From IMG/VR virus record IMGVR_UViG_3300025764_000004, positions 10,010 through 74,009 of that record: a DNA stretch of 64,000 bases, one strand, 5' to 3'. Source of the DNA: a virus. The position numbers and the translations under genes were made by a program. The notes beneath the pieces are model-generated. The model ran no database searches. It was not told the origin of the DNA and saw only the letters and a program-made list of their open reading frames with translations. Shown here piece after piece: positions 1-64,000 of this stretch. Positions within the stretch are counted from its first letter, which is position 1. Each line of letters begins with the position of its first letter.

Positions 1-106
1 TTAAAGCTGCTGCTTCATTTGTTTCTTATGGGGATCCTGGAAATTGTCCACAGGATTATGCTGACGGATTTGTCAGAGGTTTATTAACATCTAATTGGTT
101 GTAATT

Positions 107-313
107 ATGAAAAAGTACATAGGCAAGAAAATTCTTATTGTAGGAAAATCTCATCCTCATTTCGGAGAAAAAGCTTTCGGCATTGAAACTGTAATGTATA
201 ATGAAAATGAAGAAGCTTTGATCTGTAAAAATCACCTAAACAAGACTTTTTATGTCTTTGATGAAGATGACTTAACCGATATCTTTGGGGAAAACAAGTT
301 ACATAATATCTAA
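107..313 (+). CDS. hypothetical protein
   Basis: ORF, ATG at 107 after AATT; no recognisable motif. Confidence 0.6.
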   Translation: MKKYIGKKILIVGKSHPHFGEKAFGIETVMYNENEEALICKNHLNKTFYVFDEDDLTDIFGENKLHNI

Positions 314-325
314 AACCTATTCAAA

Positions 326-535
326 ATGATAAATCTATCAATTATCTGGTGGTTAAAAGTCAGTGTCGTATTAGTACTTGCTGGAGTTGCACTTCTAACT
401 ATTTTCGTAATTTTCATTATTATTCTTTGTATTTTATTTCCGCCTAAAACCTGGGACGGTTCTGATCCTATTGTAAATCCTTATGATATAGAAGAGGAAG
501 AAGATGAATCAGAGTACTGGAGTAATTTACAATGA
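326..535 (+). CDS. small membrane protein with acidic tail
   Basis: long hydrophobic N-terminal segment, EEEEDES C-terminus. Confidence 0.6.
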   Translation: MINLSIIWWLKVSVVLVLAGVALLTIFVIFIIILCILFPPKTWDGSDPIVNPYDIEEEEDESEYWSNLQ

Positions 536-579
536 AAAATAATTAATTGTGATTATGTTGTTAAACATTTAATCAGGCA

Positions 580-610
580 TTGCAAATCTAATTTATATTT
601 TATTACTTTG
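580..610 (+). promoter_or_regulatory. possible Bacteroidota-type sigma promoter
   Basis: TTG at 580-582, 20 nt spacer, TTACTTTG at 603-610 (one mismatch to TAnnTTTG). Confidence 0.35.
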
Positions 611-630
611 TACTCAATGTTGTTTTAAAT

Positions 631-761
631 AGCCATCACAATGAAAACTGAATTAAACATTCTGATTTTAAAATATTGCCTCAATTGGCATAAATTATAC
701 TCCTTAGGTTTTCGTGATGGCTTTCCTATAGGAGTATTTTTATGACTGGTTGGGGCATTTT
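631..761 (+). promoter_or_regulatory. structured leader (long hairpin plus loop pairing to upstream sequence) with 34-aa leader ORF 641-745
   Basis: arms 677-708 and 725-757 pair; GTTTTC-GTGATGGCT (708-722) is complementary to AGCCATCAC..GAAAAC (631-648). Confidence 0.6.
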
Positions 762-773
762 AACTTTTTAGCT

Positions 774-1577
774 ATGGGACGAAATGATCAACTCAAAACA
801 CTTTCTAGAAGAGCATATTCTGGAAATGGATTTTTAATGGTTAGTAAAGTTTTGATAAAATCATTAGGCTTGGTAGAAGCTGCTGTTTTGGCAAATTATA
901 TAGATAAAGATTCTTACTGGGCACAAAAAGATGAAAAATATAATGATTGGTTTTATTTAAAGAATGCTGATCAAATAAATGCTTTAAACCTTAGTGAAAA
1001 TTCCATTAAATTGACAAAAAGAAAATTAATGGAATTAAATATTTTAGCATCAAAAATGAATGGAATTCCTGCTTTAGAGTATTTTAATATTGATTATGAC
1101 CAATTAAATACACTATTAGAAAATAATCTCCCAGGCAACGAGGTTCTTAGTCGGCTAGGAAACGAGATTCTTAGTCACCTAAATATAAATAACAAAGTAA
1201 AAAAATTAATAAAAAAAGATTTTCCATTCATAGATATGTTTCCCAAGGAATGGCAAAACAACCTAACTTTCCAAAATACAGTAGAGGATTTCCTTCAACA
1301 TAGAAAAGAAATACACAAACGTCCAACTCAACTAGCCATGGAAAAGTTAGCTATGAAATTAAAAGTACACCAAATGCAAACGGTCATTGAAGCATTTAAT
1401 ACTTCCATAGAAAGTGGATGGGCTGGTGTTTTTCCAGAAGCAATAAAAAACAATAATGAGGAATTCAAAGTAAGTAAATACCGGCCTGAGTTCAAATATG
1501 ATGGAAGTATCAAATATACACTTAATCCTAAAAACGGGGAATACTACCATGCAAATGGTAATAAATACATAGATTAA
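774..1577 (+). CDS. phage replication initiator (N-terminal wHTH-like, C-terminal helical domain)
   Basis: C-terminal F..HRKE.K.P...A......L...SIESGW.GVF pattern typical of phage initiators; internal iterons; directly upstream of helicase. Confidence 0.7.
   Translation: MGRNDQLKTLSRRAYSGNGFLMVSKVLIKSLGLVEAAVLANYIDKDSYWAQKDEKYNDWFYLKNADQINALNLSENSIKLTKRKLMELNILASKMNGIPALEYFNIDYDQLNTLLENNLPGNEVLSRLGNEILSHLNINNKVKKLIKKDFPFIDMFPKEWQNNLTFQNTVEDFLQHRKEIHKRPTQLAMEKLAMKLKVHQMQTVIEAFNTSIESGWAGVFPEAIKNNNEEFKVSKYRPEFKYDGSIKYTLNPKNGEYYHANGNKYID
1133..1220 (+). repeat. putative origin: two 24-bp iterons followed by an A/T tract
   Basis: AGGCAACGAGGTTCTTAGTCGGCT (1133-1156) and AGGAAACGAGATTCTTAGTCACCT (1157-1180), then an A-rich run. 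Confidence 0.6.
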
Positions 1578-1578
1578 A

Positions 1579-2820
1579 ATGATTGAGCGTAAAATATTGA
1601 TTGGTATTGTTACCAGTACAGAGTACTGCAACCAGATTAAAGACATATTTGATTTAACCTTAATTGAGTCTGCGGCTGCGAAAAGAATGATGTCGTGGAT
1701 GTGGGATTTTTATAAAGAGAACAATGAAGCACCTAAACACGATGCAGTATTCTTATTCTGGAAACATGCAAAGCAATTGCCAAAAGATGTTGCTGAGGAG
1801 ATTGAAGAAGAAATATTACCGTCTTTAGAAACAGAAAACGAAGCAGAGCCGTTCAATGTGTCTGCAATGGTTAAAGAAACCGAGAAATATTTCCAACAAA
1901 GAAAATTATCAGTATTAAGTGATAACATAAAAATATTAATTGAAAAAGATCAAGTAGAAGAAGCAGAAAAATTAGCCACAACATACAAGCCTTTTGAAAC
2001 TGTTTCAAATAAAATAGATATTCACATTTTAAGTGCAACAGAGATAAGAGAACAAGAAATTGTAAAACCAATAACATTAATGTCACCGTGGTTGAAAGAA
2101 GGTCAAATGACAATCATTTATGGAAACTTTGGTAGTGGAAAATCATTATTGACAATTTTAGTTGCATACGTGTTAGGCTTAAGGGAGTATGATGGAAAAG
2201 ATTGTGAGATCAATAAATGGCAAGTGAAAACTCCAACAGGAACGCTTTACATTGATGGTGAAATAGGACAGCAAGAAATGGAAGAACGTATAAAACAATT
2301 TGAATGGTTAGGCAGACAGTCTGTCAAACATCAAATGAAAGTTCTATCTATACCAGAATACCAATTAGAGACACAAGACACGTTTAATATGGTACTAAGA
2401 ATAAATCAACTTAAAATAATTCAATGGCTAAAATCGCATCAGGAATACAAATTAGTTGTATTAGATTCTGTTAGTACGTTGTTTGGATTAGTTGAGGAGA
2501 ATGATAACAGCGAATGGAACAACAAAATCAATCCATTCTTAAAGGATTTAAGAGCGTTAGGTGTAGCCTGCTTACTTTTACATCATGCCGGTAAGGATGG
2601 GAAACGTGGCTTGAGAGGAGCGAGTGCAATGGGAGCAATGGCACACAACATCTTTAGATTATCGGATCATAGTAAAAAAGAAAAAGACGATGGCGAAGCT
2701 TGGTTCATTTTAAGCAAAGATAAACAGAGGCAAGCTGGATTTGGTTTTCGTTCTTTTGGAATTCATTATATGCAGAATAAAGATAAAACAAAAACGTTCT
2801 GGGAAATAACAGATTATTAA
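1579..2820 (+). CDS. RecA-fold replicative helicase (AAA_25/RepA/DnaB-like)
   Basis: Walker A GNFGSGKS, YIDGE, Walker B VVLDS, LLHHAGK...RGASA. Confidence 0.8.
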   Translation: MIERKILIGIVTSTEYCNQIKDIFDLTLIESAAAKRMMSWMWDFYKENNEAPKHDAVFLFWKHAKQLPKDVAEEIEEEILPSLETENEAEPFNVSAMVKETEKYFQQRKLSVLSDNIKILIEKDQVEEAEKLATTYKPFETVSNKIDIHILSATEIREQEIVKPITLMSPWLKEGQMTIIYGNFGSGKSLLTILVAYVLGLREYDGKDCEINKWQVKTPTGTLYIDGEIGQQEMEERIKQFEWLGRQSVKHQMKVLSIPEYQLETQDTFNMVLRINQLKIIQWLKSHQEYKLVVLDSVSTLFGLVEENDNSEWNNKINPFLKDLRALGVACLLLHHAGKDGKRGLRGASAMGAMAHNIFRLSDHSKKEKDDGEAWFILSKDKQRQAGFGFRSFGIHYMQNKDKTKTFWEITDY

Positions 2821-2824
2821 AAAT

Positions 2825-2915
2825 GCTGAGTTATCCTTATGTGGTAGAGGAATAGATCGTTGGAGTGTTTTCCCAAAGTGATCGAATGGGATGGGTTCGA
2901 ACCCCATACTCAGCT
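2825..2915 (+). ncRNA. tRNA-like RNA with non-canonical extended anticodon arm
   Basis: acceptor GCTGAGT/ACTCAGC, D stem TCCT/AGGA with GG in loop, T arm ATGGG-TTCGAAC-CCCAT; no 5-bp/7-nt anticodon arm found. Confidence 0.6.
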
Positions 2916-2937
2916 CAAGTTCATTCTAATTACGGAG

Positions 2938-3230
2938 TCTATTGTTTGGACAGGGGTTCGATTCCCCTCAGCTCCACTCTTTCGCCAAGGAAGATGCTGT
3001 TGGATAGCTCCCAACTGATTTTAGGAGATTACGGGGTAGCCTAAAAAAGAATGACAAAAGTATTTGCAGGAGTTGCATTGACGTTTGTACTGCATTTGCC
3101 CGTCCACGGGGCTGACTGGTTTTGACAACAATAAGGTGAGTAATTAGTGATTTAATTCACAAAGAATGTTCTGCCTACAACAGGCAATGATTATCAAATG
3201 AAAATGGCTGCCTAAGAGGTTGTCAAATTC
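2938..3230 (+). ncRNA. ssrA: circularly permuted (two-piece) tmRNA
   Basis: 3' part first: T arm AGGGG-TTCGATT-CCCCT plus CAGCTCCA (2952-2976); 5' part GGGGCTG at 3108-3114 pairs with it incl. G3.U70; P2 AACAATA/TATTGTT; tag GNDYQMKMAA* at 3183-3215. Confidence 0.85.
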
Positions 3231-3235
3231 GAGCG

Positions 3236-3260
3236 TGGGCTGCTTTAAAAGCCCATTTTT
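3236..3260 (+). terminator. intrinsic terminator
   Basis: TGGGCT/AGCCCA stem followed by T tract. Confidence 0.65.
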
Positions 3261-3458
3261 AAAAAGTATGCAAAAGAAAAATCAATATACTGATCTAGAA
3301 ATACAATATGAATTATATCCATGTTTGTATTATTATTTCAACTTCACTACTAACTGGTTAATGAGTTATAGAGTTGCCATGAAGATTGAATTAAACACAA
3401 ACTTGATTTACTTGAATTAATGTTACACAACAGGAACCAAAAGGATTAAAAAGTAAAA

Positions 3459-3470
3459 TTGTATAATAAC
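3459..3470 (+). promoter_or_regulatory. recurrent TTGTATAATA motif (putative phage middle promoter)
   Basis: also at 5246 and 17514, each shortly upstream of a start codon. Confidence 0.45.
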
Positions 3471-3484
3471 TAAAAAGCAAAATT

Positions 3485-3874
3485 ATGTATGTCATAAGGA
3501 AAGAATTTCAAGCTAGTTGTATGCACCATTTATTAGGATTGCCTGAGGATCACCCGTGCGGACGAGTTCATGGGCATAACTATGTTATAGTGGTTGAGTT
3601 AAGATCAGAGACTTTAAACAAAATTGGATTTGTCAAAGATTATGGGGAACTTAACGTTATCAAAGAGTGGATTGACAAAACAATGGATCATAGAGCTTTA
3701 AATGATGTATTCTCATTCAATCCAACAGCGGAAAATCTTGCAAAGCATTTATATGAAAGATTTGTAATGTTACTCGGGACTGATGGTATGTTTTTAAATG
3801 CTGTTGAAGTATCAGAGACACCCAAAACAAATTCACGTTTTTATAAAACATATAATGAGCACACAACTGATTAA
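3485..3874 (+). CDS. queD: 6-carboxytetrahydropterin synthase
   Basis: CGRVHGHNY, DH..LN, PTAEN.A, V.ETP motifs. Confidence 0.93.
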   Translation: MYVIRKEFQASCMHHLLGLPEDHPCGRVHGHNYVIVVELRSETLNKIGFVKDYGELNVIKEWIDKTMDHRALNDVFSFNPTAENLAKHLYERFVMLLGTDGMFLNAVEVSETPKTNSRFYKTYNEHTTD

Positions 3875-4610
3875 AGCATTTCCTGACTTTGTAAAAGAGG
3901 AGCCTTCAGATAGCTTTTTAAGAGTGTCTGAGTTCTTTTGCGACACAATTCAAGGGGAAGGAATACATATAGGACACCCGGCTACTTTCCTACGTTTTCA
4001 GGGCTGTGAATTATATTGTATCTATTGTGACACTAAAGAAGTTTGGAGGCAAGGCAACCCGTATTCATTCGATGAATTGTACACAATTATGTCTTCTGAA
4101 GGGTTGCCTAATAAATTACTTCATGGACAACATTTAGTCATAACAGGAGGGAGTCCTTTGTTGCAACAAAATAGTCTGTATTGGTTCTTGACAGGATTTA
4201 TAGCAAAGTTTGGATTTAAACCTTATATTGAAGTAGAAAACGAATGTGTAATCCCACCTAATTTAGGCCTGCAAGGTTTAGTAGATTGCTGGAACAACTC
4301 TCCAAAATTAGCATCAAGCGGTGTTTCCTCTTTTATCAGAATTAAAAATGAAGTTCTGTATAAAATGTCAAATCTGCAAAATAGTTGGTTCAAGTTTGTT
4401 ATAGGAAAAGATGACTGTTGGTGTGAGATAAACGATTTAATTGAAGCTGGATTGATTCGTAAAGAACAGGTTATACTTATGCCGGAAGGAGCTACTCGAG
4501 AAGAAATTGCAGAGCATAAAGAAGCGGTGTTAAATATGGCTATACAACATGGTGTAAGATATTCGGATCGTTTACATATTCAATTTTGGAACAGAGAAAT
4601 AGGTGTTTGA
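3855..4610 (+). CDS. queE: 7-carboxy-7-deazaguanine synthase (radical SAM)
   Basis: E.F..TIQGEG, F.R..GC.L.C.YCDT, VITGG.P, RLH. Confidence 0.92.
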   Translation: MSTQLIKAFPDFVKEEPSDSFLRVSEFFCDTIQGEGIHIGHPATFLRFQGCELYCIYCDTKEVWRQGNPYSFDELYTIMSSEGLPNKLLHGQHLVITGGSPLLQQNSLYWFLTGFIAKFGFKPYIEVENECVIPPNLGLQGLVDCWNNSPKLASSGVSSFIRIKNEVLYKMSNLQNSWFKFVIGKDDCWCEINDLIEAGLIRKEQVILMPEGATREEIAEHKEAVLNMAIQHGVRYSDRLHIQFWNREIGV

Positions 4611-4680
4611 AAAAGATGTGTATTAGTTGGTTTAGTTAGATCAAGAAACCTGGAAGTTTCTTGTGAGTTCTTTCAGGCTT

Positions 4681-4708
4681 ACCTCCTGTCCTTCGGGCAG
4701 GGGGTTTT
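4681..4708 (+). terminator. intrinsic terminator
   Basis: ACCTCCTGTCC-TTCG-GGCAGGGGGT then TTT. Confidence 0.6.
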
Positions 4709-4806
4709 GGCATCAAAAGAGATAGGTTATGAAAGATATAGATTTTGAACCATTTGATCTTATATGTTATCCCGAAGTAGTACCAGAATCAGAAAGAGAA
4801 TAAGTT

Positions 4807-5013
4807 ATGAAAAAACAAAAAAGATTTGAAATTGGGGATTTTTTAAAAACAAGAATAACCGGCATGCACCCTGAAATTATAATTTCAGATGCACCTCCAA
4901 CTAAATGGCAGATATTTTTCTACAAAGTAAATCCATTTAAAAGATTTTTCAATAATAAAGAACGAGAAAGAGTTTATAAATGGTATTTATCATCAAAAGA
5001 AGGTCGTTTATGA
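4807..5013 (+). CDS. hypothetical protein
   Basis: ORF, ATGA overlap with next gene. Confidence 0.5.
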   Translation: MKKQKRFEIGDFLKTRITGMHPEIIISDAPPTKWQIFFYKVNPFKRFFNNKERERVYKWYLSSKEGRL

Positions 5014-5282
5014 ATCAAAAACAAAAAGATCAGTTAAGACTGGCAGCTTTACTCATACACGAAGCTGAAAGTATTATAAAAGATGTTAAATCAGAAGAAC
5101 AAAAATCTATTAACGATCTAAAAATAAATAAGGCTGTTGATTTAAACAGAACATCTGAAGAGGTAATAGCTGCTCTAGAAGATGCGGAATACTCATTAAA
5201 AGATGTAACTTCCAACCTTTCTACGACACTTGTAGAAGATTTTATTTGTATAATAGGTGTAAGAAATGTTTTTTACAATTAA
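5010..5282 (+). CDS. hypothetical helical protein
   Basis: ORF, amphipathic helices. Confidence 0.55.
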   Translation: MNQKQKDQLRLAALLIHEAESIIKDVKSEEQKSINDLKINKAVDLNRTSEEVIAALEDAEYSLKDVTSNLSTTLVEDFICIIGVRNVFYN

Positions 5283-5314
5283 GAATTAATTCATTAATCA
5301 TTAAAATTGTTATT

Positions 5315-6049
5315 ATGAAAGCAAAATTGAAAGACTTGCAAGTCGCTGCACAAGAATTGAATGCAATCGGGATCGACCCGGAAATTGATGCTGCATCTAC
5401 GGATGTAGAAGTATTGTTTGCTGGAATCAAAGATTCTTTGAGTGTTATTGAAGACACAGACGAGTTCACAACAAAGACTCAATCTGTTATTGACGAGGTT
5501 ACAGAAATTGTTGAAGCCGACAAAGTTCCTGAAGAAAAACCAAAACGTCAGGTGAAACCTGTTGCTGCTCCGGTTGTTGCTAAAAAAGAAGTGGTAGAAG
5601 AGGATGCAGAAACAACTCTTTATGACAAAGTAAAAGCTACCGCAAAGGTTGCTGATTTGAAAGCTATTGTTGAAGAAGAAGATGACTTCAAAAAGATCCG
5701 GAAAGCAATCGACACGTTCAAAAATCCATTTATCCTGAAACGTGCAATGTTGGACATTCTGGAAGAATCTGATCCGAAACTTGCTACAGGTGCTGCTGAA
5801 AAGAAAGCTGCAAAAACAGCAAAGAAAGAAGTAGATCCAAACGCTCCAAAGAAAAAGAATCCTTTTGTAAAGGTTGCCGGACAATTGTCTAATCTGGAAG
5901 TTGCTGAGAAGCTGTTATCAGAAAAAGCTGATCCGAAAACCATCTATGCTACATTTACCAAAGTGTATGAAGGCAAAGCTGGAGCAGACGAAAAGTACAT
6001 TAAAGGCCGAGCAGACATTTACATGAAAATTGCTGCAAAAGGTAAGTAA
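5315..6049 (+). CDS. Lys/Ala/Glu-rich protein, possible DNA-binding; C-terminal domain paralogous to 62798-63280
   Basis: own promoter-like motif and terminator; KKAAKTAKK linker; F..VY..K...D..YI..R..IY...A C-terminus. Confidence 0.7.
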   Translation: MKAKLKDLQVAAQELNAIGIDPEIDAASTDVEVLFAGIKDSLSVIEDTDEFTTKTQSVIDEVTEIVEADKVPEEKPKRQVKPVAAPVVAKKEVVEEDAETTLYDKVKATAKVADLKAIVEEEDDFKKIRKAIDTFKNPFILKRAMLDILEESDPKLATGAAEKKAAKTAKKEVDPNAPKKKNPFVKVAGQLSNLEVAEKLLSEKADPKTIYATFTKVYEGKAGADEKYIKGRADIYMKIAAKGK

Positions 6050-6073
6050 CTAAGTATTGATTTAAGTATTTAT

Positions 6074-6111
6074 GAAGCCCAGAGTTTAATTGATTACTCT
6101 GGGCTTCTTTT
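6074..6111 (+). terminator. intrinsic terminator
   Basis: GAAGCCCAGAGT/ACTCTGGGCTTC 12-bp stem plus TTTT. Confidence 0.85.
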
Positions 6112-6123
6112 AAACTTTTTATA

Positions 6124-6666
6124 ATGACACCAGAAGTACTAATTTATAAAATGCTCTTAGAAATTGGAGAGGATCCTGACAGAGAAGGATTGCTAGAAAC
6201 TCCAAAACGAATTGTAAAATCCTGGAAAGAACTTTACGCAGGGTATAATCAAAATCCTGCAGACTTGTTTACTGTATTTGAAGCAGGAACATACAATCAG
6301 ATTGTACTTCTTAAGGATATTGAAGTTTATAGTCTTTGTGAACACCACGGTCTGCCGTTCTTTGGAAAAGCTCATGTTGCATACATACCAAATGAAAAAG
6401 TTATAGGTATTTCCAAATTAGCACGTCTAGTAGATGTGTTTGCAAGGAGAATGCAAATTCAAGAACGAATCGGAGAACAAGTTACTTCTGCATTAATGGA
6501 ATATCTCCAACCAAAAGGTGCCGCTTGTATTATCCAAGCCTGTCATATGTGTATGAGAATGCGAGGAGTCAACAAACAACAATCTACAATGATCACCTCT
6601 TCGATGAAAGGGGAATTTTTGACAAATTTATCAGCTAAACAAGAATTAATGTCAATAATAAAATGA
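6124..6666 (+). CDS. folE: GTP cyclohydrolase I
   Basis: GEDPDREGLLETPKR, SLCEHH, GISKLAR, QIQER, HMCMRMRG. Confidence 0.96.
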   Translation: MTPEVLIYKMLLEIGEDPDREGLLETPKRIVKSWKELYAGYNQNPADLFTVFEAGTYNQIVLLKDIEVYSLCEHHGLPFFGKAHVAYIPNEKVIGISKLARLVDVFARRMQIQERIGEQVTSALMEYLQPKGAACIIQACHMCMRMRGVNKQQSTMITSSMKGEFLTNLSAKQELMSIIK

Positions 6667-6992
6667 AAAAATTTGTAACTATACGAACACAGTTTCCGGC
6701 CGTACATTGTTGGCCTGATTGTAATATCCCATCAGTAGGGTATCTTGTATTTCCACATCGTCATTTATTTGTTATAAAAATGAGTTGGGAAGTGTCAGAT
6801 AATAATCGCCAAATAGAATTTATTTCTAAAAAACAAGATGTGAACAAATACATTGCAAAACATTTTTATGATAAAGATTTGCGTTCTATGTCTTGCGAAG
6901 ACATTGCAGAAAAACTGCTAAACAGATTCAATGCTGACTCTATATCTGTATTTGAGGACGGGGAGAATGGTTGTGAGATATTTAAAGACTAA
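6663..6992 (+). CDS. QueD-paralogous T-fold protein, DpdL-like (proposed CDG decarboxylase)
   Basis: H.W..., LxxxHRHxF, IEF, SCE..A, V.EDGENG; as I recall LxxxHRHxF is the DpdL signature (needs verification). Confidence 0.65.
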   Translation: MKKFVTIRTQFPAVHCWPDCNIPSVGYLVFPHRHLFVIKMSWEVSDNNRQIEFISKKQDVNKYIAKHFYDKDLRSMSCEDIAEKLLNRFNADSISVFEDGENGCEIFKD

Positions 6993-6994
6993 GA

Positions 6995-8344
6995 ATGAAA
7001 AAATCAATCAATATTATCGACCCGTGCTCCACTGAGCAAAATCGAGGTAGTTTCTGTTATTCACCATATTTGTGTTATAATGGAATGGCTTTCACTCTTG
7101 ATGCTAATTTAATCGAATCATTCCAACCAGAAGATTTAGACAGTATTCCTGATGCGGACATACAACTTGTTTGTCTGTGGTCCTATCCTCAAATAGAATC
7201 TTCGATGATGTTAGCTATGTCACTTCCGTTTATGTACGGTAAAGACAATGTCTATTTTGTTGGGTATTCACCATTAATCAAACAATTAGGTTTACATCAT
7301 ATTGAAGAAAAGTTAGGATTTGATCCATTACAAGATGAAGCATTCCTTGTTCATGCAATGAGTCGATACCCTGTAAATTATCACAAGTTTAAACGTTTGT
7401 TATTATCCGATTGTGATATGCATCTACGTCATTTAGATGCAGGAGAAAAGGTTTATCCACTGTTCACTTCATACGGTTGTGACCAAGGATGTTCATTTTG
7501 CCCAAGTACAACTAATTGCGGACGTAGGAGAATTGAAGTTCCTTTGTCTAAAGTTTGTACAATGTTAGATCAGTGTATCAAACAAGGCATAAAATCTATT
7601 CATTTTACAGATGAAGATTTCTTTTACGACATCAACCGGGCATTTAAAATCTTGTTAATGTTACAAGGAAAAGGAATGCATCTGATTGCATTAGGATCTG
7701 CTGAAGCTGTTTCTTACTTTATTGCTAAATATGGTGTTGACCCAATTAAAAATGCAGGTTTAGAAGTGATTGAGATTGGATTTGAATCAGGGGATGCAGA
7801 AGTGTCTAAGAAAATGGGACATGGTAAAAGTTTGTCTGCTTGCGAAGAACTTGCACAGATGCAAGATTGGATTCCATTTCGTATATTCTGGTTAGTACTT
7901 ACCTTCTTTCCAGGTGAGACAATTCATAGTTTAAATGAGACAGGACGCTTCATGTTAAAGTACGGATTTGAACAAGAAGAGGTGATGGGGAGGCTTCGTA
8001 CAAATGGAACAAAGATTGGCCTTGGGCAATTTATGCAATGGTATGATGGTATAGCTATGGCTAAATCTTTAGAAAAAAATGGAATAAAATTAACGCAAAG
8101 GCCTGTAAGATTGATTCCTTCGTATGTTCCAAATTCGTTTTTGGAAAGTATAATTACTGAAATACACGAAGAAGCTATTGAAAAAACAATACCTTATTTA
8201 GAGCTATACAATACTGCTTTGCCTAATAAACCTCTTGAAATCGGCAGAAAAATAAGCTATTATTTAGAAGATATGCCTATATACGGTTACATACGCACAT
8301 TAACTGCCTTAGCAATATTAGCCAGAGGAGGAGTCATACGATGA
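6995..8344 (+). CDS. radical SAM enzyme (B12-dependent-class-like layout)
   Basis: TSYGCDQGCSFC (CxxxCxxC), F.DEDF, IGFESG, PGET; about 150-aa N-terminal extension. Confidence 0.85.
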   Translation: MKKSINIIDPCSTEQNRGSFCYSPYLCYNGMAFTLDANLIESFQPEDLDSIPDADIQLVCLWSYPQIESSMMLAMSLPFMYGKDNVYFVGYSPLIKQLGLHHIEEKLGFDPLQDEAFLVHAMSRYPVNYHKFKRLLLSDCDMHLRHLDAGEKVYPLFTSYGCDQGCSFCPSTTNCGRRRIEVPLSKVCTMLDQCIKQGIKSIHFTDEDFFYDINRAFKILLMLQGKGMHLIALGSAEAVSYFIAKYGVDPIKNAGLEVIEIGFESGDAEVSKKMGHGKSLSACEELAQMQDWIPFRIFWLVLTFFPGETIHSLNETGRFMLKYGFEQEEVMGRLRTNGTKIGLGQFMQWYDGIAMAKSLEKNGIKLTQRPVRLIPSYVPNSFLESIITEIHEEAIEKTIPYLELYNTALPNKPLEIGRKISYYLEDMPIYGYIRTLTALAILARGGVIR

Positions 8345-8646
8345 ACGCTAAACTCAAATCTTTTGCATCGAATCTGATGCTAATAACAGGTATCATTACA
8401 AGTATTGCCGGGGTTATTGAAACTATCGGTAAACTGGTATTGTCTTTCCGCACCAAGAATATCCCAGAGGTTAAATCAATCAGTAAGTCAATAATCCCGG
8501 AGTATGGCGACTTGCCCTCGGCTCCTCCTACTATTGAACAGGTAAGTTTCTTTGCTGAGTATCGAGGAATAATATTGATAGTTACCGGAATATTGGTTAT
8601 TGCATTTTCATTGTGGATTATCAAACGGTTAAAAACTAGAATATGA
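8341..8646 (+). CDS. two-TM membrane protein
   Basis: two hydrophobic segments; ATGA overlaps on both sides. Confidence 0.55.
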   Translation: MNAKLKSFASNLMLITGIITSIAGVIETIGKLVLSFRTKNIPEVKSISKSIIPEYGDLPSAPPTIEQVSFFAEYRGIILIVTGILVIAFSLWIIKRLKTRI

Positions 8647-9668
8647 GAACAGTAATATTAAACATTCCAATAGAACCTATTGAAGATAGATATAGTGTAC
8701 AATGGGATAAATGGTTTCAGAGTGCTTTTCATGAGAATCCTGATTTAGAACTTATTAGTGTGCATGGAGGAGTTACTTCAGGAAGTATCAGACAAGGTAG
8801 TTTTTTAGATGTCATAGAAACGAATCTATATAAAAATAAACAGTTAGACAAGATTCTGCATTATCTAAACACTTATAAAGATGATCATAAACTCATTTTA
8901 TTTTTCCATGATTTGTGGAATCCTGCACTTACATCAATAGCGTACGTTCGGGATGGGATGGGTTGGAAAAATCTACGTATATGCGGATGTCTTCATTCAG
9001 GAAGTTATGACAAGTTTGATTTTTTAAACAAACAAGGAATGACTAAGTGGGCAGCTAGAATAGAAGAAGGATGGTGTAAGATTGTAGATAAAATATTTGT
9101 AGCTACTCATTATCATGATATTTTACTACGCTCAAAAAGAGTATTATTAGATGATTGGGATAAAATTGTTGTAACAGGATTCCCTCTTTATGACGATTTT
9201 CAACAACCTCATAATATAATGGATGACGAAAGTATTCCTATTATAGTATTTCCTCATCGTTTAGACAGTGAAAAGAATCCTCAAATGTTTGATGAATTAA
9301 AAAGCAGACTACCAAGTTATAGATTCATCAAAACAAAAGAAAACTGCAAGACTAAAGAATCATATTATCGTTTATTAAAATCTTCTGATGTTGCTGTTAG
9401 TTTTGCAGATCAAGAAACCTGGGGTATAGCAATGCAAGAAGCAGTTATTTGCGGAGCTCTTCCGATGTGTCCTAATCGTTTGTCTTATACTGAAATGTAC
9501 CCATCTGCTTTTTTATTTGAGAATTTTGAAGAGTGTGTCAACAAAATAAAATGGTTATTAGCACATGAGAATCAAGCTAATGAATTTCTACAAAATACCA
9601 AAAATACAATTCTCCGTAAAGGCAGAGAAGCAATTCCAAATATGATTAAAGAAATTGAAAAACTATGA
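8643..9668 (+). CDS. GT-B fold (GT4-like) glycosyltransferase
   Basis: VFPHRL..EK.P, QETWGIAMQEA (E-x7-E), P.RLSY.E. Confidence 0.85.
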   Translation: MRTVILNIPIEPIEDRYSVQWDKWFQSAFHENPDLELISVHGGVTSGSIRQGSFLDVIETNLYKNKQLDKILHYLNTYKDDHKLILFFHDLWNPALTSIAYVRDGMGWKNLRICGCLHSGSYDKFDFLNKQGMTKWAARIEEGWCKIVDKIFVATHYHDILLRSKRVLLDDWDKIVVTGFPLYDDFQQPHNIMDDESIPIIVFPHRLDSEKNPQMFDELKSRLPSYRFIKTKENCKTKESYYRLLKSSDVAVSFADQETWGIAMQEAVICGALPMCPNRLSYTEMYPSAFLFENFEECVNKIKWLLAHENQANEFLQNTKNTILRKGREAIPNMIKEIEKL

Positions 9669-9802
9669 AAACAGACATATATCCAGATGATGAAGATTAT
9701 GAAGAAATAATCAAAGATGATTATGAAGATGATAGTGAATGGGAGGAAGAAGATGAAGATAAAGAAGATGGCTATGGTATAACTTCAGATGATGAATTAT
9801 GA
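9665..9802 (+). CDS. 45-aa hyperacidic microprotein
   Basis: MKTDIYPDDEDYEEIIKDDYEDDSEWEEEDEDKEDGYGITSDDEL; ATGA overlaps with both neighbours. Confidence 0.7.
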   Translation: MKTDIYPDDEDYEEIIKDDYEDDSEWEEEDEDKEDGYGITSDDEL

Positions 9803-10878
9803 AAAAGAATATTTTTGATTTCAAAGTGTTTATAGATTGTGGGGCTCCTTCGCTCTACAATAAACTGTCTCGAAATGATTTATCTGGTGGGCGAGGAGTG
9901 ATGGGCACAAAGATGTCGGAACGTAAATTTGATGATTACTCCTATGTAGACAAACCAGAATATGCTACTTATCGAGAAGCTTATATTGAATTTATGTTAA
10001 AGCATAAGGATGAAGTTGATGTTTATTCAAACTTAGATGTTATCAACAATCCTAAACTGACATACAGAAATCAAAAGATAATCGAAGAAGCAGGGTTACA
10101 TCCAATTCCAGTTTGGCACTTAGGCAATGATCCGAAATGGTTAGAAAGGTATGTTAAAGAATACGATTATATTGCTATCGGAGGACTTGTACCTAACCCG
10201 ACATCTGTACTGATTCCTTTATTAGATGCCTTATTTAAAGAACACTTGCTAGACAGCAAAGGGTACCCGAAAGTTAAGCTTCACGGCTTTGCCTGCACTT
10301 CATTGCCACTGATGGAACGCTTCCCATGGTTTTCAGTCGACTCGGCTACTTGTAGAAAACTTGCAAACTTCGGAAGTATTGTTTTGCCAGATTACGGTAA
10401 ACAGAATCCTGTTAGTACATTTCAAGTGTCTTCTCGTACAAAAAGAATACCAGAAGAAAAAGTAGGAATGTTTAATCTTGAGGATGCTCCTGCATCAGAC
10501 TGGTTAACAGATATGTCAAGTCAAGTTAGGAAAGCATTTGATTTAAGATTAGATAAATACGGAATGACTATACAACAATTAGGGGACAGTATTATTCACA
10601 GAGTTGTCTGGAATTATTTAATCTTCTCTGAAGTAATACAAAAGACTGTTCCTGCATGGCCGTGGAGTATGCAGACTAGACAATGTAAATATGAGTCTGC
10701 ATATTGTGAGGAAGATCTCGGTTACATGACTTTCTATTTTGCCGGAATACTTAGCAAAAGTGAAGAGAATACATTCTGGAAAGGTGTATCCCATCCTATT
10801 ACTGAACGATTAAAAGGTTCACTTCGATCCTTTTTCTATGCACAGAACGCTGAATATGTACTTAGTTTAAAAAAGTAA
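9799..10878 (+). CDS. dpdA: TGT-fold DNA guanine transglycosylase, DpdA-like
   Basis: FIDCGA.S (DSGA/G motif), NLDVI, PVWH, IAIGGL, LHGFA, SVDSAT; in fol/que cluster. Confidence 0.78.
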   Translation: MKKNIFDFKVFIDCGAPSLYNKLSRNDLSGGRGVMGTKMSERKFDDYSYVDKPEYATYREAYIEFMLKHKDEVDVYSNLDVINNPKLTYRNQKIIEEAGLHPIPVWHLGNDPKWLERYVKEYDYIAIGGLVPNPTSVLIPLLDALFKEHLLDSKGYPKVKLHGFACTSLPLMERFPWFSVDSATCRKLANFGSIVLPDYGKQNPVSTFQVSSRTKRIPEEKVGMFNLEDAPASDWLTDMSSQVRKAFDLRLDKYGMTIQQLGDSIIHRVVWNYLIFSEVIQKTVPAWPWSMQTRQCKYESAYCEEDLGYMTFYFAGILSKSEENTFWKGVSHPITERLKGSLRSFFYAQNAEYVLSLKK

Positions 10879-10884
10879 AAGATT

Positions 10885-11427
10885 ATGTTTTTTAACGAAG
10901 AACCAAAAGATCAGAAAGGGTACAAAGGAGGCTCAGATAAGAATCTGTCTGATATAGATCGTTATGTCAAGCCTTTATTAAATTCCCTTGGATTTGATTG
11001 TAAGAAAGCTAAAGAAGATAATACTAGCAATAAACAGGTTCTGTATAAAAAAGGGGAGTTTGATCCAAAAGATGATTCCACCTATGTACTTGCCCAGATT
11101 ATTATTGTTGAAGATTTGCATAGTATTGACACACGTGCAAACAGTAATATTCCTGAAGAAGTAGTTAATAATACAACAGAAGAAAATAGAGTAAAAACTT
11201 GGTGGAATTTCTTAGGATTACACAATACTTATTTGTTTTTGTATGTCAAGCGTGGTAATTGGTTTATACTTGTGCCTTATGCAGACATTCCCGAAGATCA
11301 TTATCAATTGACTTATCGCGGACGTCCTGATAGGAAAAACCGTATGTGGGTGCCTACAGAATACCTACCAAAGTTTAAAAAGAGTTCCCACTTAGAAGAA
11401 GATCTAAAATCAATATTAAATTGTTAA
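10885..11427 (+). CDS. hypothetical protein (possibly nuclease-like)
   Basis: ORF; no firm motif. Confidence 0.55.
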   Translation: MFFNEEPKDQKGYKGGSDKNLSDIDRYVKPLLNSLGFDCKKAKEDNTSNKQVLYKKGEFDPKDDSTYVLAQIIIVEDLHSIDTRANSNIPEEVVNNTTEENRVKTWWNFLGLHNTYLFLYVKRGNWFILVPYADIPEDHYQLTYRGRPDRKNRMWVPTEYLPKFKKSSHLEEDLKSILNC

Positions 11428-11430
11428 GAT

Positions 11431-11655
11431 ATGGATACAAATAAATTAGGACAAGAACCGGCATTTCCAATTGACAATACAGCAAATTATGGCAACAACG
11501 AACCGGGAATATCAAAGCGTTTTTACGCTGCCTGTGCTGCAATGCAAGGACTATTATCTAATAGCAACGAAAACATGGTTACATTAAACGCTGAACAGCT
11601 TGTGTTTATAGCTTTTGAACATGCAGACGAACTTTTAAGACAAAAAAATATATAA
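11431..11655 (+). CDS. conserved small phage protein
   Basis: PAFP...GISKR.Y.A..AMQGLL...A...AD.LL pattern common in phages. Confidence 0.7.
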   Translation: MDTNKLGQEPAFPIDNTANYGNNEPGISKRFYAACAAMQGLLSNSNENMVTLNAEQLVFIAFEHADELLRQKNI

Positions 11656-11658
11656 AAA

Positions 11659-12672
11659 ATGGAAATCAGTAAATCACAACTACTAGCTGCCTTAGAAATT
11701 GTAAAACCAGGCTTGGCAAACAAAGAACTCATTGAACAATCAACCTCATTTGCATTTATGGGGGATAGAGTTGTCACCTACAATGATGACATATCAATGT
11801 CTCATCCTATTACAGGACTTGAGTTGACAGGTGCAGTAACCGCAGAATTACTTTATAAGCTTCTCGGAAAGTTAAAAGACGATGCAATCAATATCGAGTT
11901 AAAAGAAGGTGAAATCTTGTTTAAATCAGGACGTGCAAAAGCCGGATTAAACATTCAACAAGAAATCAAACTTCCACTTGACGAGGAAATTGCATATAAA
12001 GAGAAGTGGAAAGCATTACCTGACACATTTATAGCAGGTGTTGATTTCAGTGTAGGTAGTTGCAGTAGAGATATGTCTAGGCCTGTTCTTACCTGTGTTC
12101 ATGTTATACAAGAAGGGTTTGTCGAAGCGTCAGACTCCCATCGTATTATGAGATATACTTTAGCAGGAGAGATGCCTATTGAGGATTTTTTATTGCCTTC
12201 ATCTGCTGCCATGACTATGTGCAAACTTAAACCAACACATATTGCAAAGGGACGAGGATGGGTTCACTTTAAAAATGCAAAAGAAACAATTTTGTCTTGT
12301 CGTATATTTGAAGATAAGTTTCCTGACACATCTGTTATTTTAGATGTAAAAGGTAAGCCTATTGAATTGCCTAAAGAAATTTCTGTAATTCTGGATCGTG
12401 CTGCGGTGTTTGCAAAGCGAGATCACCAAATGGATGAAAGTGTTCAAATTACATTAGAGCCTGGACGTCTAAAAATAAGAGGACAGGCAGAAAGCGGATG
12501 GTTTGAAGAATCCTGTCGTATGACTTATGAAGGAGAAAATTTAACATTCAATGTTACTCCTTATTTGTTAAAAGGAATATTGACACAGACTTCTTCTGGC
12601 ATATTAGGCGAGCATCTTTTAAAGTTTGAAGGTGCAAATTGGATTTATGTAACAGCATTAAGAGAGGTATAA
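11659..12672 (+). CDS. dnaN: DNA polymerase sliding clamp (beta-like)
   Basis: 337 aa, SRPVLT.V, ASDSHR, FPD...I, FN..YL. Confidence 0.8.
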   Translation: MEISKSQLLAALEIVKPGLANKELIEQSTSFAFMGDRVVTYNDDISMSHPITGLELTGAVTAELLYKLLGKLKDDAINIELKEGEILFKSGRAKAGLNIQQEIKLPLDEEIAYKEKWKALPDTFIAGVDFSVGSCSRDMSRPVLTCVHVIQEGFVEASDSHRIMRYTLAGEMPIEDFLLPSSAAMTMCKLKPTHIAKGRGWVHFKNAKETILSCRIFEDKFPDTSVILDVKGKPIELPKEISVILDRAAVFAKRDHQMDESVQITLEPGRLKIRGQAESGWFEESCRMTYEGENLTFNVTPYLLKGILTQTSSGILGEHLLKFEGANWIYVTALREV

Positions 12673-12675
12673 ATT

Positions 12676-12993
12676 ATGAAAAAAGTACCACAATTTAACG
12701 AAGTAACATTCAATCTCTATAAAGATTTTGAAATATGGCTAAATAAAAATACATGTAAGAAAATTCTTTTAGATGATCGTGGCCAAGATATACAAATGAT
12801 TTGGGTTCATGAAACAGGAGAGATTTTAAATTGTGATTTTCATGCAAGTATGTACAATGGTAGATTTGTCGGTTTAAATCATTTAAAATGCGGATTACCA
12901 ATTTATTTATTTAATCCTGAAACAGAAACGTTTCAACCACTTAATGGATTAATTGTTAATGAAATTATAGAATGCGACGAACAATCACATTAG
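12676..12993 (+). CDS. hypothetical protein
   Basis: ORF in operon. Confidence 0.55.
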   Translation: MKKVPQFNEVTFNLYKDFEIWLNKNTCKKILLDDRGQDIQMIWVHETGEILNCDFHASMYNGRFVGLNHLKCGLPIYLFNPETETFQPLNGLIVNEIIECDEQSH

Positions 12994-13295
12994 ATGATAA
13001 AATCAACATGGTACTTCGTTACCTTGTTGCAAAAATAGACCCTACCACAAACGGTTCACATTTAGTGTATTATGAAGAAGCATATGGCAAGAAACGGACT
13101 CCGCATCCTGTCACTTATCTTGATTGCAAAGGAAATACAGATGCCGTGCCAGAGGAATTACCGTTGCCTTTTGATGACATTGTAGTTTACGTAGACAAGA
13201 AACGGATCATTATTTGTGGAAATGATTTCTATTACAAATTTTCACCACATTTTATATTAACATTACAAGAACGATTTAAAACTTTTACAAAGTAA
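12972..13295 (+). CDS. hypothetical protein
   Basis: ORF in operon. Confidence 0.55.
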   Translation: MRRTITLDDKINMVLRYLVAKIDPTTNGSHLVYYEEAYGKKRTPHPVTYLDCKGNTDAVPEELPLPFDDIVVYVDKKRIIICGNDFYYKFSPHFILTLQERFKTFTK

Positions 13296-13504
13296 TGACA
13301 AAGAAACAATTCGACATACAACAATGGGAATATACCTCAGCCTACTATGGGGTGCATGAAATAGCTGTACGGAATTTTCCTGATTACTTAAATCAACAAG
13401 GCCAATTAGGATGGGAACTAATTCAAATAATTATTGAGAGAATGAGAAATGATCCTAATGAACATGCAAACTATACATTTCTATTTAAAAGAAAAATAAA
13501 CTAA
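13295..13504 (+). CDS. DUF4177-like small protein
   Basis: WEY...LN..G..GWEL....FKR. Confidence 0.65.
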   Translation: MTKKQFDIQQWEYTSAYYGVHEIAVRNFPDYLNQQGQLGWELIQIIIERMRNDPNEHANYTFLFKRKIN

Positions 13505-14724
13505 TGTCTGGATTTTTCACTATAAAAGAAACAGAATCAAAAGATCGTCCAGGAGGCAAGAAATTCACTTGCATAGCCTGTGGAGCTTATCGAAACTGCA
13601 CATCACCTAGAATGGAACCATACGGCGAGTTTCGTAAAAAGATTCTCATTATAGGTAGTGGTTTAGAAAAAGTGGATGATTCAGCAGGTGTTCCTTTTCA
13701 AAGTAGATACGGTAAATTCTTAGAAAAAACATTGCAAAGTTTAGGTATTGATTTATTTGAGGATTGCTTGACAATGAATTCAGTCCATTGCTGTATAAAA
13801 GATGAGGATGAGGATTTAATAGCACCAACTTCGTACAACATAGAATGCTGCCGAAAATCAACACTTCAAACAATAGAGCAGTACAAGCCTCACTTAATAA
13901 TCCTCCTCGGGAATTCAGCGTTATTCAGCCTCATAGGACACCGTTGGAAAAAAGATCTAGGAACCATAGATAAGTGGAGAGGATGGGCAATCCCAGACCA
14001 AGACTTTAAATCGTGGATATGCCCGACATACGATCCTAAGCAAGTGATGAACAGCAAAGGAGACATTATGTTTACGATATGGAAACTTGACTTAGAACTA
14101 GCCTTATCTAAGCTTCAAGAATCTATCTATCTGAATGCGGAGCCTAACATTATGACACTTGAGGAAAAGGACTTGCCTGTACTTAGTACAATCAAAAACG
14201 GAAATATTGCGTTTGACTATGAGACTACTGGCCTAAAATGTCATGCTGCTGGACACCGAATTGTTTCTTGTTCCGTAGCATACGATGAAAATAATGTCTA
14301 TGTCTTTATGATGCCTGAAACAAACAAAGGAAGACGTCCATTTTTAGAGTTGCTTGCGGATCCTATGGTTGGTAAAATAGCTCAAAATATGAAGTTTGAA
14401 CATACCTGGTCTTGTGTTCGTTTAAGACAGCCTGTCGTTAATTGGGTTCATGACACTATGTTAATGACACATTTATTTGATAATCGTCCAGGTGTATCTG
14501 GTTTAAAATTTCAAACTTATGTGCAATTTGGTGTCGTAGATTATGACAGTGAAGTCTCTCCTTATTTAAAATCTGTAGAAGAAAAGAATGCTAATGCTTT
14601 AAATCGAATCATGGAATTAGTTGCAAAGCCTGGAGGAAAAGAATTGTTACTGAAATATAACGCTTATGATTCGATTTACGAATACCGTTTATCTGAAATA
14701 CAAAATAAAATTATAGAACAATGA
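13504..14724 (+). CDS. DNA polymerase N-terminal subunit: family-4 UDG-like domain plus 3'-5' exonuclease
   Basis: CxxC Fe-S cysteines, P..IILLG..A, PTYDP; Exo I FDYETTGL, QNMKFE, HDTM, YNAYDS. Confidence 0.82.
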   Translation: MSGFFTIKETESKDRPGGKKFTCIACGAYRNCTSPRMEPYGEFRKKILIIGSGLEKVDDSAGVPFQSRYGKFLEKTLQSLGIDLFEDCLTMNSVHCCIKDEDEDLIAPTSYNIECCRKSTLQTIEQYKPHLIILLGNSALFSLIGHRWKKDLGTIDKWRGWAIPDQDFKSWICPTYDPKQVMNSKGDIMFTIWKLDLELALSKLQESIYLNAEPNIMTLEEKDLPVLSTIKNGNIAFDYETTGLKCHAAGHRIVSCSVAYDENNVYVFMMPETNKGRRPFLELLADPMVGKIAQNMKFEHTWSCVRLRQPVVNWVHDTMLMTHLFDNRPGVSGLKFQTYVQFGVVDYDSEVSPYLKSVEEKNANALNRIMELVAKPGGKELLLKYNAYDSIYEYRLSEIQNKIIEQ

Positions 14725-14984
14725 CAGCAAAAATTTGGTTGACTGAATGGGATGTAACTCATTTAAAATTTCGTTGGTTTTTCTTAGAATATGGTTTTAC
14801 TAAAGAGTGGTTTAAATTACTGACTACTCGTAAAAATGAAAAAGATGCTTTTTCTGAAACACAACAGGCATACATAATGAAAGAAATTCTAAATGATGTG
14901 TGGTTTAAACTTCCAAGTAATGTGTTTAATATTAAAGTAAATCCAAAAGGTTGGAACGAGTTTTTATTTTTAGTTGAAGAATAA
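14721..14984 (+). CDS. hypothetical protein between polymerase halves
   Basis: ATGA and TAATG overlaps. Confidence 0.6.
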   Translation: MTAKIWLTEWDVTHLKFRWFFLEYGFTKEWFKLLTTRKNEKDAFSETQQAYIMKEILNDVWFKLPSNVFNIKVNPKGWNEFLFLVEE

Positions 14985-16369
14985 TGAATATAAATCCTAA
15001 AACACCAGAAGCTTATCAGTTATTGCATAATGGGACTTTGGCTTTATCCCGAGCAGAACAGCAAGGATTGAGAATTGATATGGATTACATAGAGGAGCAG
15101 AAAGAATTTGTTACTAAGAAAATTGCACAAATAGAACAAGAATTTAAAGAGACTGAGTTTTATGCAAACTGGGAAAAGTCTTCTAAAAATCCTGTTAATA
15201 TTAATTCCAGTACTCAATTAGAGAAGTATTTGTACGAAGTTCTAGGTCTACGGATTGATAAAGAAACAAAAACAGGCAAAGGCTCCACTGATGATGAAGC
15301 ATTAAAACAATTAAATATACCTGAGTTAAATGATCTTTTAAAAGCTAAAAAATTAAAGAAAGTCAGGGATACTTATTTAGATGGGATAGGAAGAGAAACT
15401 GTCAACGGTGTATTACATCCATTTTTTGACTTAGGACAGGCCGTAACCTACAGATCTTCAAGTAATTCTCCGAATTTCCAGAACATGCCTATCAGGGATG
15501 AGGAATCTATGACAATTGTTCGAGGTGCAATCAAGCCTCGTCCAGGGCACATGTTAATGGAGGCTGACTTTAGCGGAATTGAAGTACGAGTAAACGCTTG
15601 TATAAATAAAGACAAAAACTTAATAAAGTACATTAAAGATCCTACAAGCGACATGCACGCAGACATGGCGACTCAGCTATTTTCTCTAAGTAAGTTTAAC
15701 AAAGCTATTGCAGGACACGGAACTTTAAGACAGGCTGCGAAAAACGCTTTCGTGTTTCCAGAGTTTTACGGAAGTTATTATAAAAATTGTGTCAAAGGAT
15801 TAGTTTGTTCTTGGGGAAAGTTATCAAAAGGAACTTGGAAGCCTGGGCAAGGTATTGCTCTTGGGAATAAATATTTATCTGATCATTTAATTTCTCAAGG
15901 CATTAAATCATTTGATGCAATGACAGAGCATGTAAGATTGATTGAGGAAGATTTCTGGGGCAATAGATTTAAAGAGTATGCAAGATGGAAAGACTTATGG
16001 TGGGATCAATATCAGAAAACAGGATATATTGACATGCCTACAGGGTTTCGCTGTAATGGCTTAATGGACAAGAAACAAGTTTGTAACTACCCTGGACAAG
16101 GCTCTGCTTTCCATTGCCTACTTTGGTCCCTTATAAATGTAGATAAGGTAATGGTAGAAGAAGAATGGGATACACGTATTGTAGGACAGATACACGATTC
16201 TATCTTATTTGATACTTTACCAGAAGAAAAGGAATATGTGAAAGAAGTTGTTAATGATATTTTGACACAGCAATTGCCAAAAGCGTTTTCTTTCATTTGT
16301 GTCCCAATGGAAATCGAAATAGAAGAGTATGAAGTAGACGGACCCTGGGTCAAAACTAAAAATAATTGA
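14984..16369 (+). CDS. polA: family A DNA polymerase, polymerase domain
   Basis: RSSSNSPNFQNMP, motif A ADFSGIEVR, motif B R..AK..F...YG, motif C QIHDS. Confidence 0.92.
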   Translation: MNINPKTPEAYQLLHNGTLALSRAEQQGLRIDMDYIEEQKEFVTKKIAQIEQEFKETEFYANWEKSSKNPVNINSSTQLEKYLYEVLGLRIDKETKTGKGSTDDEALKQLNIPELNDLLKAKKLKKVRDTYLDGIGRETVNGVLHPFFDLGQAVTYRSSSNSPNFQNMPIRDEESMTIVRGAIKPRPGHMLMEADFSGIEVRVNACINKDKNLIKYIKDPTSDMHADMATQLFSLSKFNKAIAGHGTLRQAAKNAFVFPEFYGSYYKNCVKGLVCSWGKLSKGTWKPGQGIALGNKYLSDHLISQGIKSFDAMTEHVRLIEEDFWGNRFKEYARWKDLWWDQYQKTGYIDMPTGFRCNGLMDKKQVCNYPGQGSAFHCLLWSLINVDKVMVEEEWDTRIVGQIHDSILFDTLPEEKEYVKEVVNDILTQQLPKAFSFICVPMEIEIEEYEVDGPWVKTKNN

Positions 16370-16593
16370 TTATGACACCTGCTAAAAAAACACCAGATGG
16401 CAGAGAAATTCTTGTACTTTATATGCACGGATATGAATATCATATCGTAGAATCTTTACCTAGGAACCTAGGCGGTAATAAAGAATTAAACATGCCTCAG
16501 CCTTGTTTTATGGGGCATCATAACTTCGGATTAAGATACTGTAAAAAGATAAGTAAATATAAAAAATCACTTTTAAATTTTCAAATAACATGA
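16366..16593 (+). CDS. hypothetical protein
   Basis: ORF in operon. Confidence 0.45.
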   Translation: MIMTPAKKTPDGREILVLYMHGYEYHIVESLPRNLGGNKELNMPQPCFMGHHNFGLRYCKKISKYKKSLLNFQIT

Positions 16594-17504
16594 GTCTATA
16601 TCAAACACATCGTCCAAATGATTTTTCCTCAGTAAAAGGAAATGCAGATGTAATAAGTATCCTTGAAGGAATGTTATCCAATTTAGAGACATTTCCACAT
16701 GCCTTATTATTTTTCGGTGAAACCGGCTGTGGGAAAACAACTCTTGCTCGTATAATTGCAGCAAAATTAGGTTGTAAAGGTAGTGATCTAAAGGAAATTG
16801 ATAATGCTGATTTCCGAGGAATTGATTCTGTACGAGATATAAAAATCAGTGCTCAATATGCTCCTATGGAGGGTCGTTGCAAGGTGTATATACTCGATGA
16901 AATCCACAAAATGACAGGGGATGCTCAGAACAGTCTGTTAAAAGAACTAGAAGAAATTCGTCCTCATGTGTATTATATCCTTTGTACGACAGAACCTCAA
17001 AAACTGTTAGCAACGATAAAAGGACGTTGCAGTCAATTCCAAGTCAAACCATTGACAGACAGTCAAATGAAAGGATTGCTTCGTGGGATTGTACGTTCAG
17101 AAAAACAAACATTAGATGATGAAGTCTATGATCAAATCATACAAGACAGTTTAGGTCATCCAAGGAATGCAATTACAATTTTAGAACAAGTATTAAATGC
17201 AGATCCAGAACGTAGATTAGCTATTGCTCAACAAACCGCAGCACAACAATCACAAGGGATAGAATTGTGCCGTTTATTAATGAGCAAATCAACCAAATGG
17301 GCTTCTATTGCTTCAATATTAACAGGATTAAAAGATCAAGAACCAGAAAGTATTCGTCGTATTGTATTAGGATATGCTCAAGCTGTTTTGTTAAAATCTG
17401 ATAATCCTAGATGTGGGTTAATCCTTGAGTGCTTCATGGATCCTAATTTCACTAACGGCGGACCACAGCTCGTTCAAAGCTGTTATATGGTTTACAAAGG
17501 TTAA
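16590..17504 (+). CDS. dnaX: clamp loader, DnaX (gamma/tau)-like
   Basis: LY..HRP..F, GETGCGKTT, DEIH, LLK.LEE, TI..RC. Confidence 0.9.
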   Translation: MSLYQTHRPNDFSSVKGNADVISILEGMLSNLETFPHALLFFGETGCGKTTLARIIAAKLGCKGSDLKEIDNADFRGIDSVRDIKISAQYAPMEGRCKVYILDEIHKMTGDAQNSLLKELEEIRPHVYYILCTTEPQKLLATIKGRCSQFQVKPLTDSQMKGLLRGIVRSEKQTLDDEVYDQIIQDSLGHPRNAITILEQVLNADPERRLAIAQQTAAQQSQGIELCRLLMSKSTKWASIASILTGLKDQEPESIRRIVLGYAQAVLLKSDNPRCGLILECFMDPNFTNGGPQLVQSCYMVYKG

Positions 17505-17543
17505 CTTTGCTTTTTGTATAATAACAATAAAAACTATAAAATT

Positions 17544-18050
17544 ATGGCAATAAATTACGAAAAAGACATCGAGATTGATGGAGAAGCATTAGATCAAGAA
17601 TGGCTCAGACAAGCTTCATTAATGATGAAGTACTGTCATATTTCTGCACAAACACAAATGGAATTAGATTCCGCAAAAGAAATGTTAGATGTTGTTAAAG
17701 CAGGATTAGACAAAGCTATTCGAGAAAATCCTGAACAATATGACATTGTTAAGGTGACAGAAGTAGTAATTTCAAATACAATAATTGTCCAAGGAAGTTA
17801 TACAGAAGCCTACGGTCATTATCTTCAAGTAAAATATGAAGCAGATATGGCAAAAGGAGCTGTTCGTGCTATTGAACAACGTAAAGATGCCTTAGAAAAT
17901 TTAGTTCGTTTATATAACGGGCAGTATTTTGCAGGACCTAAAGTCCCTTTAAATATCAACAGAGAATGGGTTGAAAAAGAAAAAGAAACTCGTGTTAATG
18001 CAGGTGTTGCACAAGGATTAAGAAGAAGGAGAATTGTAGATGAAGAATAA
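17544..18050 (+). CDS. UvsY-like recombination mediator (coiled coil)
   Basis: helical, A.EQRKD.L..L pattern, next to SSB/RecA. Confidence 0.5.
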   Translation: MAINYEKDIEIDGEALDQEWLRQASLMMKYCHISAQTQMELDSAKEMLDVVKAGLDKAIRENPEQYDIVKVTEVVISNTIIVQGSYTEAYGHYLQVKYEADMAKGAVRAIEQRKDALENLVRLYNGQYFAGPKVPLNINREWVEKEKETRVNAGVAQGLRRRRIVDEE

Positions 18051-18342
18051 CGAAGATCAAGTCTGGGTTACCATTAGTAGAACTATTAATTTAGGAAACT
18101 ATAATAGTGTTAAAATTGAAGCAGGCTTATCTCAAACTATAGGCGAAAACGACCCTAAAGATTTATTAGATGCAATTTGTGACAATGTATTTGAGCTTAT
18201 CAAAGTAAAAAGCAAAAAGTACAAAAAAGAATTGAAAGAAAAGCCTGATACAACTTCAAAAAGAATCAAGAAACCTTGGGTGAAAAATAAATTCCCAGAC
18301 GAAGAGTACGGTCCAGATGCTGGTGATAATCCTAACGACTAA
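18040..18342 (+). CDS. conserved hypothetical phage protein
   Basis: RTINLGNY.S.KIE.G pattern. Confidence 0.6.
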   Translation: MKNNEDQVWVTISRTINLGNYNSVKIEAGLSQTIGENDPKDLLDAICDNVFELIKVKSKKYKKELKEKPDTTSKRIKKPWVKNKFPDEEYGPDAGDNPND

Positions 18343-18346
18343 AATT

Positions 18347-18520
18347 ATGGAAGCACTTCAAATTATAGGTAGCATATTAGTCTTTCTTTGTGCTTTTATA
18401 TTTCTATTCTACTTGCTAAGTAGAATGCAAATGAAAGCCTGGTTACAAGAAATAGATAGTTTTTTCGAAGATAAATTAAATACACTTAAAAAAGAAGAAC
18501 ATGGCAAAGAAGAAAAGTAG
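18347..18520 (+). CDS. small membrane protein
   Basis: one TM segment. Confidence 0.55.
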   Translation: MEALQIIGSILVFLCAFIFLFYLLSRMQMKAWLQEIDSFFEDKLNTLKKEEHGKEEK

Positions 18521-19805
18521 TTTTCGAGGCAAAGTACATTCTGACGCACAACGTCAAGAATCCTCGAAGTTCGGGTACTTAAATGTATCTAAAGATCAGC
18601 AATTTTCCCCGGAAGTAGACACTAAAGTAATGCTTGATTTTATGCCTTACGAAGTGACAGACATACATCATTCTGATAGAAACGAAAAAGATGAAGTTGC
18701 TCTTGTTGGAGATCTTTGGTACAAACGTTCATTTAAAGTTCATAGAAATGTAGGTTCATCAAATGATGCTGTTGTTTGTTTAACCTCATTTGGTAAGAAA
18801 TGTCCAATTTGCGAGTACCGTGCAAAACGAGTAAAAGAAGGTGCAGACAAAGATGAGTTAGATGCATTAAAAACATCAGACAGGAACTTGTATGTTGTTA
18901 TACCGCTTGATTCTAAAAAGCATAAAGTTCAGCCTTATGTGATGGACATTAGTCAGGCAATGTTTGGCAAACTGTTGAAAAAAGAATTAGATGATAATCC
19001 TGACTGCGAAGTATTTCCAGATCTTGAAGAAGGGATGACTTTAAAAGTTCGTTTTGACGGAAAGACAATGGGCACCAGTAAGCCTTTTCCTGAAGCAACT
19101 CGTATTGATTTTTATGATCGTAAAAAACCGTATCCAGAATCAATATTGGAAGAAATTCCAAACTTAGACAAGGTTTTGCGTCAATTAACCTATGCAGAAT
19201 TGGAAGCTAAGTTCTTCGAAATTGATAATGAGGATGCTGCTGAAGATTTAAAAGAATCAAAAGGTAAAAAAGAGGAAGAGGAAGCTCCTCGGAAACGCAA
19301 GACTGTTAAAGAGGAAGAAGAGGAACCTCCTGTTCGTAAACGTAAAACAGTAGAACCTGAACCAGAAGAAGCTCCTCGTAAACGTCGTGCGGTAAAAGAA
19401 GAACCGGAACCTGAACCTGAGCCAGAAGAAGTGGAAATTACTTGGGAAGATTTGCAAGCAATGAAACCTTCTGTACTGAAACAACTTTGTGAAGAAAATG
19501 GGTTAGAAACAAATCCAAATGACTTCGATGATGATCCGAGTGCTTTCCGTCGGGCTATTGCAAAAGAAATAGGGATTGAGTATCCAAAGAAAGCTCTTGC
19601 TCGTCCTTCTACAAAAGAGGAAGAAGAAGATGAGGAACCTGCGCCGAAGATGACCTCCCGTTCTAAACCTGTAAAAGAAGAAGAGCCTACAGGCACGTGT
19701 CCATTTAAACACAAATTTGGTGTTGATGGAAACAAATTTGATGACTGTGACGATTGTAAAGTTTGGGATGATTGCTTAGATGCAAAAGAAAAGAAAACCA
19801 AATGA
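18501..19805 (+). CDS. gp32-like single-stranded DNA-binding protein with long repetitive tail
   Basis: H-x-C...CPICE Zn site, D...G..L.V.F; acidic/basic repeats; C-terminal Cys4 cluster. Confidence 0.7.
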   Translation: MAKKKSSFRGKVHSDAQRQESSKFGYLNVSKDQQFSPEVDTKVMLDFMPYEVTDIHHSDRNEKDEVALVGDLWYKRSFKVHRNVGSSNDAVVCLTSFGKKCPICEYRAKRVKEGADKDELDALKTSDRNLYVVIPLDSKKHKVQPYVMDISQAMFGKLLKKELDDNPDCEVFPDLEEGMTLKVRFDGKTMGTSKPFPEATRIDFYDRKKPYPESILEEIPNLDKVLRQLTYAELEAKFFEIDNEDAAEDLKESKGKKEEEEAPRKRKTVKEEEEEPPVRKRKTVEPEPEEAPRKRRAVKEEPEPEPEPEEVEITWEDLQAMKPSVLKQLCEENGLETNPNDFDDDPSAFRRAIAKEIGIEYPKKALARPSTKEEEEDEEPAPKMTSRSKPVKEEEPTGTCPFKHKFGVDGNKFDDCDDCKVWDDCLDAKEKKTK

Positions 19806-20176
19806 CACTCCTAAAAATTAAAAATGAAAAGCATTTAGAAGATCAGAGTGAAGATAGGCACGTTGGGATAATTCTGCCCCAACGTGTTCATTCTTATCTA
19901 ACTTTATACACGTATGCAAATTCTGTGGCAAAAACAATAGTTATAAAAGAGCTGTTACAGAATTGGATGGACTCTGAAGGAAATACATCAGAAGAAGAGC
20001 TCATTAAAAAAATTGTAGTCAGAACAATTACTATTTGGAAACGTAAACGTGCAAAAGATGAAACCTGTTCTCTCAATCAATTTAAAAAACAATTAATAGC
20101 AGAATTTCAATGGAGAGGATTACCCATAGAAATAATCAAAAAAATCTTAACTGGATTTAACGATGGAACGAACTAG
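19802..20176 (+). CDS. hypothetical protein (possible ribbon-helix-helix)
   Basis: beta-alpha-alpha-like N-terminal pattern. Confidence 0.5.
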   Translation: MTLLKIKNEKHLEDQSEDRHVGIILPQRVHSYLTLYTYANSVAKTIVIKELLQNWMDSEGNTSEEELIKKIVVRTITIWKRKRAKDETCSLNQFKKQLIAEFQWRGLPIEIIKKILTGFNDGTN

Positions 20177-21224
20177 AAGAAAGCCAGATGAATCTCTAAG
20201 CACTCAAATGGTTAGACGAACAAACAAGCCTGCAATCGAAAAGAAAGAATATGACGGGGATTTTGGGACTGTAATTAGCACAGGCAGCACCTTGCTTGAT
20301 TTAGCCATATCAGGCGGAAGAATACACGGCGGAGGCTTGCCCGGAGGTATATTAGTAGAGTGCTTTGGGCCTAGCGGATCGGGCAAGACAGTGCTACTGT
20401 CAGAGATTGCCGGTTGTGTACAACGTAAAGGTGGAGATATAATGTTTGCTGATCCAGAAGCTCGCCTTAACAAACAATTTGCAGCAATGTTTGGTCTTGA
20501 CTTACCTGAAGATAGTTATACACGTCCAGACACGGTTATTGAATTATTTAAATCTGCAAACGACTGGGAGCCTACAACATTCAAACGTAAAACCATAAAT
20601 GGTATATTTGCTGACTCACTTGCTGCCCTTTCTACTGACATGGAAATGACAAAAGAGGAAGGCGATAAGATGGGAATGAAACGTGCAAAAGACTTTTCAG
20701 AACAACTTAGGAAATTCTGTCGCGTTATTGCAGAAAAGAATTATTTGATGGTCTGCTCTAATCAGGTTCGTGTAAATGCAGATGCAGGACTTTACGGAGA
20801 GAAATATACCACTCCAGGAGGAGTTTCTATTGGCTTTTATAGTAGCCTGAGATTAAAATTTACTAAGCCTGCAAAGATTAAAGACAAACAAAAAGTCGTT
20901 GGTAAGGATGTTACACGTGTTATAGGTGTAGAAGTAGAAATCGAAGTGTACAAATCGTCTATCTGGAAGCCTTATCATACTGCCCCTGTTTACATTCTAT
21001 TTGATTATGGGGTAGATGACATTCGTGCGAATCTGCAATATGTCAAAGACTTTACCAAAAATACAGCATACACCTGTGGTGGTGAGAAACTTGATACCAG
21101 TTTAGAAGGGTCCATTAAAGCTATAGAATCTGCTGGACTAGAGGAAGATCTTCGTGAAGAAGTTATTGCATTGTGGGAACAAATTGAACGTAAATTCGAA
21201 AATGAAAGAAAACCAAAACGATGA
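20163..21224 (+). CDS. recA: RecA/UvsX recombinase
   Basis: STGS..LD.A..GG.P.G..E.FGP.GSGKT, DSLAAL, NQVR, TPGG. Confidence 0.93.
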   Translation: MERTRRKPDESLSTQMVRRTNKPAIEKKEYDGDFGTVISTGSTLLDLAISGGRIHGGGLPGGILVECFGPSGSGKTVLLSEIAGCVQRKGGDIMFADPEARLNKQFAAMFGLDLPEDSYTRPDTVIELFKSANDWEPTTFKRKTINGIFADSLAALSTDMEMTKEEGDKMGMKRAKDFSEQLRKFCRVIAEKNYLMVCSNQVRVNADAGLYGEKYTTPGGVSIGFYSSLRLKFTKPAKIKDKQKVVGKDVTRVIGVEVEIEVYKSSIWKPYHTAPVYILFDYGVDDIRANLQYVKDFTKNTAYTCGGEKLDTSLEGSIKAIESAGLEEDLREEVIALWEQIERKFENERKPKR

Positions 21225-21412
21225 TAACTGATGAATCATTAATGCCGTGGGGCAAGTACAAAGGGGATAAAATGATTAATGTCCCTGCTTCTTATTTACT
21301 TTGGTTATATGACATGGAGAAAGTTTACGGTGAGGTAAAAGAATACATCAAAGATAATTTAGAGGTATTGCAATTTCAAGTTAAACAAAATCAAAATGAT
21401 TACAAGGGATAA
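21221..21412 (+). CDS. DUF3820-like small protein
   Basis: MPWGKYKG....VP..YL.W. Confidence 0.7.
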   Translation: MITDESLMPWGKYKGDKMINVPASYLLWLYDMEKVYGEVKEYIKDNLEVLQFQVKQNQNDYKG

Positions 21413-21662
21413 TTATAGTTGGTTTGTTGGTTATTTAATTCAATTTAATGATCCTGTAATAAGATACGGTCCTTTTGAGACTTTAGAAAGCATTTTAATG
21501 GACAGTTCATTAACTCCTCAATCCGATGATTATATTATCAGAGTATCTAGAACCGGTCGTTTCTTTCTTAGATTTTTATATTCTAAATATCGTTGGAGAG
21601 ACATGGATACAATAGAATACATTCCGTCAGAGTCAAATATAAAATTAATATATCTAAAATGA
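21396..21662 (+). CDS. hypothetical protein
   Basis: ORF in operon. Confidence 0.5.
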   Translation: MITRDNYSWFVGYLIQFNDPVIRYGPFETLESILMDSSLTPQSDDYIIRVSRTGRFFLRFLYSKYRWRDMDTIEYIPSESNIKLIYLK

Positions 21663-22150
21663 TAAGAATAAAAAAACCTATTGCAAAAGCACCAGAACAA
21701 TCGCTTAAAATCCTAGCTTTAGATGTAGCAACACATTGTGGTTGGGCAATTTCCCATTCTGTGTACGGTGTGTGGGACCTGACTCCTAAACGAGACGAGT
21801 CCATCGGGATGAGACTTATTCGTTTACGTTCAAAATTAAACGACATTATTGATTGTGAGCACATCAATCTTGTTGTATTTGAGCGTCCGGGAGGTGCTTT
21901 TAAAGGTGCTATTATTGTTCAATCAGAATTACAAGGACAAATTAAGGTTGTGTGTGAAGACAAATCTATTCCTTACCGTGCTTATAGTTCTCAAGAAATC
22001 AAAAAGTTTGCAACAGGTAAAGGTAATGCTGGAAAACCTGCTATGATTGCTGCTGCAAAACTTAAATTAGATTATCCTGAGGAACGTAATAATGATGATG
22101 AATGCGATGCTTTGTGGATGTTGGAACTTGCTAATTCTGAATACAAATGA
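21659..22150 (+). CDS. ruvC: RuvC-like Holliday junction resolvase
   Basis: ILALD.....GW, VVFE, IKK.ATGKGNA.K, DDECDA. Confidence 0.85.
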   Translation: MIRIKKPIAKAPEQSLKILALDVATHCGWAISHSVYGVWDLTPKRDESIGMRLIRLRSKLNDIIDCEHINLVVFERPGGAFKGAIIVQSELQGQIKVVCEDKSIPYRAYSSQEIKKFATGKGNAGKPAMIAAAKLKLDYPEERNNDDECDALWMLELANSEYK

Positions 22151-23247
22151 TCAACTCGCTACAAATCAAAAACTTTCAATCACATAAAAATACCAAATTA
22201 GAATTTTCTGAAGGTGTTAATGTGATTCTAGGCCCGTCAGATAGTGGAAAATCCGCTGTTATGAAAGCCTTAAAATGGGCTATAAATAACAGACCTTCAG
22301 GGGATAAAATATGTTCTTGGTGGGGCGGAGAAACTGAAGTTAAAATTTTGACAGATGAAGGAATAATTACTAGAAAAAAAGACAAATCTGATGAATATCG
22401 TTTAGGGGATCCTCTCGGAGAATATAAAGACCTGATTTTTAAAGCATTTGGCTTAACTGTCCCAGAAGAAATTAGTTCTACTTTGAACATATCTGAAGTA
22501 AACATTCAAAATCAAGCAGATGCTCATTTCCTAATAAGTAAAACTCCCGGAGAGGTTGCAGCTCATTTCAATAAAGTTGCACGTTTAGATAAAATTGATA
22601 TTGCTACCAATAATGTAAACAGTTGGCTGAGTCATTTAAGAAATGATATCGGTTCTGTTGCTGTCAAAGGAAGAGCTTCGTTTGGTTTAGTCAAGCAATT
22701 AGCTGATGCTAAAGAAGGTTTAGAAAAGTTTGCATACTTGCAAAAGATGGAAATAGATCTTGAGGTATTAGAAGAATTAGCTAATCAATTAAAAAGTATT
22801 GGATTAAAAGTTCCTATACTTACCAGCTTATTAAAAAACATTGCAGCAACAGGGGAAAGCATTAAAGAAAAATCAACATTATTAAAACTTGAACAACCAT
22901 TAACAGACGTTTTATCCAAAATCATATTAAGAAGAGAATTAGGGGATAATGGAAATAAATTGTTTAAATTAATCAAGGAAATAAAAAGTACCAAGCAAGA
23001 TTTAGATGATGCTGAAAGTATATTAATATTAGAAGCCCCTGTTGCCGTTTTGTTGCAATTGTATAAAAGTAAAGAAGTATTGAATCAGCAACTAAATCAG
23101 CTAAATCGTGCCGTTTTAAATGCTCGTAATACAAACACACAACTAAAACAAAAAGAGGCAGAATTCGAGAGAATTCAAAAGACTTTTTCAGATAACTTCC
23201 CAGAAGTTTGTCCCCTCTGCGGTATGCAACAAATTCATAAACATTAA
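22147..23247 (+). CDS. sbcC: SbcC/Rad50 ATPase, N-terminal half ending at zinc hook
   Basis: NFQSH, GPSDSGKS, Q-loop, coiled coil, CPLC. Confidence 0.85.
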   Translation: MINSLQIKNFQSHKNTKLEFSEGVNVILGPSDSGKSAVMKALKWAINNRPSGDKICSWWGGETEVKILTDEGIITRKKDKSDEYRLGDPLGEYKDLIFKAFGLTVPEEISSTLNISEVNIQNQADAHFLISKTPGEVAAHFNKVARLDKIDIATNNVNSWLSHLRNDIGSVAVKGRASFGLVKQLADAKEGLEKFAYLQKMEIDLEVLEELANQLKSIGLKVPILTSLLKNIAATGESIKEKSTLLKLEQPLTDVLSKIILRRELGDNGNKLFKLIKEIKSTKQDLDDAESILILEAPVAVLLQLYKSKEVLNQQLNQLNRAVLNARNTNTQLKQKEAEFERIQKTFSDNFPEVCPLCGMQQIHKH

Positions 23248-23254
23248 AATAAAA

Positions 23255-23410
23255 ATGAGTAATCTAATAGTGAACATTAGGTTTTTTTATTGGCATTTAC
23301 AAATAGGCAAAGGACTTAGAACCTTTAAAATATTAAGGAATGAATCAATTACCAGCTTAAAAGGAATGCCAAAAATTAAAGTATTTGAGTTTTTTAATCT
23401 CATAAACTGA
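23255..23410 (+). CDS. 51-aa hypothetical protein
   Basis: ORF fills the gap between neighbours on the operon strand. Confidence 0.5.
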   Translation: MSNLIVNIRFFYWHLQIGKGLRTFKILRNESITSLKGMPKIKVFEFFNLIN

Positions 23411-23413
23411 AAA

Positions 23414-23680
23414 ATGGATAAAAGTATTATTGTAAAAGGGAAAGAGAACGACGTTGTTTTTAGATTATTCGAAAACAACAATTCTATTAATGAAATTCAC
23501 ATTCAAATAGAAGGTGAAAAGTCATGGATTGTTATTGGATACGGAGACCTGAAAATGGCTATTGAAAAGGCAGAAAATGAATTTAATATCAAAAAATTAG
23601 AAGATAGTGAATTGATAAAAATTGCCGATATAACTTACAACATGGAAGAAAGAACAGAAACAATTAAAAGACTGATTTAA
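23414..23680 (+). CDS. hypothetical protein
   Basis: ORF in operon. Confidence 0.55.
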   Translation: MDKSIIVKGKENDVVFRLFENNNSINEIHIQIEGEKSWIVIGYGDLKMAIEKAENEFNIKKLEDSELIKIADITYNMEERTETIKRLI

Positions 23681-24021
23681 TGAAAAATTTACTATTAATT
23701 ATCACAGTTTTTTTATCGGTTAACTGCCTCGCTCAAAACCGATTTGAAAAAGTATTTGCAAGGGCCGATAGTGCTTTTTCTCAACTGGTTGATTCTGTAA
23801 AGTTCAATCAAGTTATCAAAGAAATTGAAGCTGACACGGATAAAATAACCTTGACAACCGAACAATGTTTGCTTCTGTATTTTAACGGATATATTAATGG
23901 ATCGTTGAGATTTAAGCAAAAGGGAAGTTTTGATTTTGATGGCCTACTTAGAGAAATCAAGGAAAATAAACAATCAATTATCAGTTACAGAAGGTGTTAC
24001 CGTCTGATTTTACATCACTAG
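23680..24021 (+). CDS. secreted hypothetical protein
   Basis: signal peptide MKNLLLIITVFLSVNCLA-Q. Confidence 0.6.
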   Translation: MKNLLLIITVFLSVNCLAQNRFEKVFARADSAFSQLVDSVKFNQVIKEIEADTDKITLTTEQCLLLYFNGYINGSLRFKQKGSFDFDGLLREIKENKQSIISYRRCYRLILHH

Positions 24022-24040
24022 ATAAAAATAAAGAAATAAT

Positions 24041-24229
24041 ATGCCTTTAATAATAGATAATAATGAAGGTGAAAGTTATTGTTATGATGAAACACACCCT
24101 ATGATATTCGAAGATGAAGCGTCTGCAATACATTATCTTCAAGAACACGAAAACCTTTTTAAAAATAAACCAGAGTGGTTCGTAAAAGAACAAATAAATT
24201 TAAACCAATCGGGGACTCAAAATAATTAA
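24041..24229 (+). CDS. hypothetical protein
   Basis: ORF in operon. Confidence 0.5.
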   Translation: MPLIIDNNEGESYCYDETHPMIFEDEASAIHYLQEHENLFKNKPEWFVKEQINLNQSGTQNN

Positions 24230-24233
24230 CATC

Positions 24234-25163
24234 ATGATAAGGAAAGAACCAAGATACACAAACAGAATGCCAGATCGTATTCCTGATGCAATTCTTTGTG
24301 CCGATATACATTTGGTAGAACGGGATTACCAGGCTCCATGTCGTACAGATTCTCTTTGGGAAAAGCAATGGATTAAAATGGACTTTATTTCTGCGTTACA
24401 AAAGAAATTTAGCTGTCCGGTTTTGTGTGCAGGTGATTTATTTGACTTTTGGAAACCTAGCCCAGATTTGCTTTCTGAGACAGCACGACATATCCCTAAA
24501 GAATTTTATACCATATATGGACAGCATGATGTTCCTCAGCATAGTTTAGATTTGTCTTACAAAAGTGGAATTCATAACTTGATTGTTAATGGTAAAGTAG
24601 ATATATTAGACGACAAACATAACCCATCTGACATAGCTGAAGGGTGCTCATGGGGAATGAAGCCTACTGGGGAAACCGTAGGTAATCCGTTTAAAATACT
24701 TGTTTGGCATACAACCACCTATCAAGGAAAAGAACTTTGGCCTGGAGCAGAAATTCCAATGGCTGCAACATTATTAAGAAAATATCCACAATATAATTTG
24801 ATTGTGACAGGAGATAATCACAAACCTTTTACAGAATCATATCAAGGACGTTGGTTAGTTAATCCAGGTTCTATGATGCGATTAACTGCTGATCAAGCAG
24901 ATCACAAACCAAGAGTATATCTTTGGTATGCAGAAGATAATTCTATCAATATGGTTTATCTTCCTATTGAGTTAAATGTAATTACACGAGAACATTTAGA
25001 TATCAAAGAACAAAGAGATGCTCGTATAGATGCTTTTATTACACGTTTAAACGGGGAATATGAAGCAGGTCTGTCTTTTGAAGAGAACTTAGAACGGTTT
25101 TATGCAACAAACCAAATTCGCGAAAGTGTCAAAAATATAGTATATAAATCTTTAGAATCATGA
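24234..25163 (+). CDS. sbcD: SbcD/Mre11 metallophosphoesterase nuclease
   Basis: ADIH, AGDLFD, GQHD, GDNH, NPGS. Confidence 0.88.
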   Translation: MIRKEPRYTNRMPDRIPDAILCADIHLVERDYQAPCRTDSLWEKQWIKMDFISALQKKFSCPVLCAGDLFDFWKPSPDLLSETARHIPKEFYTIYGQHDVPQHSLDLSYKSGIHNLIVNGKVDILDDKHNPSDIAEGCSWGMKPTGETVGNPFKILVWHTTTYQGKELWPGAEIPMAATLLRKYPQYNLIVTGDNHKPFTESYQGRWLVNPGSMMRLTADQADHKPRVYLWYAEDNSINMVYLPIELNVITREHLDIKEQRDARIDAFITRLNGEYEAGLSFEENLERFYATNQIRESVKNIVYKSLES

Positions 25164-25441
25164 AAAAGAAAGAATTAAAATCTACAGTCATTGCATTGAA
25201 TAATAGGGTCCATGATTTAGAGGATCAAAAAGAAAGTAATGAATGGAAAGTAAAACTATATCAAGATTTGGCCGACTCAAATTTACAACTTTTAGGTTAT
25301 GAGTTTGAGGCAGAACCGCCAATCGACGTAACTTGTAATATTGATCCATATACTCAATATTATCAGACAGGTAATTTTACAGTTACTCTGCATCTTCATA
25401 GACCTATTAAAAAAGAAAGTCATGATACCAACTCCGCTTGA
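25160..25441 (+). CDS. hypothetical protein
   Basis: ORF in operon. Confidence 0.5.
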   Translation: MKKKELKSTVIALNNRVHDLEDQKESNEWKVKLYQDLADSNLQLLGYEFEAEPPIDVTCNIDPYTQYYQTGNFTVTLHLHRPIKKESHDTNSA

Positions 25442-25646
25442 ATTACTTCAAAAACAATTAACAGATTTAGAACGTAATTTAGAGAAATCAGAAGAAATGC
25501 ACCTAAATGATGAAATTGATTTTTATCTCAGACAAACACATGTAAGAAATCTAGCACCTAAAATTAGAAAATATCAACAAGCCATAAAAATATTAACTAA
25601 TCATGATGAACGAAACACAATTACTCAAGCTAAAGAAAGAAGTTGA
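25422..25646 (+). CDS. hypothetical protein
   Basis: ORF in operon. Confidence 0.5.
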   Translation: MIPTPLELLQKQLTDLERNLEKSEEMHLNDEIDFYLRQTHVRNLAPKIRKYQQAIKILTNHDERNTITQAKERS

Positions 25647-25839
25647 AGAAGCAAAACAAGAAGTGTCTGAACTTAAAGGACATTTGACTGCTCAAACAAA
25701 ACAACTCAAAGAAGAATGGAAATGTACTTCTGTTGAAGAAGGTGAAGCCAAAATTGCTAATATGAAAAAAGAAATTAGCAAAATAGATGAACAAATTGAA
25801 GAAGGGTCAAACAAAATAGAGGAAATGTACAATGCTTAA
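25603..25839 (+). CDS. short coiled-coil protein
   Basis: heptad pattern. Confidence 0.6.
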   Translation: MMNETQLLKLKKEVEEAKQEVSELKGHLTAQTKQLKEEWKCTSVEEGEAKIANMKKEISKIDEQIEEGSNKIEEMYNA

Positions 25840-26047
25840 AAAAGGTGATAGAATTATATTTTTAAAGGATATTACAGAAAATGCCACTGGGGATCATCCA
25901 GAATATCAACTAGCCATAAAAGGGCAAAAAGGTACTATTAATGAAAAATTAATACCTGAAGAAAGTGATTGGTTTAGTGTTTATTGGGACGGTTGGACTT
26001 CTGCTTCTTTTTCCGCAGAATTGAATGTAGATTTTAAAATTATTTAA
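25832..26047 (+). CDS. hypothetical protein (SH3/KOW-like)
   Basis: KGDRI...G.KGTI...V.WD. Confidence 0.55.
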   Translation: MLKKGDRIIFLKDITENATGDHPEYQLAIKGQKGTINEKLIPEESDWFSVYWDGWTSASFSAELNVDFKII

Positions 26048-26049
26048 TT

Positions 26050-26676
26050 ATGTATGATCTGAAACAAATACGGTCAAGATTGGAGCAGCAAAAAGGAAGA
26101 AAATTCCAGTTAGAGCAAACTGTTATACTTTTGACTGAAGAAATAAAAGAGAAGAACAGGGATTTGCAACGTCATGAAGAAGCAAAAGAAATTATACGAA
26201 CTGTCGGATTAACTACTCAACAACAATTGCAATATAATATCAGCAATATAACTTCGCTTGCTATGGAAGCTGTTTTTACTGATCCTTATGAATTGAAAGT
26301 AGAATTCATTCAACGTAGAAATAAAACAGAGTGTGATTTGTTATTTGTAAGAGATGAACAAGAAGTGAACCCTCTAGATGCTTCTGGCCTAGGTGCTGTA
26401 GATGTTGCTTCATTTGCTTTGAGAATTGCATCGTGGTCGATGTCCCAGCCTCATACAAGAAATGTGTTATTATTAGACGAGCCGTTTAAACATCTACGAG
26501 GAGAAGAAGAGAATGCAAGAGTGCTGCAAATGTTAAAAACAATCTCAAAGACATTACACGTTCAGATTATAATGATAGGGGATGTCAAAGTGCCTAAAGA
26601 AGTAATTGCAGAATATGCGGACCGTGTATTTGAAACAAGAATTAAAGGACGTGTTACAAAAATCTTACAATCATGA
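26050..26676 (+). CDS. sbcC: SbcC/Rad50 ATPase, C-terminal half
   Basis: coiled coil then signature ASG.G, Walker B LLLDEPF. Confidence 0.85.
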   Translation: MYDLKQIRSRLEQQKGRKFQLEQTVILLTEEIKEKNRDLQRHEEAKEIIRTVGLTTQQQLQYNISNITSLAMEAVFTDPYELKVEFIQRRNKTECDLLFVRDEQEVNPLDASGLGAVDVASFALRIASWSMSQPHTRNVLLLDEPFKHLRGEEENARVLQMLKTISKTLHVQIIMIGDVKVPKEVIAEYADRVFETRIKGRVTKILQS

Positions 26677-26837
26677 CTGTCCTTTATTTAATTATAGACA
26701 TTTTTTGTATTTCTATTTTTGTTTGGGTTTTGTGGCCTAACAAAAGAGATTTTCGTATATTTAAGATTTGGTATAAAAGAAACTTTAAATAAACCTGATT
26801 TAAGCTATTTACTCAGCCTACAAACAATTGAATTACA

Positions 26838-26880
26838 AAAATAAGCCCCTTATATGCTTTAAATATAAGGGGCTTTAAAA
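26838..26880. terminator. bidirectional terminator between convergent arms
   Basis: AAGCCCCTTATAT/ATATAAGGGGCTT 13-bp stem. Confidence 0.85.
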
Positions 26881-26905
26881 TGCCTGAAAATAGGCTTATT
26901 TAAAA

Positions 26906-27421
26906 CTATGCTATTCGAACCGGATTTACAAACCCTGTCAAATTTAGACCATTTGGATTAAACGGCAAATTTAACTTCCTGTATTTTTCAAGAACCGTAG
27001 TCCCCTCCCTACTTCCTGCCTTAGATGTATTCCCAGAAACAAAGTTAAATCCAACATCATCAAAAGTAGTAACAATTCCTTCATGCCCAGATGATGAGTT
27101 CCCTTCTCTGAAGATAACTAATGCACCGACTACCGGATTTGTTTGTACATGAAACTCTTTGCTTTTCTGAAAATTAAAATAGGTATTTAAAGAACTTCCG
27201 TTTGCATATTTAAGAATCAATTTTGCTCCAACAGGATCACTACTTAAAAAAGCATCGTACCAAACAGCCTTTGCGAAGTATGCACACCAAGATTGATTCT
27301 TTAGCCATCCTATTTTGATCATCCAGTTTTGAAACCAAGAATTTCGGAACCCTGAATTATTTGGTAATTCTTCTTGCCCTATATATTTTCTTGCAACTTC
27401 TACAATCAATTCACCTTTCAT
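26906..27421 (-). CDS. CHAP-domain endolysin
   Basis: WCAYF, GHEGIV, GNT. Confidence 0.85.
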   Translation of the reverse strand: MKGELIVEVARKYIGQEELPNNSGFRNSWFQNWMIKIGWLKNQSWCAYFAKAVWYDAFLSSDPVGAKLILKYANGSSLNTYFNFQKSKEFHVQTNPVVGALVIFREGNSSSGHEGIVTTFDDVGFNFVSGNTSKAGSREGTTVLEKYRKLNLPFNPNGLNLTGFVNPVRIA

Positions 27422-27435
27422 AACTTCTGATTATT

Positions 27436-27465
27436 AAAATCCGGCCATATTTCAGACCGGATTTT
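27436..27465. terminator. hairpin/terminator
   Basis: AAAATCCGG/CCGGATTTT. Confidence 0.55.
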
Positions 27466-27470
27466 TGTTT

Positions 27471-27701
27471 TTAGGCTTTTGCTTCTGCAACAGCAACAAG
27501 CGAATTGAATATTTCATCAATCACTTCGTAAACTACTGGCAAAGTTTCAGCCGGAATTTTTGCTTTCAATTTTTCCAGTAATAAGTTATCAACTAACCTG
27601 ATTGCCGGTCCGTCCAATGCTTCTGAAATACCTTTCAAGACGATTAAATCGTCAACCTTTTTCTCTTGTTCCTCGGTGAGGAATCCTTTACGATCATCCA
27701 T
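27471..27701 (-). CDS. hypothetical protein
   Basis: ORF in lysis region. Confidence 0.6.
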   Translation of the reverse strand: MDDRKGFLTEEQEKKVDDLIVLKGISEALDGPAIRLVDNLLLEKLKAKIPAETLPVVYEVIDEIFNSLVAVAEAKA

Positions 27702-27731
27702 GATTTTAATTTTAAATTGTTAAGAAACTAT

Positions 27732-28082
27732 TTATTTTTGCACAACCTCATTTGACGGTCGTGCTAGGATTTCTTTATTTGCTGTGGTCATATTTGCCAC
27801 TTTCGCAGCACCGACACCAACACCTGCACCTAACACACCAAGTCCTGATAGAACACTCATTCCAATAGTTACCCAAAGCGGAACAGCTATGCCGCCAGAT
27901 GCAATACTCGTTACCACAACCACTCCGACGCTACCAATGCCCCCGCAAATCCATGCTGCCACTTTTGCCCAGCCTTTGATACGTTCAAAGAATGGCGGAG
28001 TTGTGGTTTGACCTCTATCCTTTGCATCATTAATAACCTCTTTTACGGTTACTATGTTCCCCTCAATTGTTTCTGTTGCCAT
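27732..28082 (-). CDS. putative holin
   Basis: two TM helices, TPPFF.RI motif, near endolysin. Confidence 0.55.
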   Translation of the reverse strand: MATETIEGNIVTVKEVINDAKDRGQTTTPPFFERIKGWAKVAAWICGGIGSVGVVVVTSIASGGIAVPLWVTIGMSVLSGLGVLGAGVGVGAAKVANMTTANKEILARPSNEVVQK

Positions 28083-28222
28083 GATTTATAATTTTAAAAA
28101 TTTACGAATTTTTTGATATTGTTCAAATAATTTATATCTGCCTTTCATTGTTGTTAGTTTCAGCAAAAAAGGAGCTATGTTTAATTTCAATGTGTATTTA
28201 GATAGATTCATTTTTTAATGTG

Positions 28223-28408
28223 CTATGCTTCAAAAAATACCGGCTCTGAATGTTGGTGCAAATCCCTGCCTATCAGTAATTTTATCATTCCTTTTTTCAG
28301 GGGAATGAAATTATATTTTACAGAACAGGCATGAGGACAATGAACCCGGCCAACATCCTGTTCGTAAATCCATTCATTGCCTTTTTTATCAATTGCTAGA
28401 TATGGCAT
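28223..28408 (-). CDS. hypothetical protein
   Basis: YLA.DK.G.E.IY...L.KG.I..LIGR.L....EPV pattern. Confidence 0.55.
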   Translation of the reverse strand: MPYLAIDKKGNEWIYEQDVGRVHCPHACSVKYNFIPLKKGMIKLLIGRDLHQHSEPVFFEA

Positions 28409-28793
28409 TTTGTATCTTTCCGGTTTTCCAATTTGAGTAAAAATCAGGGATTGAAGGATACCTTCTCCATGCCTGTATTTTCAGTTCAACGGATACACAT
28501 TTTTCATTCGGTTCAACTGTAATACTGTTCTTTCCTTCAGGTGTAGTTGTGCCTCCCGACCATGTTATTTTAATTGGATTTACTGCCACATAATTACCAA
28601 GCGAATCGGTATATTGACCATTTATCTTCATCACCTTGTACTTTCCGTGCTGATACACTGTTTTCATAGTTTTCACTTTACACCAAGTTTCATATTTGGC
28701 ATATTCAGCCTTATCGGCCACTTTAAGGTAGCTTTGTGCTGAAGATGAACATACTAACAACAAGTAGAAAAAAATCAGAATTAGTGCTTTCAT
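28389..28793 (-). CDS. secreted hypothetical protein
   Basis: signal peptide ending SSSA-Q. Confidence 0.6.
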   Translation of the reverse strand: MKALILIFFYLLLVCSSSAQSYLKVADKAEYAKYETWCKVKTMKTVYQHGKYKVMKINGQYTDSLGNYVAVNPIKITWSGGTTTPEGKNSITVEPNEKCVSVELKIQAWRRYPSIPDFYSNWKTGKIQNAISSN

Positions 28794-29185
28794 TTTGTTT
28801 CTTTTTTAATAAATACCATTGTCTCTTCGCCTAGCTTGTAAGCATTTTCAAAATACAATCGAACAGTATCAGTTTTCCAGATACATCGAACTTCATGTTC
28901 ATTGATAATTTTCAATATATATGGCCTGTCGAATGTTTGATCTGTAACAGGTAAGATGTAATCGGCTACAGAATTAAAATCCTTATCCGGAAGAAACCAC
29001 GTACTGTAAATATTTGGAGCTGACCGTATATATTTATCATTGTACACCACAGAATATGAAACTCCATTGGAATAAACTGCACCGACAAGTTTATACCCAA
29101 CCAGAACGCTATCTCTATCAGCTGTTTGATAAGTTGTCTTACAACCAAAAACCAAAATACATAATATAAACACTAATATTTTCAT
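28790..29185 (-). CDS. putative lipoprotein
   Basis: lipobox-like VFG-C. Confidence 0.6.
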   Translation of the reverse strand: MKILVFILCILVFGCKTTYQTADRDSVLVGYKLVGAVYSNGVSYSVVYNDKYIRSAPNIYSTWFLPDKDFNSVADYILPVTDQTFDRPYILKIINEHEVRCIWKTDTVRLYFENAYKLGEETMVFIKKETK

Positions 29186-29192
29186 AATCTAT

Positions 29193-29603
29193 TTATTTTC
29201 CTAAAATATGAAATAACATAATCGAAATGAGTATTGCTATCAAACTTGAACCAATTGTTATCAATACTGTTTGACCATTCTTTGTTTTTTCAATAGAACT
29301 TATTCGTTTTTCGTGATCTTCAAGTCTAATAGATACGTTGTCTCGCAAATCCTTAATATCATCTTTTAAACCTTCCATTCGAGTTTTAAGTTCAATAAGA
29401 AGATCGTGATCGTCGGCATTTTTAATACTTAAAACCTTAACGGATACCGCAGCCGCTTCTGCAACTACTTTTGATGCCTGAGCAGCCGCTTCTGCAATAA
29501 GTTTGACAGCATCTGCCGCGGACTCTTTTATATCTTCTTTATGCTTCCCAAAACGGGCTAGTTCTTCTTCCCGTATCGCTTGTTGAGCTGTTTTTACTGC
29601 CAT
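29193..29603 (-). CDS. coiled-coil protein with C-terminal TM (lysis accessory)
   Basis: DHEKRISSIE then TM helix. Confidence 0.6.
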   Translation of the reverse strand: MAVKTAQQAIREEELARFGKHKEDIKESAADAVKLIAEAAAQASKVVAEAAAVSVKVLSIKNADDHDLLIELKTRMEGLKDDIKDLRDNVSIRLEDHEKRISSIEKTKNGQTVLITIGSSLIAILISIMLFHILGK

Positions 29604-29642
29604 AATTTTAAAGAGTTAAGTTCCTGTTCTTATGCAGGATAG

Positions 29643-30398
29643 TTAATTTTCATAAACTTTTACAGACTTGATAATGAACTCTGTATTTTTACTATTCTCT
29701 GGATGTGCTGCATTATTCAATAATAAATAATTTGGATATGTTGTAACAAATTCTGGATCTTTAGAAATAAAGTTTGCTGTTTTGATGTCATCTACATAAA
29801 AGTTGTACCCGTTTGGAAGTAACTCGACGGCAAATTCATGCCAGTCATTATCACATTTGAAAATGTTCTTACCTATGCCAAACTTCCGGTATATTAATTC
29901 TGCATAACCGTAATGAACTGTATGTCGGACTACATTTTTATTTCCCAGCAACATTACTTCCATAATATCAATCTCAGGAGTAATTTGCCCGCGAGTGTAA
30001 CCCGGTTCATTCCGATCCTTTTTCAATAACCATATAGCAGGCCACGAATCACATATTTTTGCCGTGATTACCCAGATACCCATCGGATATAAAAATTTAT
30101 CATAACTGTTAATCATACCCGTAGTCCAGTTGGTTGTACGTTTGCCTTGATAGGTTTCTCTTGTAGCAATATCTTTATAGCACACAATTTTGACACCTTC
30201 AGATGTAAGAGAGACAGCATCTTTGGAAAAATACACATCATTGTCATTATAAAATTCACCATCCTTAACATTGAAATTGTCAAGAGTTTTAAAATCATCT
30301 GAAAACACCAACTTGCGTGTACTGAAATCGACTCTTTTACAGTACTTTTTAAACAGCCAAAACCTGACTGAATAAAAAAGGTTTTGAATAATTTCCAT
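29643..30398 (-). CDS. glycoside hydrolase family 16
   Basis: WPAIWLL, catalytic EIDIME, WH.FAVE, FYVD. Confidence 0.85.
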   Translation of the reverse strand: MEIIQNLFYSVRFWLFKKYCKRVDFSTRKLVFSDDFKTLDNFNVKDGEFYNDNDVYFSKDAVSLTSEGVKIVCYKDIATRETYQGKRTTNWTTGMINSYDKFLYPMGIWVITAKICDSWPAIWLLKKDRNEPGYTRGQITPEIDIMEVMLLGNKNVVRHTVHYGYAELIYRKFGIGKNIFKCDNDWHEFAVELLPNGYNFYVDDIKTANFISKDPEFVTTYPNYLLLNNAAHPENSKNTEFIIKSVKVYEN

Positions 30399-30402
30399 CT
30401 TG

Positions 30403-31122
30403 TTAAGGAATTAATGATGTAGTTAAAAATGACGGTATCTGTGATGCACCGTTGATTGAATGTGATGCCATGTTTATTAATGTTAGATTGTAAGGGGAAT
30501 GAATGTCAATATTATAAATTGATCCATCTGGTTGTGCTATAAATATTTGATCGTTGTATTGATATATTCCGTATGGCGAAGGACATTGTGCTGTAATATC
30601 AATATCAAGTTCCAAAGCACCGTCTGGATAACTGAATTGACTTATCCAACTTTGTGTGTAATCATCTTTCGTAAATGTTACAATAACTTTGTTGTTTGTA
30701 GTTAATATTATATCCCCGGCAATATGTCTTCCTGCCATTCCAGAACTAAAAGTTGCGGATATGGTTGCCAAAATTGTGGTTATGTCGTATTCAAGATAAG
30801 CCCCGCTAATAATTTTAGTGTCATTTTTTGCACCTAACCCAGCCGTAGGATAAACACCAGTTATTGATCTATTAAAAACAGCAGTAAATGGGTTGAATGT
30901 AATATTCCACTCACCTATACCTCCAGATGTATATAACCATAATTTATTGGCTGTGTGAGCAATATCAGAACTCAACCCAGTTATGCCTGGAATTGATAAA
31001 AGTGTGGATATGTTAGTATCGTGATCATACAAATACACTTTGGCCGGATTTGAAGCATCGACAAGCAAAATACTTGATGCAGAAAGCATTGTCTGTTTTT
31101 TTGGTATAAATAGTATTTTCAT
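30403..31122 (-). CDS. beta-rich (propeller-like) tail-region protein
   Basis: beta-strand repeats; position. Confidence 0.5.
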   Translation of the reverse strand: MKILFIPKKQTMLSASSILLVDASNPAKVYLYDHDTNISTLLSIPGITGLSSDIAHTANKLWLYTSGGIGEWNITFNPFTAVFNRSITGVYPTAGLGAKNDTKIISGAYLEYDITTILATISATFSSGMAGRHIAGDIILTTNNKVIVTFTKDDYTQSWISQFSYPDGALELDIDITAQCPSPYGIYQYNDQIFIAQPDGSIYNIDIHSPYNLTLINMASHSINGASQIPSFLTTSLIP

Positions 31123-32090
31123 GTCCGTTGTATTCTTAATTTACCTCTAATCAATGTTGGTGCACCTGAAGAACCCGTAGTCACACAAAGCCAAACACGG
31201 TCGTCGGCAACTACCGTATTGGCTCCCGTGGCTGTATTTGTTGTATTGGTTGTGTCAACTGTTACTGATGAAACAGAAGTCAAGGCAGTTGAACCAATCT
31301 TGATAGCTACTCCCGTTAATGTGCCCGTATCAGTTTCTAATATTGCTGAAATAATAGTATAAGGGAATGTTGCTTTTGGGTCAAGCAGATAGTCTTTTGC
31401 CGTTCCTGCAACCACGTCCTGATAATCAAAAGTTATGTCTTCTGTCCAGTCGCCAATAGCTAGGCCAGCACTACCACCGCGCCACAACCCTGCAAAATCA
31501 GAAGCAATAGGTGTATCTATCTTTGTAGGGGATTTCAAAATAGCCATAAAAGCTAAATCCTCGTCATTAGTCGTTGTGAAATCTGTTCCTGTGTCGTCTG
31601 AGGCATAGGCGATGTAAATGTAAGGGGCTTGTTTTACTTCAATGTATTGTATGAAATTAGGCTCTCTATTTACTGCATTTCCACTATACTGCATGGTTCC
31701 TGTCAACAATATACAACCAAGTGTGGCAGGCGATATGGTAATTTCATCCCATTGTGATAAAAAGTCACCTAATACATATTCATCTACCCCAACAAACAAA
31801 ACAGCATCTACATCAAATTCAGACAACTGTTCATATATGGTTAAATTATCAGGACATTTATATGCAAATGGAATAAGATCAATAAAATTTAAAAAAATAG
31901 CAAAAGGCACATGATAAGTAATAAGAGCATCACTTGCAGGAATGTTATTTATTATTGTAGTATTTTTTATTACATTTGTAGCATTGTCAACATTAGAGAT
32001 AGTACTCCCTCTTTGATAGTTATATGAAGATACAATATTCCCTTTTGGATCCTTCTTACCTTTATATTGCCTAGTTACTGTTACATTCAT
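31119..32090 (-). CDS. tail fibre/baseplate protein
   Basis: YIYIAYASD..GTDF motif typical of tail fibres. Confidence 0.6.
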   Translation of the reverse strand: MNVTVTRQYKGKKDPKGNIVSSYNYQRGSTISNVDNATNVIKNTTIINNIPASDALITYHVPFAIFLNFIDLIPFAYKCPDNLTIYEQLSEFDVDAVLFVGVDEYVLGDFLSQWDEITISPATLGCILLTGTMQYSGNAVNREPNFIQYIEVKQAPYIYIAYASDDTGTDFTTTNDEDLAFMAILKSPTKIDTPIASDFAGLWRGGSAGLAIGDWTEDITFDYQDVVAGTAKDYLLDPKATFPYTIISAILETDTGTLTGVAIKIGSTALTSVSSVTVDTTNTTNTATGANTVVADDRVWLCVTTGSSGAPTLIRGKLRIQRT

Positions 32091-32094
32091 TTTA

Positions 32095-32436
32095 TTAACT
32101 TTCTACTAAGGTGATATCTGTTACATTATCATATTCACTCAATTTAACTGTATATAAATCATTACAAACGTCCCAACTATACCCAACTGAATAAAAAGGT
32201 TTATCTGACTGTTTGTCATTTGTAAACATGGCAAACGGTTTTAATGGTATTATACGTTTCACATCTGCCACAAGCTGTTGCCTTGTTTGATTATATAATT
32301 GGAACTTCTGTTTCATCAAATGATCTACAATAGGGATGTAATCTCCTACTCCATCTTCTTCCTCTTTAGTGACTTCCCCGCCTGTAATAGCTGAGTTAAG
32401 TCTTATGCTTGTCGCCGTTGTTGTTGTTACTATCAT
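32095..32436 (-). CDS. tail protein, probable C-terminal part of the upstream tail-tip protein
   Basis: position; beta-rich C-terminus YSWD...YTVKL.E. Confidence 0.5.
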   Translation of the reverse strand: MIVTTTTATSIRLNSAITGGEVTKEEEDGVGDYIPIVDHLMKQKFQLYNQTRQQLVADVKRIIPLKPFAMFTNDKQSDKPFYSVGYSWDVCNDLYTVKLSEYDNVTDITLVES

Positions 32437-32448
32437 AGTTCCTAAAGT

Positions 32449-34908
32449 TTAAAAGTATCTACAAGCCCGAACACTCATATAGTTATTTATTCCCCAACGA
32501 TCCACAAATTTACGATCTGTTGTCATGTCTGTTCTCCAATCAACAACCACCTCATGTTGAAAATTTACAGCCCAAGCCGTACCTACAACATATTCGGAAG
32601 AGGACCAGTACCAAAATTCACCTAAATCACGGAAATACAACACATATTTGTTATCATGAAAACTAGCTAATTCATCCCTACTAGGTAAAAACCAATCGTG
32701 GTATTCTGTGTTTTCATTTGTAGGATCATTTAAAGCCATGATTGCACTTATGGCAAATTGGTTTTGATAGGTATTTGCAATCATAAGGGCTGTATTAGCT
32801 GCACCATCCCCAATGCCTTCCCCTCTACCTGTTGTACCTATTGGTGAACCTCCTGTTTTCCTGCCCCAAACAACTCCGGCCATTTCATCTCTATCTCGTA
32901 CTATAATACCATGTATTTCACCAGAAACATACCCATCATCCCCTGATTCAAATATATACCCGATAAGACCTCCTTGCCAGTATGTTCCTACTGTTAAATC
33001 AATTGTAGTTAAGGTTTTTACATCTCCATACACGGTTGTTCCTAAAGCATCCGTTGCATAAGCCCGATAATAATAAGAAGTTCCTTTTGTTAAATTTATC
33101 ATTTGACTTGTAAACACACCATAGCCTGTGCCGTCTTCTGTGTATGAATCTGACAAAGTTGGTGTAGAAGAACTAGGACTCCAACAAATCCCCTTTGCAA
33201 CTATTTCAGTTGCTCCTCCTGTTGTTCCCCAGCGTTCTGTTCTTTTTTGCATAACAGAACCCCGTAAAATGGCATTTTTATAATCTAATGTTTCTACATC
33301 ATATAAGTCTAAACTAATATCAAGTTTATCCAAATATTTTGTATTTGTTACACCAGTTATTACATTTGGTTGATCTGTTCCTGTTACAGTAACTACTATA
33401 TCTCCAAACCAAGCATCATTAAAATGATCACCAACACCAATAGCATATCCTGTTTCATGGCCTATAAACAACACAAAAGACTGGTCGCCAAATAAACCTT
33501 CTTTTACATCAGCTGTTCTCATATCTATCAAAACACCTATTGGTATGTCTATACTAACTTCGACTGATTTTGTAGCTTTGTCAAATGAAGATCCGCTTAT
33601 TTTAGTTGACTGATATCTTACACCGCTTATTGAACAATCATTAAGACTTGTAACATCTGTTCCTTGTTGTATGAAATCTTCATTTGGTAATACTTGTAAA
33701 TACCATGTAAAATAAACATCAATGTCTTTTAAACCTGTGTACCCCGCACCACCATAACAGCATTTGAATTTAATATTTATCTGATCTTCTGCCGATATTA
33801 TTGTTGTTTTAAATGAAAAATATAAACCACATTCAATAGGAACTTCTGCTCCGGTTTCTCTATTCCTGTGTATTGAATTTACAATATCACTTTTAGGCTT
33901 TCCTGCACTTATCCATGTTATAAAACTTGTTTGCAGAAACAGTATGTCCCTAAAATTAGGTACAGGAAATGTTGTGCCAGTATAATGTGACATTTCTAAT
34001 GCACCATTAATTAAATTTAAAAACCTTTGATCATTTAACGTTATCTTAACAGTATTCATCCCCGGTTCAGCCCTCAACGTTTGTGTGCGTTCAGTAAATG
34101 CCGAATCATTAAGGTCTTCTACTGTGAATGTTTTATTTATAACTGTGCCTGCATCACTGGGGGTATATGTTGTGGCTGAATTGTACTCCACATAATCAAT
34201 AGATTCGTTCCAAAGATCTTCATACCGTTCAATATACCAATAGCCTTGCCACCAATATATGTAACAGTTAAAAGTTTTCAGTATGCTGGTAAGTATTTCT
34301 AAACTTGTATTACGTTCAACATTGTCTGTCCAAAAGACTTCCGTAAAAAAGCCGTTCATGTTAAACAATGTCTGGTCAGCATCAGGTGTATCCCCTTCAG
34401 CATGGATTACACAATTAACACGTATGTTGAACGTACTACCTGTTGAAAGTAGTATTTCATTTATAACGTTTATGAATGTACGGTTTTGTAACGTGTCTAT
34501 GCTTACAGGATGAATATTGTCAAGTTTCATCAAAAAATTACTTGCAACAAAATTAATGATTTGTCGGTGCAAATATTTCTGTGAAACAGGTTCACAATTC
34601 AAATACCCCTCAAAAGCTGTATAAGCAATAGGTGAGGAAAGTACAACCCTGATTTTATATTCGCGTTCCTCTGCCATCATTAAAGGCAGTAGTTCAAAGT
34701 AATCGGTTTTTTCATTAACCAATGAAAATTCACATTGCAAAGGTATAATAGGGTTTTCCCAACTGTCAAATTTATAGGAGATCTTCAAACTATCCTTTAT
34801 CATCTTCAGTTTAGAAGCTGATCCTGAATAATCTAATTTGTCAATGTATAGTGTACCTTTAACACCTAATGATTGAAACCCTAAATAATATATATTACCG
34901 TATGCCAT
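32449..34908 (-). CDS. tail-tip protein with FN3 and C-terminal DUF1566/C-type-lectin-like domain
   Basis: follows tape measure; YYYRAYAT...G..YG; DWFLPS.DEL..YWSSSE..AW.V.F..VRA.R.F. Confidence 0.75.
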   Translation of the reverse strand: MAYGNIYYLGFQSLGVKGTLYIDKLDYSGSASKLKMIKDSLKISYKFDSWENPIIPLQCEFSLVNEKTDYFELLPLMMAEEREYKIRVVLSSPIAYTAFEGYLNCEPVSQKYLHRQIINFVASNFLMKLDNIHPVSIDTLQNRTFINVINEILLSTGSTFNIRVNCVIHAEGDTPDADQTLFNMNGFFTEVFWTDNVERNTSLEILTSILKTFNCYIYWWQGYWYIERYEDLWNESIDYVEYNSATTYTPSDAGTVINKTFTVEDLNDSAFTERTQTLRAEPGMNTVKITLNDQRFLNLINGALEMSHYTGTTFPVPNFRDILFLQTSFITWISAGKPKSDIVNSIHRNRETGAEVPIECGLYFSFKTTIISAEDQINIKFKCCYGGAGYTGLKDIDVYFTWYLQVLPNEDFIQQGTDVTSLNDCSISGVRYQSTKISGSSFDKATKSVEVSIDIPIGVLIDMRTADVKEGLFGDQSFVLFIGHETGYAIGVGDHFNDAWFGDIVVTVTGTDQPNVITGVTNTKYLDKLDISLDLYDVETLDYKNAILRGSVMQKRTERWGTTGGATEIVAKGICWSPSSSTPTLSDSYTEDGTGYGVFTSQMINLTKGTSYYYRAYATDALGTTVYGDVKTLTTIDLTVGTYWQGGLIGYIFESGDDGYVSGEIHGIIVRDRDEMAGVVWGRKTGGSPIGTTGRGEGIGDGAANTALMIANTYQNQFAISAIMALNDPTNENTEYHDWFLPSRDELASFHDNKYVLYFRDLGEFWYWSSSEYVVGTAWAVNFQHEVVVDWRTDMTTDRKFVDRWGINNYMSVRACRYF

Positions 34909-34911
34909 AAT

Positions 34912-37900
34912 TTAATATGATTGTTGTAATTTGCCCATGCTTTGTAATATACCTACTAACTCACGTCCTTCTATGCGGAATTTCACTGTTGTCGTGCCGG
35001 ATGTATTACTAAGCATACTAAAGGACTTCCCAGCCGGGATCACCGTTTCTCCAGAGGATAATAAAGCTGGATAAGTATCATTTGGGTAACCACCTGGAAC
35101 AACTCCTCCTTTTGCCAATAACAAAGGTAAGACAGTTGTAACTATTGGAATAATTGAAGCAAGCCAATCACCACTACCTCCGCTGCTGGATGATTTTTTA
35201 CCATTTCCACTAACAGCATTTGTGATATCTCCAATATCTTTGATTATTGCTAAAACTTGTGTTATTCCTGTAATGATTTCACTAATTATAGAAAATACTC
35301 TTTGAAAAGAATCCCCCATATATTTTCCAATTGTATTACCTAATCTGCCTATGTCATTAAGTAAATTCCTCCATGCTCGCAATTCTCTTGTATTAACTTT
35401 TGTTATTTCTTCTATCTGAGACAAACTGGCTATTAATTTTGTATGAGCATCAATCCATTTAGGGGAATTTTCTTCTGTTTGATTCATTACCTGTAAATAC
35501 CCATCTGCCGCAGTTTTCAATGCACTTGTTTTTTCCTCAGTTCCTTTAAAAGAATCTCCTACATACTTCTGTTTTAAGGCTATAAATGTAAGAGTATTTG
35601 TAAGTTCTTTTCCTATTGCATCAATATCATCAAAACCCTTTTTATAAATGCCATTTAAACCTATTTGTTTATTTAAATCACCTGAATTAATTAATTTATT
35701 CAACTCCTCTTGATCTTTTTTAATTTCATCAGCTGTTTTGAATGTTTGAAAAGCAGTTCTTCCTTCCGTAATCATATTATTATTAAACCAAGAAGATGTT
35801 ACATTTTGAGCTTTTCCTGGAAGTGGTTTAATTGGGGTGGTATCAAATTGAGCTTTAGTCATATTTATTAATTCTTCTTGTGTCTTTTTAATCTTCTCTA
35901 AAGCAACCCATTCTTTCATTAATTGATCAAGACGTTTCCCAGAAGCAGTCTGAGCAAGTTCCATCAACTCCTTCATACGATCTTTCTCTTTTTCAGGTAA
36001 ATAAGATTCAGGAGTAGTTATTTCTGTATTATTTTTAAGAACATGACCAAGAGCTTCCTCACCTTTTATTCTTAATTTTGTAGTGTCAATAAGATTTTCT
36101 AAAAAAGACTTTTGTTTACTATATTGTATTTCTGCATTATTGGCATTAGTCATTTGATAATAGCCTACAGATTTAAGATCATCAAAATATGCCCCAAATG
36201 GAGACACACCTAATGCTCGCATAATACCTTGACTATTAACAGACTGTCCAAAAGTCATTTTTTTGTCCGCTCCTGACATAACATCAGAAAGACGTTTCTT
36301 TTCTACATCAACAAGTAAATCACTGGCAGCTTGTAATGTAGCTTTTTCTTTTAATTTTGATATATACTCATTTATTGCTGTTGTTGCTCTTCCTGTCTTA
36401 ATAGCTTCCTCATCTATACCTCCAAGGTATGCAGGTAAAATCCCATTGATTTCTGCAATAGCACTTGCCTTCATTTCTTTTGAGGCATACTCACTTTTAG
36501 CAAGTCTCAATAACGACTCTAAACGAACACTTTCTTGAACTACAGATTGTTGTGCAATTGTGTTTAAGTCATTTAATGTTCTTTGGGCTACCGATAACTG
36601 ATTTGCTGCCTGAGCTGCCTGAATAAAATAAGTAGCTAATAAAGCAACACCTACGGCTGCAGCCATCCAAGGATTAGCCATAATTGCCAATGTAACGGTC
36701 CTTATAGCTCCTCCTACCCAAACTAAGGCTACATATAATCCTGAAAATATCTTTATATAAGCTGCCACAGCAAGTCCAACAGGACCTAAAATAGCTAAAA
36801 ATCCTCCTAATTCTATAATCATTGTTTGTACGGAAGGAGACAGCCTACTAAACCATGAAGCAAGTGAATTTAATGTTTCACTAAGTGATTTTAATATTGG
36901 TATTAAAGACCTCTGTATAGCCGCTCCTAAAGCAAGTAAATTATTTTGAAATGATATTTTTACCAATTTTAATTGCTGTTCCGTTGTCAATGACATTACT
37001 GCAAAGGCGTCATTCATTGCACCTATACTGTTTGTAACCCTATTTTGAATACCAATATTGTTTTCTAAATTTTTCCCCATTAAGGACAATACACCAGTCA
37101 ATGCTCTAACATTTGGGAATACCTTTGCTACAATATCTTCTCCAAATCGTTTTGTCATTGTATCAACCTTCATTAAAGCACCTAATAATCCATCCTCTCG
37201 GAGGGTTTTACGAAGTCCTTCAATAGTATAACTAGTATCCCCCATTTTTACAGCCATAGCAGCCAATGCTTCTCGTGCCTCATGTGTAGGCTTCAACATA
37301 CTAGCTAATATCTGCCTTAAACTTGTTGCAGCCATAGAAGCATTGAATCCTGTACGTGTCATGGCTGCCAATGCTCCTCCTATTTGCTCGAATGGAACAC
37401 CCATTGCTGATGCAACTGGCAAAACCATACCAAATGCTGAAGCAAGTGTTTCAGCAGCGACCTTACCTTCTCGTACAGAAGCAACTAAAATATCTGTCGC
37501 TCTAGCGGCTGTTATATTTGCCTTACCATAATTGTTTAAAGCATAACCTACCAAGCGTGCAATAACATCAGTCTCTCCTAAACCAGAAGCAGCAGCTTTG
37601 GCTGAATATTCAACAACATCTAAAGCTTCTTTGCCTCTGATACCTGACGAAGCTACATAGTATAAAGCATCCGCAAGTTCTTTAGAAGATCTGGCTGTCA
37701 CATTACTAATTCTAGCAATACCTACTTTCCAAGCATCCACTTGACTTTGAGAAACTCCGGCCAATGCTACAATCTTTTGAGAAGCATATTCAAAATCAGC
37801 AGCCATTTTCACAGCACCTCCTCCTATGAGTAATAAAGGCATGGTTAGATAACGACTGGCAGCACTACCAAATCTTTGAAATTGATTAGACGTTCTTTCT

Positions 37901-38025
37901 AATGAAGCAGAAATAGATTGCATACTTGTTTCGGCCTTTGTCTGAAAGCTTTTTAATCCATCTTCCCCTTGCTTCAATCCAGAAGCATCGACACCTAACG
38001 TTACCCAAAGTTCCCCTATATTCAT
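34912..38025 (-). CDS. tail tape measure protein
   Basis: 1037 aa, Ala-rich, TP901-like core, hydrophobic middle. Confidence 0.92.
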   Translation of the reverse strand: MNIGELWVTLGVDASGLKQGEDGLKSFQTKAETSMQSISASLERTSNQFQRFGSAASRYLTMPLLLIGGGAVKMAADFEYASQKIVALAGVSQSQVDAWKVGIARISNVTARSSKELADALYYVASSGIRGKEALDVVEYSAKAAASGLGETDVIARLVGYALNNYGKANITAARATDILVASVREGKVAAETLASAFGMVLPVASAMGVPFEQIGGALAAMTRTGFNASMAATSLRQILASMLKPTHEAREALAAMAVKMGDTSYTIEGLRKTLREDGLLGALMKVDTMTKRFGEDIVAKVFPNVRALTGVLSLMGKNLENNIGIQNRVTNSIGAMNDAFAVMSLTTEQQLKLVKISFQNNLLALGAAIQRSLIPILKSLSETLNSLASWFSRLSPSVQTMIIELGGFLAILGPVGLAVAAYIKIFSGLYVALVWVGGAIRTVTLAIMANPWMAAAVGVALLATYFIQAAQAANQLSVAQRTLNDLNTIAQQSVVQESVRLESLLRLAKSEYASKEMKASAIAEINGILPAYLGGIDEEAIKTGRATTAINEYISKLKEKATLQAASDLLVDVEKKRLSDVMSGADKKMTFGQSVNSQGIMRALGVSPFGAYFDDLKSVGYYQMTNANNAEIQYSKQKSFLENLIDTTKLRIKGEEALGHVLKNNTEITTPESYLPEKEKDRMKELMELAQTASGKRLDQLMKEWVALEKIKKTQEELINMTKAQFDTTPIKPLPGKAQNVTSSWFNNNMITEGRTAFQTFKTADEIKKDQEELNKLINSGDLNKQIGLNGIYKKGFDDIDAIGKELTNTLTFIALKQKYVGDSFKGTEEKTSALKTAADGYLQVMNQTEENSPKWIDAHTKLIASLSQIEEITKVNTRELRAWRNLLNDIGRLGNTIGKYMGDSFQRVFSIISEIITGITQVLAIIKDIGDITNAVSGNGKKSSSSGGSGDWLASIIPIVTTVLPLLLAKGGVVPGGYPNDTYPALLSSGETVIPAGKSFSMLSNTSGTTTVKFRIEGRELVGILQSMGKLQQSY

Positions 38026-38456
38026 TTCTTTTGTAGTTTTAATGGAGGACTGATTCTTGCTTTGTTACCACTCAATTGTTTGTTATGTATTTCTGCAAAT
38101 GTTGATAATAATTGTTCCATCTCATCTGCTGATTGCTTTTCTATTACTTTATTCTTCCTTGCTTCTCGATCCCAAACAGGCATAAAGTCTGCTGGTGTTG
38201 ATAAATCCGATTCTTGTATTTCTGGCTTTTGGGGATCATGATAAATAGATTTCACAAAATTACTAATCAAACTTGCTAAATGTGCTTCTCTAAAATCATC
38301 CCTCCAAGTGCCTATCGGGTCTAATCTATCGTACGCTTCCCATTCACTTAATTGAGTAGAGGTTAACTGATCCAGCAATTGATCTGGATGTGCAAACCCT
38401 AATTCTCTACAGAGTCTGAATTGGAACTGCCGTCCTGGACGGCTTCGGAGTTTTTT
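38022..38456 (-). CDS. tail assembly chaperone, -1 frameshift extension
   Basis: A AAA AAC at 38456-38450; -1 frame reads LRSRPGRQFQFRLCRELG..ending at 38022. Confidence 0.8.
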   Translation of the reverse strand, partial: KKLRSRPGRQFQFRLCRELGFAHPDQLLDQLTSTQLSEWEAYDRLDPIGTWRDDFREAHLASLISNFVKSIYHDPQKPEIQESDLSTPADFMPVWDREARKNKVIEKQSADEMEQLLSTFAEIHNKQLSGNKARISPPLKLQKK

Positions 38457-38827
38457 ACTAAAGCCTCCTTATCCTCTTCAGTGATATTATTCAACTTTTG
38501 TGCAACATTGACAATCTTCTCCAACCGCTTTGCAGACATGTGTTGAGAAAGAATTGGGTAGTCCTCTGGTTTGAGTAAAGCTACTCCTTTGTCATCGCAT
38601 ACAGTAACAACTGCTAACTTTGCACGAAAGTCTTCAACAGAACGATCATACCCTGTTATTGCACCTAATTCATTTTTAGTTTCTTTAAGAAGAGATTGTT
38701 CAAATAAATCCCTTTCTCGTCCTGTCATTTGACGGACAAATACATACTCATCTTTACCAAGATCAACTCTTTTGACCTCTAGATTTTCTTTTTTCAATAA
38801 TGAGTTTCGATTTAATAAAATAGACAT
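38399..38827 (-). CDS. tail assembly chaperone
   Basis: V.VR.MTG.ERD.FE, ends ..KNS..; between tube and TMP. Confidence 0.85.
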   Translation of the reverse strand: MSILLNRNSLLKKENLEVKRVDLGKDEYVFVRQMTGRERDLFEQSLLKETKNELGAITGYDRSVEDFRAKLAVVTVCDDKGVALLKPEDYPILSQHMSAKRLEKIVNVAQKLNNITEEDKEALVKNSEAVQDGSSNSDSVEN

Positions 38828-38862
38828 GATGAATGATTTTAAATGATTAGTATTACTTTGTA

Positions 38863-38881
38863 AAAAATGACATGATTAGTC
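38863..38881 (-). terminator. GACTAATCATGTC hairpin plus T tract after tail tube gene
   Basis: identical 13-mer also follows the capsid gene. Confidence 0.5.
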
Positions 38882-38890
38882 CTTTTTAAA

Positions 38891-39337
38891 TTAAAAATTA
38901 GACGATGGTGAACCACTATCTTCGCCGGTATGTTTTAAGACCTCACCTGTAACCTGAATGGTCACATCGAGTGTCACGGCATTTTTTGCATCAATCGTAA
39001 GAGGAAGCTCAGTTACAAATCCTTCAAATTCGAATGAGGTATGCATAGCATTCCCCAATACAACTTGATAGTATTGATTTTCATAAGCTTCAAAATCAGC
39101 TTTGAGTGCATCGTATCCATCACTGGTAAAGTTCATAGTCAGAGAAATTGTCCCTGCCTCCTTAAACCCGGCGATGAATTCTTTGTACCCTCCAGTGCTA
39201 TCCATAGAGGTGACTTCAATAATCTCCTTTTTGAACCCTGGTCCTTTGATGGAAGTTATTTCTGCAATGGCAACCCAATCTGAGTCATCCCATTTATAGA
39301 ACTTCGTTCCTACACCACTAAATGCCTTACTTGCCAT
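38891..39337 (-). CDS. major tail tube protein
   Basis: I.GP......IEVT..DS..GYKEFI.G.K..G. Confidence 0.88.
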   Translation of the reverse strand: MASKAFSGVGTKFYKWDDSDWVAIAEITSIKGPGFKKEIIEVTSMDSTGGYKEFIAGFKEAGTISLTMNFTSDGYDALKADFEAYENQYYQVVLGNAMHTSFEFEGFVTELPLTIDAKNAVTLDVTIQVTGEVLKHTGEDSGSPSSNF

Positions 39338-39348
39338 AAAAATTTCTC

Positions 39349-39741
39349 CTATCTTCTTTGAATATTAAAATTGATAGTAAAGCGTGCCCGACTATTCTCA
39401 TCCCAATCAAGCAGAGCCGGTCCACTGATACAGTATATAACAGAATAATACGTAGAATTCCATGTCTCATTTGCCCGGCCATGTAATGCTGTCTTAATCT
39501 GTTCACATAGAGCACTTCCTGTCTGATAATCTCGAGCGCGAACTCGCATATTAACAGAAGGATATTCATATCCTTGATCTGTCAAATTCAATTGAGGAGG
39601 CATCCCTGCATAATCAAATACAGTTACACAAACATCTGGTTTAGTAGGTTCACGACCTACAAACAAGTTTTCTGCAAAAGTCAGTCCTAGACTACTTTCT
39701 GCCTCTAATATATCTACAATGTCGATTGACGAAGCGTTCAT
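39349..39741 (-). CDS. tail terminator/completion protein
   Basis: synteny; YP.V...VR, DEN.R..F..NF. Confidence 0.7.
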   Translation of the reverse strand: MNASSIDIVDILEAESSLGLTFAENLFVGREPTKPDVCVTVFDYAGMPPQLNLTDQGYEYPSVNMRVRARDYQTGSALCEQIKTALHGRANETWNSTYYSVIYCISGPALLDWDENSRARFTINFNIQRR

Positions 39742-39743
39742 TT

Positions 39744-40250
39744 TTATGCTTTTTTACTTGCACCATCTGCAATTATCTGCAATATGGTATCATGATTTCT
39801 ATTTATTGAAGATTCTAGCCACTTAGCCCCTGCACCTGCTCTAGGTATGTATTCTCGTCTTCTTCCCTTACCTGGACCATATCGTATTCTTGGAGAAGTG
39901 AAATCTGCATCGACCATTTCGTGAACCCAAAGAGCATAATTAACAGGATACCCAAATTGTATTCCGTAATTCTGATATCTGTTACCTGTTCTAGATCCTA
40001 CATTAGCTTTTGCCTCTCCATGTGTATCTTTAACAGTGAATGAACTTCTTAATGTATTTGTATCGACAGGAGTTAATGGTGGAACTGATTCTACATCTCT
40101 TTGAATAAATCTTGCAGCTCTATTCATTCCTGCACGACTTCCATTGGAGATTAATAGTACCTCTTTATTCAGATTTGCAATCACTTGCTCCCATCCTCTG
40201 ATGCTGCCGTAATCTATTCCTCCGTGTCCGCCTGTATGAGATATTGCCAT
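39744..40250 (-). CDS. HK97 gp10-like neck protein
   Basis: PVDT..LRSS, YAL.VHE, AKWLE. Confidence 0.75.
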   Translation of the reverse strand: MAISHTGGHGGIDYGSIRGWEQVIANLNKEVLLISNGSRAGMNRAARFIQRDVESVPPLTPVDTNTLRSSFTVKDTHGEAKANVGSRTGNRYQNYGIQFGYPVNYALWVHEMVDADFTSPRIRYGPGKGRRREYIPRAGAGAKWLESSINRNHDTILQIIADGASKKA

Positions 40251-40260
40251 TTCTTTACTT

Positions 40261-40653
40261 TTATACTGTTCCGAATCCTAGATACGCTGTATGTACAAAC
40301 TTTGTAGTAGAAAAGATTTCTGGTACTTTGTCAAATCCTATAATTTGATAAGCTCCATTCACTTCTTTAGGTGAAATAGGATCACCACTACTTTCTCCAA
40401 AATCTAGAACATCATCTAAGGCTCCTAAATATAACCATCCTTGGACTTTTAAATCCTGAGTCACTAAGACTTCTGCTTTTTGATGAATTTCTATACCATC
40501 GTTACTTGTAAATATACGTTCTTTATCAGTCCAACGACAGGCTATTTCTATCGGATAATTAAACGTCATCCCTCCAAACCCATCATTTTGAGGATTCCCC
40601 CAATACACGGCTGTCTGTTTACAAACTCTTTTTATGAATCCTTGAATACTCAT
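40261..40653 (-). CDS. head closure protein
   Basis: Q.AVYW....DGFG...F..P.EI.CRW. Confidence 0.7.
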   Translation of the reverse strand: MSIQGFIKRVCKQTAVYWGNPQNDGFGGMTFNYPIEIACRWTDKERIFTSNDGIEIHQKAEVLVTQDLKVQGWLYLGALDDVLDFGESSGDPISPKEVNGAYQIIGFDKVPEIFSTTKFVHTAYLGFGTV

Positions 40654-41021
40654 TAGTCAAAAGATTTAATTGCATAAATTTTTACAGTTTTTCCTGATAA
40701 TGAAGCCATTAAACCTGTTGCATCTAACGTTAGAACCATTTGTCCATATGGAGTAGAAGAAAGCCCTGCACCAAACACACCTTCATATTCTATTTTAGCC
40801 CCTCCTGCTTCTTCTTTCTTAGCAATACGTTCCTGAGTACTTTTAATCATGTGTGCTGTGAGCCAACGTTCTATCTCTTTTAAAAGATCAGTTGTACCTG
40901 TGCCTAATACAGAATTTACCAATGTATTTGCTCCTGTAATATATGTTTCTACAACAAGGTCAGTTAATTCTGTATCCTCTAATATTGCTTTAACTTCCGC
41001 TGCCGTTACTCTTACTGCCAT
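40653..41021 (-). CDS. head-tail connector/adaptor
   Basis: E.WL.AH, GL.ST.YGQ....LD..G. Confidence 0.75.
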   Translation of the reverse strand: MAVRVTAAEVKAILEDTELTDLVVETYITGANTLVNSVLGTGTTDLLKEIERWLTAHMIKSTQERIAKKEEAGGAKIEYEGVFGAGLSSTPYGQMVLTLDATGLMASLSGKTVKIYAIKSFD

Positions 41022-41022
41022 G

Positions 41023-41720
41023 CTATGTGCTCCTTTCTTTTTGTTTGCTATTCTTTAACAATCCTTGAACCATATTGGTAACTTTATCATTCCATTCTAA
41101 ACCTAACCACTCTATAGTTTCTTTCATTTGCTCAAAATCACCCATTGCCATTCTTTCTGGCCAAAGTTCTTTATAATCTAACCCAGCTCCAATCATCTCT
41201 ACAAACCTCTTTTCATGCTCGTGTACCCACCAAAGCCATCCGTCAGCCTCATCTTTAACATTTATCTCTTGACGATTGCCTTCATTCTTAAAAGCAGTCA
41301 TAAAGCCTGTTTTTAAACAACTTTGGATGATATCCCCTGTTCTGCGCCTAACTATAATCCACTTTGCATTTGGATAAAATGTGTCCCACAAAGTCCAGGT
41401 TTGTCCAATTCTTGCACTCTTATACATCCAAGGCTGATCTTCTTTATACCCACCGTTTGCTAAAATCAATTCAATCACTTATTCCAATGATGAGGAGCAT
41501 TTATCCGATCCAAATTAGGTAAAGGGTACTGCCCTCTTGCATCAGCACTATTTGATTCATATAATCCATTTACCAGTCGTTTTATAGCTATATTTTCAAG
41601 CATCTCAGTAGTTTGCCCAGTCCAAACACCACAAGATTGAATAATCTTTGCTACTATGGTGCTTCCTGAACGTTCTATTCCGGTTACAAAAATTGGACTA
41701 TATGATGTTTTTGATGCCAT
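41023..41720 (-). CDS. sulfotransferase-like protein split into two frames (41720-41475 and 41478-41023)
   Basis: 5'-PSB loop IFVTG..RSGST in first ORF; W.YK, KWIIVRR...D...S in second; junction AAT AAG TGA / GTG ATT. Confidence 0.65.
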
Positions 41721-43111
41721 ACTCTGTATTTATTTGCAATTTTATTACTGGTTGCCTGTAATTGTGAATTCAATTTAAAAGATTGTTGTTCATCATGCCT
41801 TCGATAAACTGCAAGAACCGAATCACAGTATGCTAATTTTAATCCTGCATGAAGGCATCTTAAATTAAATTCATATTCTTCACTATCTGGTAATGTTTCA
41901 TCAAAACTACCTACTTTTTCAAATACTGATTTACGATACATTGTGGTAGCTGAATGAATGAAATTTGCTTTCAATAAATCAGATAAACTACCATCTTTAA
42001 CAATTGGTTTATATAAACAAATACTGTTATCTTTAACTTTTAATTCTGAAGCCATACCATGAATAAAATCAGCTCCTGTACTTTCTAACGTGCTAACAGA
42101 ATCTTCAATACAATTTGGAGTCAACATATCATCGTCATGTAAATATTTGATGTATTCCCCTTCTGCTTGATCTAATACTTTATTGAAATTCTCAGCCCAC
42201 ATACCTGGTCCTTCTGATACCAATAATTGACAATTTTTAGGAACACTATTAATAGCATCTTGTAACCAAGTTCTTTTTGGATTTTCTTTGTATGGTATAA
42301 TCACTGTCACTAATGCTTTTTGTTTCGGAAAACACTCATTAATGTAATCGCATACCCAGTTCCTATATTGAGCAGCGGACCACATTTTTGGAAGTCCGTG
42401 TAAACAAATAATAGAAAAATGATCAGGTTCTCTTCTTATATACTCAAACCATCTCTGTTTTCCATCTTGCCCAGCAATACGTTCTCCTTCTTTTGGTTTG
42501 AAAGTTCCTACTTTATTGGTTATTTGCTGCCACCAAACATCTGGTCGTTTTACGGTGGTTTTAATAAATTCCTGATCCCCACTTTTACAAGAATTCATCC
42601 ACTCCTCAGGATCGGTTAACCATTTTTCCCAGATTTGAGTTATTTTTTCATTATTTGCAGGGATCCACATGATACCCGAATATAAAGTAGCTTCAACACT
42701 ATTTATTGAATGTACTTTTTTATCCTCAGTAAATGGACCTAAAGCAATGAATTTATTAATGTGCTCCTCTGCTGGAGGAAGAATTCCTGTTAAATTACCA
42801 ACTACTAAAGTATCCAAATCAATGAATAAAAACGGTCTATATTGTTCCATTTCTGGAGAAAATATATTCATCTTTGCCCACCACTTCGACCAGTGAGTTT
42901 GCATTGGGATGACTTTCACATTCACTAAATCGAACGGTTGTGTTATCTTGTCCCACAAACAAATAACTTCTACATCAGAACATTGTTTGTGTAAATGATA
43001 TGCTATCAATTCCACATCGGAGAAAGAATAAGAACCTCCTCCTTTGTGAGTAAAGGCTTCTTTTGGACTACTCCTCAAGACTAACACCACCCGATTAATC
43101 AACTTTTGCAT
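41684..43111 (-). CDS. two-domain glycosyltransferase (GT-A/GT8-like plus GT2)
   Basis: WW.KM..F, FIDLD, GDQ.FI, HG.PK; VIIP, LHDDD, GSFDE.L...EEYE. Confidence 0.85.
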   Translation of the reverse strand: MQKLINRVVLVLRSSPKEAFTHKGGGSYSFSDVELIAYHLHKQCSDVEVICLWDKITQPFDLVNVKVIPMQTHWSKWWAKMNIFSPEMEQYRPFLFIDLDTLVVGNLTGILPPAEEHINKFIALGPFTEDKKVHSINSVEATLYSGIMWIPANNEKITQIWEKWLTDPEEWMNSCKSGDQEFIKTTVKRPDVWWQQITNKVGTFKPKEGERIAGQDGKQRWFEYIRREPDHFSIICLHGLPKMWSAAQYRNWVCDYINECFPKQKALVTVIIPYKENPKRTWLQDAINSVPKNCQLLVSEGPGMWAENFNKVLDQAEGEYIKYLHDDDMLTPNCIEDSVSTLESTGADFIHGMASELKVKDNSICLYKPIVKDGSLSDLLKANFIHSATTMYRKSVFEKVGSFDETLPDSEEYEFNLRCLHAGLKLAYCDSVLAVYRRHDEQQSFKLNSQLQATSNKIANKYRVWHQKHHIVQFL

Positions 43112-43112
43112 A

Positions 43113-43745
43113 TCAACTATTTTTCAAATATAAAGCGTCACCCCAACTCTGACAAGCCATTTGAGTCAATACTCTTTTAAATCCAAATTGACTTAAAAAC
43201 AAGTCTAACTCCTCTACATGAACACATTTTTTGTACACATCTTCCGTATTGATTTCTGTGTATACAATATCAATTGATTTTAATGTTTGAACACTTCCTT
43301 TTAATACTTCCAATTCAAATCCTTGAACATCCATGCAAATCATGTTATAACTAATTCTTGGAAATTTAATATTGTCAAGTTTCCTCACCTGAATTGTTTC
43401 TTTTGTAAGAAATTCTATGTTTGGGTATGTTTGTAAATGTGTTCCGGGTTCAAGTAGAGAACTACTCATTCCCTGATTAGCAGTTTCAATCCACATTTCT
43501 CTTTCCCCTGTTTCATTACCAAGAGCAACATTGTATGTTAATACTTTTGAAGCCTCACCGATTGTTTTTAATAGTTTTTGATATGTATCTTTTACTGGTT
43601 CAAAGAAAATCATATTTTTTATTCCCTGATGAACATAAGCTGGGTACTCTTGACCCACATGAGCTCCAACATGCAAAACTCCTTTAATCTGAAGTTTGTA
43701 ATCTGCCGCTATTTTATTCAATGATATGATCATATCAGTATCCAA
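43113..43745 (-). CDS. FkbM-family methyltransferase
   Basis: HVGAH.G.E, FEP, MDVQG.ELEVLKG, WGDALY. Confidence 0.88.
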   Translation of the reverse strand: MDTDMIISLNKIAADYKLQIKGVLHVGAHVGQEYPAYVHQGIKNMIFFEPVKDTYQKLLKTIGEASKVLTYNVALGNETGEREMWIETANQGMSSSLLEPGTHLQTYPNIEFLTKETIQVRKLDNIKFPRISYNMICMDVQGFELEVLKGSVQTLKSIDIVYTEINTEDVYKKCVHVEELDLFLSQFGFKRVLTQMACQSWGDALYLKNS

Positions 43746-44506
43746 TCTTTTGGTAAGTATTTCTTCTTTTCTCTTTCTTGTACAGACTCAATACAAACAT
43801 CTTTTGAACCTACTACAATTTTATTTTGAGTAGTACTCAAATATGCAGCAAGTGTAGAAAATGTACTGTTTGAAATAATAAAATTAGAACATCGTGTCAT
43901 TAAATCAAACGATAAATAATCTGGTAATTCTACAAATGTTAATTTTCTACTAAAAAACTCTTCTTTAAACTTTTCTTTACACCACTGAATATCGTCGCTA
44001 AAAATAAAAAGATCCCCTTTAACTAAATGCAGAGCATGATAATAATAACTTAAAGAAAGTACCTTAAATCCTTTTGTTGTTACATAATCGCCTCGCCTAA
44101 TGTGCATTGCTACGATTTCACTATTTTCAGCCTGTTTTCTCAGCATTTTATACTTCTGAGTATAATAGATATCCTTTACTTTTAATTCTGCTTGTAAATG
44201 GCTTAGAATGCCTTCATAATATCTTAAATACTGCCAATATCCCCAAAAATTACAATCTCGAAGATTTGTCAATGCTTCATCATACCCTGCTTCTTGAATG
44301 GTTAATTGATTTCCTATAAATGAATGAATTGGAATCTCTAATTTAAATTTATCAAGTAAATAAGGGCGAGGAGTGTCTTTATGATTTTTATCAGAAAACC
44401 AAGAACTATCATAGGTAACTTTAATTCCATTAGCAGCCTGAACTTGTCCAAAAGCATACTGGAATATTTGATTTCCTAAACCTCCCATTAACTTGATTAC
44501 ATTCAT
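43730..44506 (-). CDS. GT11 alpha-1,2-fucosyltransferase-like
   Basis: GGLGNQ.FQYA, GYWQ, HIRRGDY, FSDD..WC, ISNSTFS. Confidence 0.9.
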   Translation of the reverse strand: MNVIKLMGGLGNQIFQYAFGQVQAANGIKVTYDSSWFSDKNHKDTPRPYLLDKFKLEIPIHSFIGNQLTIQEAGYDEALTNLRDCNFWGYWQYLRYYEGILSHLQAELKVKDIYYTQKYKMLRKQAENSEIVAMHIRRGDYVTTKGFKVLSLSYYYHALHLVKGDLFIFSDDIQWCKEKFKEEFFSRKLTFVELPDYLSFDLMTRCSNFIISNSTFSTLAAYLSTTQNKIVVGSKDVCIESVQEREKKKYLPKDWILI

Positions 44507-45198
44507 AATACAATGTCTTTAAAATTCATTCTTGGAAACTCTTCGATCTTTGAATCTGGATTTGCATTAATACATTCAATACCTAAACGTTTTAAATCTG
44601 CAGCCATGTCTAAAAATCCTTTCATGTGGTTCTTCATTGTACTTTTCACTGTTTGCAATGGACTGGTATAGTATTTATGCCAATGTTGATTATTGCCTCC
44701 ATCTAATGTCATATCAAAACCTAATAATATAATCCGCTTTGCACCTAAATGTACTGCAAAATTGATTGCAGCAGATCCTGAATTATTATTCCAACATACC
44801 ATTGATTCTTTTGTACAAATGCCTTTTATGTGCTCCGGATTATTTGGAGTAATTTGTTTCACATACTTAATCCTCATGTCCTGATCATCCCCATTTGCAC
44901 ACGATACTCTTAATCCTTTGAACTGTAATAAATCTACTTTATGAGCTTTCCAAAAGCCTGTGTCCCCAAAAAATACAATATCAATCCAATCGCCTAATTT
45001 AAAAGCCATATTGACTGCAATGACATGCTGATTGTGAAGCGGTTTTAAATAGGGAGAATACACATTCGGCTGATCTCTACCTTTATACACCCTATTGACA
45101 AGTTCCTGAGGAATATCAAATTGTTTCAGTATAGAAGGCCCTCCTCCTATTATAATCACCGTTCCGCCATCCCAGACTTTTGGAATTTTCCACATCAT
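44503..45198 (-). CDS. Maf/GT29-42-like sugar-transfer protein
   Basis: IIGGGPS, IAVN, NSG..AIN.A...GA..I.LLGFD. Confidence 0.65.
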   Translation of the reverse strand: MMWKIPKVWDGGTVIIIGGGPSILKQFDIPQELVNRVYKGRDQPNVYSPYLKPLHNQHVIAVNMAFKLGDWIDIVFFGDTGFWKAHKVDLLQFKGLRVSCANGDDQDMRIKYVKQITPNNPEHIKGICTKESMVCWNNNSGSAAINFAVHLGAKRIILLGFDMTLDGGNNQHWHKYYTSPLQTVKSTMKNHMKGFLDMAADLKRLGIECINANPDSKIEEFPRMNFKDIVL

Positions 45199-45570
45199 TT
45201 AAGCTTCTAAGGCAGCCTTTAATTCATTTGCAGCATCCTCTGTCAATGGAACTTCATTAATGACTTTCCCACTTAAATTAGCAACATTGAACAGCCCTTT
45301 CCCGGCTTTCTTTAATTTATACAAAACTTCCGGTGTTTGTGTTTCTTTTTTTACCTGAGTTTGAATAGCCTCTAACTTAGAATCTTCCAAACAAATCAAC
45401 CGATCCCGAAATGATTTTGGAATTTCTTCTAAAGTGGCCCAAAAAGTTTGATTAGGTTTAATAATCTGATTCTTTAATCTTAAAGAACCTCCCCCTATTT
45501 TTTTCCAATGAAGTTGAACTGAGTCGACAATAACAGGTTCTGGATTTGGTGATTTTCTTATACGTTCCAT
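45199..45570 (-). CDS. hypothetical protein after capsid gene
   Basis: ORF, starts MERIRK. Confidence 0.65.
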   Translation of the reverse strand: MERIRKSPNPEPVIVDSVQLHWKKIGGGSLRLKNQIIKPNQTFWATLEEIPKSFRDRLICLEDSKLEAIQTQVKKETQTPEVLYKLKKAGKGLFNVANLSGKVINEVPLTEDAANELKAALEA

Positions 45571-45591
45571 AATAAAATTTATTTAAATAAT

Positions 45592-45612
45592 AAAAAAGAC
45601 ATGATTAGTCTT
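45592..45612 (-). terminator. AAGAC-TAATCAT-GTCTT hairpin plus T tract after capsid gene
   Basis: stem-loop followed by TTTT on - strand. Confidence 0.6.
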
Positions 45613-45619
45613 GATTCAA

Positions 45620-46705
45620 TTAAGTGGTGAATGTTGCATGAACAATCCCACTATTTCCTTCTTGGTCTGCCCGTATTTGCGGAACCTGAATAGTCAACAC
45701 TTTAAATTTGGTTACAAAGTTACCTTCTTCACCCCATTGAATGTTCTGGATACCCATACCACGTACAAGACGAACAACATCAGAAGTCATTTGTACTAAA
45801 AGTACGGTGTTGGCAGCAAGTGTGTCAACAACTTTGATACCTTTAATACCTGCAATCTGAAGAATACGTTCGCGAACGGTGCTATTTCCTTTTGCAGAGG
45901 AATAATCTGCATCAAGCAAAATCTCATAGGTAGACGGAATGTACATCATCCAAGGTCCGTAATGCTTTGCAGCAATACTGGTTTGTTTCAGTATCATCAC
46001 ATCAGTTACAATTTGGGCACCGGTTGTTCCTGAATTAGTCCATTCAGAATCCAATACAACCTGATTTCTGTCAGATGCATTGACATAAGACTGAATAGTT
46101 CCTCCGCCAAAACTGTAAGAAGTATCTGTAAACAGAAGTTTCTCAAGTTTTTCAGCAACTCTACGAGCAGCACTTTCTGCATCAGTAGTATCAATTGGGT
46201 TCCCCATATTACGACTGATTGCTAACTCACGTGCTCCGATTTCGTAATCCACATGGATAATCGGAATTGGTAAATAGTGATGAGTATAGTTCGGACGATC
46301 CCCAGGGCTACGAGTGATTCCGTCCATTGTCATAATTGCTTCCAGTCCATCAGAAATATCATGGTACTCCAACACCGTTGTTCCCATTGCATTTCCAAGG
46401 TTATAGACCAACCCATTGTCGATCAAATCCTGAACACCGATTAATCGGGTACGGGAAATCGGAAGTATTGCAGCATCTAATGCCACCCACTCATTATGTC
46501 TTAATGAGGCATTGGCCACAAACGTGGTTTTATAATTTTCTGGCTTTTTTGCATCACCACCTAAAAAATTGGTAACACAAGCCTGACCATTGGTATTAAT
46601 CCAAGGCCTCATTTGACCTGGATCCAACTTACTTTTGGCTAAAAAATTAGCAACTTCGCCACTTCCACCAGAAATTCCCATTAAATCAACATTAGCTTCA
46701 TTCAT
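45620..46705 (-). CDS. major capsid protein (HK97 fold, encapsulin/linocin-like family)
   Basis: 361 aa, P.PIIH.D..I..REL..SR..G..ID, strong SD, synteny. Confidence 0.85.
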   Translation of the reverse strand: MNEANVDLMGISGGSGEVANFLAKSKLDPGQMRPWINTNGQACVTNFLGGDAKKPENYKTTFVANASLRHNEWVALDAAILPISRTRLIGVQDLIDNGLVYNLGNAMGTTVLEYHDISDGLEAIMTMDGITRSPGDRPNYTHHYLPIPIIHVDYEIGARELAISRNMGNPIDTTDAESAARRVAEKLEKLLFTDTSYSFGGGTIQSYVNASDRNQVVLDSEWTNSGTTGAQIVTDVMILKQTSIAAKHYGPWMMYIPSTYEILLDADYSSAKGNSTVRERILQIAGIKGIKVVDTLAANTVLLVQMTSDVVRLVRGMGIQNIQWGEEGNFVTKFKVLTIQVPQIRADQEGNSGIVHATFTT

Positions 46706-46732
46706 ATCATTTCCTCCTTTCGTTTCTTTAAA

Positions 46733-47212
46733 TTAAACAACCATAATTTTAATACGTCCATTAGGATCTGCTCCAGAAGAACCAGACATGTCCACATTTT
46801 CCAATGCAACACCTACAATCTGCAACGGAAGAACCGTTCCAGTGTTATGAGAAGTCCAAGCATCATTTGCATGTTTCTGTAGTTCTCCACCTCCAGCAGA
46901 TTCCAAAAGATCACCTTTGGCAATATTTTGACCATTAGCCAAAATTGCATACACTTCTTCGCCAGGTGCAGTCATCCAAACCATAACCGGATCAGTAGCC
47001 TCATAAGCATCAGCGATGCCTTTTCCTTGAAGGACATCTTCCAATGCAAACCATTTATAGGCGTTTCCGCCAGCAACGGAATGTTCTTGGACTGTTCCAG
47101 CAGCAATCAACTCCACCAGTGATCCTGGTACAATTGCAGATGCAGCAACAAATTCATTAAATACGTTAAGGTAGTTTTTCAACTTAACGGTTCTTTTAAT
47201 CTCGTTTGCCAT
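46733..47212 (-). CDS. head decoration/cement protein
   Basis: between protease and MCP; A...I.PG.LV, G..I..GD.L.S.G.G.L. Confidence 0.7.
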   Translation of the reverse strand: MANEIKRTVKLKNYLNVFNEFVAASAIVPGSLVELIAAGTVQEHSVAGGNAYKWFALEDVLQGKGIADAYEATDPVMVWMTAPGEEVYAILANGQNIAKGDLLESAGGGELQKHANDAWTSHNTGTVLPLQIVGVALENVDMSGSSGADPNGRIKIMVV

Positions 47213-47242
47213 AATTATATTTCTCCTTTCTAAATTATTTTA

Positions 47243-48649
47243 TTATTCTACTCCCGGAGGTAAAAGTTTTTCTTCTGTATCAGAACGATTTGTCTGAAAA
47301 GAACGGTTGTTACCGTTTAAAGAATAATCCACCTCTTCTGGTTTCTCAACAGACTTAAATACTCTTTCAAGCATTTCTTCGTCCATAGCATTTAGAACCT
47401 CAATAGACCAGATGTCTTTTGTGTTCTTTTGAATTGCTCCAGCCATGTCAGCTTTTTTCTTTGCTAACATTTTTTTGCCGAAATCTAATGCGGCTTGATC
47501 TTCTGGTGTGAGTTTATTTACCTCAACCATTTTTTCAACTTCAACGGTTGTTGGAACCATTTTATCAAGAATTACTTCTGATAATGTTTCCAACATTTCC
47601 CGATCAGTTTCTGCATAGCCTGCTGCCGTATTGGCAATCAAAGCATCTACTTTCTTTTTTACGCACGGAGTGCATACATCGGCCATAATGTTTATTTTTA
47701 AATTGTTATTAATGTTATTTACAATCACATAATTGACTTGTCTTTCGACTTCAACGGGATCCCCTACTAATTCAGCTTCACCAGAAGTTACATTGAATTG
47801 ATAGTTCTGTTTATAATACTTACAACCGTCTTTTGATTCATTTTCATAAATCAAATAATTGTCATAAGCTTCTACCAGATAATTGTAATCATTACTGATA
47901 GCAATACCTCCAGACAAATCTGGATTCTTAGTTCTTACAAGATCACGAAGTTCATTTAATTTCTCTTCTAATCCTGTCTCGGAATTGTCTACAATGGTCA
48001 GAACTGAGAATCCTAATTCTTTCAGATCCTGGATTTGTTTAACAATGTCCACGGTTTGTTCCCCTTCCTTTTCTTTATTAACACCTAGTCCACAACCGTC
48101 CTCCAAAGAACAAGCTCCAATGGCTCCGGGCAGGAGCGCCAAATGATCTGGTCTATGGTTTCTAGCTATTGCACTATATTTTACATCTTCATATACACCT
48201 GGAGTTTCTTCCTCCTCTGTGAATACACCGATACTGACTTCTACTGGTTTTCTGGCGTTTACGGCACTTAAAACATCTGCGGATACTTTGCCCAGCTTTT
48301 CCTCTTCAAGCCAGACTTCAGCCATTAAACGCTTTGAATTAATGTGACTGTTATATACACGTCCTACTGTTATTGCATCAATCACTTCAGGACTGTTTGC
48401 TGATATGGATAATCCATCTTTTGCTGGATGATTAATAACAACTGGTATCCCATTCCAGCTTTCAGGAAATTTACCAAACTCTTCAGCTAAATGTAAAAGA
48501 GGTCCGTGGCTGCCATTTAATACACCTTCCACAATCATGACAACAGGTACAACTAAATGTTTTTTATCCTGATGAGTTTTAATCTGAACCTCATATTCAG
48601 TAATTTTTTGATTACTTTGTATTTCAAGATATTTTTTCCTTGTTTTCAT
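47243..48649 (-). CDS. prohead protease/scaffold (DUF2213-like)
   Basis: WNG.PVV..HP, EVS.G, DHLA.LP...GACS..DGCG. Confidence 0.8.
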   Translation of the reverse strand: MKTRKKYLEIQSNQKITEYEVQIKTHQDKKHLVVPVVMIVEGVLNGSHGPLLHLAEEFGKFPESWNGIPVVINHPAKDGLSISANSPEVIDAITVGRVYNSHINSKRLMAEVWLEEEKLGKVSADVLSAVNARKPVEVSIGVFTEEEETPGVYEDVKYSAIARNHRPDHLALLPGAIGACSLEDGCGLGVNKEKEGEQTVDIVKQIQDLKELGFSVLTIVDNSETGLEEKLNELRDLVRTKNPDLSGGIAISNDYNYLVEAYDNYLIYENESKDGCKYYKQNYQFNVTSGEAELVGDPVEVERQVNYVIVNNINNNLKINIMADVCTPCVKKKVDALIANTAAGYAETDREMLETLSEVILDKMVPTTVEVEKMVEVNKLTPEDQAALDFGKKMLAKKKADMAGAIQKNTKDIWSIEVLNAMDEEMLERVFKSVEKPEEVDYSLNGNNRSFQTNRSDTEEKLLPPGVE

Positions 48650-48652
48650 AAT

Positions 48653-49624
48653 CTATCTTTTTATTAATTTATCTACACCTACTTCAAATGGTAGAGCAAT
48701 ACATCTACATTGTGGATGTACAGGTATCAGATTTTCTGCCTCATCCAATGTATAAGGACTATTCCCTGCAATCCCGTCACAAACACCGCAAACTCTATCG
48801 TCACCAGCTGTCACAACTTCTGCCTGTATAACAACACCTTCTAAAGCCCAATTCCTATATTCTTGAATCATTCCTTGGTGATGTGCTCTGATGATTTCAG
48901 TACGAGCTAAAATTTCTGCTCGACGCATTGCTGGAATGAAACGGCCGAGTGTATCTTTTATTCCTAAATCACCTAACCCCGTTCCATTAATTGCACTTAC
49001 CATTTTCTTAGCAAGTAAAATAGGACCATCACCGTCAGCCATCCCTTGAGCAAGAATTCTGCTAATCTGAGCATCCATTGCCGTCGTTATTCCTTTTAAA
49101 TCAGAATAAACTCTTGTATAAAGTAATCCCACACGGTCCATATGAAGAGGGACAAACATTGACATTCCGATACCTCCTGTAGCATCTATGCTCGGGACAT
49201 TGTAGCCCGCTTTTTGAAGTTCGTATCGTGCCCGAATGACACCCCTCTTATATGAATCTGTGATATACATATTAGTCCAAGCAGACTCAATAGCCGAGCC
49301 GAACTGATTGTATTCTTTTACCGTTAAAATTCCTTCATCTACCTGTGTTCTCAACCATTGCATAAAAGCATCCACTTTTTCTGCACTTCTTGGAAATGCA
49401 AATACAGCACGACTGACAGTATTGCTTGCAAAAGTATTTATACTTGCAAATGTCTTTATTTCTGAACCAAAACAATCTTCTGTAACAACTTTTTGATAAA
49501 TTGCATGACACAAATTCACAAAACGGCTTCTTAGATCTTTCACAAACTGATTTCTTAAAGAAGTAGTTCTAGTCGGATCGTATGCCGAATAAACAGAAAA
49601 ATTATATGTATTTGTTTCGTTCAT
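48653..49624 (-). CDS. minor head morphogenesis protein (SPP1 gp7/Mu F-like)
   Basis: RA..LARTE..RA, D.RVC..C, P.HPQCRC. Confidence 0.88.
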   Translation of the reverse strand: MNETNTYNFSVYSAYDPTRTTSLRNQFVKDLRSRFVNLCHAIYQKVVTEDCFGSEIKTFASINTFASNTVSRAVFAFPRSAEKVDAFMQWLRTQVDEGILTVKEYNQFGSAIESAWTNMYITDSYKRGVIRARYELQKAGYNVPSIDATGGIGMSMFVPLHMDRVGLLYTRVYSDLKGITTAMDAQISRILAQGMADGDGPILLAKKMVSAINGTGLGDLGIKDTLGRFIPAMRRAEILARTEIIRAHHQGMIQEYRNWALEGVVIQAEVVTAGDDRVCGVCDGIAGNSPYTLDEAENLIPVHPQCRCIALPFEVGVDKLIKR

Positions 49625-51153
49625 TATTTTGCAATTGGCTTTCTTGTTCTGGTTACTGGCTGAACACCTATAGGCTGTACTTTTGGTTGTGTTTTAGCTT
49701 TAAGGTCCGCTGCGGCTGATTTCTCTGTTGGAAACAGCCCGATTAATTGTTGTTCTTTTAATATCTCAGAATTTGCAGCTTTTTTGATTATTGCAATTTG
49801 ATTATCGTCAAAACCCATACAATATTGTAAAAATCCTTCAGGGGACACAACTGCTTCAGCCATTGGTGAAGATGTATAGTTCTTCAATGCCGTTGAACGA
49901 TCTAATCCAATTTTAACCGACTCCGCTTCTGACATTGCATACAAATCAGACCAGGAGACTTTATAGGAATCACCAATTAATGCTGGCAATATACCTAATT
50001 CAATACAACGATCAACAAACGGTCTAACAATATGTGGTTCTGCATGATCCAATCTTCTTCCTCCTACATAAGATCTCCATTCTGAAGCATCCTGATTTGA
50101 ACTCAATTCTCCTCGTTCAGTTCCTGTTAAAATACGTTTTGGAATGCCTGTGACTGTTGATATCATTTGTATTTGAATATCAACATGTTGTGTAGGATCT
50201 GCAATTTGTTGAGCTAAGGCTTCATAACTGACACCTTCGTTTACTAACATTCTCCGAAGATTATGCTCATATTCGTCTATCTGCTCTTTTAAATCAGATT
50301 TCATTTGATCCGTAAGCTGATATTCTTTATCAACTTTACCTTGGAATCCAGGACGGGCACCTCTCCAAAACATCTCAGCATCACCGCCAACAATCTTCTC
50401 TAAATCCATCAAACGGTTAAATACAACCTCAAGTTTCGGGGAACCTACCACTTCATTTTCTAAAACATCATCAATAATGTGAATTACTCGTGTATAATGA
50501 ACAAATGCCTTTTCTTGTGTTGGTTGGGAGTTCATAGAACTACCAGTTGTTCCACTTTTTGTATCTGTTACTGCAATTTGGTAAATAAGAGGAAGCCCGT
50601 ATCTCGGGTTCTTCGTGTTCATTTCATATTCAACAATACTGCAAGAAGCCTCCCCATAAGGTTTGACATATAATAACTTTCTCTTTCCTACTGCCACAGG
50701 GTTCTTAAAATCTTCAGCTTTTTTAGTGTCGTCTAATCCTAGCAATAAAATACCAAACCCACCAATTCCTGAAAGACGATCTACACGTTGAAAACGTGTT
50801 TTCAATCCTAATCTATTATCAAGTTCTTTCCAAGACTTTTCTAAAGCTGTTTCTTCAGCCTCACCACTTTCCTCAAGTAATAAAGGTCCTTGCCATGTAG
50901 CTTTTGCAGGACGGTCGATTATTGCTTTGGCTATATCTTGACGAAAATAACGATCCTCATAATCTTTATATAAAAGGTTTGTTTTATAACCTAGAGCTTG
51001 ATAAATATCTCGATTACCTCCATAGGATTGAGATCCCATGCCTGCAGCCAATTGAGCTCGTGCAACGATGGCAGAACTTAATGTTCTGACTTGCCGATCT
51101 ACTAACGATTTTTCATTAGTTGTTAAACGTCTTACTGGAATATTTTGTTCCAT
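49624..51153 (-). CDS. portal protein (DUF1073-like)
   Basis: 509 aa, YGLP..Y.I, VH.TRV, GIP.RIL.G...GEL.S..D. Confidence 0.85.
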   Translation of the reverse strand: MEQNIPVRRLTTNEKSLVDRQVRTLSSAIVARAQLAAGMGSQSYGGNRDIYQALGYKTNLLYKDYEDRYFRQDIAKAIIDRPAKATWQGPLLLEESGEAEETALEKSWKELDNRLGLKTRFQRVDRLSGIGGFGILLLGLDDTKKAEDFKNPVAVGKRKLLYVKPYGEASCSIVEYEMNTKNPRYGLPLIYQIAVTDTKSGTTGSSMNSQPTQEKAFVHYTRVIHIIDDVLENEVVGSPKLEVVFNRLMDLEKIVGGDAEMFWRGARPGFQGKVDKEYQLTDQMKSDLKEQIDEYEHNLRRMLVNEGVSYEALAQQIADPTQHVDIQIQMISTVTGIPKRILTGTERGELSSNQDASEWRSYVGGRRLDHAEPHIVRPFVDRCIELGILPALIGDSYKVSWSDLYAMSEAESVKIGLDRSTALKNYTSSPMAEAVVSPEGFLQYCMGFDDNQIAIIKKAANSEILKEQQLIGLFPTEKSAAADLKAKTQPKVQPIGVQPVTRTRKPIAK

Positions 51154-51190
51154 ATCTTAATCTTTAACAATTTTTCTAATTCTATGACCA

Positions 51191-52819
51191 CTAAAATCCA
51201 TAAGGAACCTCATCTTTTCCCCAGCATTTCCCTCCACCTGCTGATATTCCTTTTTTAATATAAGTTCCATATTCATAGGTTCCTATATCAGAAACACCAA
51301 CCAAATGATACCCTCGATAATCAGTAGTCAAACCAACATTTACACCTGCATTAATACAGGGTGATCCTGATTGTAAATGAAAATCAGATGTAGATACAAA
51401 TAAAGGATCAGTCGTAATATTATTTTGATTAGTAACATTAGTTGGCGTAATGGTTGTAAAATTAGGTGTATCCCCGTATCCATTATAATCATATCCATTA
51501 CCATAAAAATCATTGTTCTCTATTGAAACTATATCTATTGTTGATCCTGCTTTTGCTAATTCTGATTGAATAGAAGCTCTGGGAAAACCATAAATAATAT
51601 TATTCTTTATCGAAAAGTTAGTTGTAGTCCCACAACCAGGTATTACTATACCGTCTCTGTTACTTGTTGCTGTAGATGAATAATAAAGCGTATTGTTCCA
51701 AATATTCCAATTGCTGTATATTCCGCTATTGTCTGCTGATCCAAAATGAGTAAATCTAATTCCTTTAAGGATATTATTATAAATATTAATATTATTAAAC
51801 ACCTTTCCACCTGCGTGTGCATAGGTATAAATTGCGAATACATTTTGGAAATAATTATTTCTAATGACAACATCATAGCAACCTGCTTCTAATGCAATGC
51901 CATTTTCAAAATACGCCTGTTCTGTCACAGGGCCAATATTGTTATTATGGAAATCTACGCTGTAAGCGTAAGTACCCTTTGAAAGTATGTTTAAATCAGT
52001 GTTACCAATTATTGTATTGTTAAACATTTCAAGTCCCTGCACATTCCATAATTCCACTGCAAAATCGTATGTTACATTATCATAAGGTTCTTTTGTGATT
52101 GTATTGTTGTAAATTTTACATCCTTTTAAGTAACCATTCGACCAGTATTTTATAACGTATCCATTAGTCCCCGTCGTCCTTCCAACTTGACCCATTATAT
52201 TATCGTGAATAAGCATACTGTCCTGACCGCCTATTTGTAGTTCACCACGGCCATAAGTAGCATACTTGGAGCAATTAGTTACCGTATTATTATAAAATTC
52301 ATTACCCGTAGCATAGATTGTAGGTGCCGCATTGGTTTCATCAATCCTCCCATTAAATGTCACACCCCAATCTGAAAAATCAATAAATGTACAACCATGA
52401 ATTTTGACATTGCTTCTTGCAACTATATATATACAATTAAGTCCAGTCAAATTATCGCCGTCAAACTTAAGATTTGAAATAGTTTGATTGCCATTCGTAC
52501 CCTCAGATCCGGAAGTTAAACTTAATAGTGGGGCAGCTGCGTAACCTGCTTTAATAATTGTAGTTATTCCTGCACCAATAATACTGACGCCCGCAGCAAG
52601 ATTACTCACGGCTGTCTCCGTAAGTGTTCCCGCACCAACATTAATAGTATGACTTCCCGATGGAACCTGTGAACAGGCATAAGCCAGAGTTAACCATGAT
52701 CCTCCTGACGTGTTGGCAAGTCCATTATGTGCATTACTCCCATCTGTGCGAACATAGTAATTTGTAGCACTTGCAATAAGCGAAACAAATAAGAATAGAA
52801 TTGTAAGTAATTTTTTCAT
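51191..52819 (-). CDS. right-handed beta-helix protein with signal peptide
   Basis: MKKLLTILFLFVSLIASA-TNYYV; I.NN repeats; DFHLQ..SP.I.AG...DIG.YE. Confidence 0.8.
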   Translation of the reverse strand: MKKLLTILFLFVSLIASATNYYVRTDGSNAHNGLANTSGGSWLTLAYACSQVPSGSHTINVGAGTLTETAVSNLAAGVSIIGAGITTIIKAGYAAAPLLSLTSGSEGTNGNQTISNLKFDGDNLTGLNCIYIVARSNVKIHGCTFIDFSDWGVTFNGRIDETNAAPTIYATGNEFYNNTVTNCSKYATYGRGELQIGGQDSMLIHDNIMGQVGRTTGTNGYVIKYWSNGYLKGCKIYNNTITKEPYDNVTYDFAVELWNVQGLEMFNNTIIGNTDLNILSKGTYAYSVDFHNNNIGPVTEQAYFENGIALEAGCYDVVIRNNYFQNVFAIYTYAHAGGKVFNNINIYNNILKGIRFTHFGSADNSGIYSNWNIWNNTLYYSSTATSNRDGIVIPGCGTTTNFSIKNNIIYGFPRASIQSELAKAGSTIDIVSIENNDFYGNGYDYNGYGDTPNFTTITPTNVTNQNNITTDPLFVSTSDFHLQSGSPCINAGVNVGLTTDYRGYHLVGVSDIGTYEYGTYIKKGISAGGGKCWGKDEVPYGF

Positions 52820-52820
52820 A

Positions 52821-53399
52821 TTAATAGATATTAGAACCTTTTGGATTAACTACAAACATATTACCAGCTGATGTTGCAATTTTTAAATATAATGTTGCCG
52901 ATGACGTTGTGGTAAATGCAGAAATAACTGTCCATACGCCTGCTCTATAATACTCCCCTGTAATTGTGGTTCCAGTTCTTTTTAATCTCATTTTATCTCC
53001 TACCTGTGCTGTAATTCCACTCCACTCATAAGCACCAATATTTGTACCGGTATAAGTACCATAAATATACATAGTGTACTGCCAATCACGGCCATTGAGT
53101 GTGTTGTTAAGGGATAATCCAATTACAGAATATAGGTTAGCGATAGATGATACTTCTGCTTCAATCCACCCATCCCCAGATAGCGATTTTGTTGCAACTG
53201 CGTATCCACCATACGCTGCTGATCCCCATGTTCCTGTTGGGCTTTCAATAACCCCATAAGAAACATTTGTAAAATTCAATGCCTCTAAGACAGGTGTAGA
53301 TACAGTTGCATTTTTAGCAAGCATTCGCATTGGTGTTTGTCCCTGTGAGACAAACCCAGCAAACAATAATATGATTAGAAAGTATTTGCGCATATCCAT
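52821..53399 (-). CDS. secreted-type beta-sandwich protein
   Basis: signal peptide ending SQG-Q; lectin-like strands. Confidence 0.6.
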   Translation of the reverse strand: MDMRKYFLIILLFAGFVSQGQTPMRMLAKNATVSTPVLEALNFTNVSYGVIESPTGTWGSAAYGGYAVATKSLSGDGWIEAEVSSIANLYSVIGLSLNNTLNGRDWQYTMYIYGTYTGTNIGAYEWSGITAQVGDKMRLKRTGTTITGEYYRAGVWTVISAFTTTSSATLYLKIATSAGNMFVVNPKGSNIY

Positions 53400-54175
53400 T
53401 TATTATTACCGTAAGACGAAGTTGTAGAGTATTGAAATACAACACTTAATGTTGCCGTTGTGACCGTAGTTGTAGGTAAAGCAACAGTACTCGCCACAAA
53501 AGATGTTCCCCATGTAATTGCTCTTGCTGCCGTCCCGGTTATCTCTATCTTAATAATATCTCCATCGACAGGAGTTCCAGTTAAGTTGGTCGTAAAACTT
53601 GAAATGCCCCCTGCCTGAGCAGTCAATTTATAAATATCGTAGTTGTCTGTATTGATAGTAGGAGTTGCAGATGTTGTTGTATTTCCAACCCTTGCAGTCC
53701 ATCGTTTGTTTGTGAAAGTTGTTGTGGCTGTTGGTAAGCCAATTGCCGCAAACGTTGCGTTTTCCTGGGCTTTTGTACGTCGTGCCAATAAACTATCCGG
53801 TAATGCAGTAATTGTTGATTGTGCCTGATTGTGAGCCGAAGGCGTCCTTGCATCAGACAATCTTGAATCATTACCTTGTGTAAATGTATTTGCACCTGCT
53901 CCAAATGCTCCGGCTGCTAGTACTCCTCCGGTAGTTGTAATCAACGGTAGATTAGCAGTTGTTCCTATTGCCGGGGGTACAAGATCGGCTGTTTTTACAA
54001 ACGTTCTATCTTCCTGTGCTTTTGTACGCCGAGCCAATAAACTATCAGGAAGCGTGATAAGATTATTAAGTTTCGCAACAGTAAGTCCAGCCGGAATTGC
54101 TGTTACCACAGTACTCTGTGCGTTTGCTATTACTACTAAGTATAGTAGAGATAAGATTAATAATAATTTTTTCAT
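53375..54175 (-). CDS. fibre-like protein with signal peptide
   Basis: MKKLLLILSLLYLVVIANA-Q; GNDSRLSDARTP; duplicated LPDSLLARRTKAQE. Confidence 0.7.
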   Translation of the reverse strand: MKKLLLILSLLYLVVIANAQSTVVTAIPAGLTVAKLNNLITLPDSLLARRTKAQEDRTFVKTADLVPPAIGTTANLPLITTTGGVLAAGAFGAGANTFTQGNDSRLSDARTPSAHNQAQSTITALPDSLLARRTKAQENATFAAIGLPTATTTFTNKRWTARVGNTTTSATPTINTDNYDIYKLTAQAGGISSFTTNLTGTPVDGDIIKIEITGTAARAITWGTSFVASTVALPTTTVTTATLSVVFQYSTTSSYGNNKWICANTF

Positions 54176-54195
54176 TTTTATCTTTGTTTTTATGG

Positions 54196-55977
54196 TTAAT
54201 ATCTTACTTGATCGATGTGATGGGCCACTATTTTCTTGTGATATGTTCCAACCTTTGTGGATGATACTGATCCAGAAGCACTCCACTCATAAGCACCAAT
54301 ATCAGGCAGTCCAACTAAATTATATCCTCTATAATCGGAAGTTAATCCAACATTTACGCCTACATTAATTGCCGAAGACCCAGTTTGTAAATTAAAATCA
54401 GTTGACGAAACAAAATTTGGATTCCCACCAACGTTCCCACTTATTACATCTCCAGCAGTTCCGTTTTCTGAATTAAACTCCGCTATCGTATGTGGATAAT
54501 CATTAGTTGAGGAATGTCCATAATAAATTAAATCAGTAACTCCTGAACTATAAAGAAGATTGTTTCTAAATGTTACATCTGAAATGTAGGTATCATCCTC
54601 AACCCATATCTGATAATCCAACGCTTCAGCACTTGATCCATTTCCTGAAAATAGATTGTTAGAAATGTTTACACCTGTAACGCCCCCGGCAGCACCCTTA
54701 TAACTTATAATGTCAATTCCATAATCATAACAATTAACTATCGTATTGTTAAATATATTAATGTTTGTTGGCACTTCACCCTCGTCATAATCACTTATCA
54801 CTAATCCCGCCCCTTGTATTTCATCAGAACTCCATGAGGGACGAGTTACGCTATCAATTATATTGTAATAAAAATCTATTCCAGAACCGGAAATCTGATT
54901 GCAAGTTGGCACATTGTAAATCAAATTATGATATACAAAAATATTTGCTCCGTCACTACCAGTATTTAAGTCGAGAGCTCTACCATAATCAATATCTGGA
55001 GATGTAAAAAAGTTATCATGAATAAAAATACTATCATGTCCAGCAATGCCTGATACAAGGTAAACGTTCAACCCCAACTCACTATGTGACCAATTTTTAA
55101 AACGGTTATTATAAATCTGCCAATTATGACCACCAAATAAGTTTATTCCGTCGTTAGGTGCTGAAACTGAGTGATCGTGTTTTAATGTATCGCCTGAATC
55201 AAATATGCAATTGTATATTTTCCCATCACTTGCAATATCGCCTATTTCACTCCTAACATATATTCCCATCTGAGCGACATCTCTACCTATCAAACAACTG
55301 TCTATCTCTATCCCAATCCCTCCATTTAGTATTTGTATATTATGATAAGCACCCCTTAAATCAAGATTATGTATATGTATATAATTCCCATCGTTTATTT
55401 GGATACATCTACGAGCTGGATTCCCTGCATATTCAATCAAGGTATAAGTCGTTGCTGGATTACCTACACTGTAAACATATAACTTACCAGAAGAAGAAAA
55501 CCACGGTGTATTGGCAATAACAGTCGTTGATGTAGCCGTCTTCTTCGCAGTGCCATTAATCCATACCCTTGTAAGCAAACCTGTAATAAACTGCGCATTT
55601 GTGAGATACCAGACGTTTCCACTTGAATTAGTCCAATTACCTGGACCACTCCATCCGGGTATTGTATCCCTGCCTGTGATAATTGGTTTCGCCCCTGAGC
55701 CATAAGTAGAGATAACTATCGGATTTGCCAATGTCCCGGATTCTGTGAGATTTAAGTTAGTTCCCTCCCTACTTACATTCCATGTATCACCACGCTTTAA
55801 AAGAATTGAGTCTCCTGCGGAAAATGCCTTACCACTAATCTTGGCAATAGTGGCCCATGCCTGAGCGTCCGATAATCCTGTATTCCCGTCATTGCCCCCA
55901 TCCTTAAAATAGTAAGTCGTCTGACCAAATCCGATAAGTGAAGAAAATAATAATATTATAAATAGTATTTTTTTCAT
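54196..55977 (-). CDS. right-handed beta-helix protein with signal peptide (paralog of 51191-52819)
   Basis: MKKILFIILLFSSLIGFG-QTTYY; GD.ILLKRG, YGSGAKP; near-identical C-terminal DF.LQ..S..IN.GVNVGLT.DYRGY.LVG..DIG.YE. Confidence 0.8.
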   Translation of the reverse strand: MKKILFIILLFSSLIGFGQTTYYFKDGGNDGNTGLSDAQAWATIAKISGKAFSAGDSILLKRGDTWNVSREGTNLNLTESGTLANPIVISTYGSGAKPIITGRDTIPGWSGPGNWTNSSGNVWYLTNAQFITGLLTRVWINGTAKKTATSTTVIANTPWFSSSGKLYVYSVGNPATTYTLIEYAGNPARRCIQINDGNYIHIHNLDLRGAYHNIQILNGGIGIEIDSCLIGRDVAQMGIYVRSEIGDIASDGKIYNCIFDSGDTLKHDHSVSAPNDGINLFGGHNWQIYNNRFKNWSHSELGLNVYLVSGIAGHDSIFIHDNFFTSPDIDYGRALDLNTGSDGANIFVYHNLIYNVPTCNQISGSGIDFYYNIIDSVTRPSWSSDEIQGAGLVISDYDEGEVPTNINIFNNTIVNCYDYGIDIISYKGAAGGVTGVNISNNLFSGNGSSAEALDYQIWVEDDTYISDVTFRNNLLYSSGVTDLIYYGHSSTNDYPHTIAEFNSENGTAGDVISGNVGGNPNFVSSTDFNLQTGSSAINVGVNVGLTSDYRGYNLVGLPDIGAYEWSASGSVSSTKVGTYHKKIVAHHIDQVRY

Positions 55978-55978
55978 A

Positions 55979-57529
55979 TTAATCTGGATTAGAAGTGTAA
56001 AAACCAATATTATCAGCATAACCGGTCTGCCCGGCGCCACTATTACCTACAGATACCCTTTTAACATTGTAACTTCCTGTGTCCACGCCTGTTTGATTTA
56101 TTTCAAGTACATAACCTGCACCCGCATCAACCCAAACCTGAACAACACCTACTGTGGCACTTATTACCAATCTAACTTTGACTTTATACCATGTACTTGC
56201 AGTAAATGTAGTTGTACCTGTATATGTTGCTGGGGTAATACTATTATAGACTTGCACCTTCGGTGATGCGTCGCTTGAAAATCTGGGAGTAATAATGGTT
56301 GCATTAGAATTCGTATTGTCAAAAATGCCAACTTGTGTTCTGGTGGATGCCGTTGCACCGGTTCTGAAATTACCTACCATCCAAACTTCGGGATAATTGC
56401 TTGCAAGTACAAGTCTTTCGAATAGAGTTGTGGCCAGTTGAAGCCCATAAGTACCACCCCCTGTGGGTGCTGCTATTCCAAAATTGGCATAAGTATTAAC
56501 TGTTCCCTGATTTGTTGTCCATCCAGTAGCCGAACCTGCTTCAAAGGTATCCGCAATGAGAGGCACAGCAGCAATGACACTGTCAGCCGCCCAAACAGGG
56601 GATTTCCAGTAATTATTAGACTTAATCCAAAGTCTTCCATGATTAGAACTAACATAGGCATTTCCTGTAGTAGGTGGAGTTGGTAGCACTCGAATTGAAT
56701 CAGCAGTTCCACTTCCTCCTCCACCAGCTACTAGCCTTGCATAAGCTCTTGATGCTACTGAATCAGTATTCAGATTAATATTTAATATCGTTTCAATTGG
56801 GATAGTATCAGAAGCTAGCGGTACATTAAGATCAACCCTCATTTCTGCTGCTGTTCTTGGCGTTACTGTATTGGCTACATCCATACGTACAAATCTAACT
56901 GCTCCCGGATTGGTTAGTTTAACAAAATTTTGTCCTATTGTTGTTGCATCACTAATTGTTGATACTGCTTGAGTATGGGAAGTTGGTGTCCTTGCATCAG
57001 AAAGTCTTGAATCATTACCTACTGTTATCTTTCCTGAAGTAGAACCAAAATTACTAGCCCAATTCCCCCATCCATAGGCAGTCGTTCCATTGGTTGCCGC
57101 CCCCGCTGCATCAAACGCACTTCCATTGCCAATATAATAACCCATGGCCGTCCACGGTGTTCCCGTTACCGCTCCGATTGCAGCTCTAAAATCAGAAGCA
57201 TTTAACAAAGATGCTGTGTTGTTTGCATTTACCTGAAGAAATGAGATTGCATCTGGGTTGGTAAGTTTTAGTATTGCTTTTCCAATAGTGGTAGCATCAC
57301 TCAGATGACTTGCAGTAATATAAGGGATTAACTGTGTCGCACCCTTGTAAAATCGAATACCATCGGTTGAGTACTGAAGAACGCTATCAAGTAATATTTT
57401 ACTTGATCCGGGAGGAGGCGGATAAGATTTAAGTCCGATCCATATTCCCTTAGGTGCAAGAAGTTGAGCATTTACTGTAATAGCAAATATCAATAATATT
57501 AAAATTCCAAATAACTTTTTCATAGTCAT
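55979..57529 (-). CDS. fibre-like protein with signal peptide and C-terminal LamG/ConA-like domain
   Basis: signal peptide ending VNA-Q; duplicated SDATTIG...LTNP.A..F; GNDSRLSDARTP; WY.V........G.VQVWVD. Confidence 0.7.
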   Translation of the reverse strand: MTMKKLFGILILLIFAITVNAQLLAPKGIWIGLKSYPPPPGSSKILLDSVLQYSTDGIRFYKGATQLIPYITASHLSDATTIGKAILKLTNPDAISFLQVNANNTASLLNASDFRAAIGAVTGTPWTAMGYYIGNGSAFDAAGAATNGTTAYGWGNWASNFGSTSGKITVGNDSRLSDARTPTSHTQAVSTISDATTIGQNFVKLTNPGAVRFVRMDVANTVTPRTAAEMRVDLNVPLASDTIPIETILNINLNTDSVASRAYARLVAGGGGSGTADSIRVLPTPPTTGNAYVSSNHGRLWIKSNNYWKSPVWAADSVIAAVPLIADTFEAGSATGWTTNQGTVNTYANFGIAAPTGGGTYGLQLATTLFERLVLASNYPEVWMVGNFRTGATASTRTQVGIFDNTNSNATIITPRFSSDASPKVQVYNSITPATYTGTTTFTASTWYKVKVRLVISATVGVVQVWVDAGAGYVLEINQTGVDTGSYNVKRVSVGNSGAGQTGYADNIGFYTSNPD

Positions 57530-57541
57530 AAATTTTAATGT

Positions 57542-57769
57542 TTAAACTGCTCCACCAATGTTTTCCCAATCAGTATCTTCATCTCCAGCGAATCCGGTCA
57601 CGGTTAGTTCCACATCGACTTTAAGACCGCCTCCACTTTTCCCCACTCTAAGTCTTAAAGAGGATCCTTGCTCAACAAAATAGGCATATTGAGCAGTAAC
57701 TGTACTAGATACAGGGTCGCTTGGAGATCCAAATAATCTTTTCCCGTTTTCATCATAATAAAAATTCAT
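57542..57769 (-). CDS. hypothetical protein
   Basis: ORF. Confidence 0.55.
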   Translation of the reverse strand: MNFYYDENGKRLFGSPSDPVSSTVTAQYAYFVEQGSSLRLRVGKSGGGLKVDVELTVTGFAGDEDTDWENIGGAV

Positions 57770-57944
57770 ATCTTAGATTTTAAATGGTTGAATATTTATA
57801 TATTACGATATAATTTCTACGACATATACCAATCATACATTTGTGCTTTAACTTCACTGGCACTTCCATAAAATACTGCTATGTGTCTAACACCGCCTTC
57901 AGTATAATTAATTCTTACTACCATAACTTTAAGTTTTAAATTGT

Positions 57945-58409
57945 TTATAATACAGTCACGGTAACCACCCAGTTTCCAGTTGTTATACCGTCCTGTGCAA
58001 TAATTGCATAAGTTTTCGGTGCCGTGAAATTATTTGCCGTTACATCACTCACCTGATCAGTAGCACCAATTTTGATAGATGTAATGTCTATGAATGTCAT
58101 AAATGTTGCAACTAATGCAGTTACGACTGTTCCACGAGCAACAGTTACGTCAATAGTTTTAGCGTCAAGATCAATTATATATTCGGTATCATCCGGAACA
58201 TTTAAAAATGTTAAAAGAAGATCAGCCCGAGAACTCTTCCATTGAGTTAATGAGCCGTCTAACCCTTCTTTAAGAATTTTAGGTTCTTTAATGAGTTTTC
58301 CTCGAAGATCATACTCTCCTTGATAACTATTTCCTACTATCTTCCCACGAAGATCTAGTTCTCCTAGATATCCTAGGTCGTTTCCTTTTAAATCAGTTCT
58401 GTTTCCCAT
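57945..58409 (-). CDS. Ig-like domain protein
   Basis: I.VTV..GT.VTALVATF...Q.S.VTANNFT.P.TY...AQDG. Confidence 0.65.
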   Translation of the reverse strand: MGNRTDLKGNDLGYLGELDLRGKIVGNSYQGEYDLRGKLIKEPKILKEGLDGSLTQWKSSRADLLLTFLNVPDDTEYIIDLDAKTIDVTVARGTVVTALVATFMTFIDITSIKIGATDQVSDVTANNFTAPKTYAIIAQDGITTGNWVVTVTVL

Positions 58410-58420
58410 TTTTTATATAT

Positions 58421-59962
58421 TTAAGTGATACGAGTTGCTAATCTACGTGCTGTCAAATGATTGAATGCCCCTGACGAAGCATCCACCTGATCTTTATATG
58501 TTCCCAATGGAAAAAATCTATGTTCTTCAATATATGAAGTATTCCAAGGTGCTGACAATAAAGAAACTGCTCCATTATTCACCTGAACTGAGTAAGGATC
58601 TGCTCTATATGCCTTATCTCCTGTTGGTCGATCAGCATAACAAGCAAACCCGGCTAAATGCCGTATTGTTGATTCGGCACTTTCTTTGCCTCCAGAGCCA
58701 GGCTCCTGCTCTATGTAGATGTTTACATGCCTGCCGTCTAATCGGGCAACTTCGAGGATAATTCGCTCCCGTTCATCGGTGCTCCACTGCCCCCGCTTTA
58801 CATCATGCACAAAAAACCGTTCTCTTGTTAATTGTGACATTTTTACACCAACTGTGAAAGCACCTCCGCCAGCCGTTCCAGCCTTATCCCAATAACGGTA
58901 GGTTCTTAAAATCTCATTTGCTGGAGGTTCTACGGTTGCTATCCCAAAATGATCGACATGAAACATACCTCCGCCAACTGGGATAGGATTCTGTCCTATC
59001 TGTCCAGCATACCCGTATTGACCTAGATCAGCTTCTAGATCTTTCAACACTTTCCAATTCAGTCGTTTCGGATCTAATAAATTGTTGACATAATATTCTG
59101 CTAATTCTGGGGGCTGGACCTGATCTTTGAAATTGAGTATTTCACCAGGTAAAGAAATGTTCTTGACATTCTTTTTCTTCTTCGCAAGAACATGACCGGT
59201 AGGATCATCTTGGTGAAGTCTTTGCATGATGCCAATGATGACTGAAATTCCTTTGTCAGTTTTACGTGTTGGTAAGGTTCGGTCAATCCAAGCATTAGCC
59301 GTTTCCCGTTCTTTATCTGAAACTGATTGAGTTGGATTCAACGGATCGTCCCATATTAGAATATCACCGTGAAATCCCATCAATGTACCTCCAACTGAAG
59401 TTGAATATCTATTACCTCCTTGAAGAATTGTATTACGTCCTGGACGCCCTGGTACAGGTTCTTCTTTAACTATTTTGAAGTTTGATTTGGTATCTTTGTC
59501 ATCTCTGATTGCAATTTCTGGATATAATGTTTTAAATTGATCCGAGCGAATCAAATCCCTGCAATATTCTGCTGATTCTAAACTCAATGCAGCTGAATAT
59601 GAAGCAGTGATAAATCTCATCCAGTACCATCGTGTCCAACACCAAGCTGGAAACATTATAGAAAAGACAATGGTTTTTGATGTACCTGGAGGAACATTTG
59701 CAATCAGATCATACAATTTTTCCTCTCTATCACCTACCCGTTCTGCAATCACTTCCAATTCTTTGCAGAATAATTCTAAATGCCAGTTTCCGACAAAGGT
59801 CTGATTACAAATAACAGGCCAGAACCATTGAACAAAATGATACAGTGAACGATTATTCAATTCACGAACGACCAGAAGAGGATTCTTCATCGCAACTTGA
59901 ACTCTTTCTATCTTGGAAAGTTGTTCAGTGCTCACTTCTTCTGTCATTGTATCAAATTCCAT
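58421..59962 (-). CDS. terL: terminase large subunit
   Basis: NVPPGTSKT, G..GD...DDP, IMQRLH.DD, YWD.A, EQEPG.GGK, DQVDA. Confidence 0.93.
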   Translation of the reverse strand: MEFDTMTEEVSTEQLSKIERVQVAMKNPLLVVRELNNRSLYHFVQWFWPVICNQTFVGNWHLELFCKELEVIAERVGDREEKLYDLIANVPPGTSKTIVFSIMFPAWCWTRWYWMRFITASYSAALSLESAEYCRDLIRSDQFKTLYPEIAIRDDKDTKSNFKIVKEEPVPGRPGRNTILQGGNRYSTSVGGTLMGFHGDILIWDDPLNPTQSVSDKERETANAWIDRTLPTRKTDKGISVIIGIMQRLHQDDPTGHVLAKKKKNVKNISLPGEILNFKDQVQPPELAEYYVNNLLDPKRLNWKVLKDLEADLGQYGYAGQIGQNPIPVGGGMFHVDHFGIATVEPPANEILRTYRYWDKAGTAGGGAFTVGVKMSQLTRERFFVHDVKRGQWSTDERERIILEVARLDGRHVNIYIEQEPGSGGKESAESTIRHLAGFACYADRPTGDKAYRADPYSVQVNNGAVSLLSAPWNTSYIEEHRFFPLGTYKDQVDASSGAFNHLTARRLATRIT

Positions 59963-59963
59963 C

Positions 59964-60467
59964 CTAACAACTTGTTAATTTTCCGTTTCTCAAAAATCCA
60001 TGATAATCGCCTGCCATAATCGATCCTGCTCCTGCATGACAGGTATTTCCGTCCTTGCTTATTGTCACATTTGGTGGAATTCCTTTTCTTACCCAGCATC
60101 TATGAAGTTTGTCATCTTTCATATCACAATTAATTGCTCTGCTATCAATATTCCATTCAATCCCATTTGGAAGAATGCAATGAAGTTCATCTCCTTCAAA
60201 ATTATCCCAATTATAGTTCTGATAATCTAAATGAACCCAAAACATATCACCTGGTTCTGGTTTTCCAGATACAGTATTATATACAGTACTCAAACCCCAA
60301 CCTGAATATTCTCCAAAATATTTGATAAGAATTTCCCAATTAATCTTTTTCTTCACATCATCCAAATCAGCATTCATTGGATGAATATGACATAAATCAA
60401 GATGTTTTCCTGATTTAAATAAAATGTGAATTCTTTTACCAATAGGTTCAATTAATCTTGTGTCCAT
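59964..60467 (-). CDS. conserved Cys/His-rich hypothetical protein
   Basis: HRCW.R.G.PP..T, TC.AG.GSI...YHGFL..G.L. Confidence 0.65.
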   Translation of the reverse strand: MDTRLIEPIGKRIHILFKSGKHLDLCHIHPMNADLDDVKKKINWEILIKYFGEYSGWGLSTVYNTVSGKPEPGDMFWVHLDYQNYNWDNFEGDELHCILPNGIEWNIDSRAINCDMKDDKLHRCWVRKGIPPNVTISKDGNTCHAGAGSIMAGDYHGFLRNGKLTSC

Positions 60468-61118
60468 CTATGCTGATTTTTGTTGTTCTGCAAATACTGT
60501 TGGAAGTGATTTAATTCCGATCTTCTTCATCAACTGAAGTTCTTCCATTGACATATCCGACATATCAAACTTGTTATTGACCTGTATATTGACATTCTGT
60601 GTTGTCTGTGATTTGACTGATTCTGCCCACAATGCTGGAAATCTGACTCTGAGCAAATACTGAGCAGCTCTATCATTTGGTTGAATATGTCGAGTCATTA
60701 TCTTTTCTGACTTTAGGTTCTTGATCATTTCACCTGTCAACTTATCTTTTCTCATTTCATACTCAACAGCTCGTTCTTCAACCTCATACCCAATGGCCTG
60801 TTTATATAATGATGAAACCAATGCTTGACCATTCAGTTCACGACCTTGATATAAGGCCGTCGATAACTCTTTGGACAATTGAATATATCTTTGTAATGTT
60901 GCTGATTGAATCCCGTAGAAGACAGCAATCTGTTCATTCGTCAATCCAAACTGAGCTAAGCAACGAATTTCTTCAAGCATCCGGTCTTGGAAACGGCCTT
61001 TCTGTTCTTTCCATGGAACTGTCTCGTCAAGACAATAATCATTTTCTAATGGAAGAGTTCTTGTATTGATTAACTCTACGACGATCGGTTCTTCTATCTT
61101 TCTTCTTGTACGTTCCAT
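60468..61118 (-). CDS. terS: terminase small subunit
   Basis: HTH G.T..QIA...GI...TL; V.SLY..A.GY; P...A..Y.L..R.P..W. Confidence 0.82.
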   Translation of the reverse strand: MERTRRKIEEPIVVELINTRTLPLENDYCLDETVPWKEQKGRFQDRMLEEIRCLAQFGLTNEQIAVFYGIQSATLQRYIQLSKELSTALYQGRELNGQALVSSLYKQAIGYEVEERAVEYEMRKDKLTGEMIKNLKSEKIMTRHIQPNDRAAQYLLRVRFPALWAESVKSQTTQNVNIQVNNKFDMSDMSMEELQLMKKIGIKSLPTVFAEQQKSA

Positions 61119-61346
61119 AATAACTAAAAAATAAATGCCTGTAACTAGGGTGCTCCAGAGCCTTAAAGTATGAGATAACAGCCTACTAAATGATAATTTT
61201 ATTATTGTATTCTATCGTTGATTTTGTCTTTGATTAATTTTCTTCTTATAGAGTGTTTATAATAGAACACTAAGTTCATAACAAAAATACACGAAGCACC
61301 CTATAAAACGTTTAAATATCTAAGCTTTGACTCGTTGAACACTAAC

Positions 61347-61544
61347 TTTCTAAGCACTTAAAAATATTTGAAATTTTTCTTATACTACTTTCTTAAATGG
61401 GTACTCTGATTGAACTACTTTTTACTACTTAAACACTAAATGTATCATTTACTTTGATATATTCTTCTTCTATACTACTATGTTTGACTGCGAATGTAAT
61501 GACTAAGTGCTTTTCTAAGCTGTGATATATATTTGAAATTTTTC
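61347..61544 (+). repeat. bipartite direct repeat TTTCTAAGC-N8-ATATTTGAAATTTTTC (61347-61379, 61512-61544)
   Basis: two copies 165 bp apart in the non-coding gap upstream of terS. Confidence 0.75.
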
Positions 61545-62023
61545 GATCGCATTCAGTTTTGTACAAACTAAACATAAAGCATTCAAACGCAAACGTTAGT
61601 GCTGCAAGCGTTACAGCGTGTTACCAATAATATAAATATGTACATGTATGTTTTGTTGCAAAGTATATAACAAATAGCACATGTACTGTGTATTAAGTAG
61701 TTAGCACGTTTTAACTTTACTTTTATGTTATGCTATTGTGCTAAAGTATTAGTTTACAGCACGTTACGCGTACGCTTGCGTAAATTGCGCGCAAAAATTA
61801 TGCTATAAACGTAAAGCTATATATGTAACTATGTGCATACTATTGTAAGTAAGTTTTAGCATGTAAACTTTTGCGTATATGCAAATATTTAAGCTGCTTT
61901 GTTTGTGTTATGTGTTTATAAACATTTTTTTAATATTTGTTTTAAAATGTGCAACTTTTTTTAGTGCTATACGTTTAATACAGCAATGTGTGCAACGTAG
62001 CACATATTTAACAAACTTACATT

Positions 62024-62185
62024 ATGTTACACAATTACACAACAGCACAATTACAGCACATGTACATTAATAGTATTGCAGCAGCAAAACTTAACAACAG
62101 TAAACGTATTACTAAATTAAGTGTACACACTTTAAAAGTATTAGCAAAGCAATATTTTATACAGTTAGTTAATTACACATTTTAA
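62024..62185 (+). CDS. 53-aa basic protein lacking D/E/G/P/W
   Basis: MLHNYTTAQLQHMYINSIAAAKLNNSKRITKLSVHTLKVLAKQYFIQLVNYTF; preceded by AAACTTACATT. Confidence 0.7.
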   Translation: MLHNYTTAQLQHMYINSIAAAKLNNSKRITKLSVHTLKVLAKQYFIQLVNYTF

Positions 62186-62197
62186 CACTTTACAATT

Positions 62198-62332
62198 ATG
62201 CAAAACTTTACACACACAACAGCGCAGCATAGTAATACAATAGTTACTGTATGCTTTTTTACATTTGTTTTAGTATTTATTGCATGTTGCTACTTAGTAG
62301 TAATTAATGCAACAGTTATTAACGTTTTATAA
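62198..62332 (+). CDS. 44-aa single-TM protein lacking D/E/G/P/W
   Basis: MQNFTHTTAQHSNTIVTVCFFTFVLVFIACCYLVVINATVINVL; 12-nt spacer upstream. Confidence 0.7.
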   Translation: MQNFTHTTAQHSNTIVTVCFFTFVLVFIACCYLVVINATVINVL

Positions 62333-62344
62333 AAACTTACAATT

Positions 62345-62584
62345 ATGCAAACAGTACAATTTTACAACAGCAACACAGCAACAGCAGCACAATTATTAAG
62401 TGCTAAAAATGCAGCAGCAGCAAACAAAGCAATTATAACAGCAGCAAATTTGCGCGTTATTTATTTGCAGCAACACTACTTTAATTTGCTTGCTAATACA
62501 AAAGCAAGCAAAGCACTAAAAAATGCTTATTTTTTAGCTTACAATGCACAAATACATAGTTTACGTTTATGCAATGCTTTTTAA
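62345..62584 (+). CDS. 79-aa Ala-rich protein lacking D/E/G/P/W
   Basis: 12-nt spacer AAACTTACAATT; GCA/ACA codon periodicity. Confidence 0.78.
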   Translation: MQTVQFYNSNTATAAQLLSAKNAAAANKAIITAANLRVIYLQQHYFNLLANTKASKALKNAYFLAYNAQIHSLRLCNAF

Positions 62585-62596
62585 AAATATACTATT

Positions 62597-62758
62597 ATGT
62601 TAATACAAAACTACAATAATTTTACAGCTATGCTATATAAAAATTTTAGCAATGTTAATACACACATTGCAGCTAGTTTAATAATAAAGCGTTATATACA
62701 TTTACGCAAACATGTAAAGCATTACACACAATTACACAATACAAAAAAACAGCACTAA
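62597..62758 (+). CDS. 53-aa His/Lys-rich protein lacking D/E/G/P/W
   Basis: MLIQNYNNFTAMLYKNFSNVNTHIAASLIIKRYIHLRKHVKHYTQLHNTKKQH; 12-nt spacer upstream. Confidence 0.65.
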   Translation: MLIQNYNNFTAMLYKNFSNVNTHIAASLIIKRYIHLRKHVKHYTQLHNTKKQH

Positions 62759-62797
62759 ATTTATTAACATTTTAAAAACTTACAAAAACTTAAAAAA

Positions 62798-63280
62798 ATG
62801 CAAAACACAAACAAACAAGCTGTAAACGTTACAAAAGTAACAACAGCACAAAGCACAGTTAGCAACAGCAAAGCAGCTATTTTAGCACGCAAAGCGTTAA
62901 ATTTAAGCAATGCAACAGCACGCACAGCAACAGCAAAAAATTTGCTTGTAACGCGCAATGTAATTAACACACTTACAACAGCACGCAAAGCAAAAAGCGC
63001 AAAAAAAGCTATGCAAGTACAAAGCACAGCAACAGCACACACAACAAAGTATAATAGCATTTATGCAAATGTAACTAGCTTGCACATGTTAGCAGCTATG
63101 CTTATTGTAAACAAACAAACAGTAACAAGCGTTACAAGTGTACAAGCGTTTATAGCAGCGTATGCACTTAAAAGCGTTACAAACGTTAACTTTATTGCTG
63201 TGCGTATGCAAATTTATTTTACGCACGCTAATACTTTGCAGCTTGTAGCAAAATTACAAGCTAAATTAGTAACAGTTTAA
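62798..63280 (+). CDS. 160-aa basic protein lacking D/E/G/P/W; paralog of C-terminus of 5315-6049
   Basis: long ORF, shared F-x3-Y-x2-K-x6-[YF]I-x2-R-x2-IY-x3-A pattern. Confidence 0.85.
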   Translation: MQNTNKQAVNVTKVTTAQSTVSNSKAAILARKALNLSNATARTATAKNLLVTRNVINTLTTARKAKSAKKAMQVQSTATAHTTKYNSIYANVTSLHMLAAMLIVNKQTVTSVTSVQAFIAAYALKSVTNVNFIAVRMQIYFTHANTLQLVAKLQAKLVTV

Positions 63281-63291
63281 CATTTGTAATT

Positions 63292-63624
63292 ATGCAAAAT
63301 ACAACTATTTACGCAAACAAGTTAGCTGCAAATGTAGCAGCTAACATAGCATTAAGCGCAGCGCAGCAAATTGTACTTAATGCAAAGCGTGCAAAACGTA
63401 TGCAACAGCAAAGCATTGTTATTTTAGCGCAAAGCAGCAAGCAAGCAAAGCAATTAGCAACAGCAAAAAAAACGTACATGTGTGCAATTGTAACTATACA
63501 GCAACAGTACGTTAATGTACACAATATTGCAATATTGCTAACAGCGTACACAACAGCAATGCAAAGCGCAAAAAACGCTTATTTTGCAGCAAAGCAAAGC
63601 ATACTAACAGTTAGTAACAATTAA
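63292..63624 (+). CDS. 110-aa helical protein lacking D/E/G/P/W
   Basis: 11-nt spacer ending AATT-ATG; shares KNAYF with 62345-62584. Confidence 0.8.
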   Translation: MQNTTIYANKLAANVAANIALSAAQQIVLNAKRAKRMQQQSIVILAQSSKQAKQLATAKKTYMCAIVTIQQQYVNVHNIAILLTAYTTAMQSAKNAYFAAKQSILTVSNN

Positions 63625-63653
63625 GCGTTTAAACACGTTTAAAATAGCTTACA

Positions 63654-63682
63654 AAGCACTATTAATTTAGTGCTTATTTTTT
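63654..63682 (+). terminator. intrinsic terminator built without GG/CC
   Basis: AAGCACTA-TTAATT-TAGTGCTT then ATTTTTT. Confidence 0.7.
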
Positions 63683-63807
63683 GTGCAAAAATTTAAAAAA
63701 TAACATAACAAATATTATTTGCAAAAGTAAATTTTAAAGTAATAAAGCAATTTTAAAAACAAAAAAGCAACAGCAAAGCAAAAAGCAATTTTTAAAACTA
63801 TTTACAA

Positions 63808-64000
63808 ATGTTAAACAAAAAACAAAATAGCACAGTTAAGCAACAGCACAAAAATTTAAAGCTAGTTTGTAAATTTACGTTTACAGCTAGTTTTTTACAT
63901 TTAAGCTATGCAATAGCACGCTTTAAAAATGTACGCTTAAACAAGCTTAAACAGCGTACAAATTATGTTAATATAAAATGCAGTATAGTACAGTATAGTA
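63808..64000 (+). CDS. basic protein lacking D/E/G/P/W, truncated by window end
   Basis: MLNKKQNSTVKQQHKNLKLVCKFTFTASFLHLSYAIARFKNVRLNKLKQRTNYVNIKCSIVQYS.. open to the end. Confidence 0.6.
   Translation, partial: MLNKKQNSTVKQQHKNLKLVCKFTFTASFLHLSYAIARFKNVRLNKLKQRTNYVNIKCSIVQYS

Follow-up and report, generated by a model that had tools for sequence, protein, structure and literature searches.

A putative early operon written in 12 dinucleotides and 15 amino acids in an uncultured peat phage

Guanine modification and motif avoidance in phages

Among the described systems closest to the locus analysed here is motif-specific 7-deazaguanine modification of phage DNA by DpdA. The initial annotation had noted that this enzyme can be context-specific, which the literature bears out: its target motif is GA in phage Iggy (PMC10484667), and GA and GGC in phage CAjan (PMC7544227), so that the experimentally known motifs consist of G followed by a purine (GR). 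A further branch is defined by DpdL, a proposed CDG decarboxylase with the signature LxxxHRHxF (PMC10516641), and deazaguanine-modified phage DNA is attacked by the defence GrwAB (PMC12137116). Motif-free first-injected DNA is known from the first-step-transfer region of T5 and BF23 (PMC10644984) and from the leading region of Murciavirus (PMC12455610). Coding-strand composition also evolves toward avoidance of Rho (PMC13323073), whose primary binding clefts recognise 5'-YC in nascent RNA (PMC12360218).

The stretch of DNA analysed here (the window, 64,000 nucleotides, genome positions 10010-74009) belongs to an uncultured peat phage of ~74 kb, represented by a contig of 74,009 bp with overlapping ends. 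We compared it with its TerL relatives, a set in which this phage is G000. The window encodes the following deazaguanine pathway genes:

3485..3874, + strand: QueD (PTPS), E 2e-27
3798..4610, + strand: QueE-like radical SAM enzyme, phrog_2076, E 1e-44
6124..6666, + strand: FolE, GTP cyclohydrolase I, E 4e-70
6663..6992, + strand: DpdL-like T-fold protein with the motif LVFPHRHLF, as defined in PMC10516641
6995..8344, + strand: radical SAM enzyme, E 2e-10
8643..9668, + strand: glycosyltransferase (GT)-like protein, a weak match below the Pfam cut-off, conserved in relative G011
9799..10878, + strand: DpdA-type DNA transglycosylase, phrog_887 (PHROG 887), E 4e-41

This inventory of guanine-replacement genes agrees with that of the initial annotation. 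As in CAjan, Iggy and the DpdL branch, a DpdA gene (31% identical to the annotated DpdA of Iggy and others) is accompanied by FolE, QueD and QueE for CDG synthesis and by the DpdL signature, here LVFPHRHLF. Unlike in CAjan and Iggy, the predicted pathway has no QueC and includes, in addition, a radical SAM enzyme plus the GT-like gene. QueC, which is needed for preQ0-type bases, was not among the scanned window genes, an absence that rests on the annotated cluster; the Pfam QueC model, used on the relatives only, finds it in G004 and G006. The gene at 11659-12672, at first considered a DpdA candidate, proved to be a polymerase processivity factor and was rejected.

A 2,450-bp block without G-purine steps

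At the other end of the window, the terminase genes are followed by a divergent array of small genes:

58421..59962, - strand: terL, terminase large subunit, phrog_38, E 3e-73
60468..61118, - strand: terS, terminase small subunit, which starts the divergent late operon, phrog_309, E 2e-19
61347..61379, + strand: 33-nt repeat, copy 1, containing a -7-like box of the Bacteroidota type, AATATTTG; possible early promoter directed toward the zone
61512..61544, + strand: copy 2 of the same 33-nt repeat, with box TATATTTG at 61529-61536
61626..64000, no strand: strict GR/YC-free zone, continuing to genome positions 121-202 (2,450 bp in total)
62024..62185, + strand: zone ORF 1, 53 aa, no D, E, G, P or W; called from spacing and start context
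62198..62332, + strand: zone ORF 2, 44 aa, hydrophobic
62345..62584, + strand: zone ORF 3, 79 aa
62597..62758, + strand: zone ORF 4, 53 aa
62798..63280, + strand: zone ORF 5, 160 aa, recoded paralog of an ordinary early gene
63292..63624, + strand: zone ORF 6, 110 aa
63654..63675, + strand: terminator-like hairpin followed by a T-run, free of GR/YC
63808..64000, + strand: zone ORF 7, 66 aa in total, spanning the window end into the genome start

The initial annotation had described an operon beside terS that contains no GR, and the pattern is stronger than first stated. By dinucleotide count, GA, GG, TC and CC are all absent from 61626 to 64000. A contig from another peat sample joins window position 63993 to genome position 121, so that the zone crosses the circular junction, gains 82 bp (genome 121-202) and forms a perfect block of 2,450 bp. 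Within this block, 366 such dinucleotides would be expected from local base composition, or 459 from the genome rate, and 0 are observed. The final exceptions before the zone are a TC at 61583 and a CC at 61624; elsewhere in the genome, the longest gap free of GR and YC is 48 bp. The zone is A/T-enriched, with G (13.4%) and C (16.7%) both still common. All other dinucleotides (12 of 12), allowed trinucleotides (36 of 36) and allowed tetranucleotides (108 of 108) are present at approximately their first-order Markov expectation. The exclusion of 5'-GR-3' from both strands is therefore an exact description of the rule. A generic depletion of restriction-type palindromes was not found in the zone; GCGC, CGCG, ACGT, GTAC, AGCT and TGCA are 2.5- to 40-fold denser there than elsewhere.

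At least eight peat metagenomes yielded contigs (assembled from 2016 Illumina-era runs) in which the zone sequence is identical, and the low-depth Logan contigs list no variants within it. A variant contig from another sample departs at the zone start into different sequence, which obeys the same rule. The zone region had no blastn match among 50,697 phage records.

The zone consists of a leader followed by some seven small, closely packed genes, with operon-like spacers of 11-12 nt and a common start context lacking a Shine-Dalgarno sequence. Their proteins contain no D, E, G, P or W, leaving a 15-amino-acid alphabet. The last sense-strand GA, at 61547, lies approximately at the transcript start predicted from box TATATTTG; the ban begins at about the putative transcription start and includes the 400-nt leader. 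In G011 this box occurs as a tandem pair, conserved at the equivalent place. A generic scan for sigma-70-type promoters and terminators performed no better than on shuffled sequences.

Zone ORF 5 offers a view of how a protein accommodates the ban. It is paralogous to an ordinary early gene (L001:1747-2385, E 6e-13) and orthologous to a gene of G011 (L118:3858-4442, E 2e-22), and it retains every family-invariant residue while each conserved D, E, G, P or W is replaced. Another member of the family lies among the pathway genes:

5246..6049, + strand: third member of the C-terminal-domain family (paralog 2), between queE and folE, E 6e-5 to paralog 1

Paralog 2 gave no direct blastp match to the zone ORF. 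For the other zone ORFs neither paralogs nor orthologs were detectable. Back-translated IMG/VR searches that used the zone protein recovered no relatives, and a related-loci search from alignment A1 returned four loci only. An AlphaFold2 model of the paralog family (mean pLDDT 63, C-terminal domain ~90) had no match in the PDB, and the protein atlas returned solely unnamed viral clusters, below 0.9.

Like T5/BF23 and Murciavirus, this phage excludes a word from apparently first-acting DNA, in a hypervariable region of small early genes. Those phages avoid host restriction sites of 5-13 bp at no cost in protein composition, whereas here a two-base step is totally banned, the proteins are confined to 15 amino acids, and suspicion falls on an enzyme of the phage itself as the reader. 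Vertebrate RNA viruses suppress CpG to evade ZAP, likewise a case in which recognition of a two-base word by some factor drives dinucleotide avoidance; CpG suppression, however, is genome-wide, partial and at the RNA level in eukaryotic viruses, whereas the ban in this phage is local, absolute and in duplex DNA. The banned word is the G-then-purine step targeted in CAjan and Iggy, for neither of which a target-free gene cassette has been described. Our scan found no zone in CAjan; in Iggy, GA/TC is depleted ~4-fold, with GG/CC normal, in the final ~1.1 kb around the first early gene. We found no published description of a GR-free cassette of this kind.

Selection, strand asymmetry and relatives

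In a codon DP test the avoidance index is 1.0 in every zone ORF and falls downstream of the zone through 0.95, 0.54, 0.29 and 0.13 to about 0, with a background of -0.02 +/- 0.23, showing that the GR ban is selection at the nucleotide level that fades over ~2 kb downstream. The two strands fade differently. The index for sense-strand TC/CC in the flank runs 1.0, 0.92, 0.43, 0.41, and that for sense-strand GA/GG 0.6, 0.26, 0.18, -0.05; the ban on sense TC/CC, equivalent to GR on the template strand, therefore reaches further downstream. A template-strand bias of avoidance is also seen at locus L061, and control dinucleotide sets in 10 genomes gave nothing comparable. Because the fading is gradual and asymmetric, with template-strand GR avoided longest, it points to transcription rather than DNA entry alone. 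The position of the zone adjoining terS is compatible with first entry. Homology of TerL, just 33-35% identical to those of cultured phages, gave no indication of the packaging type. Genome-wide GA/GG odds ratios are ordinary, and genome-wide dinucleotide odds ratios do not separate DpdA-positive from DpdA-negative genomes.

Among the few genomes available, zones were found only in TerL relatives that encode DpdA or are too fragmentary to tell. G008, a 13.8-kb fragment whose DpdA status is not determinable, has a ~3-kb GR/YC zone in the same place. G006, which has QueC and a DpdA 37% identical to that of G000, has a ~2-kb zone in which GG/CC only is banned, so that CC is excluded and TC kept, and G004 has a short stretch only. 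Neither of the two near-complete DpdA-negative genomes (G001 and G002) has a zone, the outcome anticipated by the initial annotation. The proposed coupling of the zone to DpdA is supported by the confinement of zones to DpdA-positive or undeterminable relatives and by the differing dialect of G006. Other DpdA-positive phages speak against a close coupling: G003, G005, G007 and CAjan have no zone, and G011, which shares the pathway in synteny and has a DpdA 76% identical to that of G000, shows only a faint remnant (GA/TC index 0.58, no avoidance of GG/CC, D/E/G/P/W 12.9%). Given G011, a tie between the zone and DpdA target specificity appears plausible but unproven.

An IMG/VR search anchored on DpdA returned genes only 25-34% identical, with no zone within 10 kb. 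Apparent depleted windows in G001, G002 and G010 were rejected as AT-rich intergenic DNA still holding GR/YC. GATC is not avoided in G000 and is avoided 20-fold in G006 and G003, a result confounded by host because the DpdA-negative G001 tolerates GATC as well; palindrome statistics were accordingly dropped as support.

Candidate readers of the G-purine step

Some factor in the infected cell must read the GR step, and the guanine-swapping enzyme of the phage is the most likely one. We propose, with slightly less than even confidence, that an immediate-early unit is kept GR-free and that the phage's own DpdA is its reader. The zone would be an immediate-early transcription unit read rightward from the promoter-like boxes beside the divergent terS operon. 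Strong and long-standing purifying selection, acting on non-coding DNA, synonymous sites and protein sequence, keeps it free of GR. At G before a purine, DpdA would place a 7-deazaguanine derivative made without QueC; the inserted base would be DG-derived, and the radical SAM and GT genes may decorate it further. Written without target sites, the unit would stay unmodified in virion DNA. Since GR avoidance extends furthest downstream on the template strand, the advantage probably lies in transcription: a host RNA polymerase not yet prepared for the modified DNA, or a process coupled to transcription, would meet no modified G on the copied strand. A second, compatible benefit could be escape from a modification-dependent nuclease in early infection. 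Counting against DpdA, GA/GG odds ratios are ordinary across the genome, and the remaining early genes have normal GR content, yet they too must be transcribed from infecting DNA.

A host factor unrelated to DpdA and of very short specificity, such as a defence nuclease, repair enzyme or silencing protein, could instead read G-purine steps on incoming or early-transcribed DNA; we consider this unlikely, though it is the strongest of the alternatives. The first-expressed unit would escape until its products act, and co-occurrence with DpdA would stem from common hosts or common descent. There are documented cases of leading regions that escape host restriction by being motif-free (PMC10644984, PMC12455610). 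The core ban is a duplex rule, and the zone varies among phages with the same DpdA type (strict in G000, weak in G011), as if the host repertoire decided. Against this, the GR-full remainder of the genome would also be attacked unless protected, so that modification would be needed again; G000 and G006, relatives that differ in DpdA and pathway type, also differ in dialect; and the DpdA-negative relatives lack any zone. Moreover, we know of no enzyme with two-base GR specificity on unmodified DNA; if a host factor is the reader, it is a new one with such specificity and equally worth finding. Rho avoidance is less probable again. Early messages, poorly coupled to translation, would lack TC/CC against premature termination, which fits a ban that starts near the putative transcription start, spans the 400-nt leader and persists longest in the fading flank as a ban on sense-strand TC/CC alone. 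Unlike known Rho avoidance (PMC13323073, PMC12360218), however, the constraint lies on both strands in the core and is sense-YC-specific only in the flank, leaving the complete loss of ~178 expected sense-strand GA/GG unexplained. Nor does the zone have the purine-rich, C-poor sense strand of Rho-avoiding genes: C exceeds G (C-G +0.030) and purine content is the lowest of any gene class (0.543, versus 0.556-0.562 with C-G -0.03 to -0.06 in the others). G006 bans CC and keeps TC, and Iggy depletes TC and keeps CC, although Rho reads both, and the ban is missing from DpdA-negative relatives that share the architecture.

Two further readings treat the pattern as something other than a selected outcome. 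The footprint of a YC-specific cytosine deaminase (APOBEC/DddA-like) on both strands would, by TC to TT and CC to CT changes, remove exactly TC, CC, GA and GG, and the zone is indeed A/T-enriched; it is already disfavoured, and we regard it as very improbable. The ORFs are intact and tightly spaced, one being a conserved homolog; relative to the ortholog and the paralog, the C of YC has mostly become A rather than T (8 of 10 and 6 of 11 changes); most of the residue replacements (E to T/S/A, G to A/V/T, P to V/T/K, W to M) cannot be explained by one transition; and the unrelated zone sequences of G008 and the variant strain obey the same rule. The designed-looking pattern might suggest an assembly artefact or synthetic insert, which has next to no probability, being refuted by the identical sequence in at least eight independent peat samples and by related phages in further samples, which have their own versions.

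Returning to DpdA, a somewhat more tentative extension of our proposal is that the early operon is exempted from the phage's own hypermodification through a 12-dinucleotide, 15-amino-acid alphabet, and that the banned word reveals the DpdA motif. If so, the genome sequence of an uncultured DNA-modifying phage could directly disclose its target motif, and immediate-early units could be recognised without expression data. Hypermodified DNA would then be costly, through transcription or modification-dependent defence, enough for selection to rewrite whole proteins so that Asp, Glu, Gly, Pro and Trp are absent. The zone proteins show in nature how folding and function can be achieved with a reduced alphabet, and for one of them ordinary paralogs and a partly purged ortholog allow direct comparison.

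Under such an exemption, the bias toward the template strand would imply that the modified base impedes host transcription not yet prepared for it or triggers transcription-coupled attack. The candidate motifs read out in this way would be GR in this phage, GG in G006 and GA in Iggy-like phages.

Extent and anatomy of the dinucleotide-free zone

The initial annotation described an operon without GA or GG next to terS; sliding counts and an exact scan bear this out, with zero occurrences of GA, GG, TC and CC (GR and YC steps) after window position 61624. The window corresponds to positions 10010-74009 of the source contig, which is 74,009 bp long with overlapping ends, and a bridging contig from another peat sample runs from window position 63993 directly into genome position 121. 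The ban is therefore continuous across the junction; it stops at genome position 202, giving a total block of 2,450 bp. In this block 366 GR/YC steps are expected from local base composition, or 459 at the genome's own rate, and the longest GR/YC-free gap in the rest of the genome is 48 bp. G and C are still common inside the zone, and all allowed k-mers (36/36 trinucleotides and 108/108 tetranucleotides) occur at approximately first-order Markov expectation. What is forbidden is thus precisely a G before a purine, in either strand, with no further constraint. General restriction-site avoidance was rejected, as palindromes lacking GR (GCGC, CGCG, ACGT, GTAC, AGCT, TGCA) reach 2.5 to 40 times their density in the rest of the genome. 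GCGC occurs 8 times outside the zone, against 18.5 expected, and 11 times inside it.

Some 500 bp of ordinary intergenic sequence separates terS from the zone. The landmarks of the region are:

60468-61118, leftward: terS, heading the late operon with terL
terS-zone intergenic DNA, facing right: a 33-nt repeat, present twice, whose -7-like box (TAnnTTTG) is of Bacteroidota type
63654-63675, within the zone: terminator-like hairpin

The tandem -7-like boxes are kept at the equivalent place in G011, the closest relative. The final sense-strand GA, at 61547, approximately coincides with the transcript start predicted from the second box, and only three YC steps separate it from the total ban. The zone contains a leader of about 400 nt, six complete ORFs and a seventh crossing the window end, with spacers of 11-12 nt and one of 39 nt. 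The ORFs have a common start context without a Shine-Dalgarno sequence ('AACTTACAATTATGCAAA'), and every one ends in TAA. A variant contig from sample X4 leaves this phage's sequence at 61594 and enters different DNA that is also GR/YC-free; the rule is therefore conserved while the content is hypervariable. Because the upstream DNA is common to both of these co-occurring strains and the switch falls at the zone start, 61594 behaves like a point of recombination between exchangeable early cassettes.

The intergenic DNA also carries several TACTAC(T) copies (61380-61490), candidate sites that could bind terminase or a regulator. Just past the strict zone, genome positions 203-413 are non-coding, with TC/CC on the plus strand and no GA/GG; this polarity is the reverse of that of the downstream flank, although in so G-poor a stretch its significance is weak. 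Positions 66201-66800 of relative G004 look similar.

Selection at the codon and protein level

With each protein sequence held fixed, dynamic programming set the observed GR/YC steps against the lowest attainable number and against the expectation from genome codon usage. The resulting avoidance index is 1.0 in every zone ORF and 0.95, 0.54, 0.29, 0.13 and ~0 in successive downstream genes; the background is -0.02 +/- 0.23. When the test was repeated with eight control dinucleotide sets, nothing similar emerged in the ten genomes completed. Across the four genes past the strict zone, sense TC/CC, equivalent to template-strand GR, relaxes more slowly (1.0, 0.92, 0.43, 0.41) than sense GA/GG (0.6, 0.26, 0.18, -0.05), and relative G008 and the distal edge of the zone in G006 relax in the same order. 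This asymmetry is not what a purely strand-symmetric reading of the duplex predicts; it implicates transcription.

Among the 499 residues encoded by the six complete ORFs, D, E, G, P and W are all absent; the ORFs are real genes under selection, not decaying ones. The 160-residue ORF at 62798-63280 is homologous to an ordinary early gene near the genome start (L001:1747-2385; E 6e-13). Alignment of its product to ten homologs of the early gene shows that 15 of 15 invariant residues are kept and every conserved D, E, G, P or W is replaced. The G011 ortholog of the ORF (51% identity, E 2e-22) has the same purged core, HLLAAML, and retains some D, E, G and P; the recoded lineage is therefore older than the split between the two phages.

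Together with window 5246-6049, the early gene and the 160-residue ORF form a phage-only family of three: one ordinary early copy, one between queE and folE, and one recoded in the zone. Searches matched their common part, a helical C-terminal domain of about 60 residues (KY..ITS..L..Y.LK..T..FI..R..IY), to no fold or family.

The deazaguanine pathway and zones in relatives

Gene matches substantiate the proposed deazaguanine cluster: QueD, a QueE-like protein, FolE, a DpdL-like T-fold protein, a radical SAM enzyme, a glycosyltransferase (a weak match) and DpdA, the 7-deazaguanine DNA transglycosylase. The T-fold protein carries LxxxHRHxF, the signature of a proposed CDG decarboxylase (PMC10516641). 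No QueC was seen in the cluster. Relatives were collected as TerL-anchored IMG/VR loci, with whole records used for the larger ones.

Relatives, their deazaguanine genes and their zones
G008: 13.8-kb fragment, DpdA undeterminable; GR/YC zone of ~3 kb at the equivalent place, ORFs unrelated to those of this phage
G006 (complete): QueC present, DpdA 37% identical; zone of ~2 kb with only GG/CC banned
G004: QueC present; stretch of ~600 bp without GA/GG
G003, G005, G007: DpdA present; no zone
G001, G002 (at least 94% complete): DpdA-negative; no zone
G011: syntenic pathway (FolE 79%, radical SAM 67%, glycosyltransferase 55%, DpdA 76%); weak remnant only, with a GA/TC index of 0.58, the top of that genome, and GG/CC not avoided

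Zones are found only alongside DpdA, where this can be determined, and the banned-word dialect varies with DpdA and pathway type. The initial annotation had tied the zone to DpdA, such that relatives without dpdA should not keep it, and G001 and G002 are indeed zone-less. DpdA alone is insufficient for a zone. Palindrome bans also differ among the relatives (CTAG, 0 of 91 expected in G001; GATC, 7 of 148 in G006 and 11 of 177 in G003), which suggests different host restriction pressures.

Experimentally known DpdA targets are GA in phage Iggy (PMC10484667) and GA and GGC in CAjan (PMC7544227). We found no zone in CAjan. In the last ~1.1 kb of Iggy, around the first early gene and a divergent promoter region, GA/TC is about 4-fold depleted and GG/CC is normal, a partial parallel that is not decisive. 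At 42700-43000 in Iggy, 300 bp within a hypothetical gene are almost without A and have no GA or TC.

Possible origins of the ban

The most economical reading of these sequences is that the phage's DpdA would target G in GR, and that an immediate-early unit would be kept free of its target sites. The benefit might be unimpeded first transcription or escape from transcription-coupled attack, as the template-strand bias suggests. Escape at entry from a modification-dependent nuclease is also possible, since one that restricts deazaguanine phages exists (GrwAB, PMC12137116). First entry of the zone, as initially proposed, would be compatible with its position adjoining terS.

That a host factor rather than the phage DpdA reads GR is a possibility we regard as unlikely, but it gains from G011, which has the same pathway and a 76% identical DpdA yet only a weak remnant. 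Avoidance of Rho, with early RNA written without YC, seems distinctly improbable: Rho recognises YC in RNA (PMC12360218) and influences the composition of coding strands (PMC13323073), and its avoidance would account for the fading flank, but it leaves unexplained the GA/GG ban in the core, the C-rich composition of the zone and the CC-only and TC-only dialects. A cytosine-deaminase footprint in place of selection is scarcely credible, given that most YC losses in the zone protein gene turn C into A and that most residue swaps are not single transitions.

A literature search found no paper on a dinucleotide-free early cassette; the nearest published ideas are first-injected DNA without a motif in T5/BF23 (PMC10644984) and in Murciavirus (PMC12455610).

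Two other genes in the window deserve mention. A permuted tmRNA gene (2885-3306, plus strand; tag peptide GNDYQMKMAA, ARAGORN) is unusual in being phage-encoded, and 13504-14724 (plus strand), adjoining the replication genes, encodes a fusion of a UDG-superfamily domain with a 3'-5' exonuclease domain of PolA type.

Follow-up and report, generated by a model that had tools for sequence, protein, structure and literature searches.

What could remove every guanine that precedes a purine from more than two kilobases of a phage genome, on both strands and in genes and spacers alike? The question is raised by one end of the stretch of DNA analysed here (64,000 nucleotides, called the window below, which covers positions 10010-74009 of one contig of 74,009 bp), which belongs to an uncultured, tailed phage that probably infects Bacteroidota. 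The first-pass annotation had described positions 61625-64000 as a zone with no GA, GG, TC or CC at all, in which G and C were still common, preceded by a last TC at 61583 and a last CC at 61624, within a genome otherwise rich in such steps. Our dinucleotide counts agree on all these points. The zone contains 0 GA, 0 GG, 0 TC and 0 CC, with 322 G and 394 C. Besides the TC and the CC just mentioned, which we recovered at the same positions, the final forbidden steps before it are a GG at 61400 and a GA at 61545, and each of the other 500-bp bins of the window holds roughly 45-135 of these steps.

The tract in its genome

The first 127 bp of the contig repeat its last 127 bp, i.e., it is circular in the assembly, and the tract therefore goes on for 75 bp past the window (genome 128-202; positions preceded by "genome" are those of the contig, all others those of the window). 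The right boundary, for which dinucleotide counts had been proposed as a check, thus lies at genome 202 after circularisation, and the total length is 2451 bp. Over this length not one G followed by a purine (GR) or its complement (YC) was observed, versus an expectation of 366 if the base composition of the region is used and of 458 if the frequency in the rest of the genome is used, while the GC content only goes from 35% to 30%. The next longest GR/YC-free stretches (genome 414-560, 581-633, and 692-751) are all directly downstream, and outside the tract and this downstream zone the maximum is 47 bp. We found no published description of such a tract in the literature. The tract adjoins the gene of the terminase small subunit (terS, 60468-61118, minus strand; phrog_309, 2e-19), which is divergent from it; the large subunit lies at 58421-59962, also on the minus strand.

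Genes and candidate promoters

Two copies of a 33-nt direct repeat are found on the plus strand before the tract. The first (61347-61379, 3' end ATATTTGAAATTTTTC) is promoter-like and the second (61512-61544) has a TAnnTTTG box of the Bacteroidota type at 61528; we consider them candidate early promoters P1 and P2. The GA-free zone of the plus strand starts at 61546, immediately 3' of the second copy, which was the sole notable item in sigma-70 and TAnnTTTG promoter scans that did not rise above chance. The tract itself has six packed plus-strand ORFs with start contexts in common: 62024-62185 (53 aa), 62198-62332 (44 aa, conserved start context TTACAATTATGCAAA, hydrophobic product), 62345-62584 (79 aa, conserved start context), 62597-62758 (53 aa), 62798-63280 (160 aa), and 63292-63624 (110 aa, conserved start context). 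An intrinsic-terminator-like hairpin with a T run (63654-63685, plus strand) closes this unit, and a further plus-strand ORF (63808-64000) crosses the window end and reaches 66 aa on the circularised genome. Judging the order of expression from position in the sequence, the tract would be a promoter-proximal, immediate-early cassette. Its six ORFs, from the small 53-aa one onwards, are written in an alphabet of 15 residues with D, E, G, P, and W absent, five amino acids that are lost because a 2-bp step is banned. None of the tract proteins matched a PHROG family, although the restricted alphabet may mask homology; Rfam gave no match, and neither did isolated phages by blastn and megablast.

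The 160-aa protein belongs, in recoded form, to a family of paralogues found across the clade. The syntenic genome G002 encodes its orthologue at the same position with an ordinary composition (44% identical over 120 aa, E about 1e-20), and the D, E, and G of this orthologue have become N, A, S, Q, and V in the tract protein. A clear paralogue is encoded at genome 1747-2385. A distant one, recognisable at the profile level only (5315-6049, plus strand), lies between queE and folE within the deazaguanine cluster described below; the profile link is weak (E 6e-5, small database) and BLASTP between the two products gave no alignment. A pattern search of IMG/VR with the 160-aa protein retrieved no relatives, the G002 orthologue fell in one cluster only in a set of 5.8 billion proteins, and the Atlas returned nothing usable. 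The AlphaFold model of the family predicts only a helical C-terminal domain of 55 residues (pLDDT about 80), for which the best PDB matches had a Z of 5.5 or less, and no function can be read from the model.

Selection at the level of DNA

The tract is real coding DNA under selection at the DNA level. The 861 bp outside the six ORFs are likewise free of forbidden steps, the codon junctions have 0 of them versus 37±4 (minimum 23) in 2000 synonymous-codon shuffles, residues of the orthologue have been replaced, and relatives have bans of their own at the same locus (see below). All of this bears out the earlier proposal that selection excludes the 2-bp step GpR. As every single site has been purged, codon junctions and non-coding DNA included, the cost seems to be paid per site, as expected of covalent modification or cleavage. 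Whatever reads the GR/YC steps would thus do so site by site, and the likeliest candidate is the guanine modification of the phage itself.

Several simpler causes were discarded. Avoidance of UV dimers, already dismissed in the first-pass annotation, is contradicted by the abundance of TT and CT in the tract and by a flank polarity opposite to the one expected from template-strand photoproducts. Guanine-oxidation hot spots (GG, GA) do not account for the CA/TG and GC bans of some relatives. Saturating hypermutation by a deaminase does not fit the intact ORFs, the many replacements that are transversions and the small drop in GC content. Avoidance of Shine-Dalgarno-like words leaves TC/CC and the non-coding DNA unexplained, and a recent foreign insertion is at odds with the orthologue found at the same place in G002.

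Strand polarity downstream

The rule had also been described as strand-symmetric and acting on dsDNA, not on codons. This holds for the 2451-bp core and its non-ORF DNA, but the flanks are strand-specific. For about 0.7 kb downstream the template strand alone stays GR-free, so that the mRNA is free of YC: along genome 414-1120 the coding strand has one TC and one CC (31 and 17 expected) versus 34 GA and 17 GG. Past this region the depleted steps return gradually. The related contigs L060 and L070 show the same downstream polarity. The message strand is without GA and GG for 2.9 kb. Between the core and the polar zone there is a 210-bp patch (genome 203-413) that is rich in YC, with 40 C and 11 G, and on the minus strand a promoter-like box (genome 574) coincides with the end of the plus-strand GR-free zone at 560. 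Given the strand specificity of the flanks, it is probable that transcription, and not duplex DNA alone, is involved when the motif is read. A template strand of this polarity is equally an mRNA without YC, and for this reason it does not separate a reader of DNA from a reader of RNA.

Related phages

Relatives were found with the terminase large subunit as anchor; the SNF2 helicase, used as a second anchor, led to a single locus that was GC-rich, unrelated and devoid of a tract. At the same locus, L060, from another metagenome, has 19 GR/YC steps of 455 expected in 2.6 kb. In L070 it is GG/CC that is depleted (14 observed, 131 expected; GA/TC 142 and 178), as in L057 (GG/CC 1 and 76). L046 lacks CA/TG (5 and 185) with normal GR/YC (363 and 341), and L037 lacks GC (2 and 31.5). 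G002 has a weak, strand-specific depletion of template-strand GA only, i.e., TC is banned and CC is kept. Since the relatives ban different dinucleotides, the specificity of the agent would vary by lineage.

The co-occurrence of tracts with DpdA, a check suggested along with the original observation, was supported in part. All the tract-bearing relatives that could be tested (G002, G006, G009, G010, and G011) have DpdA, and the complete genomes G003 and G004 have neither DpdA nor tract. However, G007 and G008 have DpdA and no clear tract, G002 has only its weak GA depletion in spite of the same cluster and a DpdA 76% identical, and a GA-free island was looked for in the genome of phage iggy, whose GA motif is proven, and none was found; these cases count against modification as the cause. 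The observed/expected ratio of GR-containing 6-bp palindromes is 0.77 in this phage and 0.87 in G002 versus 0.48 and 0.37 in the DpdA-less G003 and G004, which is weak evidence for modification because the hosts may differ.

The predicted modification gene cluster

On the plus strand the window encodes QueD (PTPS, 3485-3874; PF01242, 2e-27), a QueE-like radical SAM enzyme (3798-4610; phrog_2076, 1e-44), FolE (GTP cyclohydrolase I, 6124-6666; PF01227, 3.8e-70), a DpdL-like T-fold protein (6663-6992) with the signature LVFPHRHLF (PMC10516641), another radical SAM enzyme (6995-8344), a glycosyltransferase-like protein (8643-9668, below the Pfam cut-off), and a DpdA-like DNA guanine transglycosylase (9799-10878; phrog_887, 3.7e-41). 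The Pfam TGT model misses this DpdA, and the relatives were searched with phrog_887 instead. Its nearest isolate proteins are a set of phage DpdA/TGT-like proteins at about 31% identity, among them the GA-specific DpdA of iggy (31% over 77% of the length). Of the components of a DpdA-dependent 7-deazaguanine system, DpdA, FolE, QueD, and QueE are present, and a PF06508 search of the whole genome for QueC, needed for preQ0, gave nothing. The absence of QueC together with the DpdL-type signature suggests a branch (CDG or 7-deazaguanine) like that of the Cellulophaga phage phiST, which has a QueC-less DpdL-type pathway and replaces all G (PMC10516641).

A proposed cassette free of the phage's own motif

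The explanation that we put forward, on which our own opinion is evenly divided, is that an immediate-early cassette has lost all the sites at which the phage would modify guanine in its own, motif-specific manner. GR would be this motif, the specificity of DpdA being read here from the tract itself. In its favour, the banned steps match published guanine-modification motifs, namely GA for iggy (PMC10484667), GA and GGC, with GRH from MEME, for CAjan (PMC7544227), and GA and/or GG for PA5oct (PMC12191111). FolE, QueD, QueE, and the DpdL-like protein would produce a 7-deazaguanine base, which the radical SAM enzyme and the glycosyltransferase may elaborate further and which DpdA would swap into DNA wherever G precedes a purine. 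About half of the G in virion DNA would then carry the modification (about 51%, or about 32% were the motif GA only). The exception would be the cassette, which lacks GA and GG in both strands and would therefore stay ordinary DNA, and which could be transcribed immediately by the host RNA polymerase from the incoming genome. As to why unmodified DNA would be needed, we infer that the polymerase might stall at a modified base in the template strand or as a result of host attack on that base, by glycosylases or modification-dependent nucleases leaving abasic sites or nicks. The requirement would wane away from the promoter, from both strands clean to the template only and finally to neither.

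As a rule, polymerases have little difficulty in copying plain 7-deaza-dG templates, so a direct block would require a bulkier adduct or the host attack. Host glycosylases and END nucleases do attack 7-deazaguanine or hypermodified phage DNA; END nucleases are active at an early stage of the infection, and inhibitors directed at them are known from some phages. Two further points count against modification: avoiding a motif would be useless if all G were replaced as in phiST, and the transcription of the remaining modified genome is left without explanation.

Alternative explanations

The location of the tract at a contig end and junction could suggest an assembly chimera, a synthetic sequence or a sequencing bias. 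We find this hardly credible, as the 127-bp overlap is inside the tract and the circle closes cleanly, the ban recurs at the corresponding locus of the independent contig L060 from another sample, the syntenic G002 has an orthologous gene at the matching position, and both regular gene starts and a terminator are present in the tract. A biological alternative would be an external reader, i.e., a host or phage nuclease, a deaminase, a CRISPR PAM reader or similar acting on unmodified GR/YC, which would oblige the first-entering and first-used DNA to be free of targets. The purge is per-site and strand-symmetric, YC is the preferred context of some cytosine deaminases, the tract adjoins terS and so a possible packaging end, and lineage-specific bans could follow host-specific defences. 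T5-like phages resist R-M, CRISPR, and Ssp if their FST region has no recognition sites (PMC10644984). However, shielding 2.45 of 74 kb would be useful only with a two-step or slow entry of the DNA, and the contig is circular in the assembly; a template-only flank is unexpected for a duplex nuclease or a PAM, and both the match to known DpdA motifs and the presence or absence of DpdA in relatives would be accidental. Besides, we know of no bacterial defence with a 2-bp specificity for GR/YC steps. On balance we regard an external reader as unlikely, albeit worth serious consideration.

Evasion of Rho seems to us improbable. Early transcripts without UC or CC would prevent the host Rho from loading until a phage antiterminator is made, and the symmetric core would need transcripts from both strands. 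Rho recognises 5'-YC through its primary binding clefts and is a silencer of foreign DNA (PMC12360218). The logic of rut sites is matched by a message strand of early genes without UC/CC, and in the downstream flank this strand is free of TC and CC only. Moreover, the C-rich, G-poor patch resembles a rut site between two units, and the minus-strand promoter-like box stands where the plus-strand GR-free zone ends. But Rho requires arrays of YC, and purging each site over 2.45 kb exceeds what evasion needs. A ban of this origin would be confined to YC on the message strand, whereas here it is absolute and strand-symmetric over the core; the 2.9 kb without GA/GG on the message strand would be left unaccounted for unless long antisense RNA matters, and the tract mRNA still has more C than G. 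Nor do the bans of the relatives follow YC: in L046 it is CA/TG that is banned and YC is normal, L070 keeps TC, G002 keeps CC and L037 bans GC.

Implications

Returning to modification as the agent, the pattern could be general. Phages with motif-specific hypermodification would keep a "boot sector", an immediate-early cassette without their own motif and with proteins rewritten in a reduced alphabet, in which the banned dinucleotide would reveal the motif and the polarity the template-strand bases to be avoided. We hold this generalisation tentatively, as a claim that is just short of an even call. If true, the motifs would be GR in this phage and L060, GA in G002, GG in G006 and L057, TG in L046, and GC/GY in G010, and the motifs of unidentified DNA modifications would become readable from uncultured phage genomes, which would aid the choice of restriction enzymes, the interpretation of nanopore signals and the prediction of host defences. 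It would also mean that modification is costly in the first minutes of infection and is avoided by recoding whole proteins, a rare instance of protein composition (D, E, G, P, and W all absent) giving way visibly to a rule at the DNA level. The tract would further mark the immediate-early genes of unculturable phages, prime candidates for anti-defence and host-takeover functions. Even with Rho or a nuclease as the agent, this would be a clean natural experiment in DNA or RNA read two letters at a time.

Comparison with known systems

The closest likeness is to the DpdA systems of CAjan, iggy, and PA5oct, which have the same two-letter steps, with an iggy-type DpdA and FolE, QueD, and QueE found here. 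In contrast to them, this phage has no QueC, adds the DpdL-like protein, the radical SAM enzyme and the glycosyltransferase, and its modification is predicted from genes; a keyword search of the three papers returned no mention of a motif-free gene cassette. The first-step-transfer DNA of T5 and BF23 is similar in being first-used DNA without targets of defence systems (PMC10644984) and in its small early genes of unassigned function. However, T5 avoids host recognition sites of 4-8 bp and its proteins are not recoded, whereas the ban here is on 2 bp. The T5 region is a terminal repeat with a leading end and an injection stop, versus a circular assembly with a 127-bp overlap and a tract beside terS. 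T5 has the pre-early genes A1, A2, and dmp, versus tract proteins without PHROG matches (homology that the restricted alphabet may mask), and the likely target here would be the phage's own modification. The Pbunaviruses F8 and 14-1 hypermodify thymine at TG, and L046 bans exactly CA/TG, an analogy only, drawn with a fragment of 15.6 kb.

Selection also strips short words from phage DNA in the avoidance of restriction sites and palindromes. That avoidance is genome-wide, concerns words of 4-6 bp and leaves proteins intact, while the ban described here is local, on dinucleotides, and overrides protein composition. Genome-wide avoidance of palindromes is evident among the relatives themselves, with CTAG at 0 of 90 in G003 and GATC at 7 of 124 in G006.

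Extent of the tract and the rule it obeys

Dinucleotide counts matched exactly the absence of GA, GG, TC and CC from window 61625-64000 claimed by the first-pass annotation (0 of each), with G and C still common, as it had said (322 and 394, respectively), and the last TC and CC before the tract at 61583 and 61624; the last GA lies at window 61545 and the last GG at 61400. The remainder is indeed rich in such steps, with roughly 45-135 in each 500-bp bin of the window outside the tract. The window covers positions 10010-74009 of the single 74,009-bp virus contig. This contig closes on itself, the same 127 bp standing at its start and at its end, and once it is circularised the tract extends from genome position 71634 to 202, i.e., 2451 bp. 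Over this length not one forbidden step (GR, G followed by a purine, or its complement YC) was observed, where the local base composition predicts 366 and the frequency elsewhere in the genome 458; the longest free stretch outside the tract neighbourhood is 47 bp. An artefact is a very unlikely source of this tract.

The tract is placed between the terminase small-subunit gene terS (window 60468-61118, minus strand) and the start of the plus-strand early/replication genes. It contains six tightly packed plus-strand ORFs (window 62024-63624), three of them sharing the start context TTACAATTATGCAAA, with a hairpin-plus-T terminator after the unit at window 63654. The six products are written in a 15-amino-acid alphabet from which D, E, G, P and W are absent. 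The non-coding part is equally clean, none of the four steps occurring in the 861 bp of tract within the window that the six ORFs do not cover. Likewise, 0 of 499 codon junctions form a forbidden step, whereas synonymous-codon shuffles drawing on allowed codons only, i.e., with the synonymous set restricted beforehand, gave 37±4 (minimum 23 in 2000 trials). Both results uphold the earlier proposal that selection acts on DNA and not on codons. The tract is real coding DNA obeying a DNA-level rule.

A gene recoded in place

The largest tract ORF (window 62798-63280) encodes a 160-aa protein homologous (44% identity over 120 aa, E about 1e-20) to the product of ORF 3858-4442 of G002, the closest large relative, which is syntenic throughout; that ORF is of ordinary composition and occupies the same position. 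Homology extends to genome ORF 1747-2385 (E 1e-9). At conserved positions, the tract protein has N, A, S, V and Q where the G002 protein has G, E and D. Since a homologue of normal composition stands at the same syntenic position, the gene is old, vertically inherited and recoded in place. In two other relatives (G006 and G001), the protein that is largest in the tract has a paralogue of normal composition encoded elsewhere in the G006 genome; a common motif is DGKNPKY at normal composition, DSKNVLY where GG/CC is banned and DSKNAKY where GR is banned.

The studied genome has three copies of this paralogue family: that of the tract, genome 1747-2385 (2 kb downstream of the tract) and a distant one at window 5315-6049, inside the deazaguanine cluster. 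Copies occur in all relatives, including those lacking the DNA guanine transglycosylase DpdA, and the family has a small helical C-terminal domain.

Tracts in relatives

We scanned 80 IMG/VR loci whose terminase large subunit is 57-70% identical to that of the studied phage, and every tract found was located between terS and the early genes. The banned step varied. GR/YC is banned in L060, from another sample (19 observed/455 expected over 2.6 kb, perfect for 925 bp). GG/CC is banned in G006 (locus L070; 14/131, GA/TC 142/178), whose tract ORFs lack G, P and W, and in L057 (1/76). In L046 the ban falls on CA/TG (5/185) with normal GR/YC (363/341); of its five exceptions, one is the ATG that starts a 123-aa ORF without C, H or Q. 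This ban is missing from its close relatives L026 and L031, so the trait changes quickly between relatives. GC is banned in G010 (locus L037; 2/31.5), with AC/GT also low (25/109), and the last 640 bp of G009 are GR-free on the plus strand. In G002 the avoidance concerns GA alone and is strand-specific, affecting what are presumably the template strands of two divergent units (GA 0/34 in 3012-3499; TC 6/46 in 3800-4700); CC and GG occur at almost normal levels. Its 488 bp without GA on one strand (L087:3012-3499) are TC-rich and fall in the 1.1-kb intergenic region from terS to the first early gene; L040 has a mirror image of this feature, TC-free at 8306-8846.

Edges and strand polarity

On the plus strand, the GA-free zone begins at window 61546, immediately after the second of two copies of a 33-nt promoter-like repeat (window 61347-61379 and 61512-61544). 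The downstream decay of the ban is ordered. Only GA/GG are absent from genome 203-413, a stretch rich in C (40) and poor in G (11); in 414-1120 there are one TC and one CC (31+17 expected) alongside 34 GA and 17 GG; and from 1120 to about 2700 TC/CC return gradually. With TC/CC lost from the coding strand, the template strand of the plus-strand genes stays GR-free for longer than the coding strand, or, equivalently, the mRNA is without UC or CC. The tracts of L060 and L070 are followed by the same polarity. The symmetric core might represent two overlapping opposed transcription units, each under a template-strand rule.

The 210-bp block directly past the tract (genome 203-413; 24 TC/CC, zero GA/GG) could be a rut-like site, could belong to a leftward transcript, or could act as a timer made up of template-strand modification sites. 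The plus-strand GA/GG-free zone ends (560/578) where the minus strand has a TAnnTTTG promoter-like box, at genome 574.

Possible association with guanine modification

The genome carries QueD, QueE, FolE, a T-fold protein with the DpdL signature as defined in PMC10516641, a radical SAM enzyme, a glycosyltransferase-like protein and a DpdA-like transglycosylase; among isolates, the homologues closest to the latter (about 31% identity) include the DpdA type of phage iggy. QueC was not found anywhere in the genome. This QueC-less, DpdL-type pathway, with its radical SAM enzyme and glycosyltransferase (window 6663-6992 and 6995-9668; 52-67% identical in G002), may make an undescribed 7-deazaguanine derivative. 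Published modification motifs are GA for iggy (PMC10484667), GA and GGC for CAjan (PMC7544227) and GA and/or GG for PA5oct (PMC12191111), while Pbunaviruses are described as hypermodifying thymine at TG (PMC12191111). The iggy genome has no GA-free island.

Within the clade, neither of the two complete DpdA-less genomes (G003 and G004) has a tract; DpdA and some form of tract occur together in G002, G006, G009, G010 and G011, and G007 and G008 have DpdA and no clear tract. Avoidance of GR-containing 6-bp palindromes is weaker in the studied phage and G002 (O/E 0.77 and 0.87) than in G003 and G004 (0.48 and 0.37), which fits protection of GR sites, as weak evidence only because hosts may differ. 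Genome-wide, CTAG is strongly avoided in G003 (0/90), G004 (23/151) and G010 (4/102), and GATC in G006 (7/124) and G008 (11/176); the studied phage avoids neither.

Possible explanations

The chances are about even that the phage has cleared its own modification motif from the cassette, allowing immediate transcription of the incoming genome. We favour this reading because the purge leaves no single site, the banned steps match known DpdA motifs, bans differ between lineages and the controls lacking DpdA have no tract. Transcription would then need unmodified DNA, and the adduct is possibly bulky, as the presence of a radical SAM enzyme and a glycosyltransferase would suggest. Alternatively, host enzymes attacking modified G could leave lesions that would stall the polymerase on the template strand; glycosylases of this kind are known (10.1101/2025.10.29.685425), and END nucleases, with phage-encoded inhibitors, are described in PMC12191111. 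The nearest precedent in logic is the first-step-transfer region of T5/BF23, which must be without defence targets (PMC10644984).

An external reader of unmodified GR/YC DNA would be a less probable cause. Avoidance of YC in transcripts exposed to Rho (PMC12360218) is more doubtful still: it accounts for the downstream flank, but fails on the absolute, symmetric ban and on the non-YC bans in relatives.

Our literature search found no published account of dinucleotide-banning tracts. The studied case contributes a perfect ban in a small 74-kb phage, a single clade whose members ban different steps, control genomes that lack DpdA, and a pair of orthologues in which the recoding can be seen directly.

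Other genome features

A small protein containing sigma-70 region 2 (PF04542, 1.1e-11) is encoded upstream of the window, at genome 7891-8361 (L120:7891-8358), suggesting that the phage redirects the host's RNA polymerase once the early phase is over. ARAGORN predicted a permuted tmRNA at window 2885-3306 (tag GNDYQMKMAA). Immediately upstream of the gene for the family A DNA polymerase, window 13504-14724 encodes a fusion of a UDG-superfamily domain with a 3'-5' exonuclease domain.

Follow-up and report, generated by a model that had tools for sequence, protein, structure and literature searches.

The GR-free zone and three paralogous genes

The window, i.e., the whole stretch of 64,000 nucleotides analyzed here, corresponds to positions 10010-74009 of a virus record 74,009 bp in length. 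Its right-hand end is occupied by a zone, referred to as GR-free, in which the dinucleotides GA, GG, TC, and CC are absent, compared to 100-150 per kb counted in the rest of the genome (Table 1). With these four dinucleotides banned, codons for D, E, G, P, and W are unwritable in the zone, and it is for this reason that ORF A, which lies within it, contains none of these five amino acids. Overall, the genome holds three paralogs that share a C-terminal domain: A in the GR-free zone, C in the early region, and B in a deazaguanine cluster, with C found by listing the ORFs in the 10 kb of the genome outside the window. The predicted pI values are 11.3 for A, which has no acidic residues, 9.8 for C, and 5.5 for B, in which an acidic N-terminal part is followed by a K/A-rich linker and then by the C-terminal domain as in A. 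The neighbors of B in the window encode a PTPS protein (queD), a Fer4_12 radical-SAM protein (queE-like), GTP cyclohydrolase I (folE), and a radical-SAM enzyme.

Table 1. Positions of the genes and features discussed (window coordinates unless a genome position is given)
Feature	Position	Strand	Description	Basis
ORF A	62798..63280	+	160 aa, 15-letter alphabet; member of the A-subfamily of an unnamed domain family	ORF list
Lys/Ala-rich linker of A	62981..63013	+	aa 62-72, ARKAKSAKKAM; colinear with KKAAKTAKK of B	Smith-Waterman
C-terminal three-helix domain of A	63065..63235	+	aa 90-146	hhalign, AF2, decoy test
ORF B	5315..6049	+	244 aa, normally coded, pI 5.5; between queE and folE	ORF list
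C-terminal domain of B	5873..6040	+	aa 187-242	hhalign with C-family, BLASTP with C
ORF C	genome 1747-2385 (L004), outside the window		212 aa, normally coded; early region, ~1.5 kb past the GR-free zone	
terL	58421-59962	-		
GR-free zone	61625..64000, continuing into genome 1-202	both	zero GA, GG, TC, CC	dinucleotide counts

The two ends of the record share a repeat of approximately 120 nt (window 63874-64000 versus genome 1-127), with 4 mismatches at the very end. An independent metagenome contig that is 99.9% identical to the record (L012) crosses the end junction without a break, which points to a circular or permuted assembly. The last ORF of the window, which starts at 63808, runs on across this junction to genome position 135. 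Just past the zone, a 97-aa ORF (L004:493-786, outside the window) contains 13 GA/GG and no TC or CC; hence, the ban there concerns the template strand only. The reverse pattern, with GA and GG absent and TC and CC present, was observed at genome positions 203-500.

The starts of the GR-free ORFs between 62190 and 63300 share an A/T-rich context, ACAATTATGCAAA, and lack a Shine-Dalgarno sequence, which the ban makes impossible; such starts would be compatible with a host in which Shine-Dalgarno sequences are dispensable, e.g., a member of the Bacteroidota. Since neither TGA nor its complement TCA can occur in the zone, ORF length is weak evidence of coding there, and the long ORFs that are open on the minus strand, i.e., 62764-63060 (98 aa), 62903-63085 (60 aa), and 63309-63551 (80 aa), are probably artifacts of the ban. 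Two other GR-free ORFs, 63292-63624 and 62345-62584, show a weak KNAYF-containing likeness to each other (40% over 35 aa, E ~0.1) and may be paralogs within the cassette. When the zone and the deazaguanine cluster were compared by blastn with 50,697 phage records, no matches were obtained; in JGI metagenomes, the sole related DNA was L012, a near-identical contig of the same phage, and no related loci were found in IMG/VR with A2, P0054, P0021, and P0049 as queries.

Paralog C links ORF A and ORF B in one domain family

When A was searched against a database of the 552 ORFs of the genome, the sole hit was C (E = 1.3e-10), and in an all-ORF search of the genome C was the only significant match for any GR-free ORF, with no paralog of the other GR-free ORFs detected in the genome at E < 0.05. 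Pairwise BLASTP aligned A with C at E = 6e-13 (41% identity over 69 aa) and C with B at E = 1e-5 (36% over 55 aa). Over the same 27 positions at which the preliminary description had aligned A with B, the C terminus of C matches A at 15. By these searches, the nearest normally coded relative of A within the genome is C, not B.

We then compared profiles with hhalign. A C-family profile of 10 sequences matched A with a probability of 94.5% (E = 8e-8) and the B-family, for which homologs P0004 to P0008 were found, with a probability of 96.6% (E = 5.5e-10). The registers of all comparisons agree, placing F118 of A, F150 of C, and F214 of B in one column. Searched against 1.84 billion representative proteins, the C-family profile returned 68 hits at E <= 1e-3 and found A itself with E = 9.5e-5 over residues 25-144, spanning linker and domain; no C-family relatives were found in 185,579 prokaryote genomes. 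At the level of sequence comparison, these matches establish the C-terminal domains of A and B as homologous.

Altogether, the alignments define a phage domain family, newly described here and as yet unnamed, with up to three paralogs per genome. Its members have a variable N terminus, a Lys/Ala-rich linker, and a C-terminal three-helix domain of 55-60 aa with the approximate consensus SMExLG..LL.EKA.E.EI..AF..AYK.KG.TD..FI..RI.IYM.IA.KR. The three proteins of this genome share with the rest of the family this domain, its F/R/I/Y/A columns, and the preceding K/A-rich linker. They differ from it in that A uses only 15 amino acids and has two features particular to its subfamily, a pair of N-terminal helices and a fourth helix at the C terminus, and in that B carries a long acidic N-terminal part. 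The acidic tract of B is length-variable, as seen in its orthologs P0005 and P0007, which are identical save for a 14-residue D/E run in the acidic linker.

The A-subfamily spans several degrees of alphabet reduction

A close homolog of A, P0002, is 83-88% identical to it and likewise devoid of D, E, G, P, and W. In phylogenetic trees built from 79 rows for the domain and 19 rows for full-length proteins (58 to 181 columns), A grouped with P0002, P0054, P0049, P0035/P0081, P0021, P0030, and P0038 in a clade with 100/98 support. The members of this A-subfamily align over their full length and share an N-terminal motif of their own, LSNATxR...LL..R, together with the extra C-terminal helix. The clade adjoins the C family and is separate from the B clade (SH-aLRT 95), which lies in the opposite half of the family tree, with the reservation that the purged rows are deviant in composition, which may distort their placement.

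The content of D, E, G, P, and W among these proteins is graded, amounting to 0% in A, P0002, P0054, and P0021, 1% in P0030, 6% in P0049, 10% in P0038, and 13% in P0035 and P0081. Monophyly of the purged members was rejected by the AU test (p = 6e-7), a value to be read with the caveat that the group was named after the tree had been seen and is deviant in composition, and at least three changes between the purged and normal states are needed on the tree. From their amino-acid make-up, we infer that the other purged homologs also sit in GR-free zones. P0054 is encoded on a contig of 54.8 kb, and the 23.4-kb contig of P0038 carries the gene of a C-family member, P0016, as well.

It might be argued that ORF A is a decaying, nonfunctional relic of a C-like duplicate whose frame is open merely because the zone excludes TGA. 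The impossibility of TGA, together with the open minus-strand frames described above, makes the length of the ORF weak evidence against such a relic, but it would not explain why nine A-subfamily sequences from different contigs can be aligned in full or why R42, A46, R53, Y85, L98, F118, A121, Y122, I133, A134, R136, and Y140 are invariant in all nine. The differences between A and P0002, moreover, are in-frame indels, the AF2 model of A has pLDDT values above 90 across the domain, and the cassette ORFs are tightly packed with a common ATGCAAA start context. We regard decay as very improbable. The preliminary description had argued for selection on real proteins, and this holds up well, as A has clear relatives and retains the core residues of the family. 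The sequence data support that A is a real, selected protein in which a constraint on the DNA caused the replacement of D, E, G, P, and W.

Gene order in related phages and the origin of ORF A

To place the three paralogs in context, we compared their loci with those of related phages. In G001, a 30.8-kb IMG/VR fragment from a related phage, terL and a terS-like gene are followed on the opposite strand by P0081, a few small genes, and a C ortholog. P0081, at the syntenic position, is the ortholog of A and is normally coded. Approximately 18 kb further, the fragment carries queD, queE, a B ortholog, folE, and a radical-SAM gene. With orthologs of A, C, and B all present in this phage, the three-paralog set must be older than the purge. 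In the A gene of G001, TC and CC are depleted about two-fold on the coding strand, and GA and GG are near-normal; such a mild, strand-specific depletion in a phage that carries the same deazaguanine cluster indicates that the cluster can occur without a strict ban and that the link between ban and modification is not a simple one.

The position of B is also conserved, with its orthologs located immediately upstream of folE in both L001 and L003. In L003, a fragment of a more distant phage, the B ortholog abuts folE, and a small second family member is found just before it. The two L003 family members (3-275 and 681-1547) are adjacent to each other.

These data bear on the claim, made in the preliminary description, that the gene flanked by queE and folE has a recoded paralog in A. 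The part of the claim that concerns homologous domains, one purged and one normal, is borne out; the part that makes A a copy of B is not, given that the nearest relatives of A are P0002, P0054, P0049, and P0081, then the C family, with B in the other half of the tree. Phylogeny thus places A within the family but not as the descendant of a copy of B. A direct and fairly recent duplication of B, moved to the early zone and then recoded, would account for the domain and the K/A-rich linker occurring in the same order in A and B. It is nevertheless highly unlikely. A is much nearer to C (E = 6e-13) than to B, for which BLASTP gave zero hits; in the trees, the A-subfamily neighbors the C family, with B on the other major branch; full-length A orthologs have an N-terminal motif and a fourth helix of their own, both missing from B; and A, C, and B are already distinct genes in the related phage G001. 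On sequence and gene order, the true normally written counterparts of A are its orthologs in other phages, such as P0081.

Direct comparison of A with B and control for composition

The similarity between A and B was first noted from two peptides, FTKVYEGKAGADEKYIKGRADIYMKIA (5954-6034) and FIAAYALKSVTNVNFIAVRMQIYFTHA (63149-63229), both of which were quoted exactly. Their gapless alignment has 8 identities over 27 positions and a BLOSUM62 sum of 26, and it is in the correct register. K/A-rich linkers lie upstream of the domain in both proteins and are colinear, and the purging of D, E, and G from A was rightly observed, the ORF lacking P and W as well. Of the eight identities, six occupy columns that are invariant in the B-family, i.e., F214, Y218, R232, I235, Y236, and A240.

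Taken by itself, the A-B likeness is not significant. Composition-adjusted BLASTP of A against B produced no alignments at E <= 100, and the Smith-Waterman score of 40 corresponds to a shuffle p of 0.07-0.14. An hhalign comparison of six B-family sequences with A and one close homolog gave P = 0.018 and a probability of 2.5%, recovering the same register and lengthening it to 54 columns. The HMM-HMM comparison proposed in the preliminary description as a check is not significant for B-family versus A directly (2.5%) but strong when made through the C-family (94.5% for A and 96.6% for the B-family).

As a control for amino acid bias, 5000 composition-preserving shuffles of A were scored as decoys by family profiles. 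With a profile of the whole family without the A-subfamily, A scored 33.9 bits and the best decoy 10.1 bits; with a profile without the A and C clades, which comprised 56 rows from B's side of the tree, the scores were 30.7 and 10.3 bits, respectively. When the profile was limited to the 5 rows of the B clade, A scored 12.9 bits and the best decoy 13.5 bits, with 1 of 5000 decoys reaching the score of A. A is thus recognized as a member of the family by profiles built without its own subfamily (33.9 bits in the decoy comparison; E = 9.5e-5 with the C-family profile), and the similarity, whose loss upon correction for compositional bias the preliminary description had named as a refutation, persists (33.9 versus at most 10.1 bits).

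That the resemblance is an accident of chance or composition, in which two helical K/A-rich proteins, one of them written in 15 letters, reach 8/27 without common descent, could draw on the empty BLASTP search, the shuffle p of 0.07-0.14, the hhalign probability of 2.5%, and the many ORF pairs from which the peptides could have been chosen, yet this explanation is extremely unlikely and, by sequence comparison, effectively refuted, since an identical register is obtained via C (E = 6e-13 and 1e-5) and via profiles, the decoys reach at most 10.3 bits against 30.7-33.9 for A, only 1 of 5000 matches A even with the B-clade profile, the identities lie on invariant family columns, and the region scored is the domain and not the K/A linker.

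Recoding of ORF A and its predicted structure

We examined how the family core is represented in the purged protein. The near-invariant columns of the family, F, R, I, Y, and A, correspond to F150, R168, I171, Y172, and A176 in C and to F214, R232, I235, Y236, and A240 in B, and all are kept in A as F118, R136, I139, Y140, and A144. Each of these amino acids can be encoded without GA, GG, TC, or CC. In a codon alignment of A and C, identical codons were found at the core F, A, Y, V-T, F-I, R, and I, and every codon of C that contains or abuts one of the four dinucleotides is altered in A. Where the residue of C is permitted, the two proteins are identical at 21 of 44 positions. Within the subfamily, D is usually replaced by N, E by A or Q, G by N or A, and P by T, A, or S.

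The AF2 model of A contains helices at residues 95-104, 111-123, 130-146, and 149-159, with pLDDT values of 89-96 over residues 90-160; the fourth, subfamily-specific helix extends to aa 159 (nt 63274). In the model of C, helices span residues 129-138, 143-155, and 162-183, with pLDDT of approximately 90. Three helices of A and C fall in the same alignment columns, both structures being predictions and the alignment underlying the A model consisting of family sequences. This agreement is consistent with, but does not prove, a common three-helix fold of A and C.

A is the local member of a separate orthologous subfamily. In a related phage, the member of this subfamily has the same location, its gene being the first one to run rightward beyond terL/terS, and is written with all 20 amino acids. 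Here and, judging by amino-acid make-up, in several further lineages, a ban acting at the DNA level has eliminated all codons for D, E, G, P, and W. The fold-defining residues F, Y, R, I, Y, and A, which are encodable without the banned dinucleotides, were retained. The ban, we infer, would keep the early template free of the GpR sites that a DpdA-type enzyme would modify. Altogether, we hold with considerable confidence that the best explanation of the whole is a real early gene of an approximately 74-kb phage with a 7-deazaguanine cluster, belonging to an unnamed family.

Possible function and significance

A function in nucleic acid binding, or in host takeover or transcription, is put forward tentatively for the family; the clues to it are the K/A-rich linker, the pI values of the three proteins, the location of A among immediate-early and of C among early genes, and the fact that B keeps its place within the deazaguanine operon. 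Under this proposal, A would be a strongly basic immediate-early version of such a factor. The DNA-binding or modification-reader role raised in the preliminary description is likewise putative and would draw on the same indirect clues.

Database searches gave the following results. Pfam and PHROGs profiles run on A, B, C, and neighboring ORFs returned nothing above noise, and a PDB sequence search with the C-family profile yielded chance-level matches only (I-MsoI and synaptotagmin). No Foldseek match at E <= 1e-3 was obtained for the full C model against the PDB or for the A model against BFVD. In a wide VIA-align search, the highest Z was 5.3, reached among an assortment of unrelated helical structures and within noise for helical bundles, and the ESM Atlas search returned only clusters of viral hypothetical proteins, with scores of at most 0.83. 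The Pfam family DUF6465 (PF20069) was considered and rejected. Four distant family members (e.g., P0028 and P0032) show weak matches to it along almost the entire protein (18-19 bits, E ~2e-3), the best score being 18.8 bits versus a gathering cut-off of 26 bits, and A, B, and C of this genome gave no match to it at E <= 10.

The findings matter in several respects. Because at least one product of the GR-free cassette has clear relatives, functional genes are subject to the ban, and, as far as structure prediction indicates, a dinucleotide ban has rewritten a protein with its fold kept. The orthologs at 0, 1, 6, 10, and 13% D/E/G/P/W amount to a natural experiment on alphabet shrinkage, and the consistent presence of one paralog within the 7-deazaguanine cluster makes the family a candidate link between DNA modification and early expression. 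A more far-reaching reading, which we offer as speculative and on balance doubtful, joins these points. The A-subfamily would represent one protein in a natural series of alphabets that shrink from 20 to 15 letters. Phage lineages would have acquired or lost the purged state on three or more occasions, driven by a GpR ban that keeps the first-transcribed DNA without deazaguanine modification. The paralogs (A immediate-early, C early, and B in the modification operon) may be variants of a single DNA- or RNAP-directed factor, each serving its own stage, and could deal differently with modified and unmodified DNA.

Comparison with known systems

Bacterial nucleoid proteins such as Hc1 and AlgP have Lys/Ala-rich, histone-H1-like tails. 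The proteins described here are like them in having AKKA-type repeats before a small helical domain and, for A and C, a high pI; no sequence or fold match was found, and DNA binding by A, B, or C is putative.

Phage DpdA enzymes target GA and GGC in coliphage CAjan and GA only in the Pseudomonas phage iggy (PMC7544227, PMC10484667). A text search of these two papers, PMC7544227 and PMC10484667, found no description of a motif-free genome zone or of recoded proteins. The dinucleotides banned here, GA and GG (TC and CC on the opposite strand), overlap the published target contexts, and this phage has queD, queE, folE, and radical-SAM genes, a modification of its own DNA being putative. Since DpdA modifies the G in GA or in GA and GGC, it is plausible that the zone is kept without modifiable sites.

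Laboratory proteins with reduced alphabets reportedly include an SH3 domain made from roughly five kinds of residue and enzymes reduced to 9-13 kinds. ORF A resembles these in that a folded domain, as predicted, is formed under a restricted amino-acid set. It differs from them in that its restriction is natural and imposed by a ban on dinucleotides, eliminates D, E, G, P, and W all at once, and recurs in several phage lineages.
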